A stretch of 64,000 bases of DNA. Origin: Deltaproteobacteria bacterium (GTDB lineage Bacteria; JAGRBM01; JAHCIT01). The stretch spans positions 64,235 to 128,234 of the forward strand of contig JAHCIT010000006.1 of the NCBI GenBank assembly GCA_026129095.1, in the 5' to 3' direction. Made by a program: the position numbers and the translations under genes. Shown piece after piece: positions 1 through 64,000 of the stretch (the first letter of the stretch is position 1; each line of letters opens with the position of its first letter). A model generated the notes under the pieces. The model searched no databases and was not told the DNA's origin. It worked only from the letters and a program-made list of their open reading frames with translations.

Positions 1-3000
1 ACCGTGACCGGGTTCGTATCGCTGAGGAGAGCGGACGCGCCGGGGTTGTCATGCGTCGCAAGGGTAATCTCGGTCGAACCATCCGATGTCACCAGGTTGT
101 CCGAGGCGTCGAGCACATGAACCGTCACGCCCTGCCCCTCCCCGGCCAGGGCATTGGCGGGCGGAGTCGAGAAGGCGAGTTTCGACGCGGCGCCGTGGGT
201 GATGTTGAACGGATTGGAAACAGCCGGCGTCAGAACGGGAACCGATGTGGCTTCCAGCGTGTATCCCGACCCAACCTTGTCCAGCCGGACACCGGTGAAG
301 GTCACGCCGCCGCCGAAGGCCGTCACGGGGCTCGCGTCCACAATGAAGGCGGAGGAACCGGGGTTGTCATAGATCGCGAGCGAGACGCCCGTCGCGTAGT
401 CGTCGGTCACCAGGTTGTCGTTGATGTCCCAGATTTCGACCGTCACGTTCTGGGTGTCGTCGGCGGTGGTGCTCGACGGGCCGCTCAGGAACACCAGCTT
501 GGCTGCCGCGCCGGGGGTGATATCGAACGGATCGGAGACGGCCACATCCAGAATGCCCGAACTGGCTACCAGAATGTAAAAGATGCCCGTCCGGTCGAGG
601 TTGACGCCGGTAAAGGCCGCCTCGCCCCCCGTGGCGTTCAACGGGTTGACATCTGCTGTCAGCACCGCGCTGCCCGGATTTTCGAAGATGGCGAGGGTGA
701 TGCTGGCCGATGCGTCAGGGCCCGTACTAACCAGATTGCCGAACTGGTCCTCCACGGCAACCGTCATCTCTTGTGTACCGGTGGCGGTCTGGCTCGTGGG
801 CTGCACGGCAAAGGCGAGCCTCGTTGCCGCGCCGTGGGTGATGTCGAACGGATCCGACGTGCCGGGGGTGAGCACGGGGACCGACGTCACTTCCAGCGTG
901 TAGTTCGTACCAGACCTGTCCAGATGCACGTCGCTGAAGGTTGCGATACCGCCGGACACCGTGACCGGGTTGAACTCGACCGTCAGTGTGGAGCTCCCCG
1001 GATTACTGGCGATGGCAAGCGTGACTGACGTTGTGCCGTCGCCAGTCACAAGGTTGTCGCTGGCGTCCTGCACCTGAACCGTCACGGACTGGGTCTGGTC
1101 GGCCGTCCGGCTGACCGGTCCGCTCGTGAACACCAGCTTGGTGGCCGCGCCGGGGGTGATATCGAACGGATCGGAATAGCCGAAGCTGAGCGGCGGGACC
1201 GATGAGACCACCAGTCCATAACTGTCGCCGGTCCTGTTCAGTCTGACGCCGGAGAAAAATGCCGCGCCTGCGGATGCCACCACCGGGTTCTGATCCACGA
1301 ACAGCGTCGATCCGCCCGGGTTGTATTCGAATCCCAGCGTGATGCTGGTGGTGCTGTCCGACACCACAAGGTTGCCGAACCCGTCGATGATGTTCACCCA
1401 GAGGGATTGGGACTGGTCCGCCGTACGGTTCACCGGCTGGGTATCGAACTCCAGCGCAAAGGCAGGAGCATGATTCACCGTCACCGGTGCTGTGACCGAA
1501 TCGGTCAGTCCGCTGGACACCAGCTTCACTGAAATCACTTCGGCGGTTTCATAGGAAATATCGTCAAAATCCACGACGCCGAGGAAAGCCATGCTGGATG
1601 CCGTTCCCAGCAGGGCGTCACTGCCACTCACCAGCACGACATCAACATCGGCCGAGGCGTATGGCCCTGTCGTTACCATATTGCCGTACTGGTCGCGGAT
1701 CTCCCCGGTAAACGTCGTCCACGTCTGCCCCGCTTCCACCGGACTGGCCGGAGCCGGGCTGAATGACACCTGCGTAGCAACCCCGTGCGTGACGTTGAAT
1801 GTTGCCGATACCGCCGGAGTGAGCACCGGGACCGAGGTCACCTCAAGCGTGTACCCCGTGCCCACCTTGTCCAGATGGACACCCGTCAGGTTCACGACGC
1901 CGGAGCTGGCGGTCACCGGGTTGAAGTCGGCACTGAGCACCGACCCGCCCGGATTGTCATAGAGCGCCAGCGTGACGCTCGTCGTGCTGTCGCCGGTCAC
2001 GATGTTGTCGTTGGCATCCTGCACCTGGACCAGAATGTTCTGGCTGTCGTCGGCGGTGACGTTCACCGGTCCGAGAAAGAACGCCAGCTTGGCCGCCAAA
2101 CCCGGCGTGATGTCGAAAGAATCCGAGATCGCGGCAGTCAGGCCGCCTGATGTCGCCCGGAGCGTGTACCCTGTCCCCGCCTTGTTCAGGTTAATGCCGG
2201 TGAACATCGCCACACCCCCGGTGGCGCCGAGCGGGTTACTGTCGGCCGACAGCGTGGCACTCCCCGGATTGTTCCAGATCGCCAGTGTGACGTTCGCCGT
2301 GGCATCCGGGCCGGTATCCACGAGGTTTCCGTACTGGTCACGGACCTCTACCGTGACACCTTGCGTAACCGTGGACGCCTGGGTCACCGGCTGGCCGGTT
2401 ATGGCGAGCTGAGTCGCCGCGCCGTGAGCGATATCGAAACTGTCCGAAATGCCGTCGTTGCTGACGCCATCGGAGGCGCGAAGCTCATAGCCAGCGGCAA
2501 CCGCCGTCACATGAACAGCCGGGAATACCGCGACGCCGTTCACCGGCGCCACTGGGCCGCCACCCGACAGGACTCCGCCGCCCGGATTCGACTGGAACGT
2601 CAGCGTGATGGGATCCGAAGCGGATGTGATGGTGTTGCTGAACTCGTCCTGGACGGTCACTTCAACCGATTGCGGCGAATCGGCGTCACCATTCACCGGC
2701 TGGGCGGTGAATACGAGACTGATGTTCGACGACGGGTTCACGGTAACCGGAACCGCCGATGAGGGAGTAAGGCCTCCCGACGTCACGCGCACCGTGATCG
2801 CCTCGGCCGTGTTGTAGACGACGGCATTAAACGTGGCGACGCCACCCGAAGCGGCTTCGGAGAATGTTCCGCCGAAGGAGCCGGTTCCGGCGACACGCTC
2901 CACCGTCACCGTGGCGCCAGAACCCGTCATGTTGTCGTACTGGTCGAGTATCGAGGCCGAGAACATGGACCAGACCGTGCCTGCCGTCTGGGGACTGGAG

Positions 3001-6000
3001 GGCGGCGTCCCGAACACGACCTTTGCCGGAACGCCGCTGGCATTATCAAACGGGTCGGAGGTGGCAAGGAGCAGATCGGGTAACGAAGTGATGCGAAGCG
3101 TGAAATTGTTACCCATCTTCGTCAGGCGAACGCCAGTGAAGGTCACCGATCCGGCGCTGGCGGTGAGGCCGTTCCCATCCAGCAGCAGCGTCGCACCACC
3201 CGGATTATCCCAGATCGACAGCGTGACCTGGGTGGTATTGTCGCCTGTCACCAGGTTGCCATGCTGGTCATGAATCTCTGCCGTGATCGACTGCGGGGTA
3301 TCGGCATCGGAGTTCACAGGCTGCCCGTTGAATGCGAGCCGGTTCGCCGCGCCGTGGGTGATGTTGAACGCGCTGGAAGTATCGGGTGTCAGCACCGGGA
3401 CCGATGTCACCTGGAGCGTGTAACCCGTGCCCACCTTGTTCAGGTTCACACCCGTGAAGGCTGCAATACCGCTGGCCGCCGTTACCGGGTTCGTCGTCAC
3501 CGACAGCGTTGAACTGCCCGGATTGTTCTGGATCGCCAGCGTCACCTGCGTCGTGCTGTCCCCGATCACGAGATTGTCGCTCGCGTCCCGCACCTCCACC
3601 GTAACCGACTGGGTTCCGTCGGCCGTCTGGTTTGTGGGCTGCACGGTAAAGACCAGCTTGCTCGGCGCGGCCGGAGTAATGTCAAAACTCGCTGAATCGG
3701 CGGTCCGTGGTCCTTGCGTGGCGCGAAGGGTTTTGGTGCCAACCGAATCGATATAGAGGCCGTCTGGGGCAGTCCAGGTGGCGACACCCGCCACTGGCGC
3801 CTTGGCAGCTGTTCCGAACAGCGAGCCCGTTCCGGACTGAAGCGTCAGCGTGATGGTCGCCGTCGAGGCGGTTCCCGTGGTCACCGTATTCCCCGAACCG
3901 TCGCGGACCTCCACCACCGGTGTGAGCGCCACGCCCGCCGATGTCGTCACCGGCTGCGTGGTGAACACCAGTGCAGTTGCCGCTCCGTGAGTTATATTGA
4001 AGGCGCTGGAATCGTCCGGCGTGAGGCCCCCTGCCGACACGCGGAGGACATAGCCCGTACCCGGCCGGTTCAGGTTGACGCCGGTGAAGGTCACCATGCC
4101 GCCGGCTGCATTCTGAGGGTTGCTACTGCCGACGCTGAGCGTGGAACCGCCGGGATTGGTGAGGATCGAAAGCGTGATGCTGGTCGAGGCTCCTGCGCCA
4201 GTGGTGACGAGGTTTCCGTAATCGTCCTTCACCTCGGCATCGACACTGGCCGAGTCGTCGGCGGTCATGTTCGGCACCGACGACGTGAGTTCGAGATAGG
4301 ACGCGGCGCCATGAGTAATGCCGAACGACGGTGAGATCGCATCGGTCTGAAGCCCGTTCGAGGCGCGGAGCGTGTACGTCCCCACGAGATCAATCCGCAC
4401 CACCGGGAAAGTGGCCACTCCGTTCACAGGTGCCACGGGTCCACCGCCCACCAGGAACGCGCCGCCAGTGCCGGTCTCGATGGTCAGCGTGACCGGATCA
4501 GTCGAACTGGTCGCCACGTTGCCGCCAGCGTCGTAAACCGTCACCTCGACGGGCTGCGTATCGTCGGCCGTCACGGTCACCGGATCGCCGGTAAATTCGA
4601 GATAGTCCGGCGCGCCGGGATTCACCGTCACCGGCACGTTCGCGGTCGGCGTAAGCCCGCCGGAAATCGCACGGACCGTGATCGCCTCGGCGGTTCCATA
4701 GGTAATGGTCGTGAACGTGGCCGTGCCGCTCACGGCGGCGACAGCCGTCATGCCGCCAAGCGACGACGACCCGCTCACCAGTTGCAGGGTGACCGTATTG
4801 CCCGCGCCGGTGAGGTTCAGGTGCTGGTCGTAAATGCCGACCGAGAAGGTCGTCCAGGTGGCACTGGCGGCAACCGGGCTCGTGATGGGCGTGATAAACG
4901 CGAGCCGGTCCGGAGCACCGGGGGTGATATTGAACGCATTCGACGTGGCCGGAGTGAACACCGGTACCGAAGTCGCCTGGAGCGTGTATCCCGTGCCCAC
5001 CTTGTCCAGATGCACACCCGTGAAGGCCGCAATACCGCTGGCCGCCGTTACCGGGTTCGTCGTCACCGACAGCGTTGAACTGCCCGGATTGTTCTGGATC
5101 GCCAGCGTCACCTGCGTCGTGCTGTCGCCCGTCACGAGGTTGTCGTTCGCGTCCCAGATCTGGGCCGTCACGTTCTGTGTCCCATCAGCCGTCTGGTTCG
5201 TGGGCTGTCCGGTCACCGCCAACTTCGCCGCGGCACCGTGTGTGATGTTGAACGCATTCGATGTGGCCGGTGACAGCGCCGGGACCGACGTCACTTGGAG
5301 CGTGTAGCCCGTGCCCACCTTGTTCAGGTTCACACCCGTGAAGGCTGCAATACCGCTGGCCGCCGTCACCGGGTTCGTCGTCACCGACAGCGTGGAACTC
5401 CCCGGATTGTTCTGGATCGCCAGCGTCACCTGCGTCGTACTGTCGCCCGTCACCAGGTTGTCGTTCGCGTCCCAGACCTGGGCCGTCACGTTCTGTGTCC
5501 CATCGGCCGTCTGGTTCGCTGGCTGCCCGGTGATCGCCAGCTTCGCCGCGGCACCGGGAGTGATATTGAACGCATTCGATGTGGCCGGTGTCAGCGCCGG
5601 AACCGATGTCACCTGGAGCGTGTAGCCCGTGCCTACCTTGTTCAGGTTGACGCCACTGAAGGCCGCAACGCCGCTGGCCGCCGTCACCGGGTTCGTCGTG
5701 ACCGACAGCGTGGAACTCTCCGGATTGTTCTGGATCGCCAGCGTCACCTGTGTCGTGCTGTCCGACGTGACCGTGTTTCCGTACTGGTCGCGGACCACTG
5801 CCACGACTCCCTGCGCGGCGGTGGATTGCTGGTTGACCGGCTGGGCGGTGAACGCAAGCTGGCTGGCGATGCCGTGAGTGACGTCAAAGGCCCCGGTGGT
5901 GGCCGGTGTAAGCGCCGGGGCCGACGTCGCCTGAAGGGTGTAGCCCGTACCTGTCCGGTCCAGATGAACCGAGGGGAATACCGCCACGCCGGCCGATACC

Positions 6001-7235
6001 GTTACCGGACCGCCGCCCGTGATGACTGATCCGCCGGGGTTGTCCTCGATGCCGAGACTGACCTGGGTCGTATTGTCGGACGCCACCACATTGCCGAACT
6101 GGTCGCGGACCTGAACTGTCACCTGCCGGGTATTGTCGGCCGTCGTTGTCACCGGCTGCTGGGAAACAAAGAGTTGCGTGGCCGCGCCGGGCATACCCGT
6201 GGCGGAGAATATCTTGTTCTGCGTCGCTACCAGCCCCGTAACCGATACCGTGACCGCGTTAGCGCCTGCGACCGTCCCGAGCCGGAGCGTATTCTGTGCC
6301 CGGCCGTTTACATTCGTCGCCTGGGCGGCGGCAGCCTGAAGCAGGCCGCCTCCGGCGGTTACGGCGAAGTTTGCCGTGGCATTGGGTACCACGTTGTTGA
6401 ACTGGTCGCGGACCTCGACCACGAACGGCTGGGCGAGAACCGTGTCCACGGTGCCTGACTGGCTGTTGCCGGAGATTATCGTCAGCGTGGCAGGCACGTC
6501 GGGGTTCGCCTGGGCGGTGAATGTCACCGGAGGCGGCGCGAATGCCCTTGCGGCGACTGAATAGGCGCCAGCAACTGTTCCCAGCGTATAACTGGCCGAT
6601 GCCCGCCCATTGGAATCGGTCGTCTTGATCGTTCCGCCGGCAATGGTCCCGGATGGCGAGGGAGTGAATACGACTTCGGCGCCTTCGACCGGCGTCCCCA
6701 GCGGTCCGGTCACACGGACGACGAGCGGCTGGGAGAGAGCCCGCCCCACGGTGCCGGTTTGCCCGGTGCCGGATTCGATCGTGACAACGGGCACACCAAT
6801 GAACGCGGTGTTGATGGCGATGGTTTCCTCGGCCTTGGTCAGCGTGACGGTTTTCTGGCCGTCGTAGTAGCGGACGTCATTCACGGGCCCCAGCGGGTTC
6901 TTGTCCCGGATGACCACGGCGCGAACAGTGACCGGACTGGCCGTGGGGACGTTGGGAACGCGGAGCACGATTACGTCGTCGGCAGACGGATTGCAGTCGG
7001 CGCCAGCCGCGACATCGCCGGACTGGCACCGCTCGAAACTGGGGCGGTTGACGATCTGCACGTTCTGGAAGCCGGTGGAGGTTGTGGTGAGCCGGACGTA
7101 GAGAACTTCATTGGCCTGGAGCGCGCCGACGGCACTGCCGAGCGACAGGGTGATGCGCGCCTCCGGCGGCGCGGGTTCTTCCGAAAGGCACCCTGGCGCG
7201 GCCAGCATCGCGGCGGCTGCCATCAGTGCCAACAT
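1..7235 (-). CDS. Giant secreted/lipoprotein adhesin-like protein with tandem bacterial Ig-like (Big/invasin-intimin type) domains; 5' part only, the gene continues beyond window position 1
   Basis: The minus-strand frame from ATG at 7235-7233 stays open to position 1. The N-terminus MLALMAAAAMLAAPGCLSEE looks like a signal/lipobox. Downstream are repeated ~100-aa units such as TGQTGTVGRALSQPLVVRVTGPLGTPVEGAEVVFTP...SNGRASASYTLGTVAGAY and AFNITPGAAAKLAITGQPANQTADGTQNVTAQVWDANDNLVTGDSTTQVTLAIQNNPGSSTLSVTTNPVTAASGIAAFTGVNLNKVGTGYTLQVTS. At least four near-identical 318-bp copies start near 3427, 4993, 5311 and 5629 on the + coordinate. All + strand ORFs listed in this region are shadow frames of this gene. 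Confidence 0.8.
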   Translation of the reverse strand, partial: MLALMAAAAMLAAPGCLSEEPAPPEARITLSLGSAVGALQANEVLYVRLTTTSTGFQNVQIVNRPSFERCQSGDVAAGADCNPSADDVIVLRVPNVPTASPVTVRAVVIRDKNPLGPVNDVRYYDGQKTVTLTKAEETIAINTAFIGVPVVTIESGTGQTGTVGRALSQPLVVRVTGPLGTPVEGAEVVFTPSPSGTIAGGTIKTTDSNGRASASYTLGTVAGAYSVAARAFAPPPVTFTAQANPDVPATLTIISGNSQSGTVDTVLAQPFVVEVRDQFNNVVPNATANFAVTAGGGLLQAAAAQATNVNGRAQNTLRLGTVAGANAVTVSVTGLVATQNKIFSATGMPGAATQLFVSQQPVTTTADNTRQVTVQVRDQFGNVVASDNTTQVSLGIEDNPGGSVITGGGPVTVSAGVAVFPSVHLDRTGTGYTLQATSAPALTPATTGAFDVTHGIASQLAFTAQPVNQQSTAAQGVVAVVRDQYGNTVTSDSTTQVTLAIQNNPESSTLSVTTNPVTAASGVAAFSGVNLNKVGTGYTLQVTSVPALTPATSNAFNITPGAAAKLAITGQPANQTADGTQNVTAQVWDANDNLVTGDSTTQVTLAIQNNPGSSTLSVTTNPVTAASGIAAFTGVNLNKVGTGYTLQVTSVPALSPATSNAFNITHGAAAKLAVTGQPTNQTADGTQNVTAQIWDANDNLVTGDSTTQVTLAIQNNPGSSTLSVTTNPVTAASGIAAFTGVHLDKVGTGYTLQATSVPVFTPATSNAFNITPGAPDRLAFITPITSPVAASATWTTFSVGIYDQHLNLTGAGNTVTLQLVSGSSSLGGMTAVAAVSGTATFTTITYGTAEAITVRAISGGLTPTANVPVTVNPGAPDYLEFTGDPVTVTADDTQPVEVTVYDAGGNVATSSTDPVTLTIETGTGGAFLVGGGPVAPVNGVATFPVVRIDLVGTYTLRASNGLQTDAISPSFGITHGAASYLELTSSVPNMTADDSASVDAEVKDDYGNLVTTGAGASTSITLSILTNPGGSTLSVGSSNPQNAAGGMVTFTGVNLNRPGTGYVLRVSAGGLTPDDSSAFNITHGAATALVFTTQPVTTSAGVALTPVVEVRDGSGNTVTTGTASTATITLTLQSGTGSLFGTAAKAPVAGVATWTAPDGLYIDSVGTKTLRATQGPRTADSASFDITPAAPSKLVFTVQPTNQTADGTQSVTVEVRDASDNLVIGDSTTQVTLAIQNNPGSSTLSVTTNPVTAASGIAAFTGVNLNKVGTGYTLQVTSVPVLTPDTSSAFNITHGAANRLAFNGQPVNSDADTPQSITAEIHDQHGNLVTGDNTTQVTLSIWDNPGGATLLLDGNGLTASAGSVTFTGVRLTKMGNNFTLRITSLPDLLLATSDPFDNASGVPAKVVFGTPPSSPQTAGTVWSMFSASILDQYDNMTGSGATVTVERVAGTGSFGGTFSEAASGGVATFNAVVYNTAEAITVRVTSGGLTPSSAVPVTVNPSSNISLVFTAQPVNGDADSPQSVEVTVQDEFSNTITSASDPITLTFQSNPGGGVLSGGGPVAPVNGVAVFPAVHVTAVAAGYELRASDGVSNDGISDSFDIAHGAATQLAITGQPVTQASTVTQGVTVEVRDQYGNLVDTGPDATANVTLAIWNNPGSATLSADSNPLGATGGVAMFTGINLNKAGTGYTLRATSGGLTAAISDSFDITPGLAAKLAFFLGPVNVTADDSQNILVQVQDANDNIVTGDSTTSVTLALYDNPGGSVLSADFNPVTASSGVVNLTGVHLDKVGTGYTLEVTSVPVLTPAVSATFNVTHGVATQVSFSPAPASPVEAGQTWTTFTGEIRDQYGNMVTTGPYASADVDVVLVSGSDALLGTASSMAFLGVVDFDDISYETAEVISVKLVSSGLTDSVTAPVTVNHAPAFALEFDTQPVNRTADQSQSLWVNIIDGFGNLVVSDSTTSITLGFEYNPGGSTLFVDQNPVVASAGAAFFSGVRLNRTGDSYGLVVSSVPPLSFGYSDPFDITPGAATKLVFTSGPVSRTADQTQSVTVQVQDASDNLVTGDGTTSVTLAIASNPGSSTLTVEFNPVTVSGGIATFSDVHLDRSGTNYTLEVTSVPVLTPGTSDPFDITHGAATRLAFAVQPTSQTATGTQEMTVAVEDQFGNLVSTGPDASASITLAIFENPGSAVLTADVNPLNATGGEAAFTGVNLDRTGIFYILVASSGILDVAVSDPFDITPGAAAKLVFLSGPSSTTADDTQNVTVEIWDINDNLVTDDYATGVSLAIYDNPGSSAFIVDASPVTAFGGGVTFTGVRLDKVGSGYTLEATSVPVLTPAVSNPFNITHGAASKLAFSTPPANALAGEGQGVTVHVLDASDNLVTSDGSTEITLATHDNPGASALLSDTNPVT

Positions 7236-7583
7236 CCACCGGCGGTGGAATCTGCTGTATGTGTTCACGTTCGAGGACTCCCCCGGCCTTGCATCACCGC
7301 CTGGCGAATGCACGGCCTCTTTCTCATCTGAAATCGCGTCCGGGAAACAGGCTGACCGGTCAGAAAACGGCGCATCGGGACATCATCGTCACCGATGCCC
7401 GCCACACAACCCGGTTTCAGCCAGACACTCCCCCGTCAAAACAGGATATTTAAAGCATTATAAGTTTACCTTAATGCCCTGCTCACTCAAAGGTCATGGG
7501 TCACATTGCAAACCAAATTTGCTGAATAAATCAGGGGTCTTGTGACCCATGTACACTCGCCGGACCTGGCCCCAAAAGGACTT

Positions 7584-7599
7584 GTGACACCAGTCACTA
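7584..7599. promoter_or_regulatory. CRP/FNR-type palindrome TGTGA-N6-TCACT in the divergent intergenic region between the adhesin gene and the radical SAM gene
   Basis: The sequence tgtgacaccagtcact closely matches the TGTGA-N6-TCACA consensus. Additional TGTGAC-like motifs lie at ~7503 and ~7541 within an AT-richer 530-bp intergenic stretch. Confidence 0.3.
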
Positions 7600-7768
7600 A
7601 TGCAGCCCTCAAACCGCAAAAAACAGGTCGTGCGAACGGGGATGAATAATATTCATATTAGCAGGACCGTTTCATTCTGATATTGCAGATTAAATAGAAT
7701 GTTTCACGCCAAAACTATCCAAAGTGACGTGACACGGCTGCTGGTGCATCGTCCTTGGCCGGGGTAGC

Positions 7769-9250
7769 TTGCCGGTAGTCCTCCCACATGAAACAGGAGC
7801 GCGGCGAAGCGATGCGCCCATGACTGACCGCACAAACCGCAAAATCCTGCTCATAGCCCCGGAAAACACGTTCGGAATCGGGTTTGCCCGGATTCCGAAC
7901 CTGGGAATGGGCTACGCGGCGGCGGCGGCCAGAGCCGCAGGTTTCGGATTCGACTGGCTCGATGCGGCTGAAAAGCCCTTCAGTAGCGGCGACGTGCTAC
8001 GCCAAGTCCAGAACGCCTCGCCGCCCTACACGGCAATCGGGCTGAACGTCTTTACTGCTTCGCTCTCCCCCTCGCGGAACCTCGCGGCGCAACTGGGAAA
8101 AATCCCAGGCATTCCGCCCCTCATCCTTGGCGGTCCGCACCCGACATTTGAGCCGGAAGAGACGTTCAGCGAGATACCCGCCGCCCGCTTCCTGTTCCTG
8201 GGCGAGTGCGAAGAGGGGCTGGGCCCCCTGCTGGACCTTCTCGCCGGTTCACTGGAGCCTTCTGAACCCGAACTGGCAAAAATCCCGAACCTCTGCTGGC
8301 GAGCCCCTGACGGAACGATCCGGAAAAATCCGCGATCGTTTGTCGCCGACCTGGACCGGATCGGCATGCTGCCATGGGACCGGATCCGGCCGGACCGGTA
8401 CCCGCTGGCTCCCAACGGGATATTCTCCAGGCGCAACCGGATCGCGCCGATGATCGCCACCCGCGGCTGCCCGTATACCTGCACCTTCTGCGGCGCACCC
8501 AACAGCATGGGCAAGAAGATCCGCACCCGCTCGCCGGAGCACATGATCGAGGAGATCCGCTGGCTCCAGCGTGACTTCGGCATCCACGAAATCCACTTCA
8601 TGGACGACAACTTCACGCTGGACCGCCGGTTCCTCAGGGCCTTCTGCGAAGCGGTCCTCAGGGCCGGACTCAGGTTCGACTGGGCCTGCCCGAACGGCGT
8701 CCGTCTCGATTCGCTTACCGAAGAAACCCTGCCGCTCATGGAACGGGCTGGCTGCTATTCGTTTGCCGTCGGCATCGAATCGGGCAGCCAGCGGGTGCTC
8801 GACCTGATCGAGAAGAAGCTCACCCTGGAGGAGATCGAGGAGAAAGTGGCTCTTGTCCGCCGCCTGACGGATATTCGCATGACCGGATTTTTCGTCATCG
8901 GGCTTCCGGGCGAAACGGAGGCGGAGGTCAACCAGACGATCGATTTCGCACGGCGGCTGCCAATTCACCGGGCCAACTTCTTCAACTACTCGCCGTTTCC
9001 GGGAAGCCCGATCTATGACCGGCTGAAGGCGGACGGGCGTCTGGACGGTCTCGACCTTTCCAGTCTCTACATACATCGCGTCCAGTATGCGTCCGACGAA
9101 CTGGGACACGACCGCCTGAAAAGACTGCAGCGAAAGGCATATGTGAGTTTCTACGCCCGGCCGGGAGTACTGTGGGGAATCGCCCGCGAGATCAGATCGT
9201 TCAGCCAGGTGGCGACAATCGGACGCCGGGTCGGCCTGCTGGCCGGCTGA
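7769..9250 (+). CDS. B12-binding domain radical SAM protein (class B radical SAM)
   Basis: The CPYTCTFCGAPN stretch is a CxxxCxxC radical SAM cluster motif. The N-terminal segment KILLIAPENTFGIGFARIPNLGMGYAAAAARAAG looks like a cobalamin-binding domain. The ORF is 493 aa. Confidence 0.7.
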   Translation: MPVVLPHETGARRSDAPMTDRTNRKILLIAPENTFGIGFARIPNLGMGYAAAAARAAGFGFDWLDAAEKPFSSGDVLRQVQNASPPYTAIGLNVFTASLSPSRNLAAQLGKIPGIPPLILGGPHPTFEPEETFSEIPAARFLFLGECEEGLGPLLDLLAGSLEPSEPELAKIPNLCWRAPDGTIRKNPRSFVADLDRIGMLPWDRIRPDRYPLAPNGIFSRRNRIAPMIATRGCPYTCTFCGAPNSMGKKIRTRSPEHMIEEIRWLQRDFGIHEIHFMDDNFTLDRRFLRAFCEAVLRAGLRFDWACPNGVRLDSLTEETLPLMERAGCYSFAVGIESGSQRVLDLIEKKLTLEEIEEKVALVRRLTDIRMTGFFVIGLPGETEAEVNQTIDFARRLPIHRANFFNYSPFPGSPIYDRLKADGRLDGLDLSSLYIHRVQYASDELGHDRLKRLQRKAYVSFYARPGVLWGIAREIRSFSQVATIGRRVGLLAG

Positions 9251-9266
9251 AACGGTTTTCCTGCGG

Positions 9267-11105
9267 CTATTCCGCCGCCTGTGCTGCGGCAGCTTCCCTG
9301 TCGGCGGCGCGAAGGATGGCCAGTTCCTCATCGGAGACAGTGCCCTTGCGACGGATCGGGAGCGCAGTGGCACGGGTCCGTTCCAGCACTTTCCGGAGCC
9401 GGTCGGTCACTTCCTGTTCCTGCTTCTGGTTCAATTCGAGCAGGAGCCGCAGTGCCTCGCCCACCAGCGGGATGTATTTCTGCATGTAGCTGCGCTTGGC
9501 GAACTCGTCGGCCGTGCGGCGCTGGCCGCTCACGTAGAGCTTGAGGCGGCGTCCGCATTCCTGGATGGCGAGCTTGATCTCCTTGATGATCTCGTCGTAG
9601 TGGGCGATCGCTTCCTTCGATTCGCTGGTGAACGGTACCCACACGCTGGCCATGTGGACCATCACAACGAATGGGCCGGTGGGCAGGGCGCCACGCGATT
9701 GCTGCAGGCCGTACGATTTCCAGTCGGTCGTCAGCACGGAACGATGAATGGCGCAGGCACCCTGCTGGTACTGGAGCGGCACCCGGTTGGCGAACCGGAA
9801 CACGTCGCAGAGTTCATCGGCCGGCAGGTCGCCGCCATAGGCGAGCCCCACCTCGATCTGGAAGGGATTTCCCCGGTAGACGACGGGCTTGCGCGTCGTC
9901 GAAGTGACGAACGCCGCCTTGAACCTCGCCTTGAGGCTGGCTTCCAGGCGGGCCTCGCCGATGGGGGAAAGGCAGTTCGACGGCGGCGCCATGATCTTCA
10001 CGGTCTGCATCGCCTTGTAAAGCGCCTCGATGTCGTGGGCGGTCAGGTTACGGGGTTTCGCCGAGGGCTTTACCTTCGCCATCTGGCAGATTTCCTCGGC
10101 GATCATGTCCGACACCCGGGAGAAATCGCCCTTGAGCGCCGACTTCACTGTATGCCCGGATGTGTCCTGGAGCATCTTGATGAGCATGCCGAGTTCGACC
10201 CCGTGCGGATGGGGCTTGATCTCCAGCGCCTCGACCGGGAGTTCCTCGGATGCACGCTCGTAGATCACCGCCTCGCCCGCGGGCGGACGGAAGATGATCC
10301 GGGCATGGGGGTTCGAAACCGCGGTGAGCATCAGGTACTCGTCCACCGACCGCTTGCCCTTCTTGTAAAGGCCGGAGAGTTCCAGCTCCACGCGTGTTCC
10401 GTGGGGCTTTTCATACTTCTCGTCCACCGTCTCGTTCGACATTTCCGGCTGGTTGAGGCGCGTATTCAGCGTGATGTCCAGCGCCACCGCCGGACGGCCT
10501 TTCCCGGTGCGCGACACCACGTGAACCGGCTTGCCGGTCGTCAGTTGCGCGTACATGCCTGCTGCCGATATCCCGATTCCCTGCTGGCCCCGGCTCTGCT
10601 TCAGCCGGTGGAACTTGGAACCGTACAGCAGCTTTCCGAACACCTTGGGGATCTGTGGCTTGGGTATGCCGGGGCCGTTGTCGTCAATGGCAATCCGGTA
10701 CCGGCCTTCGGAAATTTCCCTGATGGCGACCTCGATTTCCGGCAGGATCCCGGCTTCCTCGCAGGCGTCGAGCGCGTTGTCGACCGCCTCCTTGATCGCC
10801 GTGAGCATCGCCTTCTGGGGATTGTCGAAACCGAGCAGATGGCGGTTCTTCGTGAAGAACTCGGAGACCGATATCTCCCGCTGCTTCTTCGCCATGTCCT
10901 CGGCCGAGGCGCGACGCTGCGGACGCTTCGGCTCAGGCGCGGTGGAAGGCTTTTCAGCCAGTGCTTTTGCGGGTTTCGTGGGCACCGGTTTCGCCGGTGA
11001 TTCCGCCACTGCCATCAGATCGAGCTGGGAACTCGCCTTGGAGGGCTTTGCTTTGCGGGCCATGACGTACACAACTTCCGGACCCGGCGCGCCCCCACTC
11101 ACCAA
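9267..11105 (-). CDS. top6B: DNA topoisomerase VI subunit B (GHKL ATPase + transducer)
   Basis: EFFTKNRHLLGFDNPQKAMLTAIKEAVDNALDA...GILPEIEVAI...YRIAIDDNGPGIP...VFGKLLYGSKFH...QSRGQQGIGISAAGMYAQL matches the Top6B Bergerat-fold motifs. The segment GPFVVMVHMASVWVPFTSESKEAIA matches the transducer domain. The N-terminus is a basic, low-complexity tail. Confidence 0.75.
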   Translation of the reverse strand: MVSGGAPGPEVVYVMARKAKPSKASSQLDLMAVAESPAKPVPTKPAKALAEKPSTAPEPKRPQRRASAEDMAKKQREISVSEFFTKNRHLLGFDNPQKAMLTAIKEAVDNALDACEEAGILPEIEVAIREISEGRYRIAIDDNGPGIPKPQIPKVFGKLLYGSKFHRLKQSRGQQGIGISAAGMYAQLTTGKPVHVVSRTGKGRPAVALDITLNTRLNQPEMSNETVDEKYEKPHGTRVELELSGLYKKGKRSVDEYLMLTAVSNPHARIIFRPPAGEAVIYERASEELPVEALEIKPHPHGVELGMLIKMLQDTSGHTVKSALKGDFSRVSDMIAEEICQMAKVKPSAKPRNLTAHDIEALYKAMQTVKIMAPPSNCLSPIGEARLEASLKARFKAAFVTSTTRKPVVYRGNPFQIEVGLAYGGDLPADELCDVFRFANRVPLQYQQGACAIHRSVLTTDWKSYGLQQSRGALPTGPFVVMVHMASVWVPFTSESKEAIAHYDEIIKEIKLAIQECGRRLKLYVSGQRRTADEFAKRSYMQKYIPLVGEALRLLLELNQKQEQEVTDRLRKVLERTRATALPIRRKGTVSDEELAILRAADREAAAAQAAE

Positions 11106-11218
11106 CAGTCAAAACGCCGGAGTCTCCAACGGTCAGGAGTGACTATCTTGCACAAAAATGGCCCTGAGGTCCACTGCACAACCCTCCGCTTGGGCGCGGG
11201 TTCCGGACGTGCAGCAGT

Positions 11219-11596
11219 TCACCCGCCGCCTTCTTCGGGTGCCTCGCCATCGAATGCCTCGGCCAGTTCGCGCTCGGTGGCCGTGGCGTAATCGAGTCCG
11301 AAGGCATCGTGCCAGAACTGGACGCTGTGTTTTTTCCCGATCAGGCGGGCCACGTCAAAAACCGAATCGGCACTGTCGTCGTTATCATCATCAAAACTGA
11401 AGCGGATGTGGAGCTCGACCGCCGTTTCCCCGCGAAGCTCCTTCGCATGGGAAAGATCAATGACCGCGCCGGTATGCAGTTCCACTTTAAACTCATCGCC
11501 GCTCGGCCTGGCACGCGGATAGTTGCGTATATCCTCGACGATCTCGCGCCAGCGGATCTCGGCGCCCGGCTGACGCACGCGAATGGTATAGAGCAT
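11219..11596 (-). CDS. Hypothetical acidic protein
   Basis: A 125-aa ORF lies upstream of top6B on the same strand. No motif was recognised. Confidence 0.4.
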   Translation of the reverse strand: MLYTIRVRQPGAEIRWREIVEDIRNYPRARPSGDEFKVELHTGAVIDLSHAKELRGETAVELHIRFSFDDDNDDSADSVFDVARLIGKKHSVQFWHDAFGLDYATATERELAEAFDGEAPEEGGG

Positions 11597-11624
11597 GAGC
11601 GTCCCTCCGCGCCCCTGCGGCCCT

Positions 11625-12233
11625 TTAACGGCCGCCGGTCGACAGCCCCTTCTTCAGTTCCAGAAGCCGCTGTTTTTCCTCGACGGTGAGCGATTCGTCA
11701 CTGAAGTTCCGTGACATCATCTCGTCCAGATAGCGGTCGTAATCCTCGTTCTTGCGCTGCATGCGGGCCAGCTCGGTTGCTATCTCCACGCTCTTCACCC
11801 GTATTTCCGCATGATACGGATAGAGATAGAGTGCCATGGACGTTTTGGCATCCTCCCACAGATAGCGTTTCGCGCCATCCTTTTCGTCCTGGCTGATTGG
11901 CTGTCCGTAGCGGGCGGTAAAGGACGAATACATCTGCTGGTTGACATCCTTGCTGGTCAGTTTCACCCGGATGTAGAAAAGCTTTCCCTGAAACAGCCGG
12001 TATTCACTGAACCCGTTATTCGGAAACGAGTAGCTCGTGTAAACGGTGATGTGCGGCTGAAACCGGTCCACGTCCTCGGCGAGGTTGCGTATCCGCTCGC
12101 GAAGGTCCTCGATCGTCATGCCCCACTGGGCCATCTGGAATCCTTCCGGAAGGCGGGAGGCATGCCCCGCAGCCGGGCACAGGACGCTCAGGGCAAGCGC
12201 CACAACGGCGCTTCTGGCAAGGGTGCGAAACAT
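11625..12233 (-). CDS. Hypothetical secreted protein
   Basis: The N-terminus MFRTLARSAVVALALSVLCPAAGHAS is a signal peptide. The ORF is 202 aa. Confidence 0.5.
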   Translation of the reverse strand: MFRTLARSAVVALALSVLCPAAGHASRLPEGFQMAQWGMTIEDLRERIRNLAEDVDRFQPHITVYTSYSFPNNGFSEYRLFQGKLFYIRVKLTSKDVNQQMYSSFTARYGQPISQDEKDGAKRYLWEDAKTSMALYLYPYHAEIRVKSVEIATELARMQRKNEDYDRYLDEMMSRNFSDESLTVEEKQRLLELKKGLSTGGR

Positions 12234-12400
12234 TATCTTTAATCTAATACCATGGTCCGGATTGGCCGGTCAAAACAGCGTTTATTCGGTCTTTATCAGG
12301 GCCAAATGCCCGGAATAACGCCGCTTGCGAAAACCGTGAAAAAGCCCCATATTCCGGGTGGACGCCGCACCCCCGGCGTGGGGCGACGTCCGGTAAAACC

Positions 12401-12679
12401 ATGAGCGACACCGGTTCCGCTGCACACTTTACCATCTACACCACCCCCATCTGCCCGTTCTGCGTCAGTGCCAAGCGTCTGCTGACACAGCGTGGATACC
12501 GGTTCCGCGAGATATCGGCAGCCGACCCGGAAGTCCGGACGGAAATCTCCAGCCGGAGCGGCATGCGTACCGTGCCGGTGATCTACCTTGGAGACCGGCT
12601 GATTGGCGGGTACATGGAACTGGCCGAACTGGACCAGAAGGGCGAACTGGCGAAACTGTTGGCTAGCCCGGCGGAATGA
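12401..12679 (+). CDS. grxC: Glutaredoxin
   Basis: It has the CPFC active site (TPICPFCVSAKRLL), the TVP motif and a GGY motif, and is 92 aa. Confidence 0.85.
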   Translation: MSDTGSAAHFTIYTTPICPFCVSAKRLLTQRGYRFREISAADPEVRTEISSRSGMRTVPVIYLGDRLIGGYMELAELDQKGELAKLLASPAE

Positions 12680-12688
12680 CCCCGCCAG

Positions 12689-13730
12689 CTATGGCCGGGG
12701 AATGAACCTGACCGGCGGAGCGTCATCCGAATCCGGCTGCTCAGGCATCTCTTCACCGACGGTCTCTCCCTTTACATCCGGGGCATCCGTCAGCGGCAGC
12801 GGCTGCCTGTCTTCGTCTCCAGCCTCGCTGCCGGGGGCCGGTGCAGCCGGCGGAGACGTATCCGGCAGGCGCCAGTCAAAATAGCTGTACCGGATCTTGT
12901 AGTTTTCGGGATCGATCGCCATCCGTTCCTGCCGGTCCAGAAACGGCATGATGAACCTGAGCAGTATCTGAATGTCGCCGGCGTCTTCCTCTTCTTCCCA
13001 GCGGGAAACCGGACGGCTCTGGTGGACCGGAAGCGGTCCGCCCTCTTGAGTCATGATCCGTTCCCGGTCCCATAGCAGCACCGGCGAGAGAAACAGCGTC
13101 TTGTCAGGCCCTGACCGGTAGTAGTTCTCCCGCTGGCGGAAGAACGACTGAACCCGCCGGTCGAGATAACTGTCGAACCGCACACCGCCCGGCAGTTCGG
13201 CCGGAATCGGGGCGCCCGACCTTCCGCCGCGAGCGAGCACGAAAGGCCATCTGGGATCGGGGAACTCTTTCCAGAGCACATCGTTCTCAATCGACCTGAG
13301 CGTATGGCGTTCGCCACCGGCACGAATGGCCCGTGCCGTCCAGAAACCCGGCACGCGGCGTACCGAATCGGCATGGTCCCCGGGGTCGGGAGCGGCGCCC
13401 ACCGGCCGCACACGCTCCGGTGGATAGTGGTCGAGAATCGAGGCGACCAGAAGCCCATGGTACACACAGAACCAGTAGGCCTTGCGGTCCTCCACCGAAC
13501 GGTTGCGAAGCATCTCGGCATTCACGCGGGCAGCCTTGGAGAGAAACCGGTCGATCTGGTCCCTGCGGGCGAGAAGTTCCCGGAAGTTGATCCATCCCCG
13601 TTCGTCCACGAGTCCACGAAGTGCGCCGTTGTAGTCAGTACGGTCGAGAACGATCACCGACCCGCCGGCGGGCGGCGCCAGTGCGGCAAGGACTGCTGCC
13701 GTCAGGAACGCCGCTACTAGCGGCGTTCGA
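12689..13730 (-). CDS. DUF547 domain protein; the ORF runs to 13828 but the 5' end overlaps the TPR gene, so the true start is probably internal
   Basis: KAYWFCVYHGLLVASILDHYP resembles the DUF547 core (AFWINvYNal...). A hydrophobic N-terminal segment is present. Confidence 0.5.
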
Positions 13731-14967
13731 GTGCGCGCCCGGCCTTGCGCCGGTCGCGCCGGATCGTGCGGAGATAGAGGCGGCCGAACCAGACGAGCCC
13801 GGCCGCGATCAGGGCGTACAGGAACCACTGGTACAGTCTGACATACAGAACGAGCATGTCGAGCACGAGTACGAAATTGGGATCGATTTCGATCAGTTTC
13901 TTGTAGGACTGGATGGAACCCCGCAGATCGCCCATGTCTCTCAAGGTATAGGCGCGGCCCAGATGCGCCGGCCGGTAGTCCGGATGGCCGGCCAGCACCG
14001 CATCGAACGCCCGAAGGGCCTCTTCGAACTTCTTTTCCTTGTGATCGACCCAGGCAAGGTTGTTGCGGGCCTCCACGAACTCCGGATCAAGAACGAGTGC
14101 CTTCCGGAATGCCTCCCTGGCCGACATCAGCTTCCCCTGCTGGAACCGGGCGAAACCGAGTGAGGTCCACAGGCGGGGGTCTTCCGGCGATTTTTCGACC
14201 AGCACATGAAAATCGGCTTCGGCCAGCGCAAAGTCGCCGGTCACGAAAAGGCGCGACTCCCCCCGGAATGCACGAAGCACAACGTCGTCTGGCTGCGCCG
14301 CGATCTCCTCCTCAAGGAACCGGTATGCCTCATCGTCCCGCCGCTGGCTGAAATAGACCTGAGCGAGGGCGGTTCTGTACGAATTCTCGGCCGGATTTTT
14401 CGTGATCAGATCCTTGAGGAAGGAAATCCCCTCCTCCACTGAACCTGCCCGCACCTTCACTTCGGCATAGAGCAGGTGCCCCTTGGGATTGTCCGGCTCC
14501 AGCGCCAGCGCCTTTTTGGCCAGTTCGACAGCACCCGCCGGATTGTGGTTCGGACCCGGCGAGAGCCGGATAAATGCCTGCCGGTACAATTCGCGGGTTT
14601 CTTCCTGTTCGAGGAAGCCGAACCGGCCGCCGTCCGGCATGGCTACCCGTTCCAGCGACGAAGGGCTGGCGGACTGCTGGGCTGCCGCCTGGCCGGCAAG
14701 GGCCAGCACCACCACCGTCAGCTTGAACACCCGCCCCACATGCCGCATGATCGCTCCGCCCGGCCCCGCCGGAATCCGTCTCTCCGGAGCCCTGTTCATG
14801 TCCGCCGATACGCCCCCCCCTGCCCGGACGTCCGGGGACGATCCGCTCGAAAAGGCGGAACGGTTATCGGCGGAACTGTGCACGGTGCTCAAACTGCTGC
14901 CTCCAGCCGAACAACTCCTAGTCCTTCGTTCTCTCTCGGACAAGATCGATTCGACCGTTCCGCTCAC
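13717..14967 (-). CDS. TPR repeat protein with C-terminal membrane anchor
   Basis: Multiple 34-aa A/L/Y-rich repeats are present (for example ALRAFDAVLAGHPDYRPAHLGRAYTL). The C-terminus has a hydrophobic helix. Confidence 0.65.
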   Translation of the reverse strand: MSGTVESILSERERRTRSCSAGGSSLSTVHSSADNRSAFSSGSSPDVRAGGGVSADMNRAPERRIPAGPGGAIMRHVGRVFKLTVVVLALAGQAAAQQSASPSSLERVAMPDGGRFGFLEQEETRELYRQAFIRLSPGPNHNPAGAVELAKKALALEPDNPKGHLLYAEVKVRAGSVEEGISFLKDLITKNPAENSYRTALAQVYFSQRRDDEAYRFLEEEIAAQPDDVVLRAFRGESRLFVTGDFALAEADFHVLVEKSPEDPRLWTSLGFARFQQGKLMSAREAFRKALVLDPEFVEARNNLAWVDHKEKKFEEALRAFDAVLAGHPDYRPAHLGRAYTLRDMGDLRGSIQSYKKLIEIDPNFVLVLDMLVLYVRLYQWFLYALIAAGLVWFGRLYLRTIRRDRRKAGRALERR

Positions 14968-15229
14968 CCGCCATGAACAACGGCGGAACCGGCTGGCGCT
15001 GGTTTTTGCCGTTTTTCTGACCGTTGCGGGCGCCGCCCTCTATGGCGTGGAACGGATGAAGGGAACCAACGGGATGACCGGCGGGACCGTCATGCTTCTG
15101 GGGCTCATCCTGCTTGCCGGAGCTCTGTCACCCTATCTGGTGCGGCTTCTCCGCAAGCCGTAGCCATATTCGGTCCCCGTTGCAGTTTTTCTCTGGACGA
15201 GCCCGAAACGGGGCCTATACTCGCGGCCG

Positions 15230-16381
15230 ATGGAATTCATTCACCAGAACCTTTACTGGATCGTCCCGCTCGCACTCGCTCTCGGCTTTCTGGCGGCCGC
15301 CTTCATCTGGAAACGTCTTCCGCCGCCGGAAGTTTCCTCGCCCGGACAGGAGATTCCGCCGCCTGAACAGCCAGATGCGGAAACAGTTCCGGCTGTGCCC
15401 GCACCCGCCGCTCCTCCGGCCCTGCCGCCATCTCCAGCTACGGAACCCGAGCCTTCCGCGCCCGAGCGGGAAGAACCCGCAACACCGGATTACGACGGCG
15501 GGCTCAAGCGCACGCGCGGTATTTTCGCACGGCTCCGGTCCATACTCGCCGGACAGCCGGCCATCGGGCCATCCACCTGGGACGACCTCGAGGAACTGCT
15601 CATTACCGCGGACATCGGCGTCAAGACGACCGAGGCCCTGATCTCCCAGGTCCGGGCGAAGAAACCCAAGGACCCCGATGCTGTCCGGCAGGAACTTCGC
15701 GTCGCCATCCTGAAAATCCTGGAAACGGTGGAACATGCCGATCCGGTGCAAACCGGCCTGAAGCCACGCGTGGTGATGATCGCCGGCGTCAACGGTGTCG
15801 GGAAAACCACGACTATCGGCAAGATAGCGCACCACTACCGCAAGGCCGGTCTCAGCCTGATGCTCGGCGCGGCCGACACCTTCCGGGCGGCGGCCGTGGA
15901 TCAGCTGGATGTCTGGTGCCAGCGCACCGGCGCGGAAATCGTCCGTGGCAGGGAGAATGCCGATCCGTCCGGCGTCGCCTACGAATCGGTCGAGCAGGCA
16001 AAAAAGCGGGGCATGGATGTGCTTATCGTTGACACTGCCGGGCGGCTGCACACGGCCACGAACCTGATGGAAGAGCTCAAGAAGGTGAAGCGGGTGATCG
16101 GCAAGGCGATGGAAGGCGCCCCTCACGAGGTCTGGCTGGTCGTGGACGGCACCACTGGACAGAACGCCATCAGCCAGGTCCGGGAGTTCCACCAGGCGCT
16201 TGCCCTCACCGGCCTGATCGTCACCAAACTCGATGGAACCTCCAAGGGCGGAGCGCTCATCTCGATCGTCAACGAGTTCAGGCTCCCGGTCCGCTATATC
16301 GGTGTCGGCGAGCGGCTCGCCGACCTGACGCCCTTCGATCCCGGCCGGTTCGTCAGTGAAATCTTCCGCGAGGGCGAATAA
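15230..16381 (+). CDS. ftsY: Signal recognition particle receptor FtsY
   Basis: The NG domain motifs GVNGVGKTTTIGKIA and DTAGRLH are present. The N-terminus is a membrane anchor followed by a Pro/Glu-rich linker. Confidence 0.9.
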   Translation: MEFIHQNLYWIVPLALALGFLAAAFIWKRLPPPEVSSPGQEIPPPEQPDAETVPAVPAPAAPPALPPSPATEPEPSAPEREEPATPDYDGGLKRTRGIFARLRSILAGQPAIGPSTWDDLEELLITADIGVKTTEALISQVRAKKPKDPDAVRQELRVAILKILETVEHADPVQTGLKPRVVMIAGVNGVGKTTTIGKIAHHYRKAGLSLMLGAADTFRAAAVDQLDVWCQRTGAEIVRGRENADPSGVAYESVEQAKKRGMDVLIVDTAGRLHTATNLMEELKKVKRVIGKAMEGAPHEVWLVVDGTTGQNAISQVREFHQALALTGLIVTKLDGTSKGGALISIVNEFRLPVRYIGVGERLADLTPFDPGRFVSEIFREGE

Positions 16382-16393
16382 CTCCCGGTTCCG

Positions 16394-17329
16394 TTGCCCG
16401 TCCCGGCGTCCGGGCGTATTCTTGAGGCCGCGATGCTCCGCTGGCTCTTTATTATCGGCATGTCACTGGTCGCCCTCGGCATGGGAGTGCTGCTGCTGGC
16501 GGCCTTTTCGCGGGCACTGCGCCGGGTGGTCCGGCGCCGCTACGAGACGTCCCTTCCCGACCGGATGGAGCAGTACGCCGCCGGTTGCGTTCGGGGAGCG
16601 CGGCTGTTCGAGCACCGGCTGGACTACAGCATCGAATCGCTCGACCTGATCGACAACGAGATCGAAACCCATTTTCACGATTCGCCCGATACCGAGCCGT
16701 TCGTGGCGGGCTACAGCTCCTACCTGGGGCTGGTACTGATCCGCAATCTCGGTGGCCGATGGGATCTGGACCCCCGTGCCGGCCCCGTGGTGATGGATGC
16801 CGGATGGGTGAAGGGCCTCCGGGTGCGGGTATTCGATGCGGTCCGGGCGAAGTTTGGCCAGCGTGCGGGATTCAGGCTGGCATCCCTCCCGGCACTGGTT
16901 TCCGAGCCGCCGGGCGAATGGCCGGGCGAAACCCCCGACTATGGAAGCCCCGACCTGTTCGTGCAGCATCTGGCCGGAGCCGATGCACAGACACTTCTGG
17001 GCGCCGTGCGGATCGAGGCAGAGCGGGCAGCACAGGCCCTTGGCCTTGATCTTGGCGGGCCGGTCCAGGCGATTCACGATGCCCTGAGGATGCAACTCGC
17101 CCGTCAGCGGTTCGTGGACCGGATGACCAAGGGCGCCTTGCTCCAGCTCTCCTGCCTGTGGGCTGAACTGGTACGCCGCATCTATCCCGGCTCCAGCTAC
17201 CGGCTGGTGGATGTTCCCAGCGTGGGGAAGATACTGCTGCTCGACCGGGGTGTTTCAAAGGAAGGCCGGGCACCGTTCGTGGAAGTTCACTCCTACTGGT
17301 GGAATCCCGGCCGGTCGCTCGAGCTGTAA
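16394..17329 (+). CDS. Hypothetical membrane-anchored protein
   Basis: The N-terminal TM helix is LFIIGMSLVALGMGVLLLAAF. The ORF is 311 aa with no recognised motif. Confidence 0.45.
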   Translation: MPVPASGRILEAAMLRWLFIIGMSLVALGMGVLLLAAFSRALRRVVRRRYETSLPDRMEQYAAGCVRGARLFEHRLDYSIESLDLIDNEIETHFHDSPDTEPFVAGYSSYLGLVLIRNLGGRWDLDPRAGPVVMDAGWVKGLRVRVFDAVRAKFGQRAGFRLASLPALVSEPPGEWPGETPDYGSPDLFVQHLAGADAQTLLGAVRIEAERAAQALGLDLGGPVQAIHDALRMQLARQRFVDRMTKGALLQLSCLWAELVRRIYPGSSYRLVDVPSVGKILLLDRGVSKEGRAPFVEVHSYWWNPGRSLEL

Positions 17330-18186
17330 GGGAAATGGCTCACCAGAAACCGAAGGATAAGGATCCCCTCGACCGGCTGCTGTTCTGGCGGCGGCTCCGC
17401 CCGCGCCCCGATGCAAGCATGACCGAGGCCGAAGCCCGCATGGCCGGCGTAATCCCGCCCGATGGCTGGAAGCGGCCGGCCTATGCGTTTCCCGAACGGG
17501 CCATGTCCACGTTCGCGTGGGGACGGCTCGCGGCTTTTGTGGCCCGGTCCCGCCGCCGCAATGACAGCGGCAGCAGCGCGCCGGGACTCGAACGCTCCCG
17601 CGCCTTCTGCCGCGGGGCGCTCGAAGCCCTCGATATTGACCTGAAAGTGAGCGGCACCTCCCGGCTGCCGCCTACGGAAACCGGCATCCTGTTCATGTGG
17701 AACCAGACCAGCCACCTGGACCACCTGATCCTGGGAGCTGTCGTGGACCGGCCGGTAAGGAGTCTCTACAACGTCGAGCTGGCGAAAGTCCCCGTCTACG
17801 GTCCCTGGCTTCGCAAACAGGGGCACTACCTCGTGGACCGGTACAACGAGGAACAGTGGCGGGAGTCCATCTCCCGCGCCGCTACCGATGTGCGCGAGAA
17901 GGGGGTTTCCATCCTGATCTCCCCCGAAGGCACCCGGAGCTGGGACGGCAGGCTGCTCCCGATGAAACGCGGCGCTTTTATCCTCGCCATCGAATCGGGA
18001 GCGCCAATCGTGCCCATTATCATCCGGGGCGCACACCGCGCCCTTCCCCGGACGAGCGGCATCATCCGGCCGGGAACGATTGAGGTCGAGTTCGGCCCAC
18101 TGGTCGATCCACGGCCCTTCACCCAGGAAACCCGATCCCGGCTCAAGGCCCAGGTGGCGGAAATTCTGCGGCGCGGAGAGCCCTGA
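17299..18186 (+). CDS. Lysophospholipid (1-acyl-glycerol-3-phosphate) acyltransferase family protein
   Basis: The acyltransferase motifs are the NQTSHLDH box and PEGTRS. Confidence 0.7.
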   Translation: MESRPVARAVREMAHQKPKDKDPLDRLLFWRRLRPRPDASMTEAEARMAGVIPPDGWKRPAYAFPERAMSTFAWGRLAAFVARSRRRNDSGSSAPGLERSRAFCRGALEALDIDLKVSGTSRLPPTETGILFMWNQTSHLDHLILGAVVDRPVRSLYNVELAKVPVYGPWLRKQGHYLVDRYNEEQWRESISRAATDVREKGVSILISPEGTRSWDGRLLPMKRGAFILAIESGAPIVPIIIRGAHRALPRTSGIIRPGTIEVEFGPLVDPRPFTQETRSRLKAQVAEILRRGEP

Positions 18187-18213
18187 CGCCCACCGCCCGT
18201 GCTATACCCCTCC

Positions 18214-19261
18214 TGTGGCGCGCAAGCAGAAATCCGCCGGCAAGTCGGCCTGGGGCGATGATGTCACCCGCTACTTCTTCGACCTCGGCCCCGATGAAGT
18301 CCTGAAGGCCGTCGAAGACGCGGGCTATGAATGCACCGGACTCTGCTACGCGCTGAACAGCTACGAAAACCGTGTCTATGAAGTCGAAATCGAACCGGTC
18401 CGGAACGGCCCTCCGTCCACGCTCGCCCAGCCCAGGCGCCGGGTGGTGAAGTTCTACCGGCCGGGCCGCTGGACACCGGACCAGATACGGGAAGAACACC
18501 AGTTCATCGCCGATCTGGCGGGGTCTGAAGTCCCCGCTGTCAGTCCGGTTCCGTTCCCGGACGGCTCCACCCTGCGCGAAGTGCCCAGCGGCGGAATCTG
18601 GTACACGGTCTTTCCCAAGATCGGCGGCCGCATTCCCGACGAGCTGGACCGGCCCATGCTCCGGCGAGTGGGGAGGCTCCTTGGCCGGCTGCACATGGCC
18701 GGCGCCGCCCGGCCGGCCCGCCACCGGATACGGCTGACACCGGAAACCTACGGGCTGGCCAATCTGGAATTCCTGCTGTCGGGCGGCTGGTTCCCGGCCG
18801 AGCAGAGAGATTTCTTCGAACGGGTCATCCGGGAAATCTGCAGCATCGCCGACGGACTTTTCGACGGCGTTTCCATGATCCGTACCCACGGGGACTGTCA
18901 CCGGGGGAACCTGCTGGTGAACGGCGAACAGATGTTCCTCGTGGATTTCGACGACATGGTGACCGCGCCGCCCGTGCAGGATTTGTGGCTGCTGCTTCCC
19001 GGCAGCGGCGAGGAAGTCCGGGACGATCTGGAAGAGATGCTTGAGGGCTATGACGAAATGAACCGTTTCGACCGCAGGACACTTCACCTTATCGAGCCGC
19101 TCCGGGCCCTCCGGATGATCCACTTCGCCGCCTGGATCGCCCGGAGATGGCAGGATCCGGTGTTTCCGCGCACGTTCGTCCAGTTCAACACGCCTCGCTA
19201 CTGGAACGAACTGGCGAACGACCTCGCCGAGCAGCTCGCCCGGATCAAGGAAATCCCCTGA
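18214..19261 (+). CDS. srkA: Stress-response Ser/Thr kinase of the SrkA/RdoA (YihE) aminoglycoside-phosphotransferase-like family; the ORF is listed from 18080, and the start given is inferred
   Basis: LNSYENRVYEV and HGDCHRGNLLVNGEQMFLVDFDDM match the YihE/RdoA signature. Confidence 0.65.
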
Positions 19262-19289
19262 CGCCGGGAACGATGCCCGGTCCTTCCGG

Positions 19290-19835
19290 TCATTTCAGCC
19301 TGCGGCAGAACTCGCCGAAACCCAGGAGCATCTGCTCGAACCGCTCGCGGATCGATTCGTCGGCGATCGCCGTTCCGTCTGCGCTCAGTTTCGACTCCAC
19401 GGCCGGGAGCAGCACCCGCTTTCCGTAGATATGCGCTTCCCGGTACTGAAAGATCATTTCGAGCTGCTCGATGGGCCTGAGCGCGCCAAACCGCCCGGCA
19501 GCCACACCAATAAAGGCGGCCGGCTTCCCCACGAGACTGTCGGGGAACTTGAGAAGATCTATGAAATACTTGAGTGCGCCCGGAAACCCGCCGTTGTATT
19601 CGGGTGTCACGACGAGGATCCCATCCGTTTCCAGGATCATCTTCTGGAACGGCTGGAACTCCGCCGGCGGCTTGCCGTAATGCTCAGGAGAAAATATCCC
19701 GGCGGGAAGTTTTGCAAGATCCAGAAGCTGCGCGTCCACCTTGCTATCCCGGTAAAAGGCCATGCCGATACTGGCCACCTTCAGCGTGTTGGAGCCGGGC
19801 CGGTTCGTGCCGGAAAGGATCGTAATCATTGCCAA
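19290..19835 (-). CDS. NADPH-dependent FMN reductase family protein
   Basis: The flavodoxin-like N-terminus MAMITILSGTNRPGSNT is present. The ORF is 181 aa. Confidence 0.65.
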   Translation of the reverse strand: MAMITILSGTNRPGSNTLKVASIGMAFYRDSKVDAQLLDLAKLPAGIFSPEHYGKPPAEFQPFQKMILETDGILVVTPEYNGGFPGALKYFIDLLKFPDSLVGKPAAFIGVAAGRFGALRPIEQLEMIFQYREAHIYGKRVLLPAVESKLSADGTAIADESIRERFEQMLLGFGEFCRRLK

Positions 19836-19841
19836 CTCCCT

Positions 19842-20432
19842 TCAGGCCGCCCGCCGGGTGTCGATACCGCAGGTTCGCAGGAAATTGGCGATCAGCTTCT
19901 TCCCTTCCACGGTGAGTATCGACTCCGGATGAAACTGCACACCCTCGACCGGCAGCGACTTGTGCCGGAGCCCCATGATTTCGCCATCGTCAGTCCAGGC
20001 CGAGACCTCCAGAACCAGCGGAAGTGACGCCTTCTCCACGACGAGCGAATGGTAACGTGTCGCCTCAAACGGATTGGCAAGTCCGGCAAAGACGCCCTTC
20101 CCGTCGTGGTGGATCTGGCTGGTCTTGCCGTGCATGGGCAGCTTCGCCCGGATTACCTTCCCCCCGAACGCCTGCCCCATCGACTGGTGGCCGAGACATA
20201 CGCCGAGGATGGGGAGTTTCCCCGGCAGTTTACCGAACACGTCCAGGCTGATGCCTGCTTCGTCCGGGGTGCAGGGACCGGGGCTCACGACGATCCCTTT
20301 GGGAGCGAGTTTCTCGATCTCCTCCACGGTAATCCGGTCGTTACGAACCACCTTCACCTCGGCGCCCAGTTCCGCCAGATACTGGTAAAGGTTATACGTG
20401 AACGAATCGTAGTTATCGATCAGCAGGATCAT
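19842..20432 (-). CDS. trpG: Anthranilate/aminodeoxychorismate synthase glutamine amidotransferase component
   Basis: [14 protein letters not shown] is the N-terminal motif and GVCLGHQ is the catalytic Cys motif. The gene overlaps trpE by 4 nt. Confidence 0.85.
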
Positions 20433-21937
20433 GGCTCAAACCCCTTTGCCGCCATTTCGAGGGCGCGCCGGAGCGCCGCGGCCTTGGCGACACATTCGTT
20501 GTGTTCCTTCTCAGGCACCGAGTCGGCCACGATGCCGGCGCCCGCCTGCCAGTAGACACGGCCATCCTGGAGAAAAAACGTCCGGATGGCGATGCAGAAG
20601 TCCATCTCCCCCGTCGGAGAGAAGTAGCCCACCGCACCGCCATACCAGCCGCGCCGGGACAGCTCCAGTTCATCGATGATCTCCATGGCCCGGATCTTCG
20701 GCGCACCCGACAGCGTCCCCGCCGGGAATGCGGCCTCCAGCACATCGAAGGCGTCCTTCGACGGATCGAGCCGGCCCGTCACGTTGGACACGATATGCAT
20801 GACGTGGCTGTACCGCTCGATCACCATCAGGTCGGTGACCTTCACGGTGCCCGGCGCCGAGACCCGGCCCGCATCGTTGCGGCCCAGATCCACCAGCATG
20901 ATGTGCTCGGCCCGCTCCTTGGGGTCGGCCAGCAGTTTCTCGGCGTTGGCGGCATCTTCTTCCGGCGTCTGGCCCCGCGGCAGCGTGCCCGCGATGGGCC
21001 GGACCGTCACCTCATCGCCGTCAAGTCGGACCAGTACTTCCGGCGAAGACCCCACGAGTGCGTAACCGTCAAACTCCATCAAAAACAGATAGGGAGAGGG
21101 ATTGATGGACCGGAGCGCACGGTAGAGCTGGAAGGGATCCACCTCGATATCCGACGTGAACCGTTGCGACAGCACCACCTGGAAGATGTCTCCGGCAGCG
21201 ATGTACTCCTTTGAGCGGCGGACGGCCTGCTCATATTGCGGCTGAGGTGTGTTTGACCTGACCGCCACCTCCCCGCCCGGAGCCTCCGGAAGTTCCGGCA
21301 GCGGCCCCTGGATGCGCGAAACCATCTCCATCAGCTCGCCGGCGGCATGGGCACGCGCCCGCTCCGGCGTCGGATGAAGGTCGAGATCGGCCACGGCAAT
21401 GAGCGTCATCGTGCGGGCGAGGTTGTCGAACACCACGACACGATTGGTGAATATGAACTCGAAGTCGTAGCCGCCCAGTTCGTCCGGCAGGTTGTCCGGA
21501 AGCTGTTCAAAATACCGGACCGAATCGTATCCAGCGTATCCGACCGCGCCGCCGAAAAATTTGGGCAGCCCAGGCACGAGGGCCATCGGGTTTTCCTTCA
21601 GCATCGCCCGGATGACATGAAGCGGATTACCCTCGACCCGGATCTCCTCGGACTGCCCGTCCCTGACGATTTCCACCCGCCGGTCCTTGCAGCGGACAAT
21701 CTCCCGCGCCCCGGTGCCAATGATCGAATAGCGGCCCCATCGCTCGCCGCCTTCGGCGCTCTCCAGCAGGAACGACGGCCGCCGGGAGGCCAGCTTACGA
21801 TAGACCGACAGCGGGGTATCGAGGTCCGCCAGCAGTTGGCGGTAAAGCGGTATCCGCCGGTACTGGCCCGAGCGGACCAGTTCCTCAAAAGGGCCGATAG
21901 GGGGTTCTATATGGTTCATGTCAACCTGGTGCCGCAC
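20429..21937 (-). CDS. trpE: Anthranilate synthase component I (TrpE/PabB family chorismate-binding enzyme)
   Basis: The 502-aa protein has chorismate-binding motifs (LVGSSPE, GGAVGY). It is translationally coupled to the downstream amidotransferase. Confidence 0.8.
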
Positions 21938-22070
21938 CGTGGCGGCTGTTCACAGTATACAGAAGCCAAGCCGGAAAACCGGGCCTGGAATTACGATATC
22001 GGAAAACAGACGCGTTGAAACTCAGGCCCGGACGGGCCACCAGCGGAAGGAACGGATGACGGCAGGTATT

Positions 22071-22631
22071 TCAGCCATTCTTTGGCAAGTCTAGGTGGTA
22101 CCGGCCGATTTCGTCAATCAGCTTGCGAATCCCTGCGTGCGCCTCGGCAGAGCGGCCAGCGGCCAGATCGCTTTCGGCCTTGGCAGCCAGATCGCGGATC
22201 GCCTTCAGGTTTTCCCGCTCCCGGTCAATCACGTCATTCACAAGCAGCGACAGTTCGCCAAAATGGTCCCCCGGCCGGCCGCTGAACCGGGCGGTGAGAT
22301 CCTTTTCCGTTACGCGCTTCAGCGTGTTCTTGAGACCGGTCACCGGACCGAAAATCCGGTGGCTGCCGATCACCGACATCAGCCCCACGAGAGCGAACGG
22401 CAGAAGAAGCCACGGCCACTTGTCGGCGTGATAGAAGAAAAACTGGTTCGTCGCCCGCTGGGCTTCCGACAGATGCCAGCCCGGGCCGGGCTTGTAGATG
22501 GGCAATAGCGCCCCCACGAAAAAGACGATGCAGTACAGCCAGGCACGGATCATGAACACGACCTGCTCGTACGGCTCGATAAACATGTGACGGCGCTTCA
22601 CGAAAGTGCGCTCTTCGCTCACGTCCGGCAT
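22071..22631 (-). CDS. Membrane protein with HAMP-like linker
   Basis: Two N-terminal TM helices are followed by NTLKRVTEKDLTARFSGRPGDHFGELSLLVNDVIDRE, which resembles a HAMP segment. Confidence 0.45.
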   Translation of the reverse strand: MPDVSEERTFVKRRHMFIEPYEQVVFMIRAWLYCIVFFVGALLPIYKPGPGWHLSEAQRATNQFFFYHADKWPWLLLPFALVGLMSVIGSHRIFGPVTGLKNTLKRVTEKDLTARFSGRPGDHFGELSLLVNDVIDRERENLKAIRDLAAKAESDLAAGRSAEAHAGIRKLIDEIGRYHLDLPKNG

Positions 22632-23162
22632 CCTCCCCCGATCAAACAGCTTGCTGACTTCTTATACCCGCCCGGAACCAAAGGGTAAACCGCCCCTCCC
22701 ACTTGCCGTTTCTGGCGGATCGTCCATGCTTGGGCTGCTTCAGCCGGAACGGCGCGAAACTCGGGGCGAATACCGCCTGCGGGCCGCCCGGCTGGCAGAT
22801 GGTCTGCCGCCCGGACCGTGCATGCAGGGCAGGGAGCCAGCAAGTGGCCGTACCAAGGTGCGGTGACTTCCCAGCGTTTCTCCCGTCCTCCCCCGAACCG
22901 GCCCCGCCGTTCGAGCAGCTTCCCCATTTCATCGTGAATCCCGGCCCTATTGCGCGCCTTATGTGTTTCCGCGCGGCGCCCGGAAGTTCCCAGCGGCCCC
23001 TATGCTTCCGGGCAGGTGGAGAGACCGGCATGTAGAACTGCTTTCCTGCGTCCACAGCGTTGCCGAAAATCCATTCCACCATTAGCCGCCCCGTCTTGAG
23101 CAGGACGGCCCAGCCAGGACGCCTGGAGCGTCCTGCACTACCAGCCAGGTTCAAAGAACCAC

Positions 23163-23825
23163 ATGATGCACCCACATACGGAGCTTCGCTTCATCAACGA
23201 CCAGATCGGTTACGGCGTGTTCGCCACCCGCCGGCTTCCGCGCGGAACCATCACCTGGGCCCTGTGCGAACTGGACCGCATTTACCGGCCCGGTGAAACG
23301 CACTTCCTCCGGCCCTCAACACTGGCCATCCTGGACCGCTATGCCTATGCAGACCCCGATGCCAACACGATCCTCTGCTGGGATCACGCCCGGTACCTGA
23401 ATCACCACTGTGAGCCGAATACACGGGGCCTCGGCCACGATCTCGACTTTGCCGTGCGCGATATCGAGGCCGGCGAGCAGATCACCTGCGAATACGGCGT
23501 GCTCAACATCGTCGATTCGATGGCCTGCCAGTGCGGCGCTGCCCGCTGCCGGGGCGCGGTTCACCATGATGACGTGATCCGTTACGGAGCCGAGTGGGAT
23601 GCGATCGTACAGGAGGCTTTCCCGCTTGTCCCGAAGGTGGAACAGCCGCTCGTCCCCTTTATCCGCAACCGGCAGAGCGTTGAGGCGATGCTGGCAGGGC
23701 GCGAACCGGTTCCACCATTCCGGAGTGCCTACGTCCCGGCCGAACGCCTGGAGTTCGGCCAGATACCCGCTGGCGGGATGGTGCAGCCGGATACCCGGGT
23801 CAAGATCGAAGCTGCGGGGATGTGA
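23163..23825 (+). CDS. SET domain protein (putative protein-lysine methyltransferase)
   Basis: ARYLNHHCEPN matches the NHSC-x-PN SET motif and EQITCEYG matches the ELTxDYG motif. A post-SET-like Cys cluster CQCGAARC follows. Confidence 0.65.
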   Translation: MMHPHTELRFINDQIGYGVFATRRLPRGTITWALCELDRIYRPGETHFLRPSTLAILDRYAYADPDANTILCWDHARYLNHHCEPNTRGLGHDLDFAVRDIEAGEQITCEYGVLNIVDSMACQCGAARCRGAVHHDDVIRYGAEWDAIVQEAFPLVPKVEQPLVPFIRNRQSVEAMLAGREPVPPFRSAYVPAERLEFGQIPAGGMVQPDTRVKIEAAGM

Positions 23826-23846
23826 GAGCGTACGCGGCAGGGTTTT

Positions 23847-26800
23847 CTAGTCGGCGGTTAGCAGCAGTTCCGTCGGCACGGTGACAGGTCCCGCGGGTAC
23901 GGGGGCCGCGTCTGCCTGAGCATCCGGCGGGGCATCTGACACCTCGACCTCGCGGACAAAAACGCGGGTCGGGTCAATACCGCCGCCCTCGATCAGCCCC
24001 GCCTGAACCCTGCTGGCCCGTACCTGAGCCAGTTCCCGAAGGGCGGGCATATCGACAGTTTGGGCCGCAATGAGCCTGGCGCGGATCGCTTCCGTCACCA
24101 GCGCCAAACCGTCCGCGGAGCTTTCCTTCGGAAAGTCCGGAGAAGCGCGTTCTGCCTTCAGCCGGTCATACACCTGCCGCGGACTTTCACGGAAGGTTTC
24201 CTGGTAAGCTTTCCGGAGCAGCCGGGCCTCATCGGTTTCCGTCAGGATGATCGCATTGGGGTCGGGCACGACACCTCCCCGGCCCTTGATCTCGTCCGCA
24301 CGGTCAGCCCGGAGCCGGCCCAGCAGCTTCTGCTCCTTGAGCGGCCCGGTATCGTCACGGACGCTGGCCCTCCCCTTCACCTCGATCCGGAGCACCGGCC
24401 GCGCATCTAGCAGTTTGGCAATGGAAGGGAACTTGCCTTGCTCCTCCGGCGAAATATCAAGACGGCCCGCCGGGAAATCCACATGACCAAGCTGGTCTCC
24501 GCCGGCGCCAACAATAAGGCTGGCGAGCGCAGTGAACGGAGCCGAGGCCACTTTCTCCAATAGCGTCTTGAGAGCGGCCCAGATCACCCGGCCGTACCGG
24601 AAATCCGGATCGTCGAGATCTCCCCGCACCGGCAGGTCAATGTTGATTTTCCCCTCCCGGTCCTTGAGGATCGCCACCGCGAGCTTTACCGGCAATGATG
24701 TGGCATCGGGGCTGTTGGTCTTTTCGCCGAAGGTGAACTGGTCGATCATCACCTTGTTTTCACCCACCAGCTTCCGCTGGTTGAGGCGGTAGCGGAGATC
24801 AAGATATATCTTCCCCTTGTCGATCAGGTACCCGGCATACTTGGACGAGTAAGGCGTGAACGACGAAACCTCGATACCTTGGAAACTGAGCGTGACATCG
24901 GTGTAGGCGTTGCTGCTGAGGGGGTTGATCTGCCCGGAAATCAGCACTGGCGCGTAGCGGTCCACCTTTCCCCGGATATCCACATTCGCGCGGCCGGTGT
25001 TGCTGGACGACAGCCCCTTGATCGCCCCGTTGAGCGCATAAATCCCGGCCGTAAAGCCGGGTTCCAGCGAGTAGTCCGAAAAATTCGCCGAGCCATCCAC
25101 GAACCTTACTGTCCGGATGGACGCCTTCACCGGAGGCTGAGCCGGCCCCACCTTCGTGCTGGCTGGCGCGGCCGGAGAAGCATCAGCTTCCTTCACGATT
25201 CCCGTCAGATTGGTTGTCTGGTCTTTCCGGATGACCACCCGGCTGTACAGCTTTTCCCATACGATCTCGTCAATCTTCACCGACAGGGGTTCGGTTGCGA
25301 CATCCATGCCGTTGAACCGAAGCGCGTCCCATCGGACGAGATCCTCCTGCGCCCGGGTATCCACGGCCCGCAGTCCCGCCACAGATACCGTCCCCGCATA
25401 TTGCGCCGATGTCTTGCCGCCCTTTTCGGCGGCGAGCGCCGCGAGTTTCACCTGCCCTGAAGCGTTCAGCAGCCCCGCCTTCAACTGGAGATTCAGATGC
25501 GGGTCGAGATACGGCTGGAGTGGCGGCAGCGGAAAACCGGCGAGACTGATCTCCTGAGAGACCGACAGGGGTTTCAGGCCCACGTTCCCACGGGTTTCAA
25601 ACGACCCGGTTTCTCCGGTTTTCAGCGACAGGGAAAGCCCGAACTCTTTCTCCAGCGGAAACCCGACTCCATCCATTTGCAATTTAATGGAGTTGAACCC
25701 GATCGTCGCGGGAACCGGTGTCGTCCGGTCTTCAAAAGCAATGGCATAGTCATCCAGACGGAGTGCATCGAGTGTAACCTTCCAGGTTTTTCCGGATGGC
25801 GCATCCTTCGCCGCCGGCGGGGGCGATGCCTCATCCGACGGCTTGGTCCCATCGTCCACCGGAGCGAACATCCGGGTGAGATTGATTCCGCCGCCCGGTT
25901 CGCGGATAACACTGATTCTGGCGCTGCCGGATTCGATTACCGGGATCCGGATGGTCCGGGCATCAAGCATCAGGTCCATGTTTCGGACCTGAAAGTCCGG
26001 AACCTCGATAACCGGCGCTTCCGTTCCCTTTTCACTGATAATGAGACCAGTGACGCCAATTCCAGCGCCCGTCAGGCGTAGACCGCGGCTTCGGTCCCAT
26101 CCGTAATTCGAGCTGACCGTAAGATTTCCTGACCGGACCTCAAATCCCGTCTGGTCCCGCATATATTCCCACAAGGGGCGCAACTGGATACCACCAAGCG
26201 TAAACCGTCCCTCGGAACCCAACGGGTCCAGATGGAAAGAACCCTCCCAGTCGATCTTCTCGCCCCGTGTGGTTTCCGCTGAAAACGAATAGAGGCTGCC
26301 TTCCCGGGGGCGGGTGCTGAACTCCCGGACGGTGAACTGGACGGGACCGAACTCGGCCGTAGCGTCGCGGCCATGCGACTGGTCGCGGAAAATGAACTTG
26401 CCGTCCTGGATATCAAGAAGCTGGACCCGCACCGCCGGCAGGTTCTGTTTCTCACCCGTACTCTCCACTGCCGGCTTTTCGGCACCGTCTTGATCGAGCA
26501 GATCAGAAAAATTGTATTTCCCGTCGGCGAGCACATGTGCGCGGCCATAGGGAGAAACCAGCCTGATCTCCCGGAACGTATACGCCCGGTAAAAAAGGGA
26601 CGACAGCTCGAAATCCACGAAAAACTGGCCGAACGAAGCGAATGTCTCCCCGTCCGGATCCTTGAGGTCGAAGCCGTTGATGGTCAGGGCCAGCAGCAGC
26701 GGGTTGAACTTCACCTGCTGGACAGTGGCCTCGCGGCGGGTCTGTTCGCGGAGCGTGCCGATGATCTGCCCCTTGATGATCCCCGGCAGCACGAAAAAGC

Positions 26801-26891
26801 CGGTCAGCAGATAAACCGCTGCCATGATTCCGGCAGCAATGCCGGCCTTACGGACACGTGGGGTTTTCAGAAAGACCGGAATATCCGTCAC
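23847..26891 (-). CDS. Large AsmA/DUF748-like membrane-anchored protein
   Basis: The 1014-aa protein has an N-terminal TM segment (AGIMAAVYLLTGFFVLPGI) and a long beta-rich body typical of the AsmA-like/DUF748 family. Confidence 0.5.
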   Translation of the reverse strand: MTDIPVFLKTPRVRKAGIAAGIMAAVYLLTGFFVLPGIIKGQIIGTLREQTRREATVQQVKFNPLLLALTINGFDLKDPDGETFASFGQFFVDFELSSLFYRAYTFREIRLVSPYGRAHVLADGKYNFSDLLDQDGAEKPAVESTGEKQNLPAVRVQLLDIQDGKFIFRDQSHGRDATAEFGPVQFTVREFSTRPREGSLYSFSAETTRGEKIDWEGSFHLDPLGSEGRFTLGGIQLRPLWEYMRDQTGFEVRSGNLTVSSNYGWDRSRGLRLTGAGIGVTGLIISEKGTEAPVIEVPDFQVRNMDLMLDARTIRIPVIESGSARISVIREPGGGINLTRMFAPVDDGTKPSDEASPPPAAKDAPSGKTWKVTLDALRLDDYAIAFEDRTTPVPATIGFNSIKLQMDGVGFPLEKEFGLSLSLKTGETGSFETRGNVGLKPLSVSQEISLAGFPLPPLQPYLDPHLNLQLKAGLLNASGQVKLAALAAEKGGKTSAQYAGTVSVAGLRAVDTRAQEDLVRWDALRFNGMDVATEPLSVKIDEIVWEKLYSRVVIRKDQTTNLTGIVKEADASPAAPASTKVGPAQPPVKASIRTVRFVDGSANFSDYSLEPGFTAGIYALNGAIKGLSSSNTGRANVDIRGKVDRYAPVLISGQINPLSSNAYTDVTLSFQGIEVSSFTPYSSKYAGYLIDKGKIYLDLRYRLNQRKLVGENKVMIDQFTFGEKTNSPDATSLPVKLAVAILKDREGKINIDLPVRGDLDDPDFRYGRVIWAALKTLLEKVASAPFTALASLIVGAGGDQLGHVDFPAGRLDISPEEQGKFPSIAKLLDARPVLRIEVKGRASVRDDTGPLKEQKLLGRLRADRADEIKGRGGVVPDPNAIILTETDEARLLRKAYQETFRESPRQVYDRLKAERASPDFPKESSADGLALVTEAIRARLIAAQTVDMPALRELAQVRASRVQAGLIEGGGIDPTRVFVREVEVSDAPPDAQADAAPVPAGPVTVPTELLLTAD

Positions 26892-27024
26892 AGAGAAGCG
26901 TTCCTGTCGGCCCGGAAACTCATATGACCATGTTTCAAGGGCTCCAGAGACCTAGCTGTTCGTTTTGACCCGGCGCAACACGAGCCCGAAACCCGCCCCC
27001 CTACCGGAATGGGGGCAATACTTC

Positions 27025-27081
27025 CATGGTGCCCCCGGACGGAATCGAACCGTCACGGCCGTGAAGCCAGCGGTTTTTGAG
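27025..27081. repeat. 57-bp direct repeat of the 3' portion of tRNA-Leu(CAA); putative distal attachment site of the island
   Basis: The sequence atggtgcccccggacggaatcgaaccgtcacggccgtgaagccagcggtttttgag is identical to 55824-55880. Confidence 0.85.
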
Positions 27082-27163
27082 GGTGACGCCTGGCCTGGTA
27101 ACAAAGACGATAACGGGGAAGAAGAGGAATGATTGCGGCGGATAGTGCGGGATCGTTCTGCCA

Positions 27164-27670
27164 GTGGATGCCGATGAAAACCGGTACTTTCAGCTGGTCT
27201 GGGCACAAGTTGGGCACATCGAAACAGGCAGGGCCAGATCGCTGGTCTCCGCGCAAAAAGAACCGCTTTACCTCGCCAAGTATATTGAACGGATGGGCAC
27301 CGGCACCGGAGACATGATTCGGCGTTGCCGGGAGGCCGGATTCCCCGAACCGGAATTCACCATCCGGGACGGGTTCGTGACGATCATTCGGCGCAGGACC
27401 GGACAAGTCACCGGACAAGTTGATCCATGGGTGGAAAGGGTTCTCGAAGCCTGTGCAGTGAAGTCGCTTTCGAGCAAACAGATACAGGAAATCAGCGGCA
27501 TCAGGCACCGGGAGTCGTTCCAGCGGAACTACCTGGACCACCTGCTGAACGAAGGCTGGCTCGAACGTACCATTCCCGATAAACCCAACAGCTCGCGGCA
27601 GCAATACCGCCTGACAGGAAAAGGGTCCGCTCTGCTGGCAATGTTGCGGGAGAAAAACCGGAGAGAGTGA
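27164..27670 (+). pseudogene. C-terminal fragment of an HATPase_c_4/wHTH (Schlafen-AlbA-associated divergent ATPase) transcriptional-regulator-like gene
   Basis: LYLAKYIERMGTGTGDMIRRCREAGFPEPEFTIRDGFVTI is typical of the C-terminal ~150 aa of ~480-aa proteins of this family. The ORF starts immediately inside the island boundary and lacks the N-terminal domains. Confidence 0.45.
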
Positions 27671-27891
27671 TTGTTTCCTCCACGCGATGATGATGACGAT
27701 GGCGATGCTGATGAGCAAGCTCGTGGCGTGGGTTCGGCCTCGAACGAGCATGTGTGAGCATTCCTTTTCTAGCAGATCAAGAAAATACCCATAGCATCGT
27801 TCCGCCAGTATCCGGGGCTCTGGCTGCAAGTTGGCTGCATGATTCTGTGTGATGGCTGGCTCTGGCGTGTCCGGAGTTATATAGAATTCGG

Positions 27892-29025
27892 ATGACCGGC
27901 GGTTTTCTCCATCCGGCGGACCTCAAACGCCACCTGCTCAACCCCGACAAGTTCGTGCGGGAATGGGCCTCGATTTATTTCGGCAGTGCATTGATCCAAG
28001 ACACCGACCTGCCTGTTCTCATCATGGAGGCAGTCGAAAGATACGGCGAACTCAACAGTTTCTTCAGCTTGGCCAAACTGGATGTGTTCCCTCAGACGGA
28101 ACGGTCGGTTTCCATGATCCTCTCGCGGCTGGAAAAGGTCCGCCGGCAGGAAACCGCCGAATGCCTGAACCGGGCGCTCGCACTGATGCCGCTCGATCTC
28201 GTGCCGGTCTTCGAGAGCCGCATGAAAGCCGTCCCTGCCCTGCATCCAATGACTCATGAAAGGATCGCACGGCGGCGGGAATACAGATCCCGCAGGCCGC
28301 CGGAACTTTTCGACGAGCTTCTGTCGGTCTCGCTGAAATACGAAGGGAAACCCGTCCCGCCCCCCGAATTTGCCAGAACCGACGATCTGATTGAAGCGAT
28401 TGCCGCCCAGGACTGGCCGCCGTCCGGGAAACTGGTCGAGATGCTCCGGGAGCCGGATTACCAGGGGAGATGGGCCGAATACTTCATTGTGAAACTCTGC
28501 GGAACAGTCAGGAGCGAGCTGGCGGTGCCGCTCATCGTCGCGCAGCTGGCGTCAGATGATGATTTCCTTCCGGATGCCGCGCAGGAGAGCCTGTACCGGA
28601 TTGGGTATCCCGGAACTCCCGGCCTCATCCGGTCCCTCTGGCATAAACTTCCGGATGAACTCTCCCGTATGATGTCCGCATACACTTTCGCCGGTTTCAA
28701 ATCGCCCGCCTCGGCGGCAGCGGTCCTTGAACTGCTGGAACTGGAGGATGACCCCAGCCTGAGAACCATTCTGCTCGACTCGCTCGCCTATCTCGGTTCG
28801 GACAGGGCGGTGGCTATCGGTTGCGAGGAACTGGATGACCTTGACGAAGCCGTTACCGGAGACCTCATCCTGGCACTCTATGGAGCCGCAAAAATCCGCG
28901 GACTTGAAGTTCCCGAAGCGGCTGCATGGAAGAACGAACTGGAAGAGAACAACCGTCGCTTCAACAAGGAGGTGTTCGGCGTCGGCCCCGGTTCAGACCG
29001 GCCCCTGAGAAAACTGCCATTTTAG
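27892..29025 (+). CDS. Hypothetical alpha-helical (HEAT/ARM-like) repeat protein
   Basis: The 377-aa protein has a repetitive leucine-rich helical composition. No catalytic motif was recognised. Confidence 0.4.
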   Translation: MTGGFLHPADLKRHLLNPDKFVREWASIYFGSALIQDTDLPVLIMEAVERYGELNSFFSLAKLDVFPQTERSVSMILSRLEKVRRQETAECLNRALALMPLDLVPVFESRMKAVPALHPMTHERIARRREYRSRRPPELFDELLSVSLKYEGKPVPPPEFARTDDLIEAIAAQDWPPSGKLVEMLREPDYQGRWAEYFIVKLCGTVRSELAVPLIVAQLASDDDFLPDAAQESLYRIGYPGTPGLIRSLWHKLPDELSRMMSAYTFAGFKSPASAAAVLELLELEDDPSLRTILLDSLAYLGSDRAVAIGCEELDDLDEAVTGDLILALYGAAKIRGLEVPEAAAWKNELEENNRRFNKEVFGVGPGSDRPLRKLPF

Positions 29026-29111
29026 CGAAACCACAACGGCCGTTGTCTAATCAATATGGTATACAATTTAGATACGACATTTATAATTTGAGGTATAGCA
29101 ATACTTTTATC

Positions 29112-29139
29112 TTGACTCTTCCGTACCCATGCATATACT
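29112..29139 (+). promoter_or_regulatory. Sigma70-like promoter of the Type I RM operon (TTGACT-16-TATACT)
   Basis: It sits in an AT-rich 90-bp intergenic stretch at 29040-29130, with -35 at 29112-29117 and -10 at 29134-29139. Confidence 0.4.
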
Positions 29140-29191
29140 TGTGGCTATGGAAGCGTCACAACCCACCCATTTTCACCTCCAAAAAACGGCT

Positions 29192-29803
29192 AAAATGGCC
29201 GTTTGGCGGTCTTTGGGCGAGGTTGCCGAGATCATCGCCGGTCACCCGCTCTACCGGTTCGAGGGCGACACAGGACCTGCGATCCCGATTATCAATATCC
29301 GCGACCTGGAACACGCCGCCGATCTGACTCACTTCCTGGAAACGGCCGCCATCTCCGATCCGGCCAGATTCGGGCGTGCCCGGATTCTTCCCGACGATGT
29401 GATTGTGACGGCGAGAGGGACGCAGCTCCGGTCGGTTCTGGCCCCGGCCCGCTGGCAGGGCGCGGTCGCCTCATCGAACCTCATGCTCATCCGGCCGAAG
29501 CCGGAGATACTACTCCCGGAACTGCTGTCGGTATTTCTCCAGTCGCCCGCCGGGGTGAAAGCGTTCGAGCAGCGCCGGACCGGCACTCAGTTACTCAAGC
29601 TCACCCTTCGGGATCTGGCCGAAATCGAAGTGCCGGTGCCGCCGCTTTCCGAACAGCGCCAGCTCGCGGACCTGCTCCGCTCTGCCCAGGACTATTACGT
29701 CAACGCCCGCTACGCCGCCGAGATGCGTCTGATGGCGGCGCGCCAGATCGTGTCGGAACGGATTCTGCCCCCGCGCAAGCCCGCCACTGGAGACCCTGAA
29801 TGA
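29192..29803 (+). CDS. hsdS: Half-size Type I restriction-modification specificity subunit (single target-recognition domain HsdS); the ORF is listed from 29129 but the start at 29192 (MAVWRSLGEV) is likely
   Basis: The C-terminal conserved region VPVPPLSEQRQLADLL parallels the LPPLPEQKRIA and LPIPPIDEQRQI motifs of the full HsdS downstream. The stop overlaps the hsdM start. Confidence 0.6.
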   Translation, partial: KMAVWRSLGEVAEIIAGHPLYRFEGDTGPAIPIINIRDLEHAADLTHFLETAAISDPARFGRARILPDDVIVTARGTQLRSVLAPARWQGAVASSNLMLIRPKPEILLPELLSVFLQSPAGVKAFEQRRTGTQLLKLTLRDLAEIEVPVPPLSEQRQLADLLRSAQDYYVNARYAAEMRLMAARQIVSERILPPRKPATGDPE

Positions 29804-31302
29804 AAACCACCAGCACCAGCCAGCTCTTCGGCCACATCTGGAAAGCCGCCGACATCTTGCGCGGCTCCATCGACTCGTCCGACTACAAGGGGTTCATCTT
29901 CGCGATGATGTTCCTCAAGCGCGCCAACGACGTGTTCGAGGAAGAGGCCGAGAAAATTTTGAAGGAAACCGGCGACCGCAAGCTCGCCTACGAAGACGAG
30001 GACGAGCACCCGATCTTCGTGCCCAAGCGTGCGCGGTGGGAGGAACTCCGCAAGAAATCCACCCAGCTGGGCGACACCCTCAACAAGGCTTGCGAAGCGC
30101 TGGAACACTCCAATTCGACGCTTGAAGGCGTCCTTGCCGGCATCGACTTCAACGACGAGCACCGGCTGGGCGACGCCAAGCAGCGCGACATGCTGCTGGC
30201 GAAACTGATCCTTCATTTCTCGGAGATCAGCCTGCGGAACGCCGATCTGCCGGAGCCCGACGCGCTCGGCCGGGTCTATGAATACCTGATCGAGAAGTTC
30301 GCCGACGACGCCGGCAAGAAGGGCGGCGAGTTCTACACCCCGCGCGGCGTCGTCCAGCTTCTGGCGGAACTGCTCGAACCGAAAGAAGGGATGCGGATCT
30401 GCGACCCCACCTGCGGATCGGGCGGCATGCTGATCGAATGCGCGCACAAGATCGAGAATGACGGCGGCAACCCGCGCAACCTCTCCCTGTTCGGGCAGGA
30501 GAAGAACCTGGGCACCTGGGCCATCGCCAAGATGAACCTGCTCCTTCACGGGCTGCCGGACGCGCAGGTCGCCAAGGGGGACACGATCCGCGATCCCAAG
30601 TTCCTGGAAAAGGGCGAACTGATGCTGTTCGACCGGGTGATTGCCAATCCGCCGTTCAGCCTGGACGAATGGGGCCGCGATGCGGCCGAGGCCGACCGGT
30701 TCGGGCGCTTCAGGTTCGGCGTTCCGCCCGCCAGCAAGGGCGACCTAGCGTTCCTCCAGCACATGGTTGCGACGCTCAATGCCAAGGGCATGCTCGGCGT
30801 CGTCATGCCGCACGGCGTGCTGTTCCGGGGCGGTGCCGAAGGGAAGATCCGCGAAGGTCTCCTGAAGGAAGACCTGTTCGAGGCGGTGATCGGCCTGCCG
30901 GTGAACCTGTTCTACGGAACCGGGATTCCGGCGGCGATCCTGGTGCTGCGCCGGTCCGGAGCGAAACCGCCCGCCCGGCGCGGCAAGGTGCTGTTTATCA
31001 ACGCACCGGACGGATTCGAGAGCGCCCCGAACCAGAACAAGCTCCGGCCGCAGGATATCGAGCGGATCGCCAGGGCGTTCAAGGCCTTCAGGGACGAGGA
31101 GAACTTCGCCCGCGTCGTGCCGCTGAAAGAGATCGAGGACAACGGCTTCAACCTGAACATCTCCCGCTACGTGGAGATGGGCGGTGAAGATGCGATCCCC
31201 GACGTCCGCGAGGCGCTGAAAGCGCTCCGCGTCGCGGAAGCAAAGCGCGATGAGGCCGAGAAGCGCATGAACAGGATGCTCAGGGAACTCGGGTTCGAGT
31301 GA
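29800..31302 (+). CDS. hsdM: Type I restriction-modification N6-adenine DNA methyltransferase subunit
   Basis: The N-terminus SQLFGHIWKAADILRGSIDSSDYKGFIFAMMFLKR, the FYTPR motif, the SAM motif DPTCGSGGML and the NPPF motif (IANPPFS) are all present. Confidence 0.9.
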   Translation: MKTTSTSQLFGHIWKAADILRGSIDSSDYKGFIFAMMFLKRANDVFEEEAEKILKETGDRKLAYEDEDEHPIFVPKRARWEELRKKSTQLGDTLNKACEALEHSNSTLEGVLAGIDFNDEHRLGDAKQRDMLLAKLILHFSEISLRNADLPEPDALGRVYEYLIEKFADDAGKKGGEFYTPRGVVQLLAELLEPKEGMRICDPTCGSGGMLIECAHKIENDGGNPRNLSLFGQEKNLGTWAIAKMNLLLHGLPDAQVAKGDTIRDPKFLEKGELMLFDRVIANPPFSLDEWGRDAAEADRFGRFRFGVPPASKGDLAFLQHMVATLNAKGMLGVVMPHGVLFRGGAEGKIREGLLKEDLFEAVIGLPVNLFYGTGIPAAILVLRRSGAKPPARRGKVLFINAPDGFESAPNQNKLRPQDIERIARAFKAFRDEENFARVVPLKEIEDNGFNLNISRYVEMGGEDAIPDVREALKALRVAEAKRDEAEKRMNRMLRELGFE

Positions 31303-31853
31303 GCAGGGAGATGCAGGAATTCGCCATGTCGCGGCTTTGGGACCAACCGGGAGTGCCCCACAGGGGATGGAGGTGTATCGATGTCGTCGATAACCGGCCG
31401 GGTGACGTTGAGCCGGGCGAGGATGTCACCGAGGGCTATCCCACCTGCGAGATGTGCGGCCAGGAGCGGATACGGTTCGTGCATCTGATGGAGCATCCCG
31501 ATTTCCCGCAGCAACTGGACGTCGGCTGTGTCTGTGCGGAAAAGATGGAGGGCGACTACACCGGCCCGCGCCGGCGTGAGGCGACGCTCAAGAGCAAGGC
31601 CGCCCGCCGCGACAAATGGCTCACCCGGCGGTGGAACGAATCGGCGAAAGGGAACCCCTTCCTTCGCATTGAGGGCTTTGTCCTGACCGTATTCCGGGAT
31701 TCCCGCCGTCCCGGGCACTGGAAATGCAGCATTAAGGAACCCGGTGCCGAAGACCCGATCTTCGGCACCCAGTCCCATCCGTCCGAGGACGCCGCCAAGC
31801 TCGCCCTGTTCGAAAAGTTCTGGCACCTCCGGCAAAAAGGGACCGTCCAGTGA
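31299..31853 (+). CDS. Hypothetical Cys-rich (putative zinc-ribbon) protein embedded between hsdM and hsdS
   Basis: The 184-aa protein has the cysteine pattern WRCIDVV...YPTCEMCG...VGCVCAE. Its start and stop overlap the neighbouring genes by 4 nt each. Confidence 0.5.
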   Translation: MSREMQEFAMSRLWDQPGVPHRGWRCIDVVDNRPGDVEPGEDVTEGYPTCEMCGQERIRFVHLMEHPDFPQQLDVGCVCAEKMEGDYTGPRRREATLKSKAARRDKWLTRRWNESAKGNPFLRIEGFVLTVFRDSRRPGHWKCSIKEPGAEDPIFGTQSHPSEDAAKLALFEKFWHLRQKGTVQ

Positions 31854-33094
31854 CCAAGCCCCTTCCCAAAGGCTGGCGCCGCGTGCGGCTGGGCGAGTTT
31901 CTATCGCCGAGCAAGCTGCGCTTCGTTGTGCGCGACGACGTTACGTACACTCAAGTGACCGTAAGGATTCGCCATAAAGGCATCGTGGCAAGAGGTTACG
32001 AACAAGGTTCAAACATCAAGACGAAAAACCAGAATCAAATCAAAGCAGGGCAGTTTCTTATATCCAAGATCGACGCGCGTAACGGGGCCTGTGGTATTGT
32101 CCCACCAGAGCTTGATGATGCAGTAACGACTCACGACTTTCTTGCGTACGACGTCAATCCTGAAATTGTCGATCCGGGATTTTGGGACATCTATTCGTCG
32201 CTACCTTCGTTTGTCGAACTCTGTGCTTTGGCGAGTGAAGGGACAACGAATCGCGTTCGCCTGCGCCCCGATGAATTCCTGGACATGGAGATAGTGCTCC
32301 CTCCTCTCCCCGAGCAAAAACGGATCGCCGCCACCCTCCAGTCCGTCGACGCCGCCATCCGGGCCAACGAAGAGGTCATCGAAAAGACCCGCGACCTGAA
32401 AAAATCGCTCGCCAACGAGCTGCTGACCCGCGGTATCCCCGGCCGGCATAAGCGGTTCAAGGATTCCCCCATCGGCAAGATACCGGTGGACTGGGAGGTG
32501 AAGCGGCTGGGGGGCCTTCTTCTCCGGATCGAAGCAGGCAAAAGCCCCAAGTGTGAAGACCGTCCCGCCTCTCCAGAGGAATGGGGCGTGCTGAAAGTGA
32601 GCGCGGTAAGCTGGGGCACTTTTCATGCCCATGAGAATAAAGCGTTACTACCGTCGACATTGCCGTTCCCAGATTCTGAAGTTCAGGAGGGCGATCTTCT
32701 TCTTAGCAGAGCGAACACGCCGGATCTCGTTGGCCGTTGCGTAATCGTCGGGAAGGTGCGTCGACGCCTCCTGCTGTCTGACAAGACCCTTCGTCTTGTT
32801 CCCAATGATCGCCTCACCAGTAAACAGTTTCTAAATATCGCGTTGAATTCTCCCGATGCCAGAATACAGATTTCGTTAAATGCCACAGGCTCGTCACGCT
32901 CCATGAAGAATATTTCCCAAGAGACGCTACGGGATGTCGTCCTCCCTATACCGCCCATTGACGAACAGCGCCAGATCACTGAAGCGCTCGACACTACCGA
33001 TCCGCGAGATATCGAAGCGAAAACTGCCGTCCAGGAATATCGGAAAGTCGGTGCTTTACTACGGAGTTCTCTATTAGCGGGGATAAGTGTATGA
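31850..33094 (+). CDS. hsdS: Type I restriction-modification specificity subunit (two TRDs)
   Basis: The central and C-terminal conserved repeats are LPPLPEQKRIAATLQSVDAAI and LPIPPIDEQRQITEALDT. TRD1 (~31930-32300) is markedly AT-richer than the rest of the gene. Confidence 0.85.
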   Translation: MTKPLPKGWRRVRLGEFLSPSKLRFVVRDDVTYTQVTVRIRHKGIVARGYEQGSNIKTKNQNQIKAGQFLISKIDARNGACGIVPPELDDAVTTHDFLAYDVNPEIVDPGFWDIYSSLPSFVELCALASEGTTNRVRLRPDEFLDMEIVLPPLPEQKRIAATLQSVDAAIRANEEVIEKTRDLKKSLANELLTRGIPGRHKRFKDSPIGKIPVDWEVKRLGGLLLRIEAGKSPKCEDRPASPEEWGVLKVSAVSWGTFHAHENKALLPSTLPFPDSEVQEGDLLLSRANTPDLVGRCVIVGKVRRRLLLSDKTLRLVPNDRLTSKQFLNIALNSPDARIQISLNATGSSRSMKNISQETLRDVVLPIPPIDEQRQITEALDTTDPRDIEAKTAVQEYRKVGALLRSSLLAGISV

Positions 33095-33384
33095 ACTCAC
33101 TCATTACAGACGCCGTCCGCGAGCGCCGCGTCCTGACCTTCACCTATGATGGTTTTGAACGGCAGGTCGAGCCCTATACCTATGGAAAGCTGACGACCGG
33201 ATATGAAGGGTTGCGGGCGTTCCAGACCGGCGGCGGTTCGCGCTCCGGCAACCAGCCCATGTGGCGGCTGTTCCACGTCAACAGGATTCGCGGCCTCGCC
33301 CTGACCGAGGACCGGTTCACCAACCCAAGACCCGACTACAACCCCCAGGATTCCGACTTCCGGACCATCTGGGCGGGGGTGTGA
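33091..33384 (+). CDS. Small WYL-domain protein
   Basis: RVLTFTYDGFERQVEPYTYGKL...MWRLFHVNRIRGLALTEDRF matches the WYL-domain pattern (...Y....R.veP......WYL.a.....RtFRldRI). The ORF is 97 aa. Confidence 0.6.
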   Translation: MNSLITDAVRERRVLTFTYDGFERQVEPYTYGKLTTGYEGLRAFQTGGGSRSGNQPMWRLFHVNRIRGLALTEDRFTNPRPDYNPQDSDFRTIWAGV

Positions 33385-33387
33385 GCG

Positions 33388-34446
33388 ATGGCCAAGGGAA
33401 TAAATACTACGGGTGTACGGCTCCTTGATTACAAGGAAGTCCTGTCGTCACTCCCTGAAAAGAAGAAGCGCCACCTTCTCCTTGGGAACGGCTTCAGCCG
33501 CGCACTGCGCAACGACATTTTCTCTTACGATGCGTTGTTTGACCAGGCGGATTTCACGTCAATTGATCCCAGAATCAAGGATCTCTTCGGATCCCTTGGC
33601 ACCACCGATTTTGAAACTGTTATGCGCGTGCTTAGAGATGCATCGAACCTGATCAACGTATACTTGCCCAAAGATAAGTTGCTTGCGAATACCCTCATCG
33701 AACATTCCAATGCCTTAAAAGGCCTCTTGGCCAAAACTATTTCCGACAACCACCCCGCTCATCCAAACGAAATCAAGGAAGAGCAGTATCAGCATTGCCG
33801 CATTTTTCTGAATTCGTTCAAAGATGTTTATACGCTGAACTATGACCTTCTGCTTTATTGGACCCTCATGCACGAAGAGCTGGGAGATTCGCTTTCCAAT
33901 GATGACGGCTTCCGTACGCCAGATTCAGGTGAGCAGGAGTATGTCACCTGGGAAGTCGAGAATTCTAACAAGCAGACGGTTTTCTATCTCCATGGCGCGC
34001 TCCACTTGTTTGATGCTGGCGCTGAGCTCCAGAAATACACTTGGAAGAACACGCAGGTACGATTGATCAAGCAGATTCAAAACGCCCTCGAAGAAGACCG
34101 CTATCCACTAATCGTTGCTGAAGGAACCGCCGATGGAAAACGACGCCAGATCAAGCATAGCGGCTATTTAACGAGGGGTTTCCGCAGTCTTTCCAATATT
34201 GGCGAGACCATGATTATGTTTGGTGTTTCGTGTTCCAAACAGGATGAGCACATCCTCAAAGCGATAGAAAAGGGAAGTGGCAATGGCATCACCGATATAT
34301 ACGTAAGCATTTTCGGCGATCCCGATAGTGACGCCAATAAACGCATTATCCGCCGCGCCAAACAGATGGGAATCGCTCGGCCCAAATACCGAAAAGCATT
34401 GACCGTCTCCTTCTTTGACGCGTCAACCGCAAAGGTCTGGGGCTAA
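33388..34446 (+). CDS. SIR2-like (SIR2_2/DUF4917-type) protein
   Basis: LLLGNGFS, YTLNYDLLLYW and FYLHGALH correspond to the GAGxS, TTNYD and HLHG signatures of the SIR2-like family. The protein is 352 aa and the gene is noticeably lower in GC than its neighbours. Confidence 0.6.
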   Translation: MAKGINTTGVRLLDYKEVLSSLPEKKKRHLLLGNGFSRALRNDIFSYDALFDQADFTSIDPRIKDLFGSLGTTDFETVMRVLRDASNLINVYLPKDKLLANTLIEHSNALKGLLAKTISDNHPAHPNEIKEEQYQHCRIFLNSFKDVYTLNYDLLLYWTLMHEELGDSLSNDDGFRTPDSGEQEYVTWEVENSNKQTVFYLHGALHLFDAGAELQKYTWKNTQVRLIKQIQNALEEDRYPLIVAEGTADGKRRQIKHSGYLTRGFRSLSNIGETMIMFGVSCSKQDEHILKAIEKGSGNGITDIYVSIFGDPDSDANKRIIRRAKQMGIARPKYRKALTVSFFDASTAKVWG

Positions 34447-34448
34447 TC

Positions 34449-37400
34449 GTGAGCGATACTCTTTCTCGTCTAGACCAGCTTCGGGCCACCTGGCAGGCCC
34501 GGTTGCCGCTGTCGTCCGACGATCTCAGGCGGCTGCGCGAGCACTGGGAAATCGTTCACACCTACAACTCGAACGCGATCGAAGGGAATACGCTTACCCT
34601 CGGCGAGACCAAGGCGATCCTGATCGACGGGATCACCATCAGCGGCAAGCCGCTTCGGGAAATCCTCGAAGCCACCAATCACAAGTCGGCGATGGGGCTT
34701 CTCTACCGGCTGGCCGAGTCAAAGACGCCGCTGACGGAACCGGAAATCCTGGACCTTCACCGGCTGATCCTGAACGCGATCCGGCCCGACGACGCCGGGC
34801 GCTACCGCACAGATACGGTTCGGGTCGGTGGTTCCCGTCATGTATTTCCGAACCCGGCCAAGGTCCCGGACCTGATGGCGGAGTTTGTTGCCGGGATTGC
34901 GAAGGAAACTGGCCATCCGGTGAAAATCGCCGCCCGCGCCCACTTCCGGTTTGTCGCCATTCACCCGTTCGCCGACGGCAACGGACGTACAGCCCGTCTG
35001 CTGATGAACCTGCTGCTCATGAGGTCGGGCTATCCGCCTGCGTTCCTGCCGGTCGAACGGCGGGGCGAGTATTACGACCTGCTCGAAGAGTCTCATACAA
35101 AGGGGACGGGCCGCTTCGAATCATTCATCGCCGAATGCGTGGCGGAGTCTCTTGAAGATACGCTTGAGGGGTTGGGCGGAGTGGATGCGGCTCCGGCGGC
35201 TCCTGCCGCCGCTCCGGCAACAAAGACCAGACCGGCGGGCACGGCCGGGCGCTCGTCCCGGTGGAACGAGGAAGACCTCTCGGAGGGACCGGCCGTGGCC
35301 TTGCTGGAAAAGCTGGGCTGGACATTCATCGAGAGCGAACGCCTGAATTCCGACCGGGATACGAACCGGGACGCGATTCTGGCCAGACGGCTGGAGAAGG
35401 CGCTCCGGAGGCTGAACCCGTGGCTGTCGGACGACAATCTCCACCGGGCCGTCCGCTCGGTCACGCATATCCCCGCCACGGGCCTGATCGAGGCGAACGA
35501 GCGGGTTCACCGGACCCTCGTGCATACGCTGTCGCTGGAACAGGACCTGAACGACGGACGCGGGAAGATCGGCCGCGACGTCCATTTCATCGACTTCGCC
35601 AATTCGCGGAATAACGAGTTCGTCGTCACCCGGCAGTTCGATGTCCAGGGGGCCAATCAGCGGCGGATCTTCGATGCCGTCTGCTTCGTGAACGGTCTCC
35701 CGCTGGCGATCATCGAGTGCAAGTCGCCCACGCTCGGCGAAAAGTGGTTCGAGGAGGCGATGAAATCCCTGAACCTCTATCAGGAGGCGAAGGACGAATA
35801 CGCCGGTCAGGGCGTCCCGAAGGCGTTCGAAGCGACACAGGTGGTCGCCGCGCTTGCGGGCTCGTCCGGGGCAAAACTCGCCACCGTGCTGACTCCGGAC
35901 CGGCATTATGCCGAGTGGCGGGAGCCGTTCCCACTATCGCGGGAGGCCGTCGCTGGTCTCGTCGGCCGCGAGGTGACGCCACAGGATCTTCTGATCGCGA
36001 GCGCCCTTTCGCCGGAAAGCCTGCTCGACCTCGTTTCGAACTTCGTCGTTTTTGAACCCGAAGGGGCGAGGCGCGTCAAGAAACTCGCCAAGTACCAGCA
36101 GTTCATCGCCGTGAACCGGGCGCTAGACCGCATCAGAACCGCTCCTGACCCGGCGGCCCGTGGCGGCATAGTCTGGCACACCCAGGGCTCGGGCAAATCG
36201 CTCACGATGCTCTGGCTGGCGGTGAAACTGCGCCGGCTGGCGGCTCTGGAGAACCCGTCCATTGTGATCGTCACGGACCGTACGGATCTCGACACCCAGA
36301 TCAGCGAGACCTTTGAGCGGTGCGGCTTCCCGAATCCCCAGCAGGCGAAAAGCGTCCGGCATCTGGCCGAACTACTCGGGGCCGGATCGGGCCTCACGAT
36401 CACGACAACGATCCAGAAGTTTCAGGGCGTGTCCGGCGGCAAGCAGACGGCCCTGAACGAGGCGTCGAACCTGTTTGTCCTTGTCGATGAGGCGCACCGG
36501 ACCCAGTACAAATCGCTCGCGGCCCGCATGCGTCAGGCCCTTCCGAATGCCTGCTTCCTGGGTTTTACCGGAACGCCGATCGACAAGAACGACCGTTCCA
36601 CCCCGAAGGTTTTCGGCCCCTACATCCATACCTATCCGATCCAGCAGGCGGTGGAAGACGGCGCGACGGTTCCCATTTATTACGAAGGCCGTCTGACCGA
36701 GCTTCACGTCGAAGGCTCGTCGCTCGATGCGGTATTTGGCCGGGTGTTCGCGGACAAGTCGGATGATGAAAAGGCGGCCATCCGCAAGAAGTTCGTCACC
36801 TACGAGGCGGTCGCCGGGGCTCCGAGCCGGATCACGCGAATCTGCACGGACCTCGTCGACCATTTCGAGAAGTTCATCCGGCCGAACGGATTCAAGGCGC
36901 AGGTTGTCGCCTGCACGCGGGACGCCGCCGTCACCTACCTTGAAACGCTGGAACGGCTGGGAGCACCCGAGTGCGCGCTCATCATGTCCGGCACCCATAC
37001 GGATGAGGACCGGCTCGCACGGCATCACAAGTCCAGGGAACAGCAGAAGGAGCTGATCGCCCGGTTTATCAACAAGGACGATCCGCTTTCAATTTTAGTC
37101 GTCTGCGACATGCTGCTGACCGGCTTCGATGCGCCGGTCGAACAGGTGATGTATCTGGACAGCCCCCTCAAAGAGCACAATCTTCTCCAGGCAATCGCCC
37201 GCGTGAACCGCACGGCCGAAGGCAAGACTTACGGTCTTGTGGTGGACTACTGGGGCATCTCCGATGAACTCCAGGACGCGCTGGCCGTTTTCGATCCCAA
37301 AGACATTCAGGGCGCGCTGGTGGAGATTTCCAGCGAGCTGCCGAGGCTGGAGAACCGGCACCGGCAGGTCATGGACCTGTTCAGGAAGGTGGACCGCAAA

Positions 37401-38258
37401 GACCCGGAAGCCTGTCTCCGGATTCTGGAGCCTGAAGACCGGCGGGCCGAGTTCGAAGCGAAGTTCCGCAAGTTCGCCCAGAGCATGGACATGGTTCTGC
37501 CCGATCCCGCCGCCCTGAAGTTCCAGAAAGACCTGACCTGGCTTGGCAAACTCCGCGTCATGGCCCGTGCGCGGTTCCGCGATGATAGCCTCGATCTCTC
37601 CGGCTGCGGCGCAAAGGTCAAAAAACTCATTGAGGAATACGTACGAGCTGACGAGGTTGTCCAACTCACGGAGCCGGTTTCGATCTTCTCGAAGCGGTTC
37701 GATGAAGAAGTGGACAAGCTCAAGTCTCCGGAGGCGAAAGCCAGCGAGATGGAACACGCCGTCAAGCACGAGATCAGTGTCAAGATCTCCGAAGACCCCG
37801 TGTTCTACCAGAAACTCTCGGAACGTCTGGAGGAGATTATCCGTGACCGCAGGGAGCATCGTATCCAGGCGGCAGAGGCGATCAAGCGGCTGCAACTGGT
37901 CCTCGACGAACTCCGTGGCCGTCATCAGCAAGCGAACTCTTTGGGCCTAAGTGATGAGGAACTAGCGTTTTTCAACGCGATCCAGGCGCCGGGGAGTTCC
38001 AATACGCTCAAGGAGGAACCCGCTCCATATGGGAATGCTCACTCTCCCCAAGAGCAGGAACGGGCGAAACTCGCCGCGGAAGTTTTCGCCATGCTTAAAG
38101 AACTCGCCGTCATTGACTGGGTCCGCAAAGAGGATGTCCAGAGGGAAATGCGCCGTCAGGTCAAGCGGCGACTCCGCTTCGCTGGGTTCGGCGATGATGA
38201 GACAGAAAAACTGACCACCTCGCTGATGGATCTCGCCAGAGCACGGCTCGCGAAGTGA
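34449..38258 (+). CDS. hsdR: Type I restriction enzyme R subunit (HsdR) with an N-terminal Fic (AMPylase-type) domain fusion
   Basis: The HsdR part has the Walker A motif HTQGSGKS, the DEAH box LVDEAHR, an HsdR N-terminal region (ALLEKLGWTFIE) and a C-terminal helicase domain. The first ~230 aa contain the Fic motif HPFADGNGRTARLLMNLLL, joined by an Ala/Pro-rich linker. The total is 1269 aa with a GTG start. Confidence 0.85.
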   Translation: MSDTLSRLDQLRATWQARLPLSSDDLRRLREHWEIVHTYNSNAIEGNTLTLGETKAILIDGITISGKPLREILEATNHKSAMGLLYRLAESKTPLTEPEILDLHRLILNAIRPDDAGRYRTDTVRVGGSRHVFPNPAKVPDLMAEFVAGIAKETGHPVKIAARAHFRFVAIHPFADGNGRTARLLMNLLLMRSGYPPAFLPVERRGEYYDLLEESHTKGTGRFESFIAECVAESLEDTLEGLGGVDAAPAAPAAAPATKTRPAGTAGRSSRWNEEDLSEGPAVALLEKLGWTFIESERLNSDRDTNRDAILARRLEKALRRLNPWLSDDNLHRAVRSVTHIPATGLIEANERVHRTLVHTLSLEQDLNDGRGKIGRDVHFIDFANSRNNEFVVTRQFDVQGANQRRIFDAVCFVNGLPLAIIECKSPTLGEKWFEEAMKSLNLYQEAKDEYAGQGVPKAFEATQVVAALAGSSGAKLATVLTPDRHYAEWREPFPLSREAVAGLVGREVTPQDLLIASALSPESLLDLVSNFVVFEPEGARRVKKLAKYQQFIAVNRALDRIRTAPDPAARGGIVWHTQGSGKSLTMLWLAVKLRRLAALENPSIVIVTDRTDLDTQISETFERCGFPNPQQAKSVRHLAELLGAGSGLTITTTIQKFQGVSGGKQTALNEASNLFVLVDEAHRTQYKSLAARMRQALPNACFLGFTGTPIDKNDRSTPKVFGPYIHTYPIQQAVEDGATVPIYYEGRLTELHVEGSSLDAVFGRVFADKSDDEKAAIRKKFVTYEAVAGAPSRITRICTDLVDHFEKFIRPNGFKAQVVACTRDAAVTYLETLERLGAPECALIMSGTHTDEDRLARHHKSREQQKELIARFINKDDPLSILVVCDMLLTGFDAPVEQVMYLDSPLKEHNLLQAIARVNRTAEGKTYGLVVDYWGISDELQDALAVFDPKDIQGALVEISSELPRLENRHRQVMDLFRKVDRKDPEACLRILEPEDRRAEFEAKFRKFAQSMDMVLPDPAALKFQKDLTWLGKLRVMARARFRDDSLDLSGCGAKVKKLIEEYVRADEVVQLTEPVSIFSKRFDEEVDKLKSPEAKASEMEHAVKHEISVKISEDPVFYQKLSERLEEIIRDRREHRIQAAEAIKRLQLVLDELRGRHQQANSLGLSDEELAFFNAIQAPGSSNTLKEEPAPYGNAHSPQEQERAKLAAEVFAMLKELAVIDWVRKEDVQREMRRQVKRRLRFAGFGDDETEKLTTSLMDLARARLAK

Positions 38259-38261
38259 TCC

Positions 38262-38990
38262 ATGGTACTTCGTTCCTTCCAGTTCGGTAACACCCGAATC
38301 AGCTACCGGACGATCCGCTCCAGCCGGCGGACCACAATAGGCATTGCTGTAAAACCAGACGGGAAAGTTGTGGCTTCGGTGCCACAGGGCATAACGGTTT
38401 CCAAAGTGGACCGGGCCATTCGGTCCAAAGCCCGTTGGATCTACCAGAAGCAGCTTGAGGCGCGGGAGTTACAGTCCCAGCAGCCTTCCGGCAGGGAATT
38501 CGTTGACGGCGAGACGTTCAAATATCTGGGCCGGGGGTACCGGTTGCGGATTTCAGTGGGTCACCAGTCCGAGGTTCGTCTGATGAATGGCCGCTTAAGA
38601 GTCATCGTGGCAAACAAGCCCGCGAGTGGGCGCAAGCCTGAGCTGGTCCGTTCCGCCCTGATAGAATGGTATCGACAGCATGCGATCCAGCGTCTCGCCG
38701 AACGAATGGATTACTGGTCCAGAAGGATGGGGATATCACGTCCCAGAATGTTGCTGGGAGACCAGAATCGCCGCTGGGGGAGTTGTAGCGCGAAAGGCGA
38801 AGTCCGGATCAACTGGCGGATTATTCAGGCCCCCATGAGGATCGTAGACTATGTGATTGTCCACGAACTGGTCCATCTGATCCATCCGGATCACTCAAGG
38901 GCATACTGGAAAGCGCTTCATCGTGTCTTGCCGGATGCGCCTCAACGAAAATCCCGCCTGTATCTCATCGGCCCCGAGCTGATGTGGTGA
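38262..38990 (+). CDS. YgjP-like (DUF45/WLM-type) zinc metallopeptidase associated with Type I RM
   Basis: The HEXXH motif is in IVHELVHLIHPDHS, and RWGSCSAKGEVRINWRI is typical of DUF45. The gene starts 4 nt after the hsdR stop. Confidence 0.75.
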   Translation: MVLRSFQFGNTRISYRTIRSSRRTTIGIAVKPDGKVVASVPQGITVSKVDRAIRSKARWIYQKQLEARELQSQQPSGREFVDGETFKYLGRGYRLRISVGHQSEVRLMNGRLRVIVANKPASGRKPELVRSALIEWYRQHAIQRLAERMDYWSRRMGISRPRMLLGDQNRRWGSCSAKGEVRINWRIIQAPMRIVDYVIVHELVHLIHPDHSRAYWKALHRVLPDAPQRKSRLYLIGPELMW

Positions 38991-39016
38991 GCGGGATTTC
39001 CGGAATGAGGACTGCT

Positions 39017-39469
39017 TCAGTCGTCTTCGAGCATGCCGAACTCGTCCATCTCTTTCATCCATGAATACAATGACCGGCGCACCGGCAGGCAGGCATCTTT
39101 CCGGACCACAAAATCGGCAATGTCCATGTAGCGAATCCGTGGCAGCTTTGCCGCGGGAATACCCGCGTTGTCCCGGCAGTTTCCGGTCAGTTCCACTTCA
39201 TGAATTGCCAGGGTGATGCTGCCGGTGAATGCCGGCGGCGACATCACCAGAAGTGATTTTTCCGACACCGGTAATCCTGTCTGCCTGAGAAAACTGGATT
39301 CAATTTCCTCCGGTACATCTTCGAAGGCCATCGTCACCCCTCCGGGCAGATCCCAGACCGCTCCGGTCTTCACGACGAGAATCTGACAGTCGTCGGTCAT
39401 GAGTAGACCGCGAGCATGGATTTCTGGGGGCTTCCCCGTTATAGGATTTCGGGCGGTTGGTGGGTTCAT
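39017..39469 (-). CDS. Nudix-fold-like protein with a degenerate Nudix box
   Basis: WDLPGGVTMAFEDVPEEIESSFLRQTG aligns to Gx5Ex7REUxEExGU, but the REx2EE catalytic residues are replaced by SSx2RQ. Confidence 0.35.
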   Translation of the reverse strand: MNPPTARNPITGKPPEIHARGLLMTDDCQILVVKTGAVWDLPGGVTMAFEDVPEEIESSFLRQTGLPVSEKSLLVMSPPAFTGSITLAIHEVELTGNCRDNAGIPAAKLPRIRYMDIADFVVRKDACLPVRRSLYSWMKEMDEFGMLEDD

Positions 39470-39475
39470 GACAGA

Positions 39476-41203
39476 TCAACGAACGCCATAAACCGTCAGA
39501 TTCGCGACCCACGCTTCGCCGGCCGAACCCATGCCCTGTGTCAAACCCCCAAGGAACTGCATCCAGCCCCCCGCGAACTGGCCGTACGGAGACGGCGGGA
39601 CGAACATGGAGGGACCGTCACCGGGCCAGCGGTCACGTCTTCCGGAAAAAACCTCGGAACTAGGCCCCATGCATACATTGACCCAGGTGTTCGTGGGCCA
39701 GCTCCAATGCGGTCCGAAAGCATCCAAGTAGTTCGCCCCCGGCGAACCGGTGGTCTGAAACCAGTCGATTCCAACCCGCGGCAATACGCCTGAACTCGAA
39801 GGTACCCAGACGGATGCACAAATCATCACCGGAGTGCCCCGCTGGAGTGCCGGCTTTGCCTCCGCGACGGCGACGCCGACGTCCGTTCCGGTGACGACCG
39901 TCAGCTTCACGGCGCCAATCGTCGTATCCAAGGATTTTGAGCAGACGTTGTATCTCGGCACGAAATTCACCGGATCATCGACGGTTTCGCAGTAAAATTT
40001 CGTAAAACCGTCGCGTTTGGCGCACCACGACGAGACCACTGACGTTCCTGCCGGGGGATTGGGAAAACTGTTGCAATCAGGCGCGGCCGGAGGGGTTGAG
40101 GGGACCGTTACCGTAATATTTATGAATGCAGGTGCGGCGGAATCCACGGCGTTCGAGCAGTCGAGCCGGTAGGTCGTCGAGACCAGCGGTGTGACAACCG
40201 TATTACCACCGATGGGAGTAACGGAGCCGATACCGGTAATTGTGCAATTCGTCGCGTTGTTGACGGTCCACGTCAGCGTCACCGGCTGGCCGGAAATCAC
40301 CGACACCGGATTCGCCGCAAACAGTACGATCTCAACCTGCGGGACGGGCGGCGGCGGGGCGGGCGTCACGGTGACGGTCACGCTCCGTGTGGCCGGGCTG
40401 CCCGCCCCGTTGCAGTTCAGCGCATAGATCGTCGGTGCGGTGGGCGTGACGGTTTTGCTCCCGCTCGGGATGGTGACGCTGCCGACGCCGTTATCGATGC
40501 TGCAAGCGGTGGCGTTCGTCACGCCGGACCACGCGAGCGTTGCCGTGCTGCCCGCCGTGATCGTCGCCGGCGAGGCCGTGAAAGTGCCGATACCGACTGG
40601 CGGCGGCGGGGCGGGCGTCACATTGATGGTGATGCTCTGGCTTGCGCTGTAACTGTCGTTCCGGCAGGTGACGAGGTGGGTGCTTCGAAGGAATACGGGG
40701 GAAATCGGGTACGACCAAACCGGTTCGTACTCAACCTCGTGATTGTCCAGCGTGCAGTAATCGGCATTCATCGCAGACCAGTACAGCGTAACGGTTCCAC
40801 CTTCAGGGACCGGATTGGGTGAAGCATATGCATAATTAAATGTAACCGGCTCTGGCGCGGGCGGATCCGGCCGACGTTCAACAGTGACTTCCGCCTGGGT
40901 GCTTCCGGCGACGTTCGAACAGGCGAGTAGGTAGGTGACGGGAGGGTAAATCTGCACAACGATACTGTCCGACTCCGGACCGACTTCGGTACCGTTCAGC
41001 ACGCAGCTATGTGCGTGCTCTACATTCCATGTGATGGTGGTCGCCTCTCCGGGTGAGACCTTATCGGGGGTTGCGGTGAGGCTGCCGATTACGGGGGGCT
41101 TTTCCTGTACACAGCCGGGCTGGAGTACCCAAAAGAGCATCAGCATGGCGGTTCTGGCGGCGGATTTCATATCAAATCTCCTCGGATGGGGCGAAGCCTT
41201 CAC
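39476..41203 (-). CDS. Secreted/lipoprotein with tandem Ig/FN3-like beta domains separated by Pro-rich linkers
   Basis: The N-terminal signal MKSAARTAMLMLFWVLQPGC and the repeated TVTVTPAPPPPV linkers are present. A Cys-containing C-terminal domain follows. The ORF is 575 aa. Confidence 0.55.
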   Translation of the reverse strand: MKASPHPRRFDMKSAARTAMLMLFWVLQPGCVQEKPPVIGSLTATPDKVSPGEATTITWNVEHAHSCVLNGTEVGPESDSIVVQIYPPVTYLLACSNVAGSTQAEVTVERRPDPPAPEPVTFNYAYASPNPVPEGGTVTLYWSAMNADYCTLDNHEVEYEPVWSYPISPVFLRSTHLVTCRNDSYSASQSITINVTPAPPPPVGIGTFTASPATITAGSTATLAWSGVTNATACSIDNGVGSVTIPSGSKTVTPTAPTIYALNCNGAGSPATRSVTVTVTPAPPPPVPQVEIVLFAANPVSVISGQPVTLTWTVNNATNCTITGIGSVTPIGGNTVVTPLVSTTYRLDCSNAVDSAAPAFINITVTVPSTPPAAPDCNSFPNPPAGTSVVSSWCAKRDGFTKFYCETVDDPVNFVPRYNVCSKSLDTTIGAVKLTVVTGTDVGVAVAEAKPALQRGTPVMICASVWVPSSSGVLPRVGIDWFQTTGSPGANYLDAFGPHWSWPTNTWVNVCMGPSSEVFSGRRDRWPGDGPSMFVPPSPYGQFAGGWMQFLGGLTQGMGSAGEAWVANLTVYGVR

Positions 41204-41304
41204 CGAATAGCTATCTAGCCGGCGGCATACGCACAGCCTCTCGATCAGGTAGACGGATACCGGGCGGCCATTTTTTCACCCACGGACAAGAAAAGTGATT
41301 CCCT

Positions 41305-41571
41305 ATGGCGGAATATTCAGATAATTCCCTCGTTCTTCTTCATGACGGAAGGAGAAGTGCCATGAACGGCGATGAAACGAACGATCCGATAATTTATACC
41401 GCGGAAATCCGGCCGAACGGTTCCGTCTGGTCGATCCGCTTTCCATTCGGACGAATCGAACTGGCAACAGGCTACGGCCGGATTCAGGCGATGGAGATGG
41501 CCGAAGTGCTGCTCAGAATATCGATCGAACGCGGATGGGGGGCACCCGGATCAACTTCCGAGGCCGCATGA
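41305..41571 (+). CDS. Hypothetical small protein
   Basis: An 88-aa ORF in an AT-richer stretch. No motif was recognised. Confidence 0.25.
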   Translation: MAEYSDNSLVLLHDGRRSAMNGDETNDPIIYTAEIRPNGSVWSIRFPFGRIELATGYGRIQAMEMAEVLLRISIERGWGAPGSTSEAA

Positions 41572-41659
41572 ACAAGTAGCGGTAGTATCCTGAAAGTCTT
41601 GCTTTTCCCCTGAGGCCGGGATGACGGGTAAGGGTTAATAAGAAACGGACACGTTCGGT

Positions 41660-44617
41660 TCAGTCGATGCCGTAATATGCGAGCGTGAAAAGGCCCAACT
41701 GGTTCTTTCGCTTTTGGTTCTCAGTTAAATTATCGTCATCTTTCACGGTTCGAAGTGCCGTAATCGCAGCCTGTTGAAAAACACTGCTTGGTAAAAATGC
41801 GCCTGATGAGACTGACTGTTCCATAAATATCTGGACAAACGTACGAATCAGGTTTGTCTGTAGCGGTGCGAGACCGGCAATAACACCTCTGGCTCCCTGG
41901 GCCAGGAATGCATCGGCCACAGTCTCCTTGTGCAGATGGTCGGTTTGCCGGCGGTAGGCAGCTGAACATGCGAACAAGGCCACGGTAGTACCGTTAAAGG
42001 AGATGCCTGATGATTCGATATCCGTGCGACGAAGGCGTAATCCGCCCGGCAATGCGAGGCTGGAACGGGCCGGATCCGCTTCATCGAAACCGTGAGTAAT
42101 AATCGTGGCCAACTGGCTTCTGGAGATTGCCTGCAATACGTCTTGAACGGAGGAGATGTCCCAAGAATTACCTGGTGGTGAAGAGTATACCATTATCGCA
42201 CGATACAGCTCTGGCTCAAAAAGATTATAATTCCCGGATTTCGCGCTTAAGGTCGTTCTGTTGGTATCAGTAGCGAAGAACGGAGAGACCATGGCAGGGG
42301 TGATTACAGAAGACTGGAAGTTTTTGATGAAAGGTTCATTCTTCGATCCACAAGGAAGCCACTGTATGGGTAAATCCATCAGCTCGGCATCCACACTAAG
42401 GTATATATGCTTGGGTTTATGCTGATTTAGACAGGAGAGTAAACTGTTAGGGAAAAGCTTCTGTCCGATGATCAGCAATTTCCTATATAGCAAGTCCACT
42501 ATTTTTTCATTGGGTTGTTCATCCTTGGTACAAAGATGAATGAGATTTGGCAACGCCTGATCGGGATGGACAAGCTGTCTAAGAAAATCCCTTACAATAT
42601 TGTCCTTTTGAATACATTCTCGGATTTTGGCGAAATCAGATTTTCTCGCGTTATCTAGTTTTATGATATCTGTTTTACAGTTATCGTTTCCATTGTTTCT
42701 GGTTAACAAACAGAATGAAGTATTGTTTTCATTGATAAAGTAATGAACGGCAATGGATCCAGGATTTTTATTTACAAGATCGTATATCCTTTGACCGCCC
42801 CAAAGCTTGAAATATAATTCCGAAAGCTGATCACCTGCGGAGACGGTCGAAGCTCCATTTAAAACAGACTCTACATAGCCAGCAAATACCGGTTTTTCAT
42901 TCAACGATATATTGAGTAATCTTGTCCTCTTATTGGGTATCCACTGCATCTGCTTCTGAACAAGACCCGTATACAGCTTGCACAAGCCAGATGGAGTACC
43001 TCTTCCAGACTTTTTAATCAGCATACGGGTCACTTTCAAAATCTCACTCGAATGAAACAAACTATTACTGTCGGAAATTTTCTGCATTTTCGTGACTAAA
43101 TCATTGATCGCGTCCGTCTTGATGGACCGGACACTCTTTAGCTTTAATTTGATAGCCTGTAAATGCGAATTGTATAGTTGAAATGTTTTTGAAGGATTGT
43201 CATCCGATGGAATATATAATAGATTTTCCCAATTATGTCTTTTTAGTTCCTTTACTTCAGTATGGTTATTGTTTTGATCAAGGATCCCAAAGTTTGCGCT
43301 CTCACCGAGGCCATGCCATGTCGTTCGGTCGCCGTACACATGTTTCAAATAGGCAATAAAGTAATTCGCCCGTTGTCGTGTCTGCCCATCGTTAATCCAG
43401 TTCGACAGCATGAACTGGTAATGAAGCAGTTCAACGAGTGCATTGACATCAAGATTCCTGGACACCAGTTCGAGCTGCCGGTCGATAACTTCAGATGCAA
43501 GGCTGAATTTCATGGAGTGAAGCAGACGTGTCAATACGTAGCGTACATTTTTTGCTGAGAAAGGTTCGCTTGAGTTTTGGGCGGTAGCTTTAGCGGTTGA
43601 TGGGTCAGTGCATGACAATATCGAATTAATATCCGAGGACACTTGACATTCCAGAGGTGCTGCTTGATGCGACAAAAGAATGGGTGAAGGATTCGCCAGT
43701 TGGGTATCGATCTGATCAGCTTCAGCGGATAAGACCTGCTTTTGAGGCTGATCGAGGCTTGCGCGGTTACTTGCTAATTTGAGAATGGAGGCGCGATTAT
43801 TCCAGTCTCCATACAAGTAATATTCCCCAACCTTAAGATATTCCATAGTATTATTCGCAAATGGCGGATGTTTTCCTGCACTGATAACAGGATTCAGACT
43901 GGACCATAGCGATTGGATCGCAGTATCCATGTGACTGAGTTTAAGAACAGATATGATTAAAACCGGATATTCTTCTTTTAATATGATAAGTTTGGAATGG
44001 ATTCCTGATGGAGTGGTATTTGCGGGACCGGACAATGCGCAGTGGAGTAACTCTTTTAGTCCGTCATCGTCAATTATCATCTCAGTGTCTGTACGAAGGT
44101 GGAGAACTTGGTGGGTCAGCCAGTATGAATAATGGCGCACACTCCGCTGGGAAGAAATTGTGCCTGGAAACTGAATGCTACCGAGAATCTTTTTCACCGT
44201 GTTCGCGATGCCTTTGACCTTGGCAATCGTGTTTTCATGTTGCTCTGGCTGAACCTCCAGTACGGAAGAGGCGAGAAACATGATCGCCATTCCCAGCCCG
44301 GCGCGGTCGAGTGCATTGAGATGGGAAAATCTGTGAAATCCGGCGACTAAATCGCCAAATGCATTTACCTTTTCAACGTCGGTGTAATCTTCGATTGAGT
44401 TTAAAGAATCTGATAGCGGATCTGGGCTGGTGTTATTATTAACTATGTGGTCGACGATCGTCATTGTTTGTAGACCAGGAGTAACTAAATTCAGGTGGCG
44501 ATTGTTATCAGGCCCCGTTGGTGTCTTCTGCTTTTTGAAGACGGAACAGCCATTTAATATTCCGACGCATTTTAGAAGTTGGTTTGTCTTGAAAAATAAC
44601 TGAAGTCGTGGACTCAT
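41660..44617 (-). CDS. Large protein with C-terminal CHAT (caspase-like) protease domain; the true start may be the internal Met near 44466 to avoid overlap with the upstream gene
   Basis: The C-terminus has ATIITHGFDEA (His motif), TTVALFACSAAYR (catalytic Cys motif) and VADAFLAQGARGVIAGLAPL, which match the CHAT-domain signatures. The ~700-aa N-terminal region is unassigned. GC content is about 45%. Confidence 0.65.
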   Translation of the reverse strand: MSPRLQLFFKTNQLLKCVGILNGCSVFKKQKTPTGPDNNRHLNLVTPGLQTMTIVDHIVNNNTSPDPLSDSLNSIEDYTDVEKVNAFGDLVAGFHRFSHLNALDRAGLGMAIMFLASSVLEVQPEQHENTIAKVKGIANTVKKILGSIQFPGTISSQRSVRHYSYWLTHQVLHLRTDTEMIIDDDGLKELLHCALSGPANTTPSGIHSKLIILKEEYPVLIISVLKLSHMDTAIQSLWSSLNPVISAGKHPPFANNTMEYLKVGEYYLYGDWNNRASILKLASNRASLDQPQKQVLSAEADQIDTQLANPSPILLSHQAAPLECQVSSDINSILSCTDPSTAKATAQNSSEPFSAKNVRYVLTRLLHSMKFSLASEVIDRQLELVSRNLDVNALVELLHYQFMLSNWINDGQTRQRANYFIAYLKHVYGDRTTWHGLGESANFGILDQNNNHTEVKELKRHNWENLLYIPSDDNPSKTFQLYNSHLQAIKLKLKSVRSIKTDAINDLVTKMQKISDSNSLFHSSEILKVTRMLIKKSGRGTPSGLCKLYTGLVQKQMQWIPNKRTRLLNISLNEKPVFAGYVESVLNGASTVSAGDQLSELYFKLWGGQRIYDLVNKNPGSIAVHYFINENNTSFCLLTRNNGNDNCKTDIIKLDNARKSDFAKIRECIQKDNIVRDFLRQLVHPDQALPNLIHLCTKDEQPNEKIVDLLYRKLLIIGQKLFPNSLLSCLNQHKPKHIYLSVDAELMDLPIQWLPCGSKNEPFIKNFQSSVITPAMVSPFFATDTNRTTLSAKSGNYNLFEPELYRAIMVYSSPPGNSWDISSVQDVLQAISRSQLATIITHGFDEADPARSSLALPGGLRLRRTDIESSGISFNGTTVALFACSAAYRRQTDHLHKETVADAFLAQGARGVIAGLAPLQTNLIRTFVQIFMEQSVSSGAFLPSSVFQQAAITALRTVKDDDNLTENQKRKNQLGLFTLAYYGID

Positions 44618-45584
44618 CTCCGGGAACGATTAAGACTTCATTTAGTGTTGCGTTGCTCCAAACTGGCTTCGCCAAAAGACTAAAACCTTTAGGAGGGAGA
44701 GAATTGACGATCCTGAATCTGACTGCCATATTATCCTTTTCAGACTTTTCAAATACCTCTAATTTGAGAGTGGTATTGGGGTTGAAACGTAATATTATAA
44801 CTCCCTCCCTGACCCCTCTAGGTCTTTTGTGAATAGCCCTATCCTCCCCCATCTGAATTTGGGCTTCATGGCGTATGGAGGGGGGAAATAAATTAGGATG
44901 CACATAGGTGCACTCTTTGAAAGCTGACGGTTCGGCGAGATCGTCTTGCGGGTCGTCTTCTTCTGCGTCCGCCATATCCGGATTGGTAGCCGCCTCCATT
45001 ATTTCCTGTATCGCTTTCCGGATCCGGTTGTCGATCTCGATGGATCCGGGGACATCCAGAGGAAGCAGTCGTGCGAGGCTTTGGTTTACTCGGGTTGTTT
45101 CGGCTGCACCCCCCAGAATGCAATTTTCCTGCAAGTCGACGTATTCAACCAGGGCGCGGGAAACCTGGGCGTAATCTTCCGGGGTGACTTCACCGATTAC
45201 CGATACGCCGGAGTTCCCGGTGAGTGCGCGATGCGGTACCGTGACGGTCAGATTGACCTTGGCATGGAAGTCTTCGTGGATTGCCGGATACAGGGGAGCG
45301 ATGGCCGCAGGGTTCCCCGTTACCAGCGGGACGATCTGCGGGGGAGGGTGTTGGGTATCAACCGGCATGCCGTAGTCCGCGCCCGTGATCAGGAAGCAGC
45401 AGCTGCCGGATTCCGCTGGACTGTCTCCGCCGCAAACAATGACGGAACCGTGCGCAAGCCCGCCAGCGGTTTCATCCGTAGTAGTCATTGCCTTCTCCAG
45501 ACGAGTGAGCATATTTTTTGCGTTGAACTTATCGAGTAATTGGTTCTCTTCAGCTTTTGAATATCCGGTACTCATTTGGTACAT
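44508..45584 (-). CDS. Hypothetical protein
   Basis: A 358-aa ORF between the ECF sigma gene and the CHAT gene on the same strand, with overlapping junctions. No motif was recognised. Confidence 0.5.
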   Translation of the reverse strand: MYQMSTGYSKAEENQLLDKFNAKNMLTRLEKAMTTTDETAGGLAHGSVIVCGGDSPAESGSCCFLITGADYGMPVDTQHPPPQIVPLVTGNPAAIAPLYPAIHEDFHAKVNLTVTVPHRALTGNSGVSVIGEVTPEDYAQVSRALVEYVDLQENCILGGAAETTRVNQSLARLLPLDVPGSIEIDNRIRKAIQEIMEAATNPDMADAEEDDPQDDLAEPSAFKECTYVHPNLFPPSIRHEAQIQMGEDRAIHKRPRGVREGVIILRFNPNTTLKLEVFEKSEKDNMAVRFRIVNSLPPKGFSLLAKPVWSNATLNEVLIVPGDESTTSVIFQDKPTSKMRRNIKWLFRLQKAEDTNGA

Positions 45585-46222
45585 TCTCCTTGGGACTTTT
45601 CAATTTCGTCTAAATAACGATGAAGGCCCCCTCTAAGGCTAAGGGCGGCCTGTCTCTTGCGTTTTCCATCTTCGTCGCCAACGAATTGGGCGCTGATGTT
45701 TTTAAGCTTCTCGATCAGGTTATCCTTGCGGCGCGAGATGGTCGCCTCGCTAACGCCACCCAGATCGCATTTGAGTAACCGGTAGGTCAGTTCTTTCCGG
45801 TAGATTCCGTAAAGCAGCTTTTGGTCAAACTCGTCCAACTGTTCCCTCAAGAGGTCATAAATCTTATCTGCATCCGGGTCCGATTCCTCGCCGGAAATCG
45901 CCGGACCGGTATTTCCAATATCATCGGTAAGGGGATCTGTCGCAACCGGTATGGCGTGTTTTTCTTGATCACGTTTCTCAGCCCGGAGAATATCGCTCAT
46001 CCTCCATTTAAATAGGACCCAGATTTTTGAATTAACTATATCCCCTATGAATATGTTCGCGTTTTCAAGCGTCTGGCGCGTAGCTGTTATGCGTTGATTC
46101 TGATATACGGATAAAATGACTTGGCTGAAATCATCTTCAATCTTTTCCCGGCTTTTATACGTAGTTCCATAGAAGCGTATGAACGCCCGGTAAAGATCTT
46201 TGAGCCTGGTCTCATCCATCAT
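45572..46222 (-). CDS. ECF-type sigma-70 family RNA polymerase sigma factor
   Basis: Region 2-like IEDDFSQVILSVYQNQ and region 4 HTH LTYRLLKCDLGGVSEATISRRKDNLIEKL are present. The ORF is 216 aa. Confidence 0.6.
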   Translation of the reverse strand: MMDETRLKDLYRAFIRFYGTTYKSREKIEDDFSQVILSVYQNQRITATRQTLENANIFIGDIVNSKIWVLFKWRMSDILRAEKRDQEKHAIPVATDPLTDDIGNTGPAISGEESDPDADKIYDLLREQLDEFDQKLLYGIYRKELTYRLLKCDLGGVSEATISRRKDNLIEKLKNISAQFVGDEDGKRKRQAALSLRGGLHRYLDEIEKSQGECTK

Positions 46223-46731
46223 ACTGTACGCGCCCCGATTCGTTGATGCTCAACATACCGGTAGCGGCTCTTCATCAATCTTGCCAAAACGGTGGGACTT
46301 AGCCGGCCCAAATAGGTCCATTCATCAATATGAGGTGGGGGGAACGGGAGCCCAAAGCATTCCAGATCGGCAATCAGAAACAAAGGTACATTAGGAAGTG
46401 CAGGCTGACGATCCTCAATATCGGTATCGGAACTGATTCCGAGAATGGCGGTGTCGTGAGGCCGACTGTCATATGTTTTCCTATAGTCACACTCTGCGCT
46501 GTCCCTATTTGTGTAGAACCATAAAATGCGGTTTGAGATACCGCTTGATAGAACGGCCCCTAGACCATTGCGACGCCATGCACCTGCCGCCAGGTATTGA
46601 ACACCGACAGCGGCCTGAGTCTCTGTGGCTAACGATATGTTGCCCATATTGGGTGGCACATGGCCGGTCGGTGCTACCGGAGTTTCTTTCGACGCCAAAG
46701 CCCTACGGATCTTTTCGATTAAGTCTTTCAA
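46219..46731 (-). CDS. Hypothetical protein, first gene of the ECF-sigma/CHAT operon
   Basis: A 170-aa ORF whose stop overlaps the sigma gene start. No motif was recognised. Confidence 0.45.
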   Translation of the reverse strand: MKDLIEKIRRALASKETPVAPTGHVPPNMGNISLATETQAAVGVQYLAAGAWRRNGLGAVLSSGISNRILWFYTNRDSAECDYRKTYDSRPHDTAILGISSDTDIEDRQPALPNVPLFLIADLECFGLPFPPPHIDEWTYLGRLSPTVLARLMKSRYRYVEHQRIGARTV

Positions 46732-47067
46732 GGCGTCCTCCCTTAATGGATTTGGGAAAAGTTTACTGGTTATGTTGATCGTCGTCTAGACTATGCACCG
46801 CCGCTGGCTTCGCTAACCTCCAGAAAAGATCGTCTGTTACGTATTGAAGTCTGGGAGACTCGTCCGGGCGTCGGCCGGAGGAAGAGTCCCCATCTCTTGC
46901 CTAGGATAACGAAGCGTTACGCCTGATTTTGCACGTTACACAGGATATTTTTTAATGCCTAGATTTCTTTAGTGATTCCAGCTGGTTACTGTGCTTTTGT
47001 TTTTTTGATGTGAAACTGGAAATCTGGCGGAATCGGGCCGTTTACCTTTTCGAGAGGTAAACATCGC

Positions 47068-47715
47068 ATGTCCACCCCCTACCGCTTCGCGAATCTCGAC
47101 TACGGCAATTTCACCGGCGCCCTCAATGGCGAGCAGGTGTTTCCCGTCACGATAAACGGTTTCCGCCGAATCTGGTCGTCTTCGGACGGCTTTGCCGGGA
47201 ATGCCCGGCTGATGCTGGTGCCAGCCGAGAGTTCGTCGGTGGTGGCCACCACCTTCGGGGTGTCCGATCCAGAACTGCTGGATGGCCTGAAGGCGATCGA
47301 GGAATATTCTGGTGGCGTTCAGCGGGCCATCCGCTCGGAAGCGGTCGTGCAGTGGCGGGATACACCGCTCCCGGAGGCATTCAAGGAAGTTCTTGCATAT
47401 CGTTATTGGAGCCCGGCGGCTGCAAGCCGAGTGATCCGGAATCAGCCGATATACTGGAGCCAGGCGGCGGCAATCCTGATCGCCTGCCATCGGGCCGGTG
47501 GGCTCAACTTCGTCGACGACTTCATCCGGAGCACCGGCGGCTGGGGTTCTACCTGGCTAGATGACCGGCAGGCACCGGCCGGCCCCTGGGATCTTTCGGA
47601 TGCAACGCGTCTGGAACTGATCGTTGCGCGGGAGAAGCTGCTCGCGCTGTTCCAGCCCAAATTGCGAATCGCTCCCGGCGTAACCTATCAGCATCTGAAC
47701 GGGAGCGGCTGCTGA
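47068..47715 (+). CDS. Hypothetical protein
   Basis: A 215-aa ORF divergent from the CHAT operon. No motif was recognised. Confidence 0.45.
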   Translation: MSTPYRFANLDYGNFTGALNGEQVFPVTINGFRRIWSSSDGFAGNARLMLVPAESSSVVATTFGVSDPELLDGLKAIEEYSGGVQRAIRSEAVVQWRDTPLPEAFKEVLAYRYWSPAAASRVIRNQPIYWSQAAAILIACHRAGGLNFVDDFIRSTGGWGSTWLDDRQAPAGPWDLSDATRLELIVAREKLLALFQPKLRIAPGVTYQHLNGSGC

Positions 47716-47775
47716 TTCAGAAGCTTATCCCTTAGCCGGAATAAGCATGGAAAGTATTATCCTTATTATCCGCCA

Positions 47776-48387
47776 ATGAATCGCACTAACTCAGAACTGA
47801 CCGAAGCATTCCTCCATTTCCGGCGGGCCTATTTCCCCCGCCGGTTGAATGACTGGCGGGCCGTCGATCTTCCATTGGGTATCGGCGGCTACGCGGATTT
47901 CCTGGCGAAGGAGATCGCAGTCGATGTGGAGGCGCATCGGAAGCGGAAGATTCCGGCCGGATATACGCTGTTTCACGAAATGTGTCACGCCGCCGCCGGG
48001 CCGAACGACAATATGGATGCCGATGGCCACGGCACACCATTCCTGCGAGAAGTTGACCGTCTTCTTGCCGCAGGCGCGCCGTGGCGGATTTCATTCGGCG
48101 AAGTGGTCTGGGCGAATCGCCTGGTCGTTGAGCGGCTCCGTTTCCGGCATGTCCGCACGGCGCTGCTTCCTCTCTTTGTCAAACCTCCTTCACCTTGGAT
48201 GACCCCAAGCCGTGAGGCCAGAACGCTGGCGCTCAAGCGATGGTTCAGGCAGCACCCCACGGTGACGCTTGGGAAAATCGTCGAAGAGTTCGGAGTGCAG
48301 ATCGGCATTGTCGACCTCGACGGGCGAAAGATCCGTTCCGAGGCGTGGCTGTATGAGAAAGCCAGGGAGCTCTGGGGTGATGAGTGA
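47776..48387 (+). CDS. SprT-like zinc metallopeptidase domain protein
   Basis: TLFHEMCHAAAG carries an HExxH motif, with a downstream His (DADGHGTPF). Confidence 0.5.
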   Translation: MNRTNSELTEAFLHFRRAYFPRRLNDWRAVDLPLGIGGYADFLAKEIAVDVEAHRKRKIPAGYTLFHEMCHAAAGPNDNMDADGHGTPFLREVDRLLAAGAPWRISFGEVVWANRLVVERLRFRHVRTALLPLFVKPPSPWMTPSREARTLALKRWFRQHPTVTLGKIVEEFGVQIGIVDLDGRKIRSEAWLYEKARELWGDE

Positions 48388-49015
48388 AATCGCACCGCGG
48401 TGGATATTGGCGATTGGCAGCCTGGCCGCAAAAGGTGTCGGCTGCCCGCAAGCTGTGCCGGTAAGGCTCGTCAACTGGCGCCGGGGTTTCTATGCCCGTG
48501 TCAGCGATCACCATGCGACCGGATTGGGCGCCGTCCCGGCGCCGGGGGCGTCACTCAACGGCGTATTGTTGCCGATCGGGGTTGTCGGCGAGACTATCAA
48601 AGATATCGATGAGCGCGAGGCGGTATCGGACCTTTCCCGCCGCGATCTCAATTCGGTCGATCTCCATCCCTATTCCGGCTTTCAGGTCCCTCGACTCAGA
48701 CCGGGTGAAACAGTCGCGATCTACACCCCGAACAATATCCTGCGGCCGGCACCAGAATATCCAGTCCTTCGGAGTTACATCGATGTCTGCTTCGACGCCT
48801 TCAAGGCATTCGGGAGTGAAAAGGGGGTTGGCGGCAAACTGTTTGCCGAAGATTTCCTACGGACCACCGACCCCGAAAGCTGGAAGCCGATTGCCGATGA
48901 CCGGGCCAGGCCGCTTTACCCGCGCTACGTACTGCTGGACCCGGAAACGCCCAATTACGTCGATGAGCTATTACGGCGGCTAGGATTGCCGGGCCGCCGA
49001 AACCCACCCGACTAA
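48380..49015 (+). CDS. Hypothetical protein; the ORF is listed from 48269, and the internal start MSEIAPRW at 48380 avoids overlap
   Basis: The ORF is 211-248 aa with no recognised motif. Confidence 0.4.
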   Translation: MSEIAPRWILAIGSLAAKGVGCPQAVPVRLVNWRRGFYARVSDHHATGLGAVPAPGASLNGVLLPIGVVGETIKDIDEREAVSDLSRRDLNSVDLHPYSGFQVPRLRPGETVAIYTPNNILRPAPEYPVLRSYIDVCFDAFKAFGSEKGVGGKLFAEDFLRTTDPESWKPIADDRARPLYPRYVLLDPETPNYVDELLRRLGLPGRRNPPD

Positions 49016-49041
49016 GCTATTTTCCCCTGAACCCATGGATT

Positions 49042-49166
49042 GGATGACAATGTTACGCCGTTGCTTGACGCTCTCGCCAAAATCCCCGACAGGCCCGGTC
49101 CCGCTGGGCTTGAGCAGGCGCTTGATGAGGCGGGGTCCTGGTATTGGCTTCCGCAGTTCCGAATGT
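49042..49166. repeat. ~125-bp direct repeat, copy 1; it duplicates the 3' end of ORF 50609-50920
   Basis: The region is about 85% identical to 50800-50924. It encodes the peptide NVTPLLDALAKIPDRPGPAGLEQALDEAGSWYWLPQF, compared with NVAPLLDALAKIPDRSGPAGLEQALDEAGGWYWLPQF in copy 2. Confidence 0.8.
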
Positions 49167-49224
49167 TCGAACTGGGTAAAACGCCAACGCGAGAACATGA
49201 GAAATCCGTGAAGATGCGGTTCAG

Positions 49225-49785
49225 CTATGCCCCGGAGCCGTTTAAGAGGTCAAAATAGGAGACCGGCACGGAGTCCTCGGGGTTCAGTTTTAAGATCCGT
49301 GCGACTTCCTCGAACTCCGCAACGGTGTCAGCGCGATCCTGTCCGGAAATGACGGTTTCAATCTCGACGAAGGTGCCGAGCCCCTCGACGTCATCGAGGT
49401 GAATGCGGGTATTACGGAATAGGAACAGATGGCGTGTTTTCCTGACCGAACCCTTCGTGCCCAAGGCCTGTTCCAGGATTGCCTTGAGGCCTTCCAGCGC
49501 CGTTGAGTGGTAGACGAAATATTCGCTTTCCCGGCCGCCCGGGACGTCCGACCGTCGATAACTAATCAGTTCACCGCGCCCGTCACCAAATTCACGTAGC
49601 TTCAGGCGGGCATGCTCTGCCTGAAAGAACGTGTCGCACTGATGCAGCAGGCCCATATCTCGGGCACCCAGCTTACGAGTCTTTCGTTCAATGGCCGCTA
49701 TGTCACCGTACCGGAACTTCGCTTCGATATTTTTCACTGTCGCCTCGTTCGCGCCATCTTCGAACAATGGCAATTGGCCTTGCAA
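49225..49785 (-). CDS. CYTH-domain protein (class IV adenylate cyclase/CyaB-thiamine triphosphatase family)
   Basis: The ExExK signature is in KNIEAKFRY, followed by FVEIE and acidic clusters typical of the triphosphate tunnel metalloenzyme fold. The ORF is 186 aa. Confidence 0.6.
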   Translation of the reverse strand: MQGQLPLFEDGANEATVKNIEAKFRYGDIAAIERKTRKLGARDMGLLHQCDTFFQAEHARLKLREFGDGRGELISYRRSDVPGGRESEYFVYHSTALEGLKAILEQALGTKGSVRKTRHLFLFRNTRIHLDDVEGLGTFVEIETVISGQDRADTVAEFEEVARILKLNPEDSVPVSYFDLLNGSGA

Positions 49786-49935
49786 TTTATTGTGGAACTG
49801 GTCCGAAAAACTGCTATAATTTCTTTACTTCTCGGGTGCTGTCCGCTGCCATTTGGCAGGGCCCTACCAAACGACTCGGCCTCCAAACCAATGGGCGCCG
49901 GGTCGTTCCATTAGAATTATCAACGATTTTGAAAC

Positions 49936-50505
49936 ATGAATGTCTATTTGGTCCGGCATGGTCAAACTCAACCAAACATCGATGGTCCGACGGGCGTCGT
50001 GCAGGGGCAGCTCGACACTGACCTTAACAATGCAGGCGAAAATCAGGCGACTCAGCTTGCGAAGGAGTTGGAGAAAATCTCTTGGGAAGCTGTGTACAGC
50101 TCTACGTTAAAACGAGCGATTCGGACGGCAGAGATTTTGGTTCGCGGCCGGCACCCGGTTCTCCAGGTCGCCGGTCTTAACGAACGGCACTGTGGCGACT
50201 GGCAGGGTCGAAAGCGTTCTGATCTTGCTTGCGAGCTGGGATACTCGGACCTGATTGCATTCTGGAAAGCGCTCGGGCCTCATTTCGCTCCACCTAGAGG
50301 GGAAACATTCGATCAGATGGTAAGCCGGTCCGTAGCGACCTTTGAGCAGATCATCTCGGGCCACCCAAGAGATTCGAATGTCCTGCTGGTATCGCACGGT
50401 GGGCCGATTCGGGCGATAACCGGTCACCTCAGCGGGCTGTCGATAGAAGAGGTCTGGCAAATGCGTGGGCCCGAAAATTGCGAGGTCATACGAGTCGCAG
50501 TGTGA
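49936..50505 (+). CDS. Histidine phosphatase (phosphoglycerate mutase family) protein
   Basis: The N-terminal motif is VYLVRHGQT (RHG), with a conserved His in VSHGGPIRA. The ORF is 189 aa and lower in GC. Confidence 0.7.
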   Translation: MNVYLVRHGQTQPNIDGPTGVVQGQLDTDLNNAGENQATQLAKELEKISWEAVYSSTLKRAIRTAEILVRGRHPVLQVAGLNERHCGDWQGRKRSDLACELGYSDLIAFWKALGPHFAPPRGETFDQMVSRSVATFEQIISGHPRDSNVLLVSHGGPIRAITGHLSGLSIEEVWQMRGPENCEVIRVAV

Positions 50506-50608
50506 ATCGTAAGGTGATTGAATTGGATTAGCCGGAGGCGACTGAAACGAATTTGTCTGGAGCAGACTTTGAAGAGCATCTCGCTTCCATGATGGCATCG
50601 GAATTGCT

Positions 50609-50920
50609 TTGATTTCACCGAAGGGGGTTGCAACCGTGGCCGACAACTATCCGGAACTGATTGGCCGCCTTCATTCCGAACTGAAGCGGATCGGATGTAT
50701 GAGCTGGCAAGCGGACTCGGGAGACTACACGGTCTATGAAGTTTGCCGGTCGCCTCAGGACGGTTGCGACACTCGTCTGAAGACTTACACTCAGGTCTTG
50801 GACGGTAACGTCGCGCCGTTGCTCGATGCTCTCGCCAAGATCCCCGACAGGTCCGGTCCTGCTGGACTTGAGCAGGCGCTCGACGAAGCAGGGGGCTGGT
50901 ATTGGCTTCCTCAGTTCTGA
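50609..50920 (+). CDS. Hypothetical protein whose C-terminal 40 aa are duplicated at 49042-49166
   Basis: A 103-aa ORF ending at the WYWLPQF motif at the repeat boundary. Confidence 0.4.
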   Translation: MISPKGVATVADNYPELIGRLHSELKRIGCMSWQADSGDYTVYEVCRSPQDGCDTRLKTYTQVLDGNVAPLLDALAKIPDRSGPAGLEQALDEAGGWYWLPQF

Positions 50921-50924
50921 ATGT
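50800..50924. repeat. ~125-bp direct repeat, copy 2
   Basis: See 49042-49166. Confidence 0.8.
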
Positions 50925-51765
50925 CCGGATTGAGTAATAATCTTATGCGTGAAGTTTCGGATAGCGGCGAACTTGAGCCCATCGTACGGTGGGTAACGCA
51001 GTTCGTTGCCGAACGGGAAATTACATTCGCTGAACTGGACGAGGTCGGCTGTCCGCCGGTAGCTGCACTCGCCTATGTTTCATTTCTGATGACGGGTTCG
51101 ATATCGATCCTACGGCAGGATCTGGACGACGAACAGGCTCTTGCGGCGGTGAGAGAAGTGGGGGGCGTCTACATTCGACGGACCTCTCGGCGATCGGCTG
51201 TTTAAACTACAGGACGGTCCGCGAGAACCCCGTTTTGGCGAGGACCTGGAAACGACGCGGCGTTTCGGGAAAAGTGCGAGGGTTCGCCCGTAGAGGAATC
51301 TGCCGAAATCTTCACGGTGATCCTTTCGGACCCGGATGGTTACTCGCTCCCGCGCGGAGAATCATTTTCAGCGCTCGCTGAGGTCGGAGAAAGATTCTTT
51401 GTTGGAATGAAGGCAGCGGTCGCAACCGGCAGGCGGCACTAAACCAGTTAATTTCGTTTGTCTCTGCCACCCGCCGAGCAAGGCGAAAAAATATTCGTTC
51501 CCTCAATATGCGTCAGAAATGTACGACGGGCCGTTCGCTTAATGGCTTGATTTTTGATGGGGGGGGGTATCGTCCCGATCTGACGAAAGTAATTCGGAGG
51601 ATCGGGCATGCGTTCGCACAACCTGGTGGTCGCTGGCGATTGTGCCATTGGAGGCGAGGCTTTGGATTGGCACTGACGGAGCTTCAAGCACCTGTCGGCG
51701 AGTAATAGACTAGAGGCGGCATCCGTTGGTTCAGGTGCCGGGGTTATGGCTGAGAGCGCCCCGTT

Positions 51766-52902
51766 TTAAGGCAGTTCCGGCTCGATAATAAAAGAAAGCG
51801 CTTCGTTCTTGACGTAGGCGGCATCGGCGCAAGCAAACAGTCCGGTCCAGGGCCGTCTGGTGACGAGTTTCCCATTGGTGCGGATCTCAAACCAATCGGC
51901 AAACGGCTGCCTGCGTCCGCCGATGTTTACGGCCAGAGGTTTCTTGACGGATGCGTTCATGGCAATTCCGAGGGCGGTCCCTTTAGGAACTCTTTTCAGG
52001 TTCGCCAGTCGGTCAATATCCGCCCGGAAAATAACGTCCGCGTTCGGATCTGGAGCGAAGGCAAAACGGACCCCGTTACGGACACGGATACTGCCAGTAA
52101 CCCGGTAAAGTGTGGGGTTCTTAGGCTCAGCGCGTTCTTTCGATGGCCTCGCGGACGCATGAGGAAAAGACCCGGAAAGCGATTTCCGGATCAGGCGAGA
52201 GCCGAACTGGATCCCTGCGGGATCATCGAAAAGACCAAGTTCGACCGTAAGGGACGGAACGCCGAGAGCGGGGCCCAGATCTCCACCCAGCGTCCCCCTT
52301 AAGTCTGTCTGGATCACCGGACATCCGATGAACCGGGCGAGAGCAAGTGTATCCGGGTCATGGCTGCGAATGATGGACACGACCGGATGCTGTCCCTCGC
52401 AGGCGTGCAGGTCGATCACGAATTGGGGTTTTACTGAACGAAGATAGCCTCGTACTCGAACCACTGCCGGCGACTGGCTGTTCCAGATCCGGTTTGGGTC
52501 AGGGACACCCCGGGTACCTCGCCTCAGGTTCCAGGCGTTGAAGACCATGAGCAACAGCGGTCGCCTTTGATTGCCACCGGTCATCTTGGCCATGGCGTTT
52601 CGGATTGCTTCCCAGCCATTCCGTTCGTTTCCATGAAGTCCCACGGATACAAACAGAGGCCGTTCATTGGTTGCGGTAAGATTTGGCGGCTGTACCCAGA
52701 CCAGTAACGGCTGCTTTTTGCCACGACAGAACTTCCAGAGTTGCCTTGATGGGGTGGACCAGAACCGGGGTGGTGGTTCGGAGTAAATGACGAGCCCCGG
52801 AAAATGGCTCCACGGACCTTCCCGTGCCGGCACTGGAGTGGTGTTCCGCTTCACAGCATCAAACTTAGTTCCGGGTTCAAATGGCCACAAATGGCCTTCC
52901 AA
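51766..52902 (-). CDS. Succinylglutamate desuccinylase/aspartoacylase (M14-like zinc hydrolase) family protein
   Basis: SVGLHGNERNGWEAI is the zinc-binding HxxE region, and a downstream HACEG-like His is present. The ORF is 378 aa. Confidence 0.5.
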   Translation of the reverse strand: MEGHLWPFEPGTKFDAVKRNTTPVPAREGPWSHFPGLVIYSEPPPRFWSTPSRQLWKFCRGKKQPLLVWVQPPNLTATNERPLFVSVGLHGNERNGWEAIRNAMAKMTGGNQRRPLLLMVFNAWNLRRGTRGVPDPNRIWNSQSPAVVRVRGYLRSVKPQFVIDLHACEGQHPVVSIIRSHDPDTLALARFIGCPVIQTDLRGTLGGDLGPALGVPSLTVELGLFDDPAGIQFGSRLIRKSLSGSFPHASARPSKERAEPKNPTLYRVTGSIRVRNGVRFAFAPDPNADVIFRADIDRLANLKRVPKGTALGIAMNASVKKPLAVNIGGRRQPFADWFEIRTNGKLVTRRPWTGLFACADAAYVKNEALSFIIEPELP

Positions 52903-53326
52903 CTGAAAAGGCCGACCACCTGGATGGCTGTATTCTGGCCACTTCGCAGGTCTGTCTCACGGGTCGCCCCCGGCGTCCCCGTTCGTCGCACGCGGTTAAC
53001 CAGTGGCGGCGTCTCCGGTCCCATGAGTCCTTCATGTGCCGTGTAGCGGTGCTGTAGGCGCTGGTTCACGGACTGGCGTGGCGCACTAGGTGCATGGCCA
53101 CCACGGAGGCGGTTTGAGGGAAGGCAGTGAGGTTCTCAAGTCGGTAACCGGTTGAACGTCGCCGGTCTGAGCCTGTCAACCTTCTGATTCATCAAGATCT
53201 GACGTATAAACCGGCTGGGTCGGCTCGCTGCATCGATGTTCCACTTCCGGTCCGGACCAGTGGAACCTTAAAAGAACGCAAATGCACGAATTTAGCCTGA
53301 GCCCGCCACGACACAGCCAGCGAAAC

Positions 53327-53438
53327 GGGGTAGGGCCACCTGTAATTCAGGGTAGGACCACCTGCTGAGCGAGGTAGGAGAGCCTGTACTTTGAGGTAGG
53401 ACTGCCTGCGGAACAGGGTAGGGGTGCCTGAGCAAAAG
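53327..53438. repeat. Five tandem ~22-bp iteron-like repeats with core GGTAGGnnnnCCTG
   Basis: The units are ggggtagggccacctgtaattca, gggtaggaccacctgctgagcga, ggtaggagagcctgtactttga, ggtaggactgcctgcggaacag and ggtaggggtgcctgagcaaaag. They are bracketed by atgcacgaat at 53282 and 53447 and lie in an ~850-bp non-coding stretch. Confidence 0.7.
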
Positions 53439-53759
53439 GACGAACATGCACGAATCAGGTGTGCGTCAATGACTGGCCTCAATGAAGGAACCGTCAATAT
53501 ACCGTCGTTTTGAGGCCCGTACCCGCGCGGGTTTAACTTCTGGTCGCGTCATGGCTGAAGTTCCGGCGATTGTCGGATGTCACAGATAGACACCGATGCT
53601 CCCGGGATTATCCGCGACTATTGGTAGTTACATTTGGAGTCTGCCCGGATAATCGTCTGAAGCCCGGCGCAATCGCCTGCCTCGCCCGGTGCCGTATCTT
53701 TTTAGATAAAATAAATTGAACTAAAAAGAATGGCGTGATAAACGGTTAGTGGAGGTCAG

Positions 53760-54242
53760 ATGACTAAACCGTTCCCCAAGCCGCCGGACACCATCGATAG
53801 CGAAGCCGCTGCCGAGCGTACTGGCATCTCGTACCCGCGTCTCATGCGGTTCCTGCGGAATGGATACGTCAAGCCTCAGGGCTATACGGGGAAGCCCCGT
53901 TCACCCGCCTGGTGGACCGACGATGACATGCACAGGGCCGAGATCGCCGACATGCTGCTGGAACTGCGGGTGGACCCGGCGGATATCCCCGGCGTCATTA
54001 GCAAGTACTGGGGGTTCTGGTCGGCGGGGTATCTCCCGATGTGGGCGTACGAGATGCGTCACCCGAAAACGGGCAAGCCGTACATGGGCTACATCGCCGT
54101 CTATCACGAAGACGGAGCCCGGCTCACCGGTAAAGAAAAAACGATCGAAGCCAACGGCACGAAGGGCTACCAGATGCAAGTCTATGCATTGCCATATGAA
54201 TGGTCCCGCAAGCTGGTACCCTTAAAGAAGAGACGGGGCTGA
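53760..54242 (+). CDS. Hypothetical protein upstream of xis/int
   Basis: A 160-aa ORF with no recognised motif. Confidence 0.45.
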   Translation: MTKPFPKPPDTIDSEAAAERTGISYPRLMRFLRNGYVKPQGYTGKPRSPAWWTDDDMHRAEIADMLLELRVDPADIPGVISKYWGFWSAGYLPMWAYEMRHPKTGKPYMGYIAVYHEDGARLTGKEKTIEANGTKGYQMQVYALPYEWSRKLVPLKKRRG

Positions 54243-54243
54243 A

Positions 54244-54615
54244 ATGAATCCGGGCACACTGACGCTGGCCGATCTCCTGCAATCCCCGGAACGGATTGCG
54301 GACCTGCCGGTTGAATCGGTGCCGTCCTTTCTGGCTCAGCTGACCACGCTGCAATCCGGTCTGTATGCGAGGCTGCTGCTGCACCCGGCAAGACCACCGG
54401 TAGAGGCCGAGACGAATGAAGACGACCGGTGGCTGACTGCCGAAGAGGCGGCTCCGCTCCTCGGCGTGACGCCCCGGTGGCTCTATACTCGCTGGAGGCA
54501 GCTCCCGTTTTCCAGAAAGCTTTCCCACAAGGTGCTGCGCTTTTCGGAGAAGGGCATTCGCCGGTATCTGGCGGGAAAGGCCGGGAGACCGGTCGCTGTT
54601 GAGGTGAACCGGTGA
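54244..54615 (+). CDS. xis: Excisionase/AlpA-like HTH DNA-binding protein
   Basis: EEAAPLLGVTPRWLYTRWRQLPFSRKL...VLRFSEKGIRRYL is a helix-turn-helix of the excisionase type. It sits immediately upstream of, and overlaps, the integrase. Confidence 0.55.
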   Translation: MNPGTLTLADLLQSPERIADLPVESVPSFLAQLTTLQSGLYARLLLHPARPPVEAETNEDDRWLTAEEAAPLLGVTPRWLYTRWRQLPFSRKLSHKVLRFSEKGIRRYLAGKAGRPVAVEVNR

Positions 54616-56387
54616 GCGAACGCGGGATGGGGTCGGTGTACCGCCGGGGTAAAATCTGGTGGATTAAGTATCACTTCCGGGGGAAACCGTTCCGGGAGTC
54701 GTCGAAGTCGCCTGTTCGTAATGACGCCGTGAAGCTGCTTCGCAAACGTCAGGCGGACATGGGCAGGGGCCGGTTTGCTGGGCCGGACCCGGAACGAACC
54801 GTTCTCGGCGATCTCGCCCGGATGATGATCGATGATTACGAGGTGAACGGGCGAAAGTCGTTGAAGCGCGCCAAACTGAGCCAGGCCCATTTACTCGATT
54901 TCTTCGGCAACGCCCGAATCATCGATATCACCCCGGACACGGTCAAGGCCTATATCGCGCACCGGCTGCGGGAGAAGGCGGCGCATCAGACCGTCAAGAC
55001 CGAACTCGTTACTCTTAAGCGGATGTTCCGTCTGGGCGAACAGGTCGGCCGCGTTGATAAAATCCCATATATCCCGACCATCAAGGTCGAAAATATCCGG
55101 CAGGGTTTCTTCAGCGACGCCGAATTTCGCGCGATCTGTTCAAACCTGTCCGACGACATTCAGCCGCTTGCGAAGTTCGCGTACCTGACCGGGTGGCGGC
55201 GCGGAGAAGTTCTGACGCTCACCTGGCGGCAGGTGGATTTCGACGCCGGGATTATCCGTCTCGAACCCGGCACGACCAAGAACAAGGAAGGCCGGATATT
55301 TCCGTTCTCGGTGTTGCCCGAGCTTTGCGACCTCATGGTTGAGCAACGGCAGCGTACCGACGCGATTGAGCATGAACTCGGCAGGATCATTCCTTGGGTG
55401 TTCCACCGTAGAGGGAAACCGGTCAAATATTTCTGCTCCGCATGGTATAACGCGGGCAAAAAGGCGGGGGTGCCGGGGAAGCTTTTCCATGATTTCCGCC
55501 GGACAGCCGTGCGCAGGATGGAGAGGGCCGGCGTTCCTCGAAGCGTCGCCATGAAGCTGATCGGTCACAAGACCGAAAGTATTTACAGGCGATACGCGAT
55601 TGTGGACGAGGGCGACCTGGCAGCCGGAGTGGAAAAACTGGCGGTGCTCAGGGAAAAAGAAGCCAAACAGCCCCGCACGGTAGTGCCGATGGCCCCGGCG
55701 CGTCTGGCGGGGTCGGATCTGGGTTTGGGCACAATTTGGGCACAAAAGCCGGAAAAGATGAGGGAAAACCCGGCCCGCCGTGTCTGGAGTGACCGCGCAC
55801 TCCGGCGATATTGTTCAGGGATTTATGGTGCCCCCGGACGGAATCGAACCGTCACGGCCGTGAAGCCAGCGGTTTTTGAGACCGCCCTGTCTACCAGTTC
55901 CAGCACGGGGGCATGGCGGGAAAAGACGCCGGTATGGAGCACGGCGCCGCACCCGGAGTCAACGATAGCCGGCAACAATGGCGGGAGCCGCCATGTGTCA
56001 GGCCCGCTCTCGGGCGATATCGGCCGGGGTGGACGGCAAGGGCTCGGCTTTCGTGTACCACCAGGCCCACAGGATGAAGATCGCCTGGAATGGCAGGCGT
56101 GCCCAGCGCTGGAGAGGCTCGGGCTGGTTCATCCATTCCGGCAGGCCCTCAAGCTGGACATTGCTCGTCGCCATGTAGATATTGGCCGGGAACACGGCGA
56201 CCAGCAGTGCGATGATTCCCCAGGCCGAGAGCTGCGAGTAGCGGGGGAACAGCACTCCGGCGCCGAGAACGATCTCCGCCACCCCGCTCAGATAGACCAG
56301 TTCCAGGTGCCAGGGCAGCCAGGGCGGCATGATCTGGACGTAGAACTGCGGCACGACGAAGTGCATCACTCCCGCGAAGATGTATAG
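54612..56387 (+). CDS. int: Tyrosine-type site-specific recombinase (phage integrase family); the catalytic domain lies within ~54612-55700 and the in-frame read-through to 56387 is doubtful
   Basis: The N-terminal SAM-like domain has IWWIKYHFRGKPFRES. The catalytic residues are R (LTGWRRGE), the HDFRRTAVRRMERAGV box and Tyr in ESIYRRYA. There is no in-frame stop before 56387, so the ORF overlaps tRNA-Leu and DoxX on the opposite strand. Confidence 0.75.
   Translation: MSERGMGSVYRRGKIWWIKYHFRGKPFRESSKSPVRNDAVKLLRKRQADMGRGRFAGPDPERTVLGDLARMMIDDYEVNGRKSLKRAKLSQAHLLDFFGNARIIDITPDTVKAYIAHRLREKAAHQTVKTELVTLKRMFRLGEQVGRVDKIPYIPTIKVENIRQGFFSDAEFRAICSNLSDDIQPLAKFAYLTGWRRGEVLTLTWRQVDFDAGIIRLEPGTTKNKEGRIFPFSVLPELCDLMVEQRQRTDAIEHELGRIIPWVFHRRGKPVKYFCSAWYNAGKKAGVPGKLFHDFRRTAVRRMERAGVPRSVAMKLIGHKTESIYRRYAIVDEGDLAAGVEKLAVLREKEAKQPRTVVPMAPARLAGSDLGLGTIWAQKPEKMRENPARRVWSDRALRRYCSGIYGAPGRNRTVTAVKPAVFETALSTSSSTGAWREKTPVWSTAPHPESTIAGNNGGSRHVSGPLSGDIGRGGRQGLGFRVPPGPQDEDRLEWQACPALERLGLVHPFRQALKLDIARRHVDIGREHGDQQCDDSPGRELRVAGEQHSGAENDLRHPAQIDQFQVPGQPGRHDLDVELRHDEVHHSREDV
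55826..55912 (-). tRNA. tRNA-Leu (anticodon CAA), type II with long variable arm
   Basis: The reverse-complement sequence is GCCCCCGTGCTGGAACTGGTAGACAGGGCGGTCTCAAAAACCGCTGGCTTCACGGCCGTGACGGTTCGATTCCGTCCGGGGGCACCA. It has a 7-bp acceptor stem, the anticodon loop CTCAAAA, the T-loop GGTTCGATTCC and a CCA end. Confidence 0.85.
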
Positions 56388-56435
56388 CGCCCCCATGACG
56401 TACCGGAGCGGTGTCTTGAAACGGCTGATGTTCAT
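55998..56435 (-). CDS. DoxX-family membrane protein
   Basis: A 145-aa protein with four predicted TM helices (YVMGALYIFAGVMHF, LVYLSGVAEIVLGAGVLF). Confidence 0.55.
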   Translation of the reverse strand: MNISRFKTPLRYVMGALYIFAGVMHFVVPQFYVQIMPPWLPWHLELVYLSGVAEIVLGAGVLFPRYSQLSAWGIIALLVAVFPANIYMATSNVQLEGLPEWMNQPEPLQRWARLPFQAIFILWAWWYTKAEPLPSTPADIARERA

Positions 56436-56538
56436 GGCAATCCCCCTGACTCCCCTGTGACAGCCGTATCATTGCCCGCCGTTCCGTTTCAGTCTAGGGA
56501 TTTGGCGGACTGCCCTGACGACGAAAGGATGACCCGGG

Positions 56539-57381
56539 ATGAGTGAACTGGCCAAATGGTACCGCACGTTCTGCCTTTACGGGGAACTGGCAGTGATGAC
56601 GCCCGTCATGGGCGTCGGATCGGTACTGTTCGGCACGCTGGACAGGCTGGGGCTGAAACCCGAAGACCCGCACTTTTTCGGCAACTACCCGACCTACGGC
56701 TACTGCAATACTAACTTCTGGGCAGCGAACACGACCCACGAATTCATGGGCAAGAGGCCCGAAAAGCGTTCTCCCTACATCATCATGGCCAATCACCGCT
56801 CGCACCTGGACGGCCCCGCCATGCTGCTGGAACTGAAACCCATCACGTTCCGGTTCCTCGTCAAGCAGGAACTGCTGTACGTGCCGTTCATGGGACAGGC
56901 GTTCTGGGCCCTGGGTTTCATCTTCGTGAAACGGGGCAACAAGGAGTCGGCTGCCCAGTCGGCGGCCGAGGTGATCCAGAGGATCAAGGGCGGGGAAAAC
57001 ATCGTCGTCTTCCCTGAAGGAACGCGCTCGCGCACCGGCAAGATGCTGCCGTTCAAGAAGGGCGGTTTTCTCATGGCGATAGAGGGCGGAGTACCGATCC
57101 TGCCGGTGGGGATAGCAGGCTCGTCGCAAATGTACGGCTACGGATTCAGGGTTCGCGCAAACCGCGGGCATATCGTCGTCAACTGCGGAGAACCGATCGA
57201 CACCACCGGCTACACCATCGATCGCGTGGATGAGCTGGTCAGGAAGGTCCGGGACCGGATTCGGGAGCTGGAACTGGAAGCACATATCGCCTGGCAGTCC
57301 CGTGCGAGAGAGATGAAGCTCCCCGTCCCTGAAGATATCATCCAGCGGATGCCTGGCGATTTCGCAGCAGAATCGGCCTGA
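56539..57381 (+). CDS. plsC: 1-acyl-sn-glycerol-3-phosphate acyltransferase (PlsC family)
   Basis: The NHRSHLDG motif (H-x4-D) and FPEGTRSRTG are present. Confidence 0.75.
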   Translation: MSELAKWYRTFCLYGELAVMTPVMGVGSVLFGTLDRLGLKPEDPHFFGNYPTYGYCNTNFWAANTTHEFMGKRPEKRSPYIIMANHRSHLDGPAMLLELKPITFRFLVKQELLYVPFMGQAFWALGFIFVKRGNKESAAQSAAEVIQRIKGGENIVVFPEGTRSRTGKMLPFKKGGFLMAIEGGVPILPVGIAGSSQMYGYGFRVRANRGHIVVNCGEPIDTTGYTIDRVDELVRKVRDRIRELELEAHIAWQSRAREMKLPVPEDIIQRMPGDFAAESA

Positions 57382-57549
57382 TTTTCCTGTTCGGAAACCG
57401 AACCGCTACCGAAGCGGACGATTGCCCCAAGTCACGGCTGGAAGCGGAAGAGCCCAAGCCAACTCTCTGATTTCATTTCGGTTTTTACCTTTTCCTCCTG
57501 GCATTGAAGCCAATCTGAAACCGGGCACCCAGTTTGCTCCTGTCAGGCC

Positions 57550-58440
57550 ATGCCTCCAGCACCCACCACCGCTCGTGTGCTGCCGTTCCGCCAGAAAGGG
57601 CCAACGTCCGGGAATACAACAGATGACTCCGCACCTGATTTCGTCGAATGGCTAGAAACCCTGATCGAGCAACGAAAGGCGGCTAGGAAACCCGGCCAGA
57701 AAGCGGCCGGGCCATCCCGGCGACCCGCACAGCCGCCACCCACACCCAAACGCCCATCCATCCGGGAGTGGCCCGAAGACGACCGCCCCCGGGAACGGCT
57801 GCTCAGGTCCGGCCCGCAGGCGCTCAGCGACAGTGAACTGCTCGCAATCCTGATCCGGACCGGCGATGCCGCAAGGGGACTGAATGCCGTGGAGCAGGCC
57901 CGAGAACTGCTCCAGAAGGCCGGCTCGCTCGCCCATCTGGCGCGACGGTCCCCGGCTGAACTGAAAACCCTCGCCGGTCTCGGGCCGGCCAAAGCGGCGC
58001 AATTACTCGCGGCACTTGCCCTGGGCCCCCGGATCGACCGGTCGCACCTTGAGGACCGCCCGCAGGTGAGCGGCAGCGAGACTGCTTTCCGGATACTCCG
58101 GGAGCACTACGCCGACCCTGCCCTGGAGGAGGTCGTGACGCTTCTTCTGGACACCCGGAACCGGCTGATCCGTACCGTGCGGGCCGCCCGTGGTGGCACC
58201 AGCAGCGTCACCATTGAGCCGGCGGCTCTCTTCCGCGAGGCAATCCGCGAAGGGGCGGCGGCGATCGTGCTCTCCCACAACCACCCGTCAGGTGATCCCA
58301 CGCCGTCAGCAGCCGACCGCCGGTTTACCAGCGACGCGCTGGCTGCCGGAAAAATGCTCTCTGTGCGTGTCCTGGACCACATCATCGTCGCAGGGCCCCG
58401 GTATTTCAGCTTTCTGGATGAAGGGATCATGGGCGGTTGA
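57550..58440 (+). CDS. radC: RadC-like JAB-domain protein
   Basis: LSDSELLAILIRTG is the N-terminal HhH region and LSHNHPSGDPTPSAADRRFT is the JAMM motif. The N-terminal extension is Pro-rich. Confidence 0.8.
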   Translation: MPPAPTTARVLPFRQKGPTSGNTTDDSAPDFVEWLETLIEQRKAARKPGQKAAGPSRRPAQPPPTPKRPSIREWPEDDRPRERLLRSGPQALSDSELLAILIRTGDAARGLNAVEQARELLQKAGSLAHLARRSPAELKTLAGLGPAKAAQLLAALALGPRIDRSHLEDRPQVSGSETAFRILREHYADPALEEVVTLLLDTRNRLIRTVRAARGGTSSVTIEPAALFREAIREGAAAIVLSHNHPSGDPTPSAADRRFTSDALAAGKMLSVRVLDHIIVAGPRYFSFLDEGIMGG

Positions 58441-59219
58441 CCCAGTGCCCTCCGGGGGCTGACAATGCATCCGGTATGCAGGTGGCCACAATTGCCGTTT
58501 ATGCGGTTGTGCTTCTGACGGTAGCGCTCGCCGGGTGGTCGGCCGTCCGTGCGTTGCGCTACGGCCGGGGTTCCTCCCGTGCGCCGACACCCGACCCGTC
58601 CGTTCTGGCCCACCGTTACAGTCCCCGACTGGTCCGCATGAATGCCGGGCACCTGTTCACCATCCGGAGCGACAACAAGGAACTCCTCAGGTATGCGGAG
58701 CGCATGGGCCGGGTGCTGGGAATACCATCCCCGGACCTGTCGTTCGATAGCGGGGGCGAGCTCGTTTCGCTTGATGTGCGGGCACGCCTGTCGGCACATC
58801 TGGCCGAATGCCGCCGCCGTCTGGAAAGCGAACTGGATGACCTCGCTCAGCGGGTGGGAAAGCCGATCAACCGCCCATCCGAACGCGAATGGGGGCACGT
58901 GAACTTCTGCCCGGCCGGATGGCGCAGTTACTACCGGGCCGAGGATCATCCGGCGCTCTATTCACGGGATCCGGCAACCCTGCCGGAAGGCGATCTGGAG
59001 GCGATCCGGCTGGAGAGTCTGCGGTGGCTGTTCCCGCCGACCGATGACCTCCCCACCCTGCGGGGCCGCAACTGCACACCGGTGCAGGTACCCGAGGCCG
59101 ACGCACGGTACATGCTTGCCCGGCTGAAAGTCCCCGACCCGGTGACCGAGGCCATTCTTGAGGCTGCCGGGCTTACCGAAGCGTCCGTTCCGAACCTGAA
59201 GCTTGCAAGCCGCGGCTGA
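58437..59219 (+). CDS. Hypothetical membrane-anchored protein
   Basis: The N-terminal TM helix is IAVYAVVLLTVALAGWSAV. The ORF is 260 aa. Confidence 0.4.
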   Translation: MTQCPPGADNASGMQVATIAVYAVVLLTVALAGWSAVRALRYGRGSSRAPTPDPSVLAHRYSPRLVRMNAGHLFTIRSDNKELLRYAERMGRVLGIPSPDLSFDSGGELVSLDVRARLSAHLAECRRRLESELDDLAQRVGKPINRPSEREWGHVNFCPAGWRSYYRAEDHPALYSRDPATLPEGDLEAIRLESLRWLFPPTDDLPTLRGRNCTPVQVPEADARYMLARLKVPDPVTEAILEAAGLTEASVPNLKLASRG

Positions 59220-60375
59220 GACGAACGGCCTGATGACTACCGTCTCCAGCACCGTTCCTGTCCTCCGGCGCGAGCCGTGGCGCGAACGGCTTTTCTCCCT
59301 TCTGGAGCCGCCCCGCCGCATCCGGCCGACGAAGGCCGGTTGGCTCTTTACCGCCCTGTCGGCGGCAATTGCTGTTGCCGCGATGAACACCGGCAACAAC
59401 ATCCTGTTCATCTTTCTCGGTATCCAGTTCGGGCTGGTCGCCGCCTCCGGCCTCTGGAGCGAAACCGTCCTCCGGGGCCTTTCGGCCAGTGCGCCTTCGC
59501 CCGGATGGGTGGACGCCGGCCGCCCTGCCGCCATCCGGTATGAACTCCGGGTGAAAAGTCGCCGCTGGCCGGCCTTCGTCCTGCAGGTGCTTCCGGACAT
59601 TCAGCCGGTGACGGACGGCCCGCGCACGCTGCGCCTGCTCTGGCGCGAGAACCGCTGGTGGACCCCGCTTGAACGCAGGCAATCCGGCATCCGGATTGTC
59701 CGTTCCCCGTGGATACGCCGTATCCCACCGGCCGGCACCGCACAGGCGCACGTCGAAGTGAACTTCGCCCGGCGGGGTTTGTACCGGATTCAGCATCTGG
59801 AGATCGCCACCCTGTTTCCGTTCGGCCTGATCCAGAAACGAAAACGGATCGAGTGCGGGGTGGAGATCGTCGTTGCGCCGGAGCCGGTACCGGCCTCGGA
59901 ACTGGGTAGCGTGCTGTCGGCTTCGTCTGATACCGAACAGACCGGCCTTCGGGTTGATCCTTCCGGGGAGTTTGACGGCTTGCGCCCCTTCTCCCCCGGC
60001 GATTCACCGAGAATGATCGCCTGGAAACTCACCGCCCGCACGGGGGCACTTACAGTCCGGTTGCACCGGGAAACGCTTGCCCCGCGTGTTTACGTGCGGA
60101 TGGAGCCGCTCCGGGGCGGCCCGGCGGATCGTCCAGATCCATCCGAACAGCAGCGAACCGACCGGCAGGCACGGATCGCCCGGACGCTCGTCGAAACACT
60201 CCGGGCTGGAGGCCACGACGTTTTCCTTCAGGATGCGCCTCCGGTCCACGAGGGGCTATCAGCCGGAGAAGCACGGATGCTCGCCACCTGGGATGGCAAC
60301 GAACTGCCTTGTGCCGGTACACCCGAGAAAACCTTTGTCGTCACGCGGCAAGGGCACGTCATTCGTGCGGGCTAG
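59203..60375 (+). CDS. DUF58 family protein
   Basis: GEFDGLRPFSPGDSPRMIAWKLTARTGALTVR matches the DUF58 core (geF.glReY..GD..R.IdWk). N-terminal TM helices are present. Confidence 0.55.
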   Translation: MQAAAETNGLMTTVSSTVPVLRREPWRERLFSLLEPPRRIRPTKAGWLFTALSAAIAVAAMNTGNNILFIFLGIQFGLVAASGLWSETVLRGLSASAPSPGWVDAGRPAAIRYELRVKSRRWPAFVLQVLPDIQPVTDGPRTLRLLWRENRWWTPLERRQSGIRIVRSPWIRRIPPAGTAQAHVEVNFARRGLYRIQHLEIATLFPFGLIQKRKRIECGVEIVVAPEPVPASELGSVLSASSDTEQTGLRVDPSGEFDGLRPFSPGDSPRMIAWKLTARTGALTVRLHRETLAPRVYVRMEPLRGGPADRPDPSEQQRTDRQARIARTLVETLRAGGHDVFLQDAPPVHEGLSAGEARMLATWDGNELPCAGTPEKTFVVTRQGHVIRAG

Positions 60376-60410
60376 GGCCCGCGCTTCCATATCAAGGAGA
60401 CCAGTAGGAC

Positions 60411-61082
60411 ATGCCGCCGGAAAAGATCGCCGTCGCCTGGAGCAGCGGCAAGGACAGCGCGATGACCCTGTACCGTCTCCGCCGAAATCCGGCTTACGAG
60501 GTTACGGTCCTTTTCACCACTGTCACCGGAACTTACGACCGTGTGAGCATGCATGGCGTCCGGCGCGAACTGCTGCTGAGGCAGGCCGAAGCGGCCGGGC
60601 TCCCGCTGATCATCTGTGAAATACCGCCCGAATGTCCCAATACTGTTTACGAGGCCCGTATGCGCGAGGGATGCGAGCGGCTCAAGGCCGCAGGCGCTGC
60701 CTCCATCGCCTTCGGCGACCTGTTTCTGGAAGATGTCCGCGACTACCGGATCCGCAACCTTCAGGGAACGGGACTGAAGCCGGTATTCCCCGTCTGGCAG
60801 GAACCAACTCCGCAGTTCGCACGCGAACTGATCGGTGCCGGAATCCGCACGACCGTCGTGTGTGTGGACACGCAGCAACTGCCCGCCAGTTTTGCCGGGC
60901 GCGACTTTGACCACCAGTTCCTTTCCGACCTCCCCCCGGAGGCCGATCCCTGCGGCGAACGCGGCGAGTTTCACACGTTCGTCTGGGACGGGCCATTCTT
61001 CAGCCGGCCGGTGAGGTTCACTCGCGGGGAAACCGTGACGAGGGAAAACCGGTTCTGCTTCTGCGACCTCATGGCAGCCTGA
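60411..61082 (+). CDS. Dph6-related ATP pyrophosphatase (PP-loop, MJ0570/DUF71 family)
   Basis: The PP-loop motif is in AVAWSSGKDSAM. The ORF is 223 aa. Confidence 0.6.
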   Translation: MPPEKIAVAWSSGKDSAMTLYRLRRNPAYEVTVLFTTVTGTYDRVSMHGVRRELLLRQAEAAGLPLIICEIPPECPNTVYEARMREGCERLKAAGAASIAFGDLFLEDVRDYRIRNLQGTGLKPVFPVWQEPTPQFARELIGAGIRTTVVCVDTQQLPASFAGRDFDHQFLSDLPPEADPCGERGEFHTFVWDGPFFSRPVRFTRGETVTRENRFCFCDLMAA

Positions 61083-61134
61083 CTGTTTTCCCGCAAGGGA
61101 CACCGGTTGCCGCCGGGAACCCCAGCGGCCTAGG

Positions 61135-62361
61135 GTGGCTTTCGCGTATCAGCACGCTATTCCTGTCCGGCGGAGCGGCTCCAGATTGAAAACCAAACGG
61201 CTGTGCATACTCGGGTCAACCGGTTCCATCGGCGTGAGCGCCCTTGATGTGGTGCGCCAGCACCCCGGCCGCTTCGCCGTGGAGGCGCTCGTCGCCGGAA
61301 CGAACGTGGAAATCATGGCCCGGCAGGTTCTTGAGCACCGCCCCCGCATGGCCGTCATGGCCACTGAAGAGAAGGCCGCCGAACTGAAGAAGGCCGCAGC
61401 AGGCTACGAGGGAGAGATCGCCTACGGGCCCCATGGCTACAGGGCGGCGGTCCAGCTGGCCACGGTCGATTCGGTCGTGTCGGCCATTGTCGGCGCCGCC
61501 GGGCTCGAACCGACGCTCTGGGCCATCGAGGCGGGCAAGGAGATCGGCCTGGCCAACAAGGAAACCCTCGTCACCGCCGGCGAACTGGTGAACCGGAAGG
61601 TGAAGGAACACGGCGTCACGATGCTCCCCATCGACAGCGAGCATTCGGCGATCTTCCAGGCGCTCGAAGGGAACAAACGCTCGCAGGTAAAGCGCCTCAT
61701 ACTCACGGCCTCCGGTGGCCCGTTCCGGACCTGGCCGAAGGAAAAGATCGCCCGTGCCACGGTCGACGAAGCCCTCAAGCACCCCAACTGGGCCATGGGC
61801 CGCAAGATCACGATCGATTCGGCCGGTCTGATGAACAAGGGGCTGGAGGTCATAGAGGCGATGTACCTCTTCGACATGACGCCCGATCAGGTGGGCGTCG
61901 TCGTCCACCCACAGTCGATCGTCCATTCAATGGTCGAATATATCGACGCCTCGATCATGGCACAGCTATCGGTTCCCGACATGCGGCTTCCCATCGCCTA
62001 TGCGCTTGCCTGGCCGGACCGCATCGAGGCCACTATCCCGTTCCTGGACTGGTCGAAGACGGCACAGCTCACCTTCGAGGAAGTGGACCATGACCGCTTT
62101 CCCTGCCTTGGGCTCGCGTTCGCCGCCATCCGGGCGGGCGGCTCCATGCCGGCGGTGCTGAATGCCGCCAACGAGGTCACCGTCGAGGCATTTCTCGACG
62201 GCCGGATCGGTTTCTACGACATTCCCGCCATCAATGAGTCGGTTATGGGCCGCCATCGCACGGTGCGGCTCGACACGCTGGAGCAGGTCCGGAGCGCCGA
62301 CCGTTGGGCACGCGAGGAAGCCGCCAGGCTGGTCGCCGAACGGACCACCAAAAGCGCCTGA
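61135..62361 (+). CDS. dxr: 1-deoxy-D-xylulose 5-phosphate reductoisomerase; the true start may be the TTG near 61186
   Basis: KRLCILGSTGSIGVSALDVV is the NADPH-binding N-terminus, and LANKETLV and SGGPFR are further Dxr motifs. Confidence 0.9.
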   Translation: MAFAYQHAIPVRRSGSRLKTKRLCILGSTGSIGVSALDVVRQHPGRFAVEALVAGTNVEIMARQVLEHRPRMAVMATEEKAAELKKAAAGYEGEIAYGPHGYRAAVQLATVDSVVSAIVGAAGLEPTLWAIEAGKEIGLANKETLVTAGELVNRKVKEHGVTMLPIDSEHSAIFQALEGNKRSQVKRLILTASGGPFRTWPKEKIARATVDEALKHPNWAMGRKITIDSAGLMNKGLEVIEAMYLFDMTPDQVGVVVHPQSIVHSMVEYIDASIMAQLSVPDMRLPIAYALAWPDRIEATIPFLDWSKTAQLTFEEVDHDRFPCLGLAFAAIRAGGSMPAVLNAANEVTVEAFLDGRIGFYDIPAINESVMGRHRTVRLDTLEQVRSADRWAREEAARLVAERTTKSA

Positions 62362-62408
62362 GGCGGCTGGCCCCGCGCGCCACAAGCGGCTATCTTTCAG
62401 CGAACGCC

Positions 62409-62717
62409 ATGCCCGTCATTCCCACCGGATACTGCCAGACCTGCCGCGATGAAGTGGTCCTGTGGACATCCGCCAGAAGCGGCCGCCTGCACCGGTTCTG
62501 CCTGAACTGCGACGAGCCGGTCTCACCAGCGCCAGGCAAGCTCCATTTCCGGCCGGAGCATGACCTCGAACGCCTGGGCTACTCGTTTGCCGAGCCGCCA
62601 CCCCCGGTGGACACAACACGCCATTGCGGCTCCGGCGGATGCTCAAGCTGCGGCTCTGCAACGGGCGGCGGATGCTCGTCCTGCAGCAAGGCAGCCACCT
62701 GCCACGCCGTACACTGA
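62409..62717 (+). CDS. Hypothetical Cys-rich small protein
   Basis: CQTCRDE...FCLNCDEP is followed by a C-terminal CGSGGCSSCGSATGGGCSSCSKAATCH Cys/Gly-rich tail. The ORF is listed from 62304, and the internal start at 62409 avoids overlap with dxr. Confidence 0.35.
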   Translation: MPVIPTGYCQTCRDEVVLWTSARSGRLHRFCLNCDEPVSPAPGKLHFRPEHDLERLGYSFAEPPPPVDTTRHCGSGGCSSCGSATGGGCSSCSKAATCHAVH

Positions 62718-62735
62718 AAATCTGTCCTGTTTTTC

Positions 62736-64000
62736 CTATTTGCCTGCAGCTACTGCGGCGCCCGTGCTGCCGCCGCCGGAGAACAGCAGCGGCTTGATAT
62801 CGTCATCCGTGAAGGCGATTCCGCCGCCCACGAACGGGAGCGGCTTCTTGTCGTTGTTCAGGATGTCTTCCACACCAGCCGTCAGATAGAAATATTTCCA
62901 GAAATCGACCTGGACACGTGAACGCAGGTTGGGGTTCATCTCCCGGCCGAACGCCCCCTTGCGCGTGAAGTCGAACACTTCGGTCTCCCAGTACAGGCGG
63001 CGGAACCGGTCGGGGCTCAGGCGGATACCGGCACCGCCGGTACTCTCCAGCAGGCCGCCATAAAGCTCCACCCAGTCGAACACCCGCTTTCCGATACCGA
63101 CCGAAAAGCGAAGTCCCGGCTGCTGCTGGGACGTGGTGGTCAGCGTATTGGAGCCAGGGAGAAGCGGCGTGGGCGAACTGTTCGTCTGGTCGGTCACGGT
63201 GGTCTTGAACCGGCCACCCCGCGGATCCGCCACCAGGGCAGCGAAGTAAAACTTGTCCGGCCGCGGACGCAGCGTGACGTTCACATAGCTCTTCAGGCCG
63301 CCGTTCTTGCCGATCTGTTCCTCGCCACGGTAGCCCACGATGAGCTGGATGTTGTTGGCGTAGTCGAGGAACCCGTTGATGTTCTTGACGGCCTTGTTGA
63401 TCTCCTCGACAGTGGTGTCGTCGTTGATGAGCTTGCCGATGGTTCCTTCGCCCCGGTTGATCTTGCCCGTGATCTCGCGGGTGTTGTCGATCGTCTCGTC
63501 CAGCTTGCCCGCCGTCTCCTTGAACTTCACCAGCAGTTCGCGCACGTCATCCCCGCGGGCGGCCACCTGCTCATCGACCCGGCGCACGAGCCGCTGGACG
63601 TCATCAATCACCGCCGGCAGCTTGCCGTTCAGCATGGACGTGAGCTGCTCGATGTTTTCCGTGATGCGGGAAACCCGCTCGTCGTTGGTATCTACCATGT
63701 CGCGGAGCTTTTCCGTCAGTGCCGCGACGGCATCCAGCGTCCGCTTGAGTTCCTGGTTGCCGCCCGCCTGGCCTTTCAGCGTCATCTTGATGATGCGGGT
63801 GATTTCCTCGAGATTGTCAGCGACCCGGCCCAGTTTCTCGAACAGCTCCTCGCTGCCGGTCGCATCGTCCGCGTAAATGACGCGCGGGTTATCCGCCCTC
63901 AGGGTGAGCTGTGCACGCTCCTCGATCTCGAAAATCCGCTGGCTGTAGCTGCCGCCGGACACCGTTCCGCCTTGAGGGTCTTCCAGCGAATCGGTGCGTC
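62736..64000 (-). CDS. Mce/MlaD-family protein, C-terminal part; the frame is open to the window end
   Basis: GEGTIGKLINDD is a signature motif of the Mce/PqiB helical region, and coiled-coil repeats are present. The N-terminus is probably beyond position 64000. Confidence 0.5.
   Translation of the reverse strand, partial: RTDSLEDPQGGTVSGGSYSQRIFEIEERAQLTLRADNPRVIYADDATGSEELFEKLGRVADNLEEITRIIKMTLKGQAGGNQELKRTLDAVAALTEKLRDMVDTNDERVSRITENIEQLTSMLNGKLPAVIDDVQRLVRRVDEQVAARGDDVRELLVKFKETAGKLDETIDNTREITGKINRGEGTIGKLINDDTTVEEINKAVKNINGFLDYANNIQLIVGYRGEEQIGKNGGLKSYVNVTLRPRPDKFYFAALVADPRGGRFKTTVTDQTNSSPTPLLPGSNTLTTTSQQQPGLRFSVGIGKRVFDWVELYGGLLESTGGAGIRLSPDRFRRLYWETEVFDFTRKGAFGREMNPNLRSRVQVDFWKYFYLTAGVEDILNNDKKPLPFVGGGIAFTDDDIKPLLFSGGGSTGAAVAAGK

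What the first reader, a model, noticed from the sequence alone, without database searches (positions are those of the whole stretch)
27025..55912. 28.9-kb island integrated at tRNA-Leu(CAA) with 57-bp att direct repeats
An exact 57-bp copy of the tRNA 3' half at 27025-27081 matches the intact tRNA at 55826-55912. The xis and int genes are just inside the tRNA-proximal end. The interior carries the RM super-operon, the CHAT operon, CYTH/phosphatase genes and iterons.

The element is therefore potentially excisable and mobile. It delimits which genes are accessory cargo.
Basis: seen in the sequence. Interest (0 to 1): 0.55.

Follow-up and report, generated by a model that had tools for sequence, protein, structure and literature searches.

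The report
Integrase-driven genomic island in tRNA-Leu
A 28.8-kb block of foreign DNA carrying phage-defence genes was inserted by its own integrase into a leucine tRNA gene; near-identical strains lack it precisely, so it is a real and recently mobile island of a well-known, ordinary kind.

Summary
The exact direct repeat is 56 bp, not 57: 27026-27081 = 55825-55880. It covers the tRNA-Leu(CAA) gene (55826-55912, minus strand) from the first base of the anticodon loop through CCA, plus 1 nt.

Three independent metagenome contigs of the same species (100%, 99.3-100% and 97% identical flanks) join window ..27081 directly to 55881.. with one att copy and an intact tRNA. The island is therefore a precise insertion of 28,799 bp.

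Just inside the tRNA-proximal end lies a tight operon of a 160-aa gene, xis (HTH_17) and int (tyrosine recombinase, catalytic R-K-H-R-H-Y intact). Paired 7-mers (GGGCACA-N4-GGGCACA) sit 81-98 bp inside one end and 120-137 bp inside the other. Two fully contained relatives show the same geometry with their own co-varying motifs, so these are probably arm-type Int sites of a lambda-like attP.

The cargo is mosaic:
- a type I RM operon with an embedded DUF4917/PDC-S21 gene and a Fic-HsdR fusion;
- a low-GC ECF-sigma/CHAT operon;
- CYTH and histidine-phosphatase genes;
- a 5 x 22-bp iteron array.

I found no phage, replication or conjugation genes. The int ORF has no stop before att and reads through the tRNA. 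Verdict: a new member of a known kind, of modest interest.

The parts
27026..27081 (-). attR: displaced 3' fragment of tRNA-Leu(CAA). It comprises 55 nt of tDNA plus 1 nt and is an exact copy of 55825-55880.
   Evidence: the empty-site alignment is.
27201..27218 (+). Putative P'-arm Int-binding pair, GGGCACAAGTTGGGCACA, lying 120-137 bp inside the island from attR.
   Evidence: exact pattern found only twice in 64 kb. Relatives L031 and L032 show the same geometry with their own motifs.
27164..27670 (+). N-terminally truncated gene remnant. It keeps only the C-terminal part of HATPase_c_4 plus the Fic-like_C winged helix. The frame is closed by a stop at 27143.
   Evidence: sequence. NCBI lists it as a hypothetical protein, MCW5829630.1.
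27892..29025 (+). HEAT-repeat-like protein of 377 aa, function unknown.
   Evidence: HEAT_2, just below the cut-off. No PADLOC, PHROG or NCBIfam hit.
29129..38990 (+). Type I RM 'super-operon'. In order: half-HsdS (29129-29803), HsdM (29800-31302), 184-aa unknown (31299-31853), HsdS (31850-33094), 97-aa WYL-like (33091-33384), DUF4917/PDC-S21 SIR2-like (33388-34446), Fic-HsdR fusion of 1269 aa (34449-38258), and YgjP-like metallopeptidase (38262-38990).
   Evidence: The module is shared at 87-91% nucleotide identity with L027 in a different genomic context and with a different embedded cassette.
39017..41203 (-). Two genes: a 150-aa unknown (39017-39469) and a 575-aa repeat-containing protein (39476-41203) with internal repeats of roughly 80-170 nt.
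   Evidence: The only PHROG hit is to a repeat region of a 'virion structural protein' family.
41660..46731 (-). Low-GC (42-50%) four-gene operon: 170-aa unknown, 216-aa ECF-sigma-like, 358-aa unknown, and a 985-aa CHAT-domain protein.
47068..49015 (+). Three genes of unknown function (215, 203 and 248 aa). The 203-aa protein has a weak SprT-like zinc-protease motif.
49225..50505 (.). Divergent pair: a CYTH-domain gene (49225-49785, minus) and a histidine-phosphatase gene (49936-50505, plus). The pair is bracketed by a 165-nt direct repeat (49031-49195 / 50789-50953, 79% identical).
   Evidence: (D8).
51766..52902 (-). AstE/AspA-like (succinylglutamate desuccinylase/aspartoacylase fold) gene of 378 aa.
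   Evidence: It is conserved at 85% nucleotide identity in the variant island L010.
53270..53455 (+). Iteron-like array of five to six 22-bp units (R-GGTAGG-N4-CCTG) at 53313-53439. It is bracketed by a 22-nt direct repeat, AAAAGRACGMAMATGCACGAAT, at 53270-53291 and 53434-53455. The array lies in an 857-bp non-coding stretch upstream of the int operon.
   Evidence: It is 92% conserved in L010.
53760..54242 (+). First gene of the recombination operon, 160 aa, function unknown. The N-terminus looks like a helix-turn-helix by eye, but this is not supported by any profile.
   Evidence: A homologue at 90% identity or more (same 90%-identity cluster, representative P0135) lies in L010.
54244..54615 (+). 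xis-like recombination directionality factor, 123 aa, with an HTH_17 domain. Its stop overlaps the int start (GTGA).
   Evidence: HTH_17, 29.7 bits against a cut-off of 27; phrog_66 excisionase. It is 35-39% identical to the gene upstream of int in L005 and L008.
54612..56387 (+). Tyrosine integrase ORF. The conserved part spans roughly codons 1-385. There is no stop before att, so the ORF reads through attL and the tRNA (55825-55912) to 56387, giving 591 codons. In a circular form it would end at TGA 27130-27132, giving 439 aa.
55727..55744 (+). Putative P-arm Int-binding pair, GGGCACAATTTGGGCACA, lying 81-98 bp before attL. It sits inside the int 3' end, where it encodes G-T-I-W-A-Q.
55825..55880 (-). 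attL identity block within the intact tRNA.
55826..55912 (-). Intact tRNA-Leu(CAA), the integration target.

Best explanation
This is a tDNA-targeting integrative genomic island of 28,799 bp, counting one att copy (window 27082-55880).

How it got there. A circular form carrying an attP of about 300 bp recombined with attB in the tRNA-Leu(CAA) gene. The reaction was catalysed by the island's own tyrosine integrase. The attP includes a 56-bp copy of the tRNA from the anticodon loop to the 3' end. Because of that copy, integration regenerates an intact tRNA at attL and leaves a displaced 3' fragment at attR.

Where the strands cross. The identity block starts exactly at the first base of the anticodon loop, so the crossover is most likely in that loop. 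This corresponds to Islander/Williams class 'A'. The anticodon stem would supply the inverted core-type sites in attB.

How the complex is assembled. Paired 7-mers at 11-bp spacing lie on both sides of the core, at -81..-98 and +120..+137. They most likely bind the Int N-terminal domain as arm-type sites, as in lambda. The upstream HTH_17 protein would act as the excisionase.

What the island carries. The cargo is a mosaic of defence and signalling modules. The island has no recognisable replication, packaging or transfer genes. It can probably excise and reintegrate, but it would depend on other means for transfer between cells.

Shown versus inferred. Shown: the precise insertion, the polymorphism between near-identical strains, the intact tRNA, the catalytic residues, and the conserved geometry of the repeat pairs. 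Inferred: the crossover position, arm binding, the Xis function, and present-day excision activity.
For: - Exact 56-bp direct repeat, one copy inside an intact tRNA-Leu(CAA).
- Three empty sites whose junction is identical to ..27081|55881... L002 has 1 mismatch in 14.7 kb, L003 is 99.3-100% identical, and L026 is 97% identical.
- A more distant relative, L011, keeps RadC-PlsC-DoxX-tRNA with no integrase.
- The int, xis and 160-aa genes form a tight operon at the tRNA-proximal end, and the Int catalytic R-K-H-R-H-Y is intact.
- Relatives at 45-57% identity also abut the 3' end of a tRNA in the same orientation: Leu-CAA, Leu-TAA, SeC and Lys.
- GGGCACA-N4-GGGCACA occurs exactly twice in 64 kb, once inside each island end.
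- Two fully contained relatives have their own motif in the same geometry: GGGGCCAG in L031 and GGGACAA in L032. Each has one pair 58-87 bp before att and one pair 120-138 bp after the far att copy.
- A 94%-identical variant of the int end (L010) also runs into the same att.
- Composition is foreign: GC 56.3% against 62.9%, tetranucleotide p = 1.5e-4.
Against: - No circular attP junction was found in the JGI metagenome contigs, and the att is absent from IMG/VR.
- The int ORF has no stop codon before att. The integrated form encodes 591 codons against a family norm of about 350-400.
- The source record appears to give int no protein accession. xis is MCW5829656.1 and the next gene, DoxX, is MCW5829657.1, so int may have been annotated as a pseudogene.
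- The Arm-DNA-bind_2 hit of the Int N-terminus is below the cut-off (16.7 against 22 bits).
- No replication, transfer or packaging gene was found.
- The gene abutting attR is truncated, which suggests some decay.
Confidence: 0.88

Rival explanations
1. It is a fixed relic. The island did integrate by site-specific recombination, but it can no longer move, because int is effectively a pseudogene and the element has decayed.
For: - The int ORF lacks its own stop and is extended to 591 codons across the tRNA.
- int apparently has no protein accession in the NCBI record.
- The gene next to attR is truncated.
- The primase-helicase/AAA_25 module found upstream of xis-int in relatives is absent here.
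- No attP junction was found.
Against: - Both att copies are identical over 56 bp.
- All catalytic residues and the whole conserved part of Int are intact, with no frameshift.
- A strain with 1 mismatch in 14.7 kb lacks the island, so the last recombination event was very recent.
- About 14% of close homologues also have long tails, and 12 show tRNA-like translated sequence. Read-through into the tDNA is therefore a recurrent feature of the family, not a lesion specific to this copy.
Confidence: 0.2
2. It is an assembly artefact. A free circular element carrying the 56-bp tRNA-like attP was threaded into the chromosome at the shared repeat by the assembler.
For: - Short-read contigs L004 (flank) and L010 (variant island end) both stop inside the att repeat. 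No second assembly independently links island to flank.
- Every other contig of the species that spans the tRNA site shows it empty.
Against: - The window is part of a 259,610-bp contig and crosses both junctions.
- A 56-bp repeat is short for a mis-join in such an assembly.
- Even if the artefact were true, the element would still be a tRNA-Leu-targeting integrative element with the same attP.
Confidence: 0.05
3. It is a prophage, a phage satellite, or an integrative conjugative or mobilisable element, and so has a defined route of transfer.
For: - Relatives of the integrase occur in IMG/VR contigs predicted as viral and in small elements with primase-helicase modules.
- An iteron array is present.
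- One PHROG 'virion structural protein' hit.
Against: - No capsid, terminase, tail, relaxase, coupling-protein, T4SS or Rep family was detected in any island ORF against Pfam, with subsets also scanned against PHROGs and NCBIfam.
- The PHROG hit is confined to a repeat domain of a 575-aa repeat-containing protein.
- The closest integrases of cultured phages are only about 26% identical.
Confidence: 0.07

Closest known systems
Islander/TIGER-type tDNA genomic islands (Williams 2002; Hudson, Lau & Williams 2015, PMC4383910)
   Same: The signature matches. There is an intact tDNA and a displaced 3' tDNA fragment in direct orientation, with a tyrosine integrase gene at the tDNA-proximal end. The identity block runs from the anticodon loop to the 3' end (class 'A', anticodon-centred). 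The size falls within 2-200 kb. About 71% of Islander islands are likewise not recognisable prophages.
   Different: The integrase belongs to an uncultured clade. The best database relatives are 57-60% identical and cultured-phage integrases only about 26%. The cargo combination is specific to this element.
Phage lambda attP architecture (core plus P and P' arm-type sites bound by the Int N-terminal domain; Xis as directionality factor). Cited from my own knowledge of the lambda system.
   Same: Direct-repeat pairs lie on both sides of the core within about 140 bp, all in one orientation. An int-adjacent arm overlaps the 3' end of int. A small HTH protein is encoded immediately upstream of int.
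   Different: Binding is untested. The arm motif and its spacing (two 7-mers 11 bp apart on each arm) differ from lambda. The target is a tRNA gene rather than an intergenic site. The N-terminal arm-binding domain is supported only by a hit below the cut-off.
Myxophage Mx8 IntP/IntX, where attP lies inside the int coding sequence (Tojo et al. 1996; Magrini et al. 1999; cited in PMC4383910 and PMC6070905)
   Same: The int ORF extends across att, so integration swaps the C-terminal tail. Here the tail after att is 16 residues in the circular form (439 aa in all) and 168 residues in the integrated form (591 aa in all). Both elements target the 3' part of a tRNA gene, and both have a 'deltaproteobacterial' host.
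   Different: In Mx8 the swap changes a substantial functional C-terminal region and alters Int activity. Here the swapped part lies beyond the conserved end of the family. Most relatives stop before the tRNA, with a median tail of 46 aa after the catalytic Tyr motif, so the overlap may be incidental in a GC-rich genome.
The prr-type type I RM locus, with a defence gene embedded between hsdS and hsdR (EcoprrI/PrrC). Cited from my own knowledge.
   Same: The cargo RM operon carries a non-RM defence candidate (DUF4917/PDC-S21, SIR2-like) in the slot between hsdS and hsdR. A 90%-identical RM chassis elsewhere (L027) carries two TIR/ThsB-like genes in the same slot.
   Different: The embedded genes are not PrrC homologues. 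HsdR has an N-terminal Fic domain. No functional data exist.

Membership tests
tDNA-integrated genomic island (Islander definition) | An intact tRNA/tmRNA gene plus a displaced fragment of the same gene in direct orientation, which together delimit the element | tested here: met
   tRNA-Leu(CAA) lies at 55826-55912. The exact 56-bp copy lies at 27026-27081.
tDNA-integrated genomic island (Islander definition) | A tyrosine-recombinase integrase gene within or overlapping the element | tested here: met
   Phage_integrase E = 3.2e-18 and phrog_1 E = 1.6e-54. Catalytic R196, K223, H293, R296, H319 and Y328 are present.
tDNA-integrated genomic island (Islander definition) | A precise empty site (single att, intact tDNA) in related genomes, as in a comparative TIGER-type test | tested here: met
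   L002, L003 and L026 join ..27081 to 55881.. exactly.
tDNA-integrated genomic island (Islander definition) | Excision to a circular form with an attP junction | tested here: inconclusive
   An exact attP junction pattern was not found in the JGI metagenome contigs. Raw reads of the source sample could not be searched.
Lambda-type heterobivalent integrase / attP with arm sites | Repeated arm-type sites on both sides of the core, within attP | tested here: met
   GGGCACA-N4-GGGCACA occurs at 55727-55744 and 27201-27218 only. Co-varying equivalents lie at the same distances in L031 and L032 and on the int side in L005, L008, L012, L013, L015 and L016.
Lambda-type heterobivalent integrase / attP with arm sites | An N-terminal arm-DNA-binding domain in Int that binds those sites | tested here: inconclusive
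   Arm-DNA-bind_2 gives E = 0.0074 and 16.7 bits, below the cut-off of 22. Binding cannot be tested in silico.
Prophage | Capsid, terminase, portal, tail or lysis genes | tested here: not met
   None was found in Pfam or PHROGs for the island ORFs scanned. The single PHROG 'structural' hit falls in a repeat domain.
Integrative conjugative / mobilisable element | Relaxase, coupling protein, T4SS or oriT | tested here: not met
   No such Pfam or NCBIfam family was found in any ORF scanned. An oriT cannot be recognised with these tools.
Mx8/SSV-type int spanning attP | The int ORF continues across the att core, so integration changes the encoded C-terminus | tested here: met
   There is no stop between 54612 and 56387. 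The circular form would stop at 27130-27132.
Mx8/SSV-type int spanning attP | The altered C-terminus changes integrase activity | not testable with these tools
   The swapped part lies beyond the conserved end of the family. Its functional effect is unknown.

The most novel reading that the evidence does not exclude
The island may be a Rep-less derivative of a widespread, uncultured family of tRNA-targeting integrative elements. Fuller members of that family carry a primase-helicase/AAA_25 replicon upstream of xis-int. This island keeps only the int-xis chassis, the arm sites and an iteron array. It might therefore behave as a satellite, replicated or transferred by a helper relative while ferrying defence cargo. 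Integration also remodels the Int C-terminus (439 to 591 aa), which could bias the direction of recombination in the manner of Mx8.
Probability: 0.1. Interest if true: 0.55.

Novelty: new member of a known kind. Interest (0 to 1): 0.3.

Why it matters
The result fixes, to the base, which 27 protein-annotated genes (NCBI accessions MCW5829630-656) plus int are accessory cargo in this uncultured 'deltaproteobacterial' genome: the type I RM chassis with its swappable embedded defence slot, the Fic-HsdR fusion, the CHAT/ECF operon and the CYTH/phosphatase pair. It shows that this cargo arrived or left very recently, since a strain with 1 SNP in 14.7 kb of flank lacks it. It also yields a testable attP layout (core plus paired arm sites at conserved distances) for a large integrase clade known only from metagenomes. 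That layout could help delimit other islands and supply new site-specific recombination tools. In kind, however, this is a textbook tRNA-integrated island.

Tried and rejected
- The genome-contig scan with the DUF748 flank protein found one 64%-identical hit on a 2.3-kb contig, which was useless for synteny.
- Exact look-ups of the xis, HsdM and 160-aa proteins found no encoding contigs. The source MAG's DNA is not indexed there, although the proteins are in the protein collection.
- The attP junction search in JGI metagenomes gave nothing, and the att 54-mer is absent from IMG/VR.
- The one JGI contig with the att (L011) looked as if it had an int-like ORF reading into the tRNA. BLASTP shows this ORF to be spurious: only the 18 residues encoded by the tRNA itself match.
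- Rfam at gathering threshold returned no family at all, not even the tRNA.
- tblastn with the replication-module proteins of relatives found no remnant in the window.
- PADLOC found nothing for the CHAT operon, CYTH or His_Phos genes.
- Relaxed Pfam and NCBIfam scans of the unknown ORFs gave only noise.
- The promoter and terminator scan was no better than shuffled sequence.
- I considered a tandem or composite island with an internal att. No third att copy exists, so I rejected it.
- I considered segmental duplication and rejected it on the alignment.

Full report
**1. Observation**

ARAGORN finds one tRNA in the window, tRNA-Leu(CAA), at 55826-55912 on the minus strand. The repeat finder gives one exact two-copy family that involves it: 27026-27081 = 55825-55880, 56 bp (read directly).

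On the tRNA strand, the block runs from sequence index 33 to the encoded CCA and one base beyond. Index 33 is the first base of the anticodon loop CTCAAAA, which is flanked by the stem GCGGT/ACCGC.

Searching each half of the repeat with up to 3 mismatches finds only these two copies, against 0.00 expected. There is no third, degenerate att, and so no tandem array of islands.

**2. Is it an insertion? Yes, and precisely so**

An exact-protein look-up of the DoxX/MauE-like gene to the right of the tRNA retrieved contigs from other samples. In L002 (SRR30765738, 40 kb) and L003 (SRR23375771, 25 kb), that gene, the tRNA and the 1014-aa DUF748 gene lie 308 bp apart. In the window, the DUF748 gene lies to the left of the repeat.

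Alignment A1 shows both contigs reading window ..27081 and then 55881.. without a single difference, and with one att copy. BLAST gives the following flank identities:
- L002: 100.000% over 8,176 bp of right flank and 99.985% over 6,562 bp of left flank.
- L003: 99.3% and 100%.

A third, more diverged strain (L026, SRR19361205, 97% identity) has the same empty arrangement. A more distant relative (L011, 67-77% nucleotide identity) keeps RadC-PlsC-DoxX-tRNA with no integrase.

The island is therefore 27082-55880, or 28,799 bp with one att copy. Absence in a strain that differs by 1 base in 14.7 kb means the last gain or loss was very recent. Its absence from all three other strains, including the 97% one, favours gain in the window's lineage.

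The source is an NCBI MAG labelled 'Deltaproteobacteria bacterium' (locus tags KIT79_, contig of 259,610 bp). DUF748 is MCW5829629.1 and DoxX is MCW5829657.1, so 27 proteins are annotated in between.

**3. Composition**

Island GC is 56.3% against 62.9% for the flanks. Tetranucleotide distance to the flank profile is 0.30 +/- 0.11 in the island against 0.17 +/- 0.05 in the flanks (p = 1.5e-4). The outlier is 40-48 kb, where GC falls to 42-50% and the correlation falls as low as 0.07. So the island is foreign, and it is itself a mosaic.

**4. Recombination module**

At the tRNA-proximal end there is a tight plus-strand operon:
- a 160-aa gene at 53760-54242;
- a 123-aa HTH_17 protein at 54244-54615 (29.7 bits against a cut-off of 27; phrog_66 'excisionase and transcriptional regulator');
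- int from 54612. The xis stop overlaps the int start (GTGA). Phage_integrase gives 3.2e-18 and phrog_1 gives 1.6e-54.

The catalytic R196, K223, H293, R296, H319 and Y328 fall on invariant columns of an alignment with 16 homologues. The best database relatives are only 57-60% identical, and all come from metagenomes. The closest integrases of cultured phages are about 26% identical.

Relatives show the same layout, with int reading towards the 3' end of a minus-strand tRNA that lies at, or within about 100 bp of, the end of the gene. The targets are tRNA-Leu(CAA) in L005-L007 and L012, Leu(TAA) in L008 and L013, SeC in L015, and Lys in L016. An HTH_17 gene lies upstream of int in L005-L008 and is 35-39% identical to the window's xis in L005 and L008.

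**5. attP architecture**

The 10-mer TTGGGCACAA occurs as an exact tandem pair at 55725-55745. It recurs as a near-exact pair at 27199-27219. The pattern GGGCACA-N4-GGGCACA is found exactly twice in 64 kb, at 55727-55744 and 27201-27218, both on the plus strand. These positions are 81-98 bp before attL and 120-137 bp after attR.

The int-side pair is conserved at the DNA level in elements whose integrases are only about 50% identical, while the surrounding DNA is not conserved.

The decisive test came from two relatives that lie wholly within IMG/VR contigs and are delimited by their own att repeats:
- L031: att of 64 bp, target tRNA-SeC, element of 9.7 kb.
- L032: att of 46 bp, target tRNA-Lys, element of 9.4 kb.

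Each has its own motif, GGGGCCAG in L031 and GGGACAA in L032. In each, one pair lies 58-87 bp before att and another pair lies 120-138 bp after the far att copy.

The motif differs between elements but co-varies among the four copies within each element, at conserved distances. That is what arm-type (P and P') Int-binding sites would look like. It also implies that the 'conserved' protein motif [GS]-T-x-x-A-Q near the Int C-terminus partly reflects a constraint on the DNA.

The Int N-terminus gives only a hit below the cut-off to Arm-DNA-bind_2, so binding remains an inference.

The identity block begins exactly at the anticodon loop. This places the element in the anticodon-centred class of tDNA islands (PMC4383910). 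The crossover position itself is inferred.

**6. The int ORF crosses att**

There is no stop codon between 54612 and 56387. In the integrated state the ORF runs through the tRNA and on, antisense to the DoxX gene, for 591 codons. Joining 55880 to 27082, as in a circle, would end it 16 codons after att (..AVFE-GDAWPGNKDDNGEEEE*, TGA at 27130-27132), giving 439 aa.

Among 115 close homologues, the tail after the catalytic Y-R-R-Y-A-I motif has a median of 46 aa. Sixteen have tails of 80 aa or more, and 12 show sequences typical of translated tRNA genes, such as ..RTRT..RILSPARLPVPPLRH and ..RPQRDSNP... Read-through into the tDNA is thus a recurrent minority trait of the clade.

The formal precedent is Mx8 IntP/IntX. 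Here, however, the swapped residues lie beyond the conserved end of the family.

The source record seems to assign int no protein accession: xis is ...656 and the next gene is ...657. The reason is not stated in the data I could read, and the unusual 3' end is one possible cause. This is the main argument for the 'relic' rival.

**7. Cargo**

Reading from the attR end:
- A truncated gene (27164-27670) retaining only the tail of HATPase_c_4 plus a Fic-like_C winged helix.
- A HEAT-like protein.
- A type I RM operon: half-HsdS, HsdM, a 184-aa unknown, HsdS, a 97-aa WYL-like protein, DUF4917 (PADLOC PDC-S21, E = 7e-121), a Fic-HsdR fusion of 1269 aa (REase_I E = 2e-166; Fic matching SoFic/PDC-S04), and a YgjP-like peptidase.
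- Two minus-strand genes, one of which is a 575-aa repeat-containing protein.
- A low-GC operon of a 170-aa unknown, an ECF-sigma-like protein, a 358-aa unknown, and a 985-aa CHAT protein.
- Three unknown genes.
- A CYTH and histidine-phosphatase pair, bracketed by a 165-nt direct repeat.
- An AstE/AspA-like gene.

The RM chassis (29089-38912) recurs at 87-91% nucleotide identity in another sample (L027), in a different neighbourhood. There, two TIR/ThsB-like genes and a 204-aa gene replace DUF4917 in the slot between hsdS and hsdR. This is a swappable defence slot within an RM operon.

**8. Iterons**

There are five to six 22-bp units (R-GGTAGG-N4-CCTG) at 53313-53439. They are bracketed by a 22-nt direct repeat and lie in the 857-bp non-coding stretch upstream of the int operon.

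The array is 92% conserved in the variant island L010, against 85% for the wider aligned segment. L010 carries a second, unrelated 22-bp array just upstream of its 160-aa gene.

Relatives carry AAA_25 or Toprim/DnaB_C genes upstream of xis-int. No remnant of such genes exists in the window. Whether the iterons are an orphan origin or a regulatory operator is open.

**9. What it is not**

No capsid, terminase, tail, lysis, Rep, relaxase or T4SS family was detected. Every island ORF was scanned against Pfam, and subsets against PHROGs and NCBIfam. It is therefore not a recognisable prophage or ICE. Like most Islander islands (about 71% are not recognisable as prophages), its route between cells is unknown.

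**10. Other copies, and a caveat**

A 94%-identical variant of the int end is L010, from SRR19361207 (85% identical in the AstE region). It runs into the same att and stops there. A contig of the right flank from the same sample (L004) stops inside att too. This is what a repeat with several contexts does to a short-read assembly graph.

It also means that no second assembly independently links island to flank. I therefore keep a small probability that a free circle was threaded into the chromosome by the assembler. Even then, the biological reading would stand: a tRNA-Leu-targeting integrative element.

**11. Verdict**

Novelty: a new member of a known kind. The added value is threefold: base-exact boundaries with three empty sites, a comparative case for paired arm-type sites at fixed distances in an uncultured integrase clade, and the finding that int reads across att. 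Interest is modest (0.3).

Noticed in passing
window 1-7235 (minus strand): A giant ORF starts near 7235 with a signal-peptide-like N-terminus and runs off the window start. It is more than 2,400 codons long and built of roughly 318-bp (106-aa) tandem domain repeats (families D1-D7). It is probably a large surface adhesin.
   Followed up: partly
window 33091-34446 versus L027 6053-7853: The slot between hsdS and hsdR of a roughly 90%-identical type I RM chassis holds different genes in two contexts. In the window it holds a WYL-like gene and DUF4917/PDC-S21. In L027 it holds two TIR/ThsB-like genes and a 204-aa gene. This is a swappable defence cassette inside an RM operon. The HsdS C-terminal target-recognition domain also diverges.
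   Followed up: partly
window 54612-56387: The integrase apparently has no protein accession in the NCBI record, because xis is MCW5829656.1 and the next gene, DoxX, is MCW5829657.1. It may have been called a pseudogene or left unannotated, possibly because the ORF has no stop before the tRNA.
   Followed up: partly
window 55712-55745 and homologue C-termini (alignment A2): The conserved protein motif [GS]-T-(I/V)-x-A-Q near the C-terminus of this integrase clade is encoded by the tandem arm-type DNA repeat. Its conservation is therefore probably partly a constraint on the DNA rather than on the protein.
   Followed up: yes
window 49031-49195 and 50789-50953: A 165-nt direct repeat (79% identical) encodes the same peptide tail (..PLLDALAKIPDRxGPAGLEQALDEAGxWYWLPQF) in two small ORFs that bracket the CYTH and histidine-phosphatase pair. 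This suggests a duplication or cassette insertion. In L010 the segment 50921-51567, which includes the 94-aa ORF, is absent.
   Followed up: no
L010 2138-2255: The variant island carries a second, unrelated array of 22-bp repeats (about 5.5 copies, CCGACCGGCCACCGATCGGGCG) directly upstream of its 160-aa gene. It lies in a 570-bp segment that replaces window 53553-53781.
   Followed up: no
L004 (ends at window 55851) and L010 (ends about 30 nt into the att): Two short-read contigs from the same sample (SRR19361207) both terminate inside the 56-bp att. This is consistent with a branching assembly graph at a repeat that has several contexts.
   Followed up: partly
window 39476-41203 versus 1083-5848: The island-borne 575-aa protein shares short repeat families with the chromosomal giant repeat protein (D9 and D11). 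Both may contain related domain repeats.
   Followed up: no
whole window: Rfam at gathering threshold reported no family at all, not even tRNA for the tRNA-Leu that ARAGORN calls confidently.
   Followed up: no
window 55784-55805: A GC-rich hairpin (CTGGAGTG-ACCGCG-CACTCCGG) lies between the conserved end of int and att. The scan flags it as terminator-like, but such hits are not enriched over shuffled sequence.
   Followed up: no

Follow-up and report, generated by a model that had tools for sequence, protein, structure and literature searches.

A probably mobile Type I restriction-modification operon with candidate defence cassettes between its standard genes and a Fic domain fused to HsdR

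Background

The closest described counterparts of the operon reported here are Type I restriction-modification (RM) operons that carry additional genes. In the EPEC locus rptR-hsdM-hsdS-darTG-hsdR-M48 the genes share one promoter and the system protects against phage (Zhang et al., NAR 2025, PMC12255303); its authors regard the site between hsdS and hsdR as a likely recombination hotspot for defence genes (PMC12255303). PrrC occupies a slot in a Type I RM operon, where it is silenced by EcoprrI and activated by the T4 inhibitor of EcoprrI (PMC1484252), and prrC is rarely found anywhere but inside a Type I RM system (bioRxiv 10.1101/2024.01.29.577857). Embedded genes share the orientation of the host system in 96.7% of cases (Payne et al., bioRxiv 10.1101/2024.01.29.577857), and the models PDC-S21 and PDC-S04, which like PDC-S05 represent candidates and not validated defences, were built from genes nested within Type I RM, BREX or DISARM systems (bioRxiv 10.1101/2024.01.29.577857).

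The present operon is located in a 64,000-nt window, the whole stretch of DNA that was analysed (Deltaproteobacteria bacterium contig JAHCIT010000006.1, GCA_026129095.1, positions 64,235-128,234). In our view the locus is probably a Type I RM operon that moves horizontally and hosts promoter-less candidate defence cassettes between its standard genes.

Operon layout and integrative island

An ORF scan of the window revealed eight plus-strand ORFs from 29129 to 38990, almost without non-coding DNA, encoding in order a half-size HsdS, HsdM, a 184-aa Cys-rich protein, HsdS, a WYL protein, a DUF4917/SIR2-like protein, a Fic-HsdR fusion and a YgjP-like protein. The initial annotation had proposed these genes in this order, and all eight labels proved right, on a single strand. 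Foreign genes sit in two fixed gaps, slot A (between hsdM and hsdS) and slot B (between hsdS and hsdR); in a third capture, a FICD-like Fic AMP-transferase has been joined covalently to HsdR through a flexible linker.

29129-29803, plus strand: half-size HsdS (backbone); one Methylase_S domain (2e-11), PADLOC Specificity_I, one conserved helix
29800-31302, plus strand: HsdM N6-adenine methyltransferase (backbone); HsdM_N and N6_Mtase (4e-101)
31299-31853, plus strand: slot A zinc-motif protein, 184 aa, Cys-rich; CxxC...H..H...CxC
31850-33094, plus strand: full-length HsdS with two target-recognition domains (backbone); Methylase_S in two stretches, PADLOC Specificity_I (9e-48)
33091-33384, plus strand: solo WYL domain protein, 97 aa; semi-conserved, left edge of slot B
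33388-34446, plus strand: DUF4917/SIR2-like protein (slot B cargo); DUF4917 (1.3e-79), PADLOC candidate PDC-S21 (7e-121)
34449-35252, plus strand: FICD-like class II Fic domain and linker, N-terminus of HsdR; Fic (1.9e-25), PDC-S04 (7e-35)
35253-38258, plus strand: HsdR restriction/translocase body (backbone); TIGR00348 hsdR (7e-154), HSDR_N, SWI2_SNF2, T1RH-like_C
38262-38990, plus strand: YgjP-like (DUF45) zinc metallopeptidase (last backbone gene); PF01863 (5e-56)

The junctions, from 5' to 3', measure -4, -4, -4, -4, +3, +2 and +3 nt; the earlier claim that every gene overlaps the next by about 4 nt therefore holds for four of the seven, the remaining three being spacers of 2-3 nt. A caution that such overlaps might be artefacts of start choice bears on two doubtful start codons, those of the half-size hsdS and of the Cys-rich gene; the junction of the latter with hsdM would become +23 nt. 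The longest gap inside the operon is accordingly 3 nt, rising to 23 nt if the alternative start is used. Tight junctions are a trait of the family, independent of cargo, in the five comparison loci (L001, L007, L008, L009 and L011). The extra genes lie between hsdM and hsdS and between hsdS and hsdR, all on the plus strand, and are thus embedded in the sense of Payne et al. A motif scan found the catalytic motifs intact in all proteins checked.

The operon is part of a 28.8-kb integrase island at a tRNA-Leu gene, with attL at the far end:

27026-27081, strand not applicable: attL, a 56-bp exact direct repeat of the tRNA-Leu 3' half, identical to 55825-55880
54612-56387, plus strand: tyrosine integrase ORF adjoining attR; Phage_integrase (3e-18) at residues 186-331
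55826-55912, minus strand: tRNA-Leu(CAA), by ARAGORN and Rfam RF00005 (52.6 bits); the repeat in its 3' half, 55825-55880, is attR

The G+C content is 56.3% inside the island compared with 62.8% and 64.1% outside, so that all the marks of a tRNA-integrated island are present: an integrase beside the tRNA, a repeat at the far border and deviant composition.

Restriction-modification backbone

Five genes are kept among the relatives and form the backbone: those for the half-size HsdS, HsdM, HsdS, HsdR and the YgjP-like peptidase. Their sequences have the features of a Type I RM system, namely the HsdM motifs, a two-domain HsdS, and an HsdR with nuclease and SF2 translocase. HsdM retains motifs I (DPTCGSG, residue 202) and IV (NPPF, residue 283); the PADLOC Specificity_I models align over residues 5-382 of the 414-aa HsdS; and HsdR scores 514 bits against TIGR00348 (cut-off 285), with the nuclease residues D...ECK, the Walker A motif GSGKS and the DEAH box intact. 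These proteins would assemble into a methylase (M2S) and a restriction enzyme (R2M2S). The YgjP-like gene follows hsdR in every related locus; its product scores 190 bits against PF01863 (cut-off 26) and carries HELVH, an HExxH zinc site, at residue 201.

Homologues of the half-size HsdS head the operon in L001 (85%), L007 (34%), L008 (37%) and L011 (42%). Its true start is probably ATG 29147 or 29195, the codon equivalent to the latter being ACG in L001. Such a half-size subunit would probably dimerise and provide a second, symmetric specificity. The second half of the full-length HsdS (GC3 of 0.445) has been swapped relative to L001, DNA homology stopping at 32460. A phase-variable hsdS shufflon was considered and rejected: both hsdS genes are in direct orientation and long inverted repeats linking them are absent. 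They have in common only a 48-nt direct match of 71% identity in the conserved helix, and the island integrase, at a distance of 16 kb, is the sole recombinase.

Passenger genes and their exchange

The initial annotation had treated the Cys-rich ORF, the WYL gene and the SIR2-like gene as passengers, and the relatives agree, in that these positions vary among them and the backbone genes are kept. L011 is a bare backbone with empty slots and no Fic domain. L001 has the same slot A gene as here, with two ThsB-like TIR proteins and a 204-aa gene in slot B. L007 carries ORF6N (PDC-S05) in slot A and DUF6119 in slot B. Slot A is empty in L008 and L009, slot B being filled by a 203-aa gene of unknown family in the former and by a WYL gene plus a PDC-M14B-like gene in the latter. 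The embedded genes thus behave as variable cargo, absent or replaced among the five related host systems. DNA identity to L001 is 91% over 29089-32460, 84% over 33271-33385 and 87% from 34464 onwards, and exactly 33386-34463, the slot B cassette, is replaced in L001. Homologous recombination between related operons would be able to exchange cassettes by way of the conserved flanks, namely the 3' end of hsdS/WYL and the 5' end of hsdR.

The slot A protein matches no Pfam family and has 154 homologues, none of them with a Pfam domain; its Cys and His residues are invariant. Judged by where the family starts, its own likely start is ATG 31326, giving 175 aa. PADLOC holds no dedicated model for it, and a fold search with its AF2 model (pLDDT 92.6) gave no informative match. 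Its homologues occur in many non-RM contexts, and one of 11 sampled contexts (Rheinheimera) does not resemble a defence region.

In slot B, the WYL protein contains neither an HTH/wHTH DNA-binding domain nor a WCX domain, and in PADLOC it matched only generic CRISPR-associated WYL models, there being no dedicated one. A regulator of the BrxR/CapW/PafBC type was rejected, as the wHTH + WYL + WCX architecture is absent. Nor does the gene belong to a WYL-SIR2 module, because its G+C is like that of the backbone and it is found again in L009 beside another partner.

The DUF4917 protein matches PF16263 over model positions 1-311 of 311 (268 bits, cut-off 28) and carries the motifs GNGFS (residue 33), NYD (151) and HG (202); its score against PF13289 SIR2_2, 22.6 bits, falls just under the Pfam cut-off of 24.5. 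Sequence comparison detected no relative with a solved structure. We surmise that it is probably an NAD+-consuming or deacylating SIR2 effector. SliP of C. jejuni, the only studied DUF4917 protein, is reported to be a secreted deacetylase and not a phage defence (PMC10421069). The G+C content of the gene, 48.5% compared with about 62% for the backbone, marks it as a recent import. On Methylobacter and Rhizobium plasmids, homologues are immediate neighbours of other Type I RM operons, and in Leptospira they stand alone among toxin-antitoxin genes.

The Fic-HsdR protein is 1269 aa long, with Fic at residues 1-242 and an Ala/Pro-rich linker at 243-268. The Fic part (PF02661, 90 bits) has the active-site motif HPFADGNGRTAR at 172-183 (HxFx(D/E)GNGRxxR class) and the inhibitory motif SNAIEG at 41-46 ((S/T)xxxE(G/N) class), and is about 45% identical to human FICD over 220 residues (phmmer, 1.3e-45). 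Since the inhibitory glutamate motif is retained, the domain may be inactive or may act as a de-AMPylase like FICD. Among 1.84 billion representatives at 50% identity, a single one covers the junction of Fic and HsdR. The domain is missing from the closest non-fused HsdR relatives (64-69% identity) and from L011, and its closest stand-alone relatives are not in hsd loci. The count of three embedded passengers given previously is consequently too low: judged by this distribution, Fic is a fourth, fused to HsdR.

Transcription

A candidate promoter precedes the operon:

29112-29139, plus strand: sigma-70-like promoter candidate; TTGACT, 16 nt, TATACT; consensus scan, 10/12 positions

The match proposed earlier does exist, it sits in the sole AT-rich gap (29026-29128, 36% GC), and both hexamers are kept in the 91%-identical relative L001 as TTGATT/TATACT; matches of this kind are nevertheless at shuffle level, three being found where 3.6 are expected in shuffled sequence, without enrichment. 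Its -10 hexamer is 29134-29139, and ATG 29129 of the half-size HsdS falls within the candidate. With ATG 29147 lying 7 nt past the -10, a leaderless start is possible.

That internal promoters or terminators might split the operon had been named as a reason to doubt the single transcript, and a scan of the sequence gave no sign of them beyond chance. Terminator-like matches are at chance level (15 against 12.2 +/- 3.3 expected), the two on the plus strand being weak and within genes, and no plus-strand promoter-like site was found in 29140-38990 by the consensus scan, which is insensitive and limited to sigma-70-type sites and leaves room for promoters inside coding sequence. Such promoters, for instance within DUF4917 or hsdS, which are richer in AT, might drive hsdR or the cargo separately, so that compact genes would form several transcription units and the overlaps would reflect genome compaction and start-codon choice without obligatory coupling. 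Classical Type I systems do transcribe hsdR separately, and hsdR of classical EcoKI has its own promoter; moreover, two overlaps hinge on doubtful starts and three junctions are spacers. Several units are nonetheless unlikely in our judgement, given the absence of plus-strand promoter-like matches from 29140-38990, gaps of at most 3 nt (23 nt with the alternative start), packing that five relatives share although their cargo differs, and an EPEC analogue that is driven from one upstream promoter region. All junctions are too short to hold a promoter or terminator. Most likely, then, the passengers are transcribed along with the RM genes from the one promoter region upstream, and they would be translated alongside these by coupling or re-initiation.

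Role of the passengers

The RM system would act as the first barrier, with the passengers probably serving as independent second-line effectors (an NAD+-consuming or deacylating SIR2, an AMPylating Fic). Gene packing, motifs and guilt-by-embedding render the "one transcript", "NADase" and "layered defence" of the initial annotation plausible. Alternatively, at least one of DUF4917, the HsdR-tethered Fic and the zinc-motif protein could be held latent by the RM complex and fire when a phage anti-restriction protein disables it, leading to cell death or arrest. PrrC, silenced by EcoprrI and released by the T4 inhibitor (PMC1484252) and almost only embedded in Type I RM, is the precedent, and an autoinhibited Fic tethered covalently to HsdR is the wiring that this arrangement predicts; the tight co-translation suggested by the junctions would favour co-assembly. 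We give it a low probability, however, since DUF4917 homologues also stand alone or, at other RM loci, beyond the borders of the operon, zinc-motif homologues turn up in many non-RM settings, the nearest stand-alone Fic domains are not in hsd loci, and the free exchange of slot B cargo speaks against co-evolved contacts with the RM proteins, Fic possibly excepted.

Lower still do we place the reading in which the extra genes tune RM itself and do not attack phage: Fic would (de)AMPylate HsdR or HsdM and YgjP would proteolyse HsdR, bringing about restriction alleviation, WYL would sense single-stranded DNA or damage, and the zinc-motif protein would be a controller-type DNA-binding protein. FICD-type enzymes are indeed reversible modifiers, DriD and CapW recognise single-stranded DNA as a signal through their WYL domains (PDB 7tzv and 9c5g descriptions), and the YgjP-like protein and Fic-HsdR can be counted as constant partners of the backbone (Fic being absent in L011). 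Yet the WYL protein, having no HTH, fails the BrxR/CapW architecture; the backbone exists without the zinc-motif and DUF4917 genes in L008, L009 and L011, and both occur away from RM systems; DUF4917 has effector-type SIR2 motifs, and the cargo of the relatives includes the classic effector domains TIR and ORF6N. More speculative again, and in our opinion a long shot, is a built-in switch, in which the FICD-like Fic stays autoinhibited while R2M2S is intact or idle and, once the complex stalls or is blocked by a phage anti-restriction protein, is set free and AMPylates, or de-AMPylates, a target of the host or the phage. The guard principle of PrrC would here take covalent form, and the co-translated slot cargo (SIR2-like, WYL and zinc-motif proteins) could plug into the same trigger. 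Independent second-line effectors are the reading that we retain.

Comparison with known systems

The locus had been described as considerably more elaborate than a canonical hsdRMS; this does not stand against published Type I RM operons with embedded same-orientation genes, a trailing metallopeptidase and one upstream promoter (PMC12255303; bioRxiv 10.1101/2024.01.29.577857; PMC1484252). Both this locus and the EPEC island are Type I RM operons that begin with a small gene, have a zinc metallopeptidase gene behind hsdR and one promoter region upstream (here a candidate), and are carried on horizontally acquired DNA. The leading gene, however, is a half-size hsdS here and the repressor RptR in EPEC, and the cargo is a solo WYL plus DUF4917 instead of DarTG2; the second slot (hsdM|hsdS) is also filled here and HsdR has a fused Fic.

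As in PrrC/EcoprrI, accessory genes are nested in a Type I RM operon, co-expression having been shown there while we infer it here. The present cargo families also live outside RM loci, unlike prrC, which is almost always embedded. A PrrC-type guard anticodon nuclease (ABC-ATPase + anticodon-nuclease) was rejected, none of the eight proteins matching a PrrC model in PADLOC or Pfam.

Among the individual proteins, DUF4917 resembles ThsA (Thoeris) and DSR in its Rossmann-type GxGxS, NYD and HG motifs, which characterise NAD+-using enzymes of the SIR2-like kind, but has neither SLOG or another sensor domain nor a partner gene; SliP, of the same Pfam family, is described as a secreted deacetylase and not as an NADase. 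The 97-aa WYL protein differs from BrxR, CapW, DriD and PafBC in having no winged-helix and WCX domains, and hence cannot act as those repressors do. Fic shares with FICD/HYPE the catalytic HPFxDGNGRxxR and N-terminal inhibitory (S/T)xxxE(G/N) motifs, but in place of a TPR/membrane anchor has a Type I restriction subunit as its fusion partner, and differs from PDC-S04 in being a domain of HsdR and not a separate embedded gene. Given the match to these published cases, the layout is a variant of architectures already described (PrrC/EcoprrI, EPEC RptR-RMS-DarTG-M48 and guilt-by-embedding), the rare part being the Fic domain fused to the restriction enzyme.

Gene content and organization

Eight consecutive plus-strand ORFs were identified within 29129-38990, in the order given in the initial annotation, and profile searches bore out all of its gene labels.

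Genes of the operon (window coordinates)
29129-29803 (+), half-size HsdS, single Methylase_S domain
29800-31302 (+), HsdM, N6_Mtase 4e-101
31299-31853 (+), Cys-rich 184-aa ORF (zinc-motif protein), no family match
31850-33094 (+), full HsdS, Methylase_S in two stretches
33091-33384 (+), WYL-like ORF of 97 aa, weak WYL match
33388-34446 (+), DUF4917/SIR2_2 protein, 1.3e-79
34449-38258 (+), Fic-HsdR fusion of 1269 aa, Fic and HsdR domains
38262-38990 (+), YgjP-like metallopeptidase, 5e-56

The distances between successive genes are -4, -4, -4, -4, +3, +2 and +3 nt. Overlaps of about 4 nt, initially claimed for every junction, are thus found at four of the seven (ATGA/GTGA overlaps), the remaining three being spacers of 2-3 nt. 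More than 99% of the 9.86-kb span is coding, whichever start codons apply. The annotated starts of the Cys-rich gene and the half-HsdS are doubtful. The Cys-rich protein's homologues start at the codon corresponding to ATG 31326, as does the gene called in the closest relative; this start would place the hsdM junction at +23 nt. For the half-HsdS, ATG 29129 falls within the proposed promoter, and ATG 29195 reads ACG in L001, a related locus on a metagenome contig; ATG 29147, 7 nt 3′ of the -10 hexamer, could be a leaderless start.

The promoter proposed at 29112-29139 does match the pattern (10/12 positions), but such patterns are no more frequent than in shuffled sequence. The candidate is supported by its position in the sole AT-rich gap (36% GC) and by the retention of both hexamers in L001. 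A promoter pattern scan revealed no plus-strand sites inside the operon, and terminator-like matches did not exceed the chance level. The stop of ygjP is just 26 nt from that of the convergent gene, and no plus-strand terminator-like site was found between them. Since homology to L001 begins at 29089, just 5′ of the promoter-like site, and the genes upstream differ, promoter and operon appear to travel as one unit. Inside the island described below, the 5′ neighbour (27892-29025, +) encodes a 377-aa HEAT-repeat protein; the convergent 3′ neighbours (39017-41203, -) encode a 150-aa protein and a Thr/Pro-rich one of 575 aa, both lacking a family match.

Catalytic signatures are intact in all the proteins checked: HsdM (DPTCGSG, NPPF), HsdR (nuclease D...ECK, GSGKS, DEAH), the Fic domain (HPFADGNGRTAR, with the inhibitory SNAIEG at its N-terminal side), DUF4917 (GNGFS, NYD, HG) and YgjP (HELVH). 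Exact-sequence look-ups of three proteins from the window (DUF4917, the Cys-rich one and WYL) returned no record.

A five-gene backbone with two cargo slots

Passenger variability, which the initial annotation had left to comparative genomics, is evident among the related loci: the cargo differs at two positions, one between hsdM and hsdS (slot A) and one between hsdS and hsdR (slot B), and a backbone of five genes is kept. PADLOC assignments are included for cargo in the relatives.

Cargo slots in the operon and its relatives
L011, Pyrinomonadaceae MAG: slot A empty; slot B empty; HsdR without Fic
L008, Chrysiogenetes MAG: slot A empty; slot B 203-aa unknown gene; HsdR Fic-fused
L007, NCBI assembly GCA_040960215: slot A ORF6N (PDC-S05); slot B DUF6119; HsdR Fic-fused
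L001, metagenome contig: slot A same zinc-motif gene; slot B WYL remnant, two ThsB-like TIR proteins and a 204-aa gene; HsdR Fic-fused
L009, metagenome contig: slot A empty; slot B 87%-identical WYL and a PDC-M14B-like gene; HsdR Fic-fused
Window: slot A zinc-motif protein; slot B solo WYL and DUF4917; HsdR Fic-fused

The genome scan with HsdM recovered nine loci only, among them the bare backbone of L011 (half-HsdS, HsdM, HsdS, HsdR, YgjP and nothing more) and two, L012 and L017, without the half-HsdS. Relatives of the operon are found across several phyla, and close junctions are retained in all of them irrespective of cargo. At the protein level, L001 shares 96% identity with the window in HsdM and 94% in Fic-HsdR, and L009 95% in Fic-HsdR. 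The YgjP-like gene is mosaic, in contrast with Fic-HsdR at 94-95% in both contigs: window 38262-38990 shares 51% identity with L001 11666-12394 and 85% with L009 7027-7761. Two more ORFs lie 3′ of ygjP in L001, the first of which (101 aa) overlaps it by 4 nt.

Alignment with L001 DNA locates the cassette edges. Identity is 91% over 29089-32460, is interrupted by a divergent second target-recognition domain of hsdS, and resumes at 84% over the 3′ end of the WYL gene (33271-33385); exactly 33386-34463 is unrelated, and from 34464 on identity is 87%. Three additional matches to 31443-31547 were traced to other loci in the comparison set and are not repeats. Base composition agrees with these edges, DUF4917 having 48.5% GC versus approximately 62% for the backbone, WYL, Fic and zinc-motif genes. 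The second target-recognition half of hsdS (32461-33094) has a GC3 of 0.445 versus 0.64 in the first half which, together with the break in homology to L001 at this point, indicates a recent swap of the specificity domain, distinct from the cargo swap. A phase-variable hsdS shufflon was considered and rejected, because neither inverted repeats nor an adjacent recombinase is present. Near-identical backbones (87-95% identity) thus carry different cargo, whose edges are resolved to a few bases, and constitute a natural experiment in the exchange and expression of embedded cassettes lacking promoters of their own.

The integrative island

A 56-bp exact direct repeat (27026-27081 and 55825-55880) duplicates the 3′ half of a tRNA-Leu gene.

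Features at the island boundary
55826-55912 (-), tRNA-Leu(CAA)
54612-56387 (+), tyrosine integrase ORF, beside the tRNA-Leu

The 28.8 kb between the repeats, which include the whole hsd operon, have 56.3% GC versus 63-64% outside. From the repeats, tRNA, integrase and deviant composition we conclude that the operon is cargo of an integrative island. Past its catalytic domain (residues 186-331), the integrase reading frame continues for some 260 codons, across the opposite-strand tRNA. Either the integration junction created a long, unrelated tail, or the extension is an artefact of ORF calling in GC-rich DNA. Rfam revealed no RNA elements inside the operon, and the full window gave no match at gathering thresholds, whereas in a local scan the tRNA-Leu reached 52.6 bits, with the cut-off at 29; the gene was evidently missed by the fast filters, and the absence of Rfam matches on the full window is therefore unreliable.

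PADLOC identified no other known defence systems in the rest of the island. GC falls to 42-48% over 42-47 kb. This stretch carries a minus-strand run of ORFs (41660-46731), matched by no PADLOC model and led by a 985-aa CHAT-domain (caspase-like) protein; the other ORFs are of 358, 216 and 170 aa, with a weak HTH match in the 216-aa protein. The run could represent a further module with an accessory or defence role.

The passenger proteins

The Fic domain, the nearest match of which is human FICD (phmmer 1.3e-45), also matches the PADLOC PDC-S04/SoFic-like models. It is joined to a complete HsdR by an Ala/Pro-rich linker (residues 243-268). The fusion is rare: among 1.84 billion clusters at 50% identity, only one representative spans both halves of the junction query, and the homologue search yielded four further proteins with Fic and HsdR, distant and longer. 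A metagenome scan with the Fic-linker-HsdR N-terminus revealed stand-alone Fic genes only, which share 30-49% identity and lie outside hsd loci, and a literature search turned up no paper describing such a fusion. The Fic domain is best read as a one-time slot B passenger now fused to HsdR.

DUF4917 matches the PADLOC candidate PDC-S21 (7e-121). Homologues lie immediately 3′ of hsdM-PDDEXK-hsdS-hsdR on a Methylobacter plasmid, immediately 5′ of hsdM-hsdS-FRG-hsdR on Rhizobium pRL11, and solitary amid toxin-antitoxin genes on Leptospira plasmids. None of these has a WYL neighbour, which gives DUF4917 the look of a stand-alone module of one gene. WYL as its sensor partner was rejected on the same ground and because WYL recurs with other cargo. 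The solo WYL family comprises just four clusters in a word-index search; one homologue (53% identity; L020, 3753-4031), on a prophage-like Oxalobacter contig, is divergent from DnaT/RusA/terminase genes.

The zinc-motif family has 154 matches at E <= 1e-3 and no model in Pfam, PADLOC, NCBIfam or PHROG. Invariant Cys and His residues form the pattern CxxC...H..H...CxC; the structure model is confident (pLDDT 92.6) and bears no convincing resemblance to entries in PDB or BFVD. Members occur on four phages and on 44 plasmids, of which 32 are conjugative. In four of the 11 sampled contexts (L047, L048, L053, L055) the gene lies beside a Gabija-like OLD-ATPase/UvrD pair, in L053 on the same strand and immediately 3′ of it; from its neighbours, the family may be an unrecognised accessory of Gabija-like systems. 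Elsewhere it adjoins BREX, lies amid toxin-antitoxin genes, follows an ImmA/IrrE peptidase or adjoins a prophage integrase; one sampled context has no defence-like appearance. A role in plasmid leading-region anti-restriction, considered because of the conjugative plasmids, was rejected because, in the plasmids sampled, the gene lies in defence clusters rather than transfer-origin regions. The operon draws attention to this family as widespread, confidently folded and unannotated; the recurrence of its members by Gabija-like pairs, BREX, prophage integrases and toxin-antitoxin clusters makes it a reasonable new candidate for defence or for defence regulation.

Proposed function and comparison with known systems

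The RM backbone most likely methylates and restricts DNA. The half-HsdS would probably add a symmetric specificity, since truncated HsdS subunits are known to function as dimers, as in the engineered EcoR124I-NT (PMC3320862). The promoter-less cargo is most likely transcribed and translated together with the RM genes, its products most likely acting as independent second-line effectors. This reading draws on the gene packing, the variability of the slots, the effector-type motifs and a published precedent, the RRDM island of EPEC.

Three other explanations were weighed against it. Transcription of the eight genes in separate units is improbable; the three spacer junctions speak for it, and against it the pattern scan detected no plus-strand promoter-like site within the operon. 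A PrrC-like coupling, with the passengers guarding the RM complex, seems unlikely to about the same degree: the slot B cargo changes on a constant backbone. The covalent Fic-HsdR fusion provides a tractable test of whether embedded effectors are wired to the restriction complex. Less likely still is that the passengers regulate the RM system itself; L011 keeps the backbone with no passenger at all. Co-expressed second-line cargo is the favoured reading.

The EPEC RRDM island shares the layout of the operon: its cargo sits between hsdS and hsdR, and an M48 peptidase trails. It has a single upstream promoter and confers phage protection (PMC12255303). Payne et al. carried out a systematic survey of genes nested within Type I RM, BREX or DISARM, from which PDC-S21 and PDC-S04 originate (bioRxiv 10.1101/2024.01.29.577857). 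In view of that survey the kind of system is already known and, as Type I RM operons are well established as hosts of nested defence genes, the general picture is unchanged by this locus. New here are the covalent Fic-HsdR fusion, the conserved half-HsdS in the lead position, the occupation of both slots at once, and two passengers that lack annotation (the solo WYL domain and the zinc-motif protein).

Follow-up and report, generated by a model that had tools for sequence, protein, structure and literature searches.

A DUF4917 protein with a predicted SIR2 fold and a stand-alone WYL protein embedded in a Type I restriction-modification operon of a deltaproteobacterium

The 64,000-nucleotide stretch of deltaproteobacterial DNA analysed here (the window) carries, on its + strand, a Type I restriction-modification (RM) operon of eight closely spaced genes, with the gene order half-hsdS, hsdM, a 184-aa gene, hsdS, WYL, DUF4917, Fic-hsdR and YgjP-like. 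Its features are as follows:

29060..29139, + strand: putative operon promoter with two sigma-70-like matches, just 5' of the first gene
29129..29803, + strand: half-size HsdS-like protein, 224 aa, operon gene 1 (Pfam Methylase_S, E 2e-11)
29800..31302, + strand: hsdM, Type I methyltransferase, 500 aa (Pfam N6_Mtase, E 4e-101; HsdM_N, E 8e-30)
31299..31853, + strand: 184-aa protein between hsdM and hsdS, with a 4-bp overlap with each neighbour
31850..33094, + strand: hsdS, full-size specificity subunit, 414 aa (Pfam Methylase_S in two stretches; PADLOC Specificity_I, E 9e-48)
33091..33384, + strand: stand-alone WYL-domain protein, 97 aa (Pfam WYL; PADLOC WYL)
33388..34446, + strand: DUF4917 protein with a predicted SIR2 fold, 352 aa (PF16263; PADLOC PDC-S21)
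34449..38258, + strand: hsdR with an N-terminal Fic fusion, 1269 aa (Pfam Fic, HSDR_N, SWI2_SNF2, T1R_D3-like and T1RH-like_C)
38262..38990, + strand: YgjP-like metallopeptidase, 242 aa, last operon gene (PF01863, E 5e-56)

An initial annotation of this DNA had described a WYL gene and a SIR2-like gene inserted in a Type I RM operon and translationally coupled to their neighbours, and the junctions agree with it: hsdS ends and WYL begins within a shared ATGA (33091-33094), a 3-nt gap separates the WYL TGA, whose last base is 33384, from the DUF4917 ATG at 33388, and the DUF4917 TAA ends at 34446, with a 2-nt gap before the hsdR GTG at 34449. The half-size HsdS-like ORF shares 4 bp with the start of hsdM. 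Both the WYL and DUF4917 ORFs are real genes, with many homologues and confident structure models. The 184-aa gene is a third passenger of the operon; its product had no match in Pfam, PADLOC, NCBIfam or PHROGs and no homologue among the 80 DUF4917 loci surveyed below. In the hsdR product, which scored 514 bits against NCBIfam hsdR and matched PADLOC REase_I, the Fic domain occupies residues 94-190 (Pfam E 2e-25), the motif HPFADGNGR is readable in the translation, and the N-terminus matches PADLOC PDC-S04 and SoFic. The two sigma-70-like matches at 29060..29139, the sole promoter-like sites on the + strand between 28800 and 39300, mark the probable operon promoter, as judged by consensus only and at a count not above shuffled expectation. 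They lie within an AT-rich stretch with a GC of about 0.50.

Base composition separates the two inserted genes. The DUF4917 gene has a GC of 0.485 and a GC3 of 0.575, the WYL gene a GC of 0.619 and a GC3 of 0.80, like hsdM and hsdR, and hsdS a GC of 0.546. The low GC reported earlier for the SIR2-like gene is thus real and suggests that this gene may have been acquired recently, but the proposed acquisition of both genes as one cassette does not follow, since the dip is limited to DUF4917, the WYL gene is host-like and the two are not compositionally uniform. We found no flanking repeats or insertion scars around the pair.

The 352-aa product belongs over its full length to DUF4917 and has a predicted SIR2 fold. 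It scored 268.3 bits against Pfam DUF4917 (PF16263; 28-bit cutoff, E 1.3e-79), with residues 30-351 aligned to profile positions 1-311 of 311, the whole of the profile, and has more than 5,700 homologues. The Pfam SIR2_2 (PF13289) threshold was not reached (22.6 bits vs a 24.5 cutoff). Its sole PADLOC assignment was PDC-S21 (HMM PDLC04960; E 7.3e-121, profile positions 4-334 of 336), which PADLOC models as a single-gene candidate. In a Foldseek search, the structure model (pLDDT 82.9) had as its best solved match the SIR2 protein of SIR2-HerA (8uae_B, E 5.7e-10, TM 0.58), followed by DSR2, Sir2Tm, SIRT2, KomC and ThsA; 70 solved chains matched at E <= 1e-3, and the best 50 of those 70 were all SIR2-family. 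The model comprises a SIR2 domain alone, without a sensor domain of its own.

Three motifs stand out, G33-N-G-F-S37, T149-L-N151-Y-D153 and Y200-L-H202-G203, each of which comes after a beta strand in the model (E28-32, E146-149 and E198-200). The signatures GxGxS, TTNYD and HLHG named previously are therefore present in approximate form (GNGFS, TLNYD, YLHG) and not as literal strings. Across 25 DUF4917 homologues, GNGFS, N151-Y-D and H202-G are invariant, and the 352-aa protein appears to retain a Rossmann-type GxG loop together with the Asn and His by which SIR2 enzymes act on NAD+. That these motifs correspond to GAG, TQNID and HG of the sirtuins was drawn from order and context and not from residue-level superposition. 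A DUF4917 profile had no match among solved-structure sequences even at E <= 10, and hhalign against the SIR2_2 protein of survey locus L057 paired nothing beyond the NYD/NFD motif (2% probability); the catalytic residues are accordingly assigned from motif order and predicted fold.

With SIR2-HerA (Nezha), DSR2, ThsA (Thoeris) and KomC, DUF4917 has the SIR2 fold and the GxG, Asn and His motifs in common, at about 14% sequence identity to the defence SIR2 NADases. Membership of Thoeris, DSR or SIR2-HerA was considered and rejected: the operon has no HerA, ThsB or KomAB partner, and DUF4917 has neither SLOG nor a long C-terminal sensor and no PADLOC match to these systems. The Cys4 zinc module of the canonical sirtuin deacetylases is lacking: none of the cysteines is invariant across the 25 homologues and only C137 is nearly so.

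That the 97-aa protein carries a WYL domain was confirmed by a marginal and partial Pfam match (PF13280; 23.7 bits, barely over the 21.8 cutoff, residues 4-29 only), by the PADLOC WYL model (E 1.4e-6) and by fold. One short helix and six strands fill the 97 aa of the structure model (pLDDT 92.8), a WYL/Sm-like barrel that among solved structures comes closest to the ssDNA-bound WYL domain of DriD (TM 0.60-0.62), followed by Sm/Hfq folds. The protein probably binds ssDNA or a nucleotide. We found no helix-turn-helix (HTH) family match in Pfam and no WCX domain, and rejected membership of the wHTH-WYL-WCX regulators (CapW, BrxR, PafBC, DriD). The barrel and the association with defence loci are common to DriD, CapW/BrxR, PafBC, the Cas13d accessory WYL1 and our protein, which differs from them in being a WYL barrel alone, without a wHTH or RHH DNA-binding domain or the WCX dimerisation domain, and so cannot act like the WYL transcription factors; an assignment as a classical WYL regulator fails on the same ground. 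The WYL-only family comprises 1,778 clusters at 50% identity, mostly of about 97 aa, and Pfam WYL was matched by 18 of 72 members. The WYL protein had no match in PHROGs or NCBIfam, tblastn against GenBank phages found nothing, a profile search of solved-structure sequences gave chance matches only, and its exact sequence was absent from the contig index. A fold search of BFVD returned uncharacterised viral proteins only.

To place DUF4917 in genomic context, we surveyed 80 species-level loci from many phyla and counted Type I RM genes within 10 kb, which were present in 22. RM genes were the only recurrent neighbours across the 80 loci, and RM-embedded members were scattered over the DUF4917 tree. 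In 12 other loci DUF4917 occupied the hsdS-hsdR slot, eight with the full M-S-DUF4917-R(-YgjP) order of the window and four more with a partial order, in agreement with the earlier view of this gap as a recurrent passenger site. Start and stop codons often overlapped in DUF4917-RM loci, a small S-like gene lay 5' of hsdM in many DUF4917 loci (including L006, L014, L016, L027, L078 and L079), and a YgjP homologue lay 3' of hsdR in 11 (among them L006, L015, L078-L080 and L082). On a Methylobacter plasmid the order was M, PDDEXK, S, R, DUF4917. In non-RM loci, the 150 neighbours scanned matched 214 PADLOC families, and no family was matched by more than three of those 150. The slot also houses unrelated genes, as seen in the extra ORFs of L006, L015 and L026.

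PrrC occupies the same hsdS-X-hsdR slot at the EcoprrI locus. It is embedded near-exclusively in RM systems (Payne et al. 2024, bioRxiv 10.1101/2024.01.29.577857), and TgvAB of V. cholerae VPI-2 provides a further case of independent defence genes inside a Type I RM operon (PMC11411939). DUF4917, like PrrC, is recurrently placed inside Type I RM operons. The likeness to PrrC and TgvAB is one of placement, in the case of PrrC down to the slot itself: PrrC joins an ABC-ATPase to an anticodon nuclease, TgvAB belongs to the GmrSD-type Type IV restriction enzymes, and neither is homologous to the SIR2-fold DUF4917. The locus is a further instance of the listed candidate PDC-S21, with a full-length HMM match and embedding in a Type I RM system, and differs in having an upstream WYL-only gene and a Fic domain on hsdR. 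PDC entries are predicted candidates, defined by guilt-by-embedding in RM and BREX systems (Payne et al. 2024, bioRxiv 10.1101/2024.01.29.577857). In the literature searched we found no mention of PDC-S21 and no anti-phage phenotype reported for any DUF4917 protein, and neither PDC-S21 nor DUF4917 appeared in the supplements of the Payne preprint that were examined.

The WYL gene keeps more varied company. Its neighbours elsewhere included ThsB-like TIR, TIR_2, OLD nucleases, QatA, RES and hsdR; in L100 it was a lone insert between hsdS and hsdR, in L177 and L126 it lay beside the housekeeping genes Acs and CarA, and in phages it occurred near CI-like repressor genes, as a solitary gene in immunity regions. 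The initial annotation had proposed WYL and SIR2_2 as a candidate new two-gene module, knowing of no described system of that make-up. This proposal is not supported and largely fails on the grounds for refutation that the annotation itself had set: DUF4917 alone matches the listed candidate PDC-S21, the two genes differ in GC, and a small WYL gene was present in only one of the 80 DUF4917 loci (L057, from Rhodoferax; HMM search to E 10), whose DUF4917 gene belongs to a clade distant from that of the window. Conversely, the WYL protein retrieved 53 metagenomic and 37 viral loci, none of them with DUF4917; these 90 loci were gathered with a five-sequence alignment and are hence biased towards closer relatives and human-gut prophages.

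These observations bear directly on whether the WYL and DUF4917 proteins could form a dedicated sensor-effector pair, in which WYL would bind a phage-derived ligand (ssDNA or a nucleotide) and switch on a SIR2-like NADase. The 3-nt gap in the window is tight, the same order recurs in L057 with an 11-nt gap and a DUF4917 gene from a distant clade of the tree, and two independent juxtapositions exceed chance for so rare a gene, so that some functional affinity may exist. An 86%-identical WYL protein (P0002, ENA ERZ27297709) is followed 10 nt downstream by TIR_2, another NAD+-cleaving fold, in what looks like an effector swap, and in L105 the WYL gene precedes a ThsB-like TIR gene; moreover, the WYL domains of DriD and CapW sense ssDNA (PMC11662680). 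Against this stand the 79 DUF4917 loci that lack a WYL gene, the 90 WYL loci that lack DUF4917, the single-gene status of the PADLOC candidate, the sharp GC difference, and the WYL genes that have no effector (L100), adjoin Acs or CarA, or lie alone in phage immunity regions, and we regard a dedicated pair as unlikely. A looser arrangement would make the WYL-only family (~97 aa) a set of portable ssDNA or nucleotide sensors or adaptors, acting in trans on interchangeable effectors (DUF4917, TIR_2, ThsB-like TIR, OLD, QatA) and present also in the immunity regions of temperate phages; here, such a protein could link restriction-made ssDNA to a DUF4917 NADase, a proposal that we hold to be doubtful.

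It is also conceivable that DUF4917 acts on protein, as a sirtuin-type deacylase or ADP-ribosyltransferase of an Hsd subunit, a phage protein or a host histone, and does not deplete bulk NAD+. The one characterised DUF4917 protein is SliP of C. jejuni (Cjj81176_0779), which shares an operon with a Type I hsdR gene and consumes NAD+ in vitro. It is reported to be a flagellum-secreted virulence factor that deacetylates lysines of host histones with NAD+, and not a defence NADase; it deacetylates acetyl-lysine peptides NAD+-dependently, and a G26A change in its GNG motif lowers activity (PMC10421069). SliP and our protein, compared by description and not by sequence alignment, have in common the Pfam family, the G-N-G NAD-binding motif and the hsdR operon. 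The fold search also matched Sir2Tm and human SIRT2, and a protein that modifies the restriction complex, for example in restriction alleviation, would be well placed in an operon with hsdR. However, DUF4917 lacks the conserved Cys4 zinc module, the SIR2-HerA NADase folds match at E about 1e-9 compared with 1e-4 for sirtuin deacetylases, the fold changes reported for SliP activity are small (PMC10421069), and some 70% of DUF4917 genes lack any RM neighbour that they could regulate. For a protein from an environmental deltaproteobacterial MAG, a secreted host-histone role is implausible. We judge a protein-modifying role to be decidedly unlikely. Still another possibility, and to our minds a very improbable one, is that both genes are inert hitch-hikers or non-defence genes, kept because the hsdS-hsdR junction tolerates insertions. 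The unrelated inserts of the slot, including the PDDEXK gene of the Methylobacter plasmid, would fit such tolerance, as would the low GC of DUF4917 with its hint of recent acquisition and the housekeeping neighbours of the WYL family. Yet DUF4917 proteins of different phyla, at about 50% identity, show strong conservation of the catalytic motifs, the gene sits in RM operons of many clades and elsewhere in neighbourhoods rich in defence genes, and intact ORFs whose starts and stops are coupled make expression likely.

We consider it probable, instead, that the two genes are passengers of the RM operon, with DUF4917 as an NAD+-consuming backup effector and WYL as an optional modulator or an independent passenger. 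The analysis establishes the gene identities, folds and conserved residues, the packing of the operon and the recurrence of DUF4917 in RM operons, and from these we infer NADase activity, a defence role and any coupling of DUF4917 with restriction or with the WYL protein. On this favoured reading, DUF4917 would be a second-line effector of the abortive-infection type, co-expressed with the restriction enzyme, perhaps kept in check by it, and playing a part analogous to that of PrrC. The WYL-only protein would be a separate, promiscuous small ligand-binding protein that travels with varied defence effectors and prophage immunity regions, and at most an optional, not an obligate, partner of DUF4917.

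As DUF4917 is already listed as PDC-S21, the direct payoff of this instance is modest. Its repeated insertion in Type I RM operons, across phyla, nonetheless makes it a good candidate for a gene that backs up restriction as PrrC does, and because SliP, a published virulence sirtuin, has an RM-embedded context, the primary role of that protein may deserve re-examination. The WYL-only family, frequent in prophages and found beside varied effectors, could represent a new kind of accessory.

Eight plus-strand ORFs, each overlapping the next by 4 bp or separated from it by 2-3 nt, span 29129-38990. They make up a Type I restriction-modification (RM) operon that holds three embedded ORFs and whose HsdR is fused to a Fic domain.

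Features of the operon (named assignments backed by Pfam, PADLOC and NCBIfam taken together)
29129-29803, +, half-size HsdS-like gene
29800-31302, +, hsdM
31299-31853, +, unknown 184-aa gene, with a 4-bp overlap with both hsdM and hsdS
31850-33094, +, hsdS
33091-33384, +, 97-aa WYL ORF (Pfam/PADLOC)
33388-34446, +, 352-aa DUF4917 ORF (Pfam/PADLOC)
34449-38258, +, hsdR with N-terminal Fic domain
38262-38990, +, YgjP-like metallopeptidase gene

The junctions around the WYL and DUF4917 genes were read directly: hsdS ends and WYL begins within a shared ATGA, the DUF4917 ATG lies 3 nt after the WYL stop, and the hsdR GTG lies 2 nt after the DUF4917 stop. This confirms the ORFs, order and tight junctions of the gene pair that the initial annotation had placed in the operon between hsdS and hsdR. 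Promoter-like plus-strand matches occurred only at 29060-29139, 5' of the first operon gene, and a scan for internal terminators found none convincing.

The 184-aa ORF (31299-31853, +) carries CxxC and CxC motifs, matched nothing in Pfam, PADLOC, NCBIfam or PHROGs, lacks a homologue among the 80 species-level DUF4917 loci used for comparison (L-numbers below denote these and other comparison loci), and is a third, wholly unannotated passenger of the operon. At the HsdR N-terminus, the Fic domain (34449-35228, +) retains an intact HPFADGNGR motif and matches PADLOC PDC-S04 and SoFic; the fusion is absent from HsdR proteins of the 80 loci. Separate Fic genes were seen near DUF4917 in L016, L064 and L074. 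The half-size HsdS-like gene 5' of hsdM and the YgjP-like gene 3' of hsdR occupy the same positions in many DUF4917-bearing Type I operons of other phyla (e.g. L006, L014 and L078-L082), a recurrence that marks out a conserved subtype of the operon. Immediately 5' of the operon are an ORF of 168 aa matching Fic-like_C and HATPase_c_4 (27164-27670, +), apparently what is left of the C-terminus of a larger regulator, and a gene for a HEAT-repeat protein of 377 aa (27892-29025, +); a 985-aa ORF in a lower-GC region (about 0.51-0.53) lies a few kb downstream (41660-44617, -).

The 352-aa protein is a full-length match to DUF4917 (PF16263, 268 bits), falls just under the Pfam cutoff for SIR2_2 (22.6 against 24.5 bits), and has PDC-S21, a single-gene phage-defence candidate class, as its sole PADLOC assignment (E 7e-121). 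The DUF4917 family comprises 5,752 proteins at E <= 1e-5. Across 25 aligned homologues sharing about 50% identity, G33-N-G35-F-S37, N151-Y-D153, D172-D-G, R176, H202-G203, E245, D286 and H288 are invariant, and no cysteine is. DUF4917 sequence profiles alone reached no solved structure; the structure model (pLDDT 82.9) matches solved SIR2 proteins, best the SIR2 of SIR2-HerA/Nezha (E about 1e-9, TM 0.58), followed by DSR2, Sir2Tm, SIRT2, KomC and ThsA. As modelled, the SIR2 fold is real, and with NAD-binding and catalytic motifs in place the NAD+ site is intact. Unlike deacetylase sirtuins, the protein lacks a zinc module; it also carries no built-in sensor domain.

When the three genes flanking DUF4917 on either side were clustered across the 80 loci, only the HsdM/HsdS, HsdR and YgjP-like families recurred in more than four. 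Type I RM genes occurred in 22 of the 80. The M-S-DUF4917-R order of the window was found in eight loci (L006, L014, L015, L026, L078, L079, L080 and L082), six of them with a YgjP-like gene directly 3' of hsdR, and in partial form on short contigs in four (L027, L056, L072 and L075). DUF4917 lay just upstream of an RM operon in a further four (L016, L033, L047 and L053), and six loci had other RM arrangements, DUF4917 following an 808-845-aa methyltransferase directly or after one ORF in four of these. Overlap with hsdS or hsdR is frequent at the DUF4917 start and stop codons. RM-embedded members are dispersed through the tree, which implies repeated capture or repeated loss. On a Methylobacter plasmid the order is M, PDDEXK, S, R, DUF4917; on Leptospira plasmids DUF4917 stands alone among toxin-antitoxin genes. 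Among the 150 neighbours scanned in non-RM loci, matches were spread over 214 PADLOC families, with at most 3 neighbours in any one family; such variety typifies a self-contained defence-island gene. The 352-aa gene adds a further example to the known candidate family PDC-S21 and has the RM-embedded setting typical of it.

The 97-aa protein matches Pfam WYL marginally (23.7 against 21.8 bits, residues 4-29 only) and PADLOC WYL at E 1.4e-6. Exhaustive searching recovered 1,778 clusters at 50% identity, mostly of about 97 aa, so that these WYL-only proteins are a sizeable stand-alone family, with Y19, R24, V26, E27, P28, W58, F76 and Y83 among its conserved residues; our literature search found no description of WYL-only proteins of this size. 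The structure model (pLDDT 92.8) has one helix and six strands, and its best solved match is the ssDNA-bound WYL domain of DriD (TM 0.60-0.62, 24% identity), with Sm/Hfq barrels ranking next. HTH and WCX domains are absent, leaving a WYL barrel without an output domain that cannot work like WYL transcription factors.

WYL-only genes occupy varied contexts: alone between hsdS and hsdR (L100), or beside a ThsB-like TIR (L105, E 9e-132), OLD-family nucleases (L116, L174-L176, L179-L180), QatA (L117, L118), RES (L092), HNH (L109), PDDEXK_15 (L120), an SMC-like ATPase (L183) or the housekeeping genes Acs (L177) and CarA (L126). Translational coupling to OLD-family (AAA_15 + TOPRIM) nucleases was seen in two unrelated lineages (L174-L176 and L179-L180), one ordered OLD, WYL, DUF2130 and the other WYL, KTSC, OLD. 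The family is common on human-gut temperate phage contigs (IMG/VR, L137-L173; e.g. L159 5977-6285), where it stands alone in the immunity region, close to genes for CI-like repressors and anti-repressors. Two copies occur in L093, L098, L101 and L149.

Both protein calls of the initial annotation were borne out, SIR2-like by the DUF4917 match and predicted fold, and WYL by Pfam, PADLOC and predicted fold; its proposal of a new two-gene defence module is supported by neither distribution nor composition. When ORFs of the 80 loci were searched with the window's proteins and a WYL-family HMM, a small WYL gene appeared in only one, L057 of Rhodoferax ferrireducens, 11 nt upstream of DUF4917. Conversely, none of the 53 metagenomic or 37 viral loci found with the WYL protein contained DUF4917. 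The WYL gene is host-like in composition (GC 0.619, GC3 0.80) and DUF4917 is not (GC 0.485, GC3 0.575). We therefore reject WYL and DUF4917 as a conserved two-gene system. L057 is the only other independent pair, its DUF4917 being far from the window's in a neighbour-joining tree; the same arrangement recurs in L136, which at 88% identity is no more than a close relative of the window. Directly 3' of DUF4917 in L057 is a 645-aa SIR2_2 protein (PADLOC PDC-S65, E 2e-212), placing two different SIR2-type genes in tandem behind one WYL gene (L057 825-4149). A 1085-nt contig (ENA ERZ27297709, protein P0002) encodes a WYL protein with 86% identity to that of the window; the next gene, 10 nt downstream, codes for a 160-aa TIR_2 protein rather than DUF4917, as if the effector behind a conserved WYL gene had been exchanged. 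Given two independent juxtapositions and this apparent TIR exchange in a close relative, some facultative functional affinity is conceivable.

In vitro, SliP of C. jejuni, the sole characterised DUF4917 protein, uses up NAD+ and removes acetyl groups from lysine peptides; its authors took it for a secreted histone deacetylase and do not discuss a defence role (PMC10421069). The gene of this published virulence sirtuin has the context seen here, sharing an operon with a Type I hsdR (C. jejuni 81-176 Cjj81176_0779/0780; PMC10421069). As TgvAB shows, an independent defence system can be made up of genes lying within a Type I RM operon (PMC11411939). Another paper gives PrrC as its example of a gene almost confined to Type I RM systems (10.1101/2024.01.29.577857). 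Our literature search found no demonstrated anti-phage phenotype tied to DUF4917 or PDC-S21.

We infer that DUF4917 is co-expressed with the restriction complex, which may also restrain it, and that it would cleave NAD+ as a second line of defence; PrrC, encoded in the same hsdS-hsdR slot of Type I RM operons, provides the analogy. The distribution data make the WYL protein optional for DUF4917. It probably binds ssDNA or a nucleotide, and may modulate neighbouring effectors by protein contacts, as accessory WYL1 modulates Cas13d. What makes the locus interesting is the still putative association of DUF4917 with Type I RM systems, together with an uncharacterised family of WYL-only proteins.
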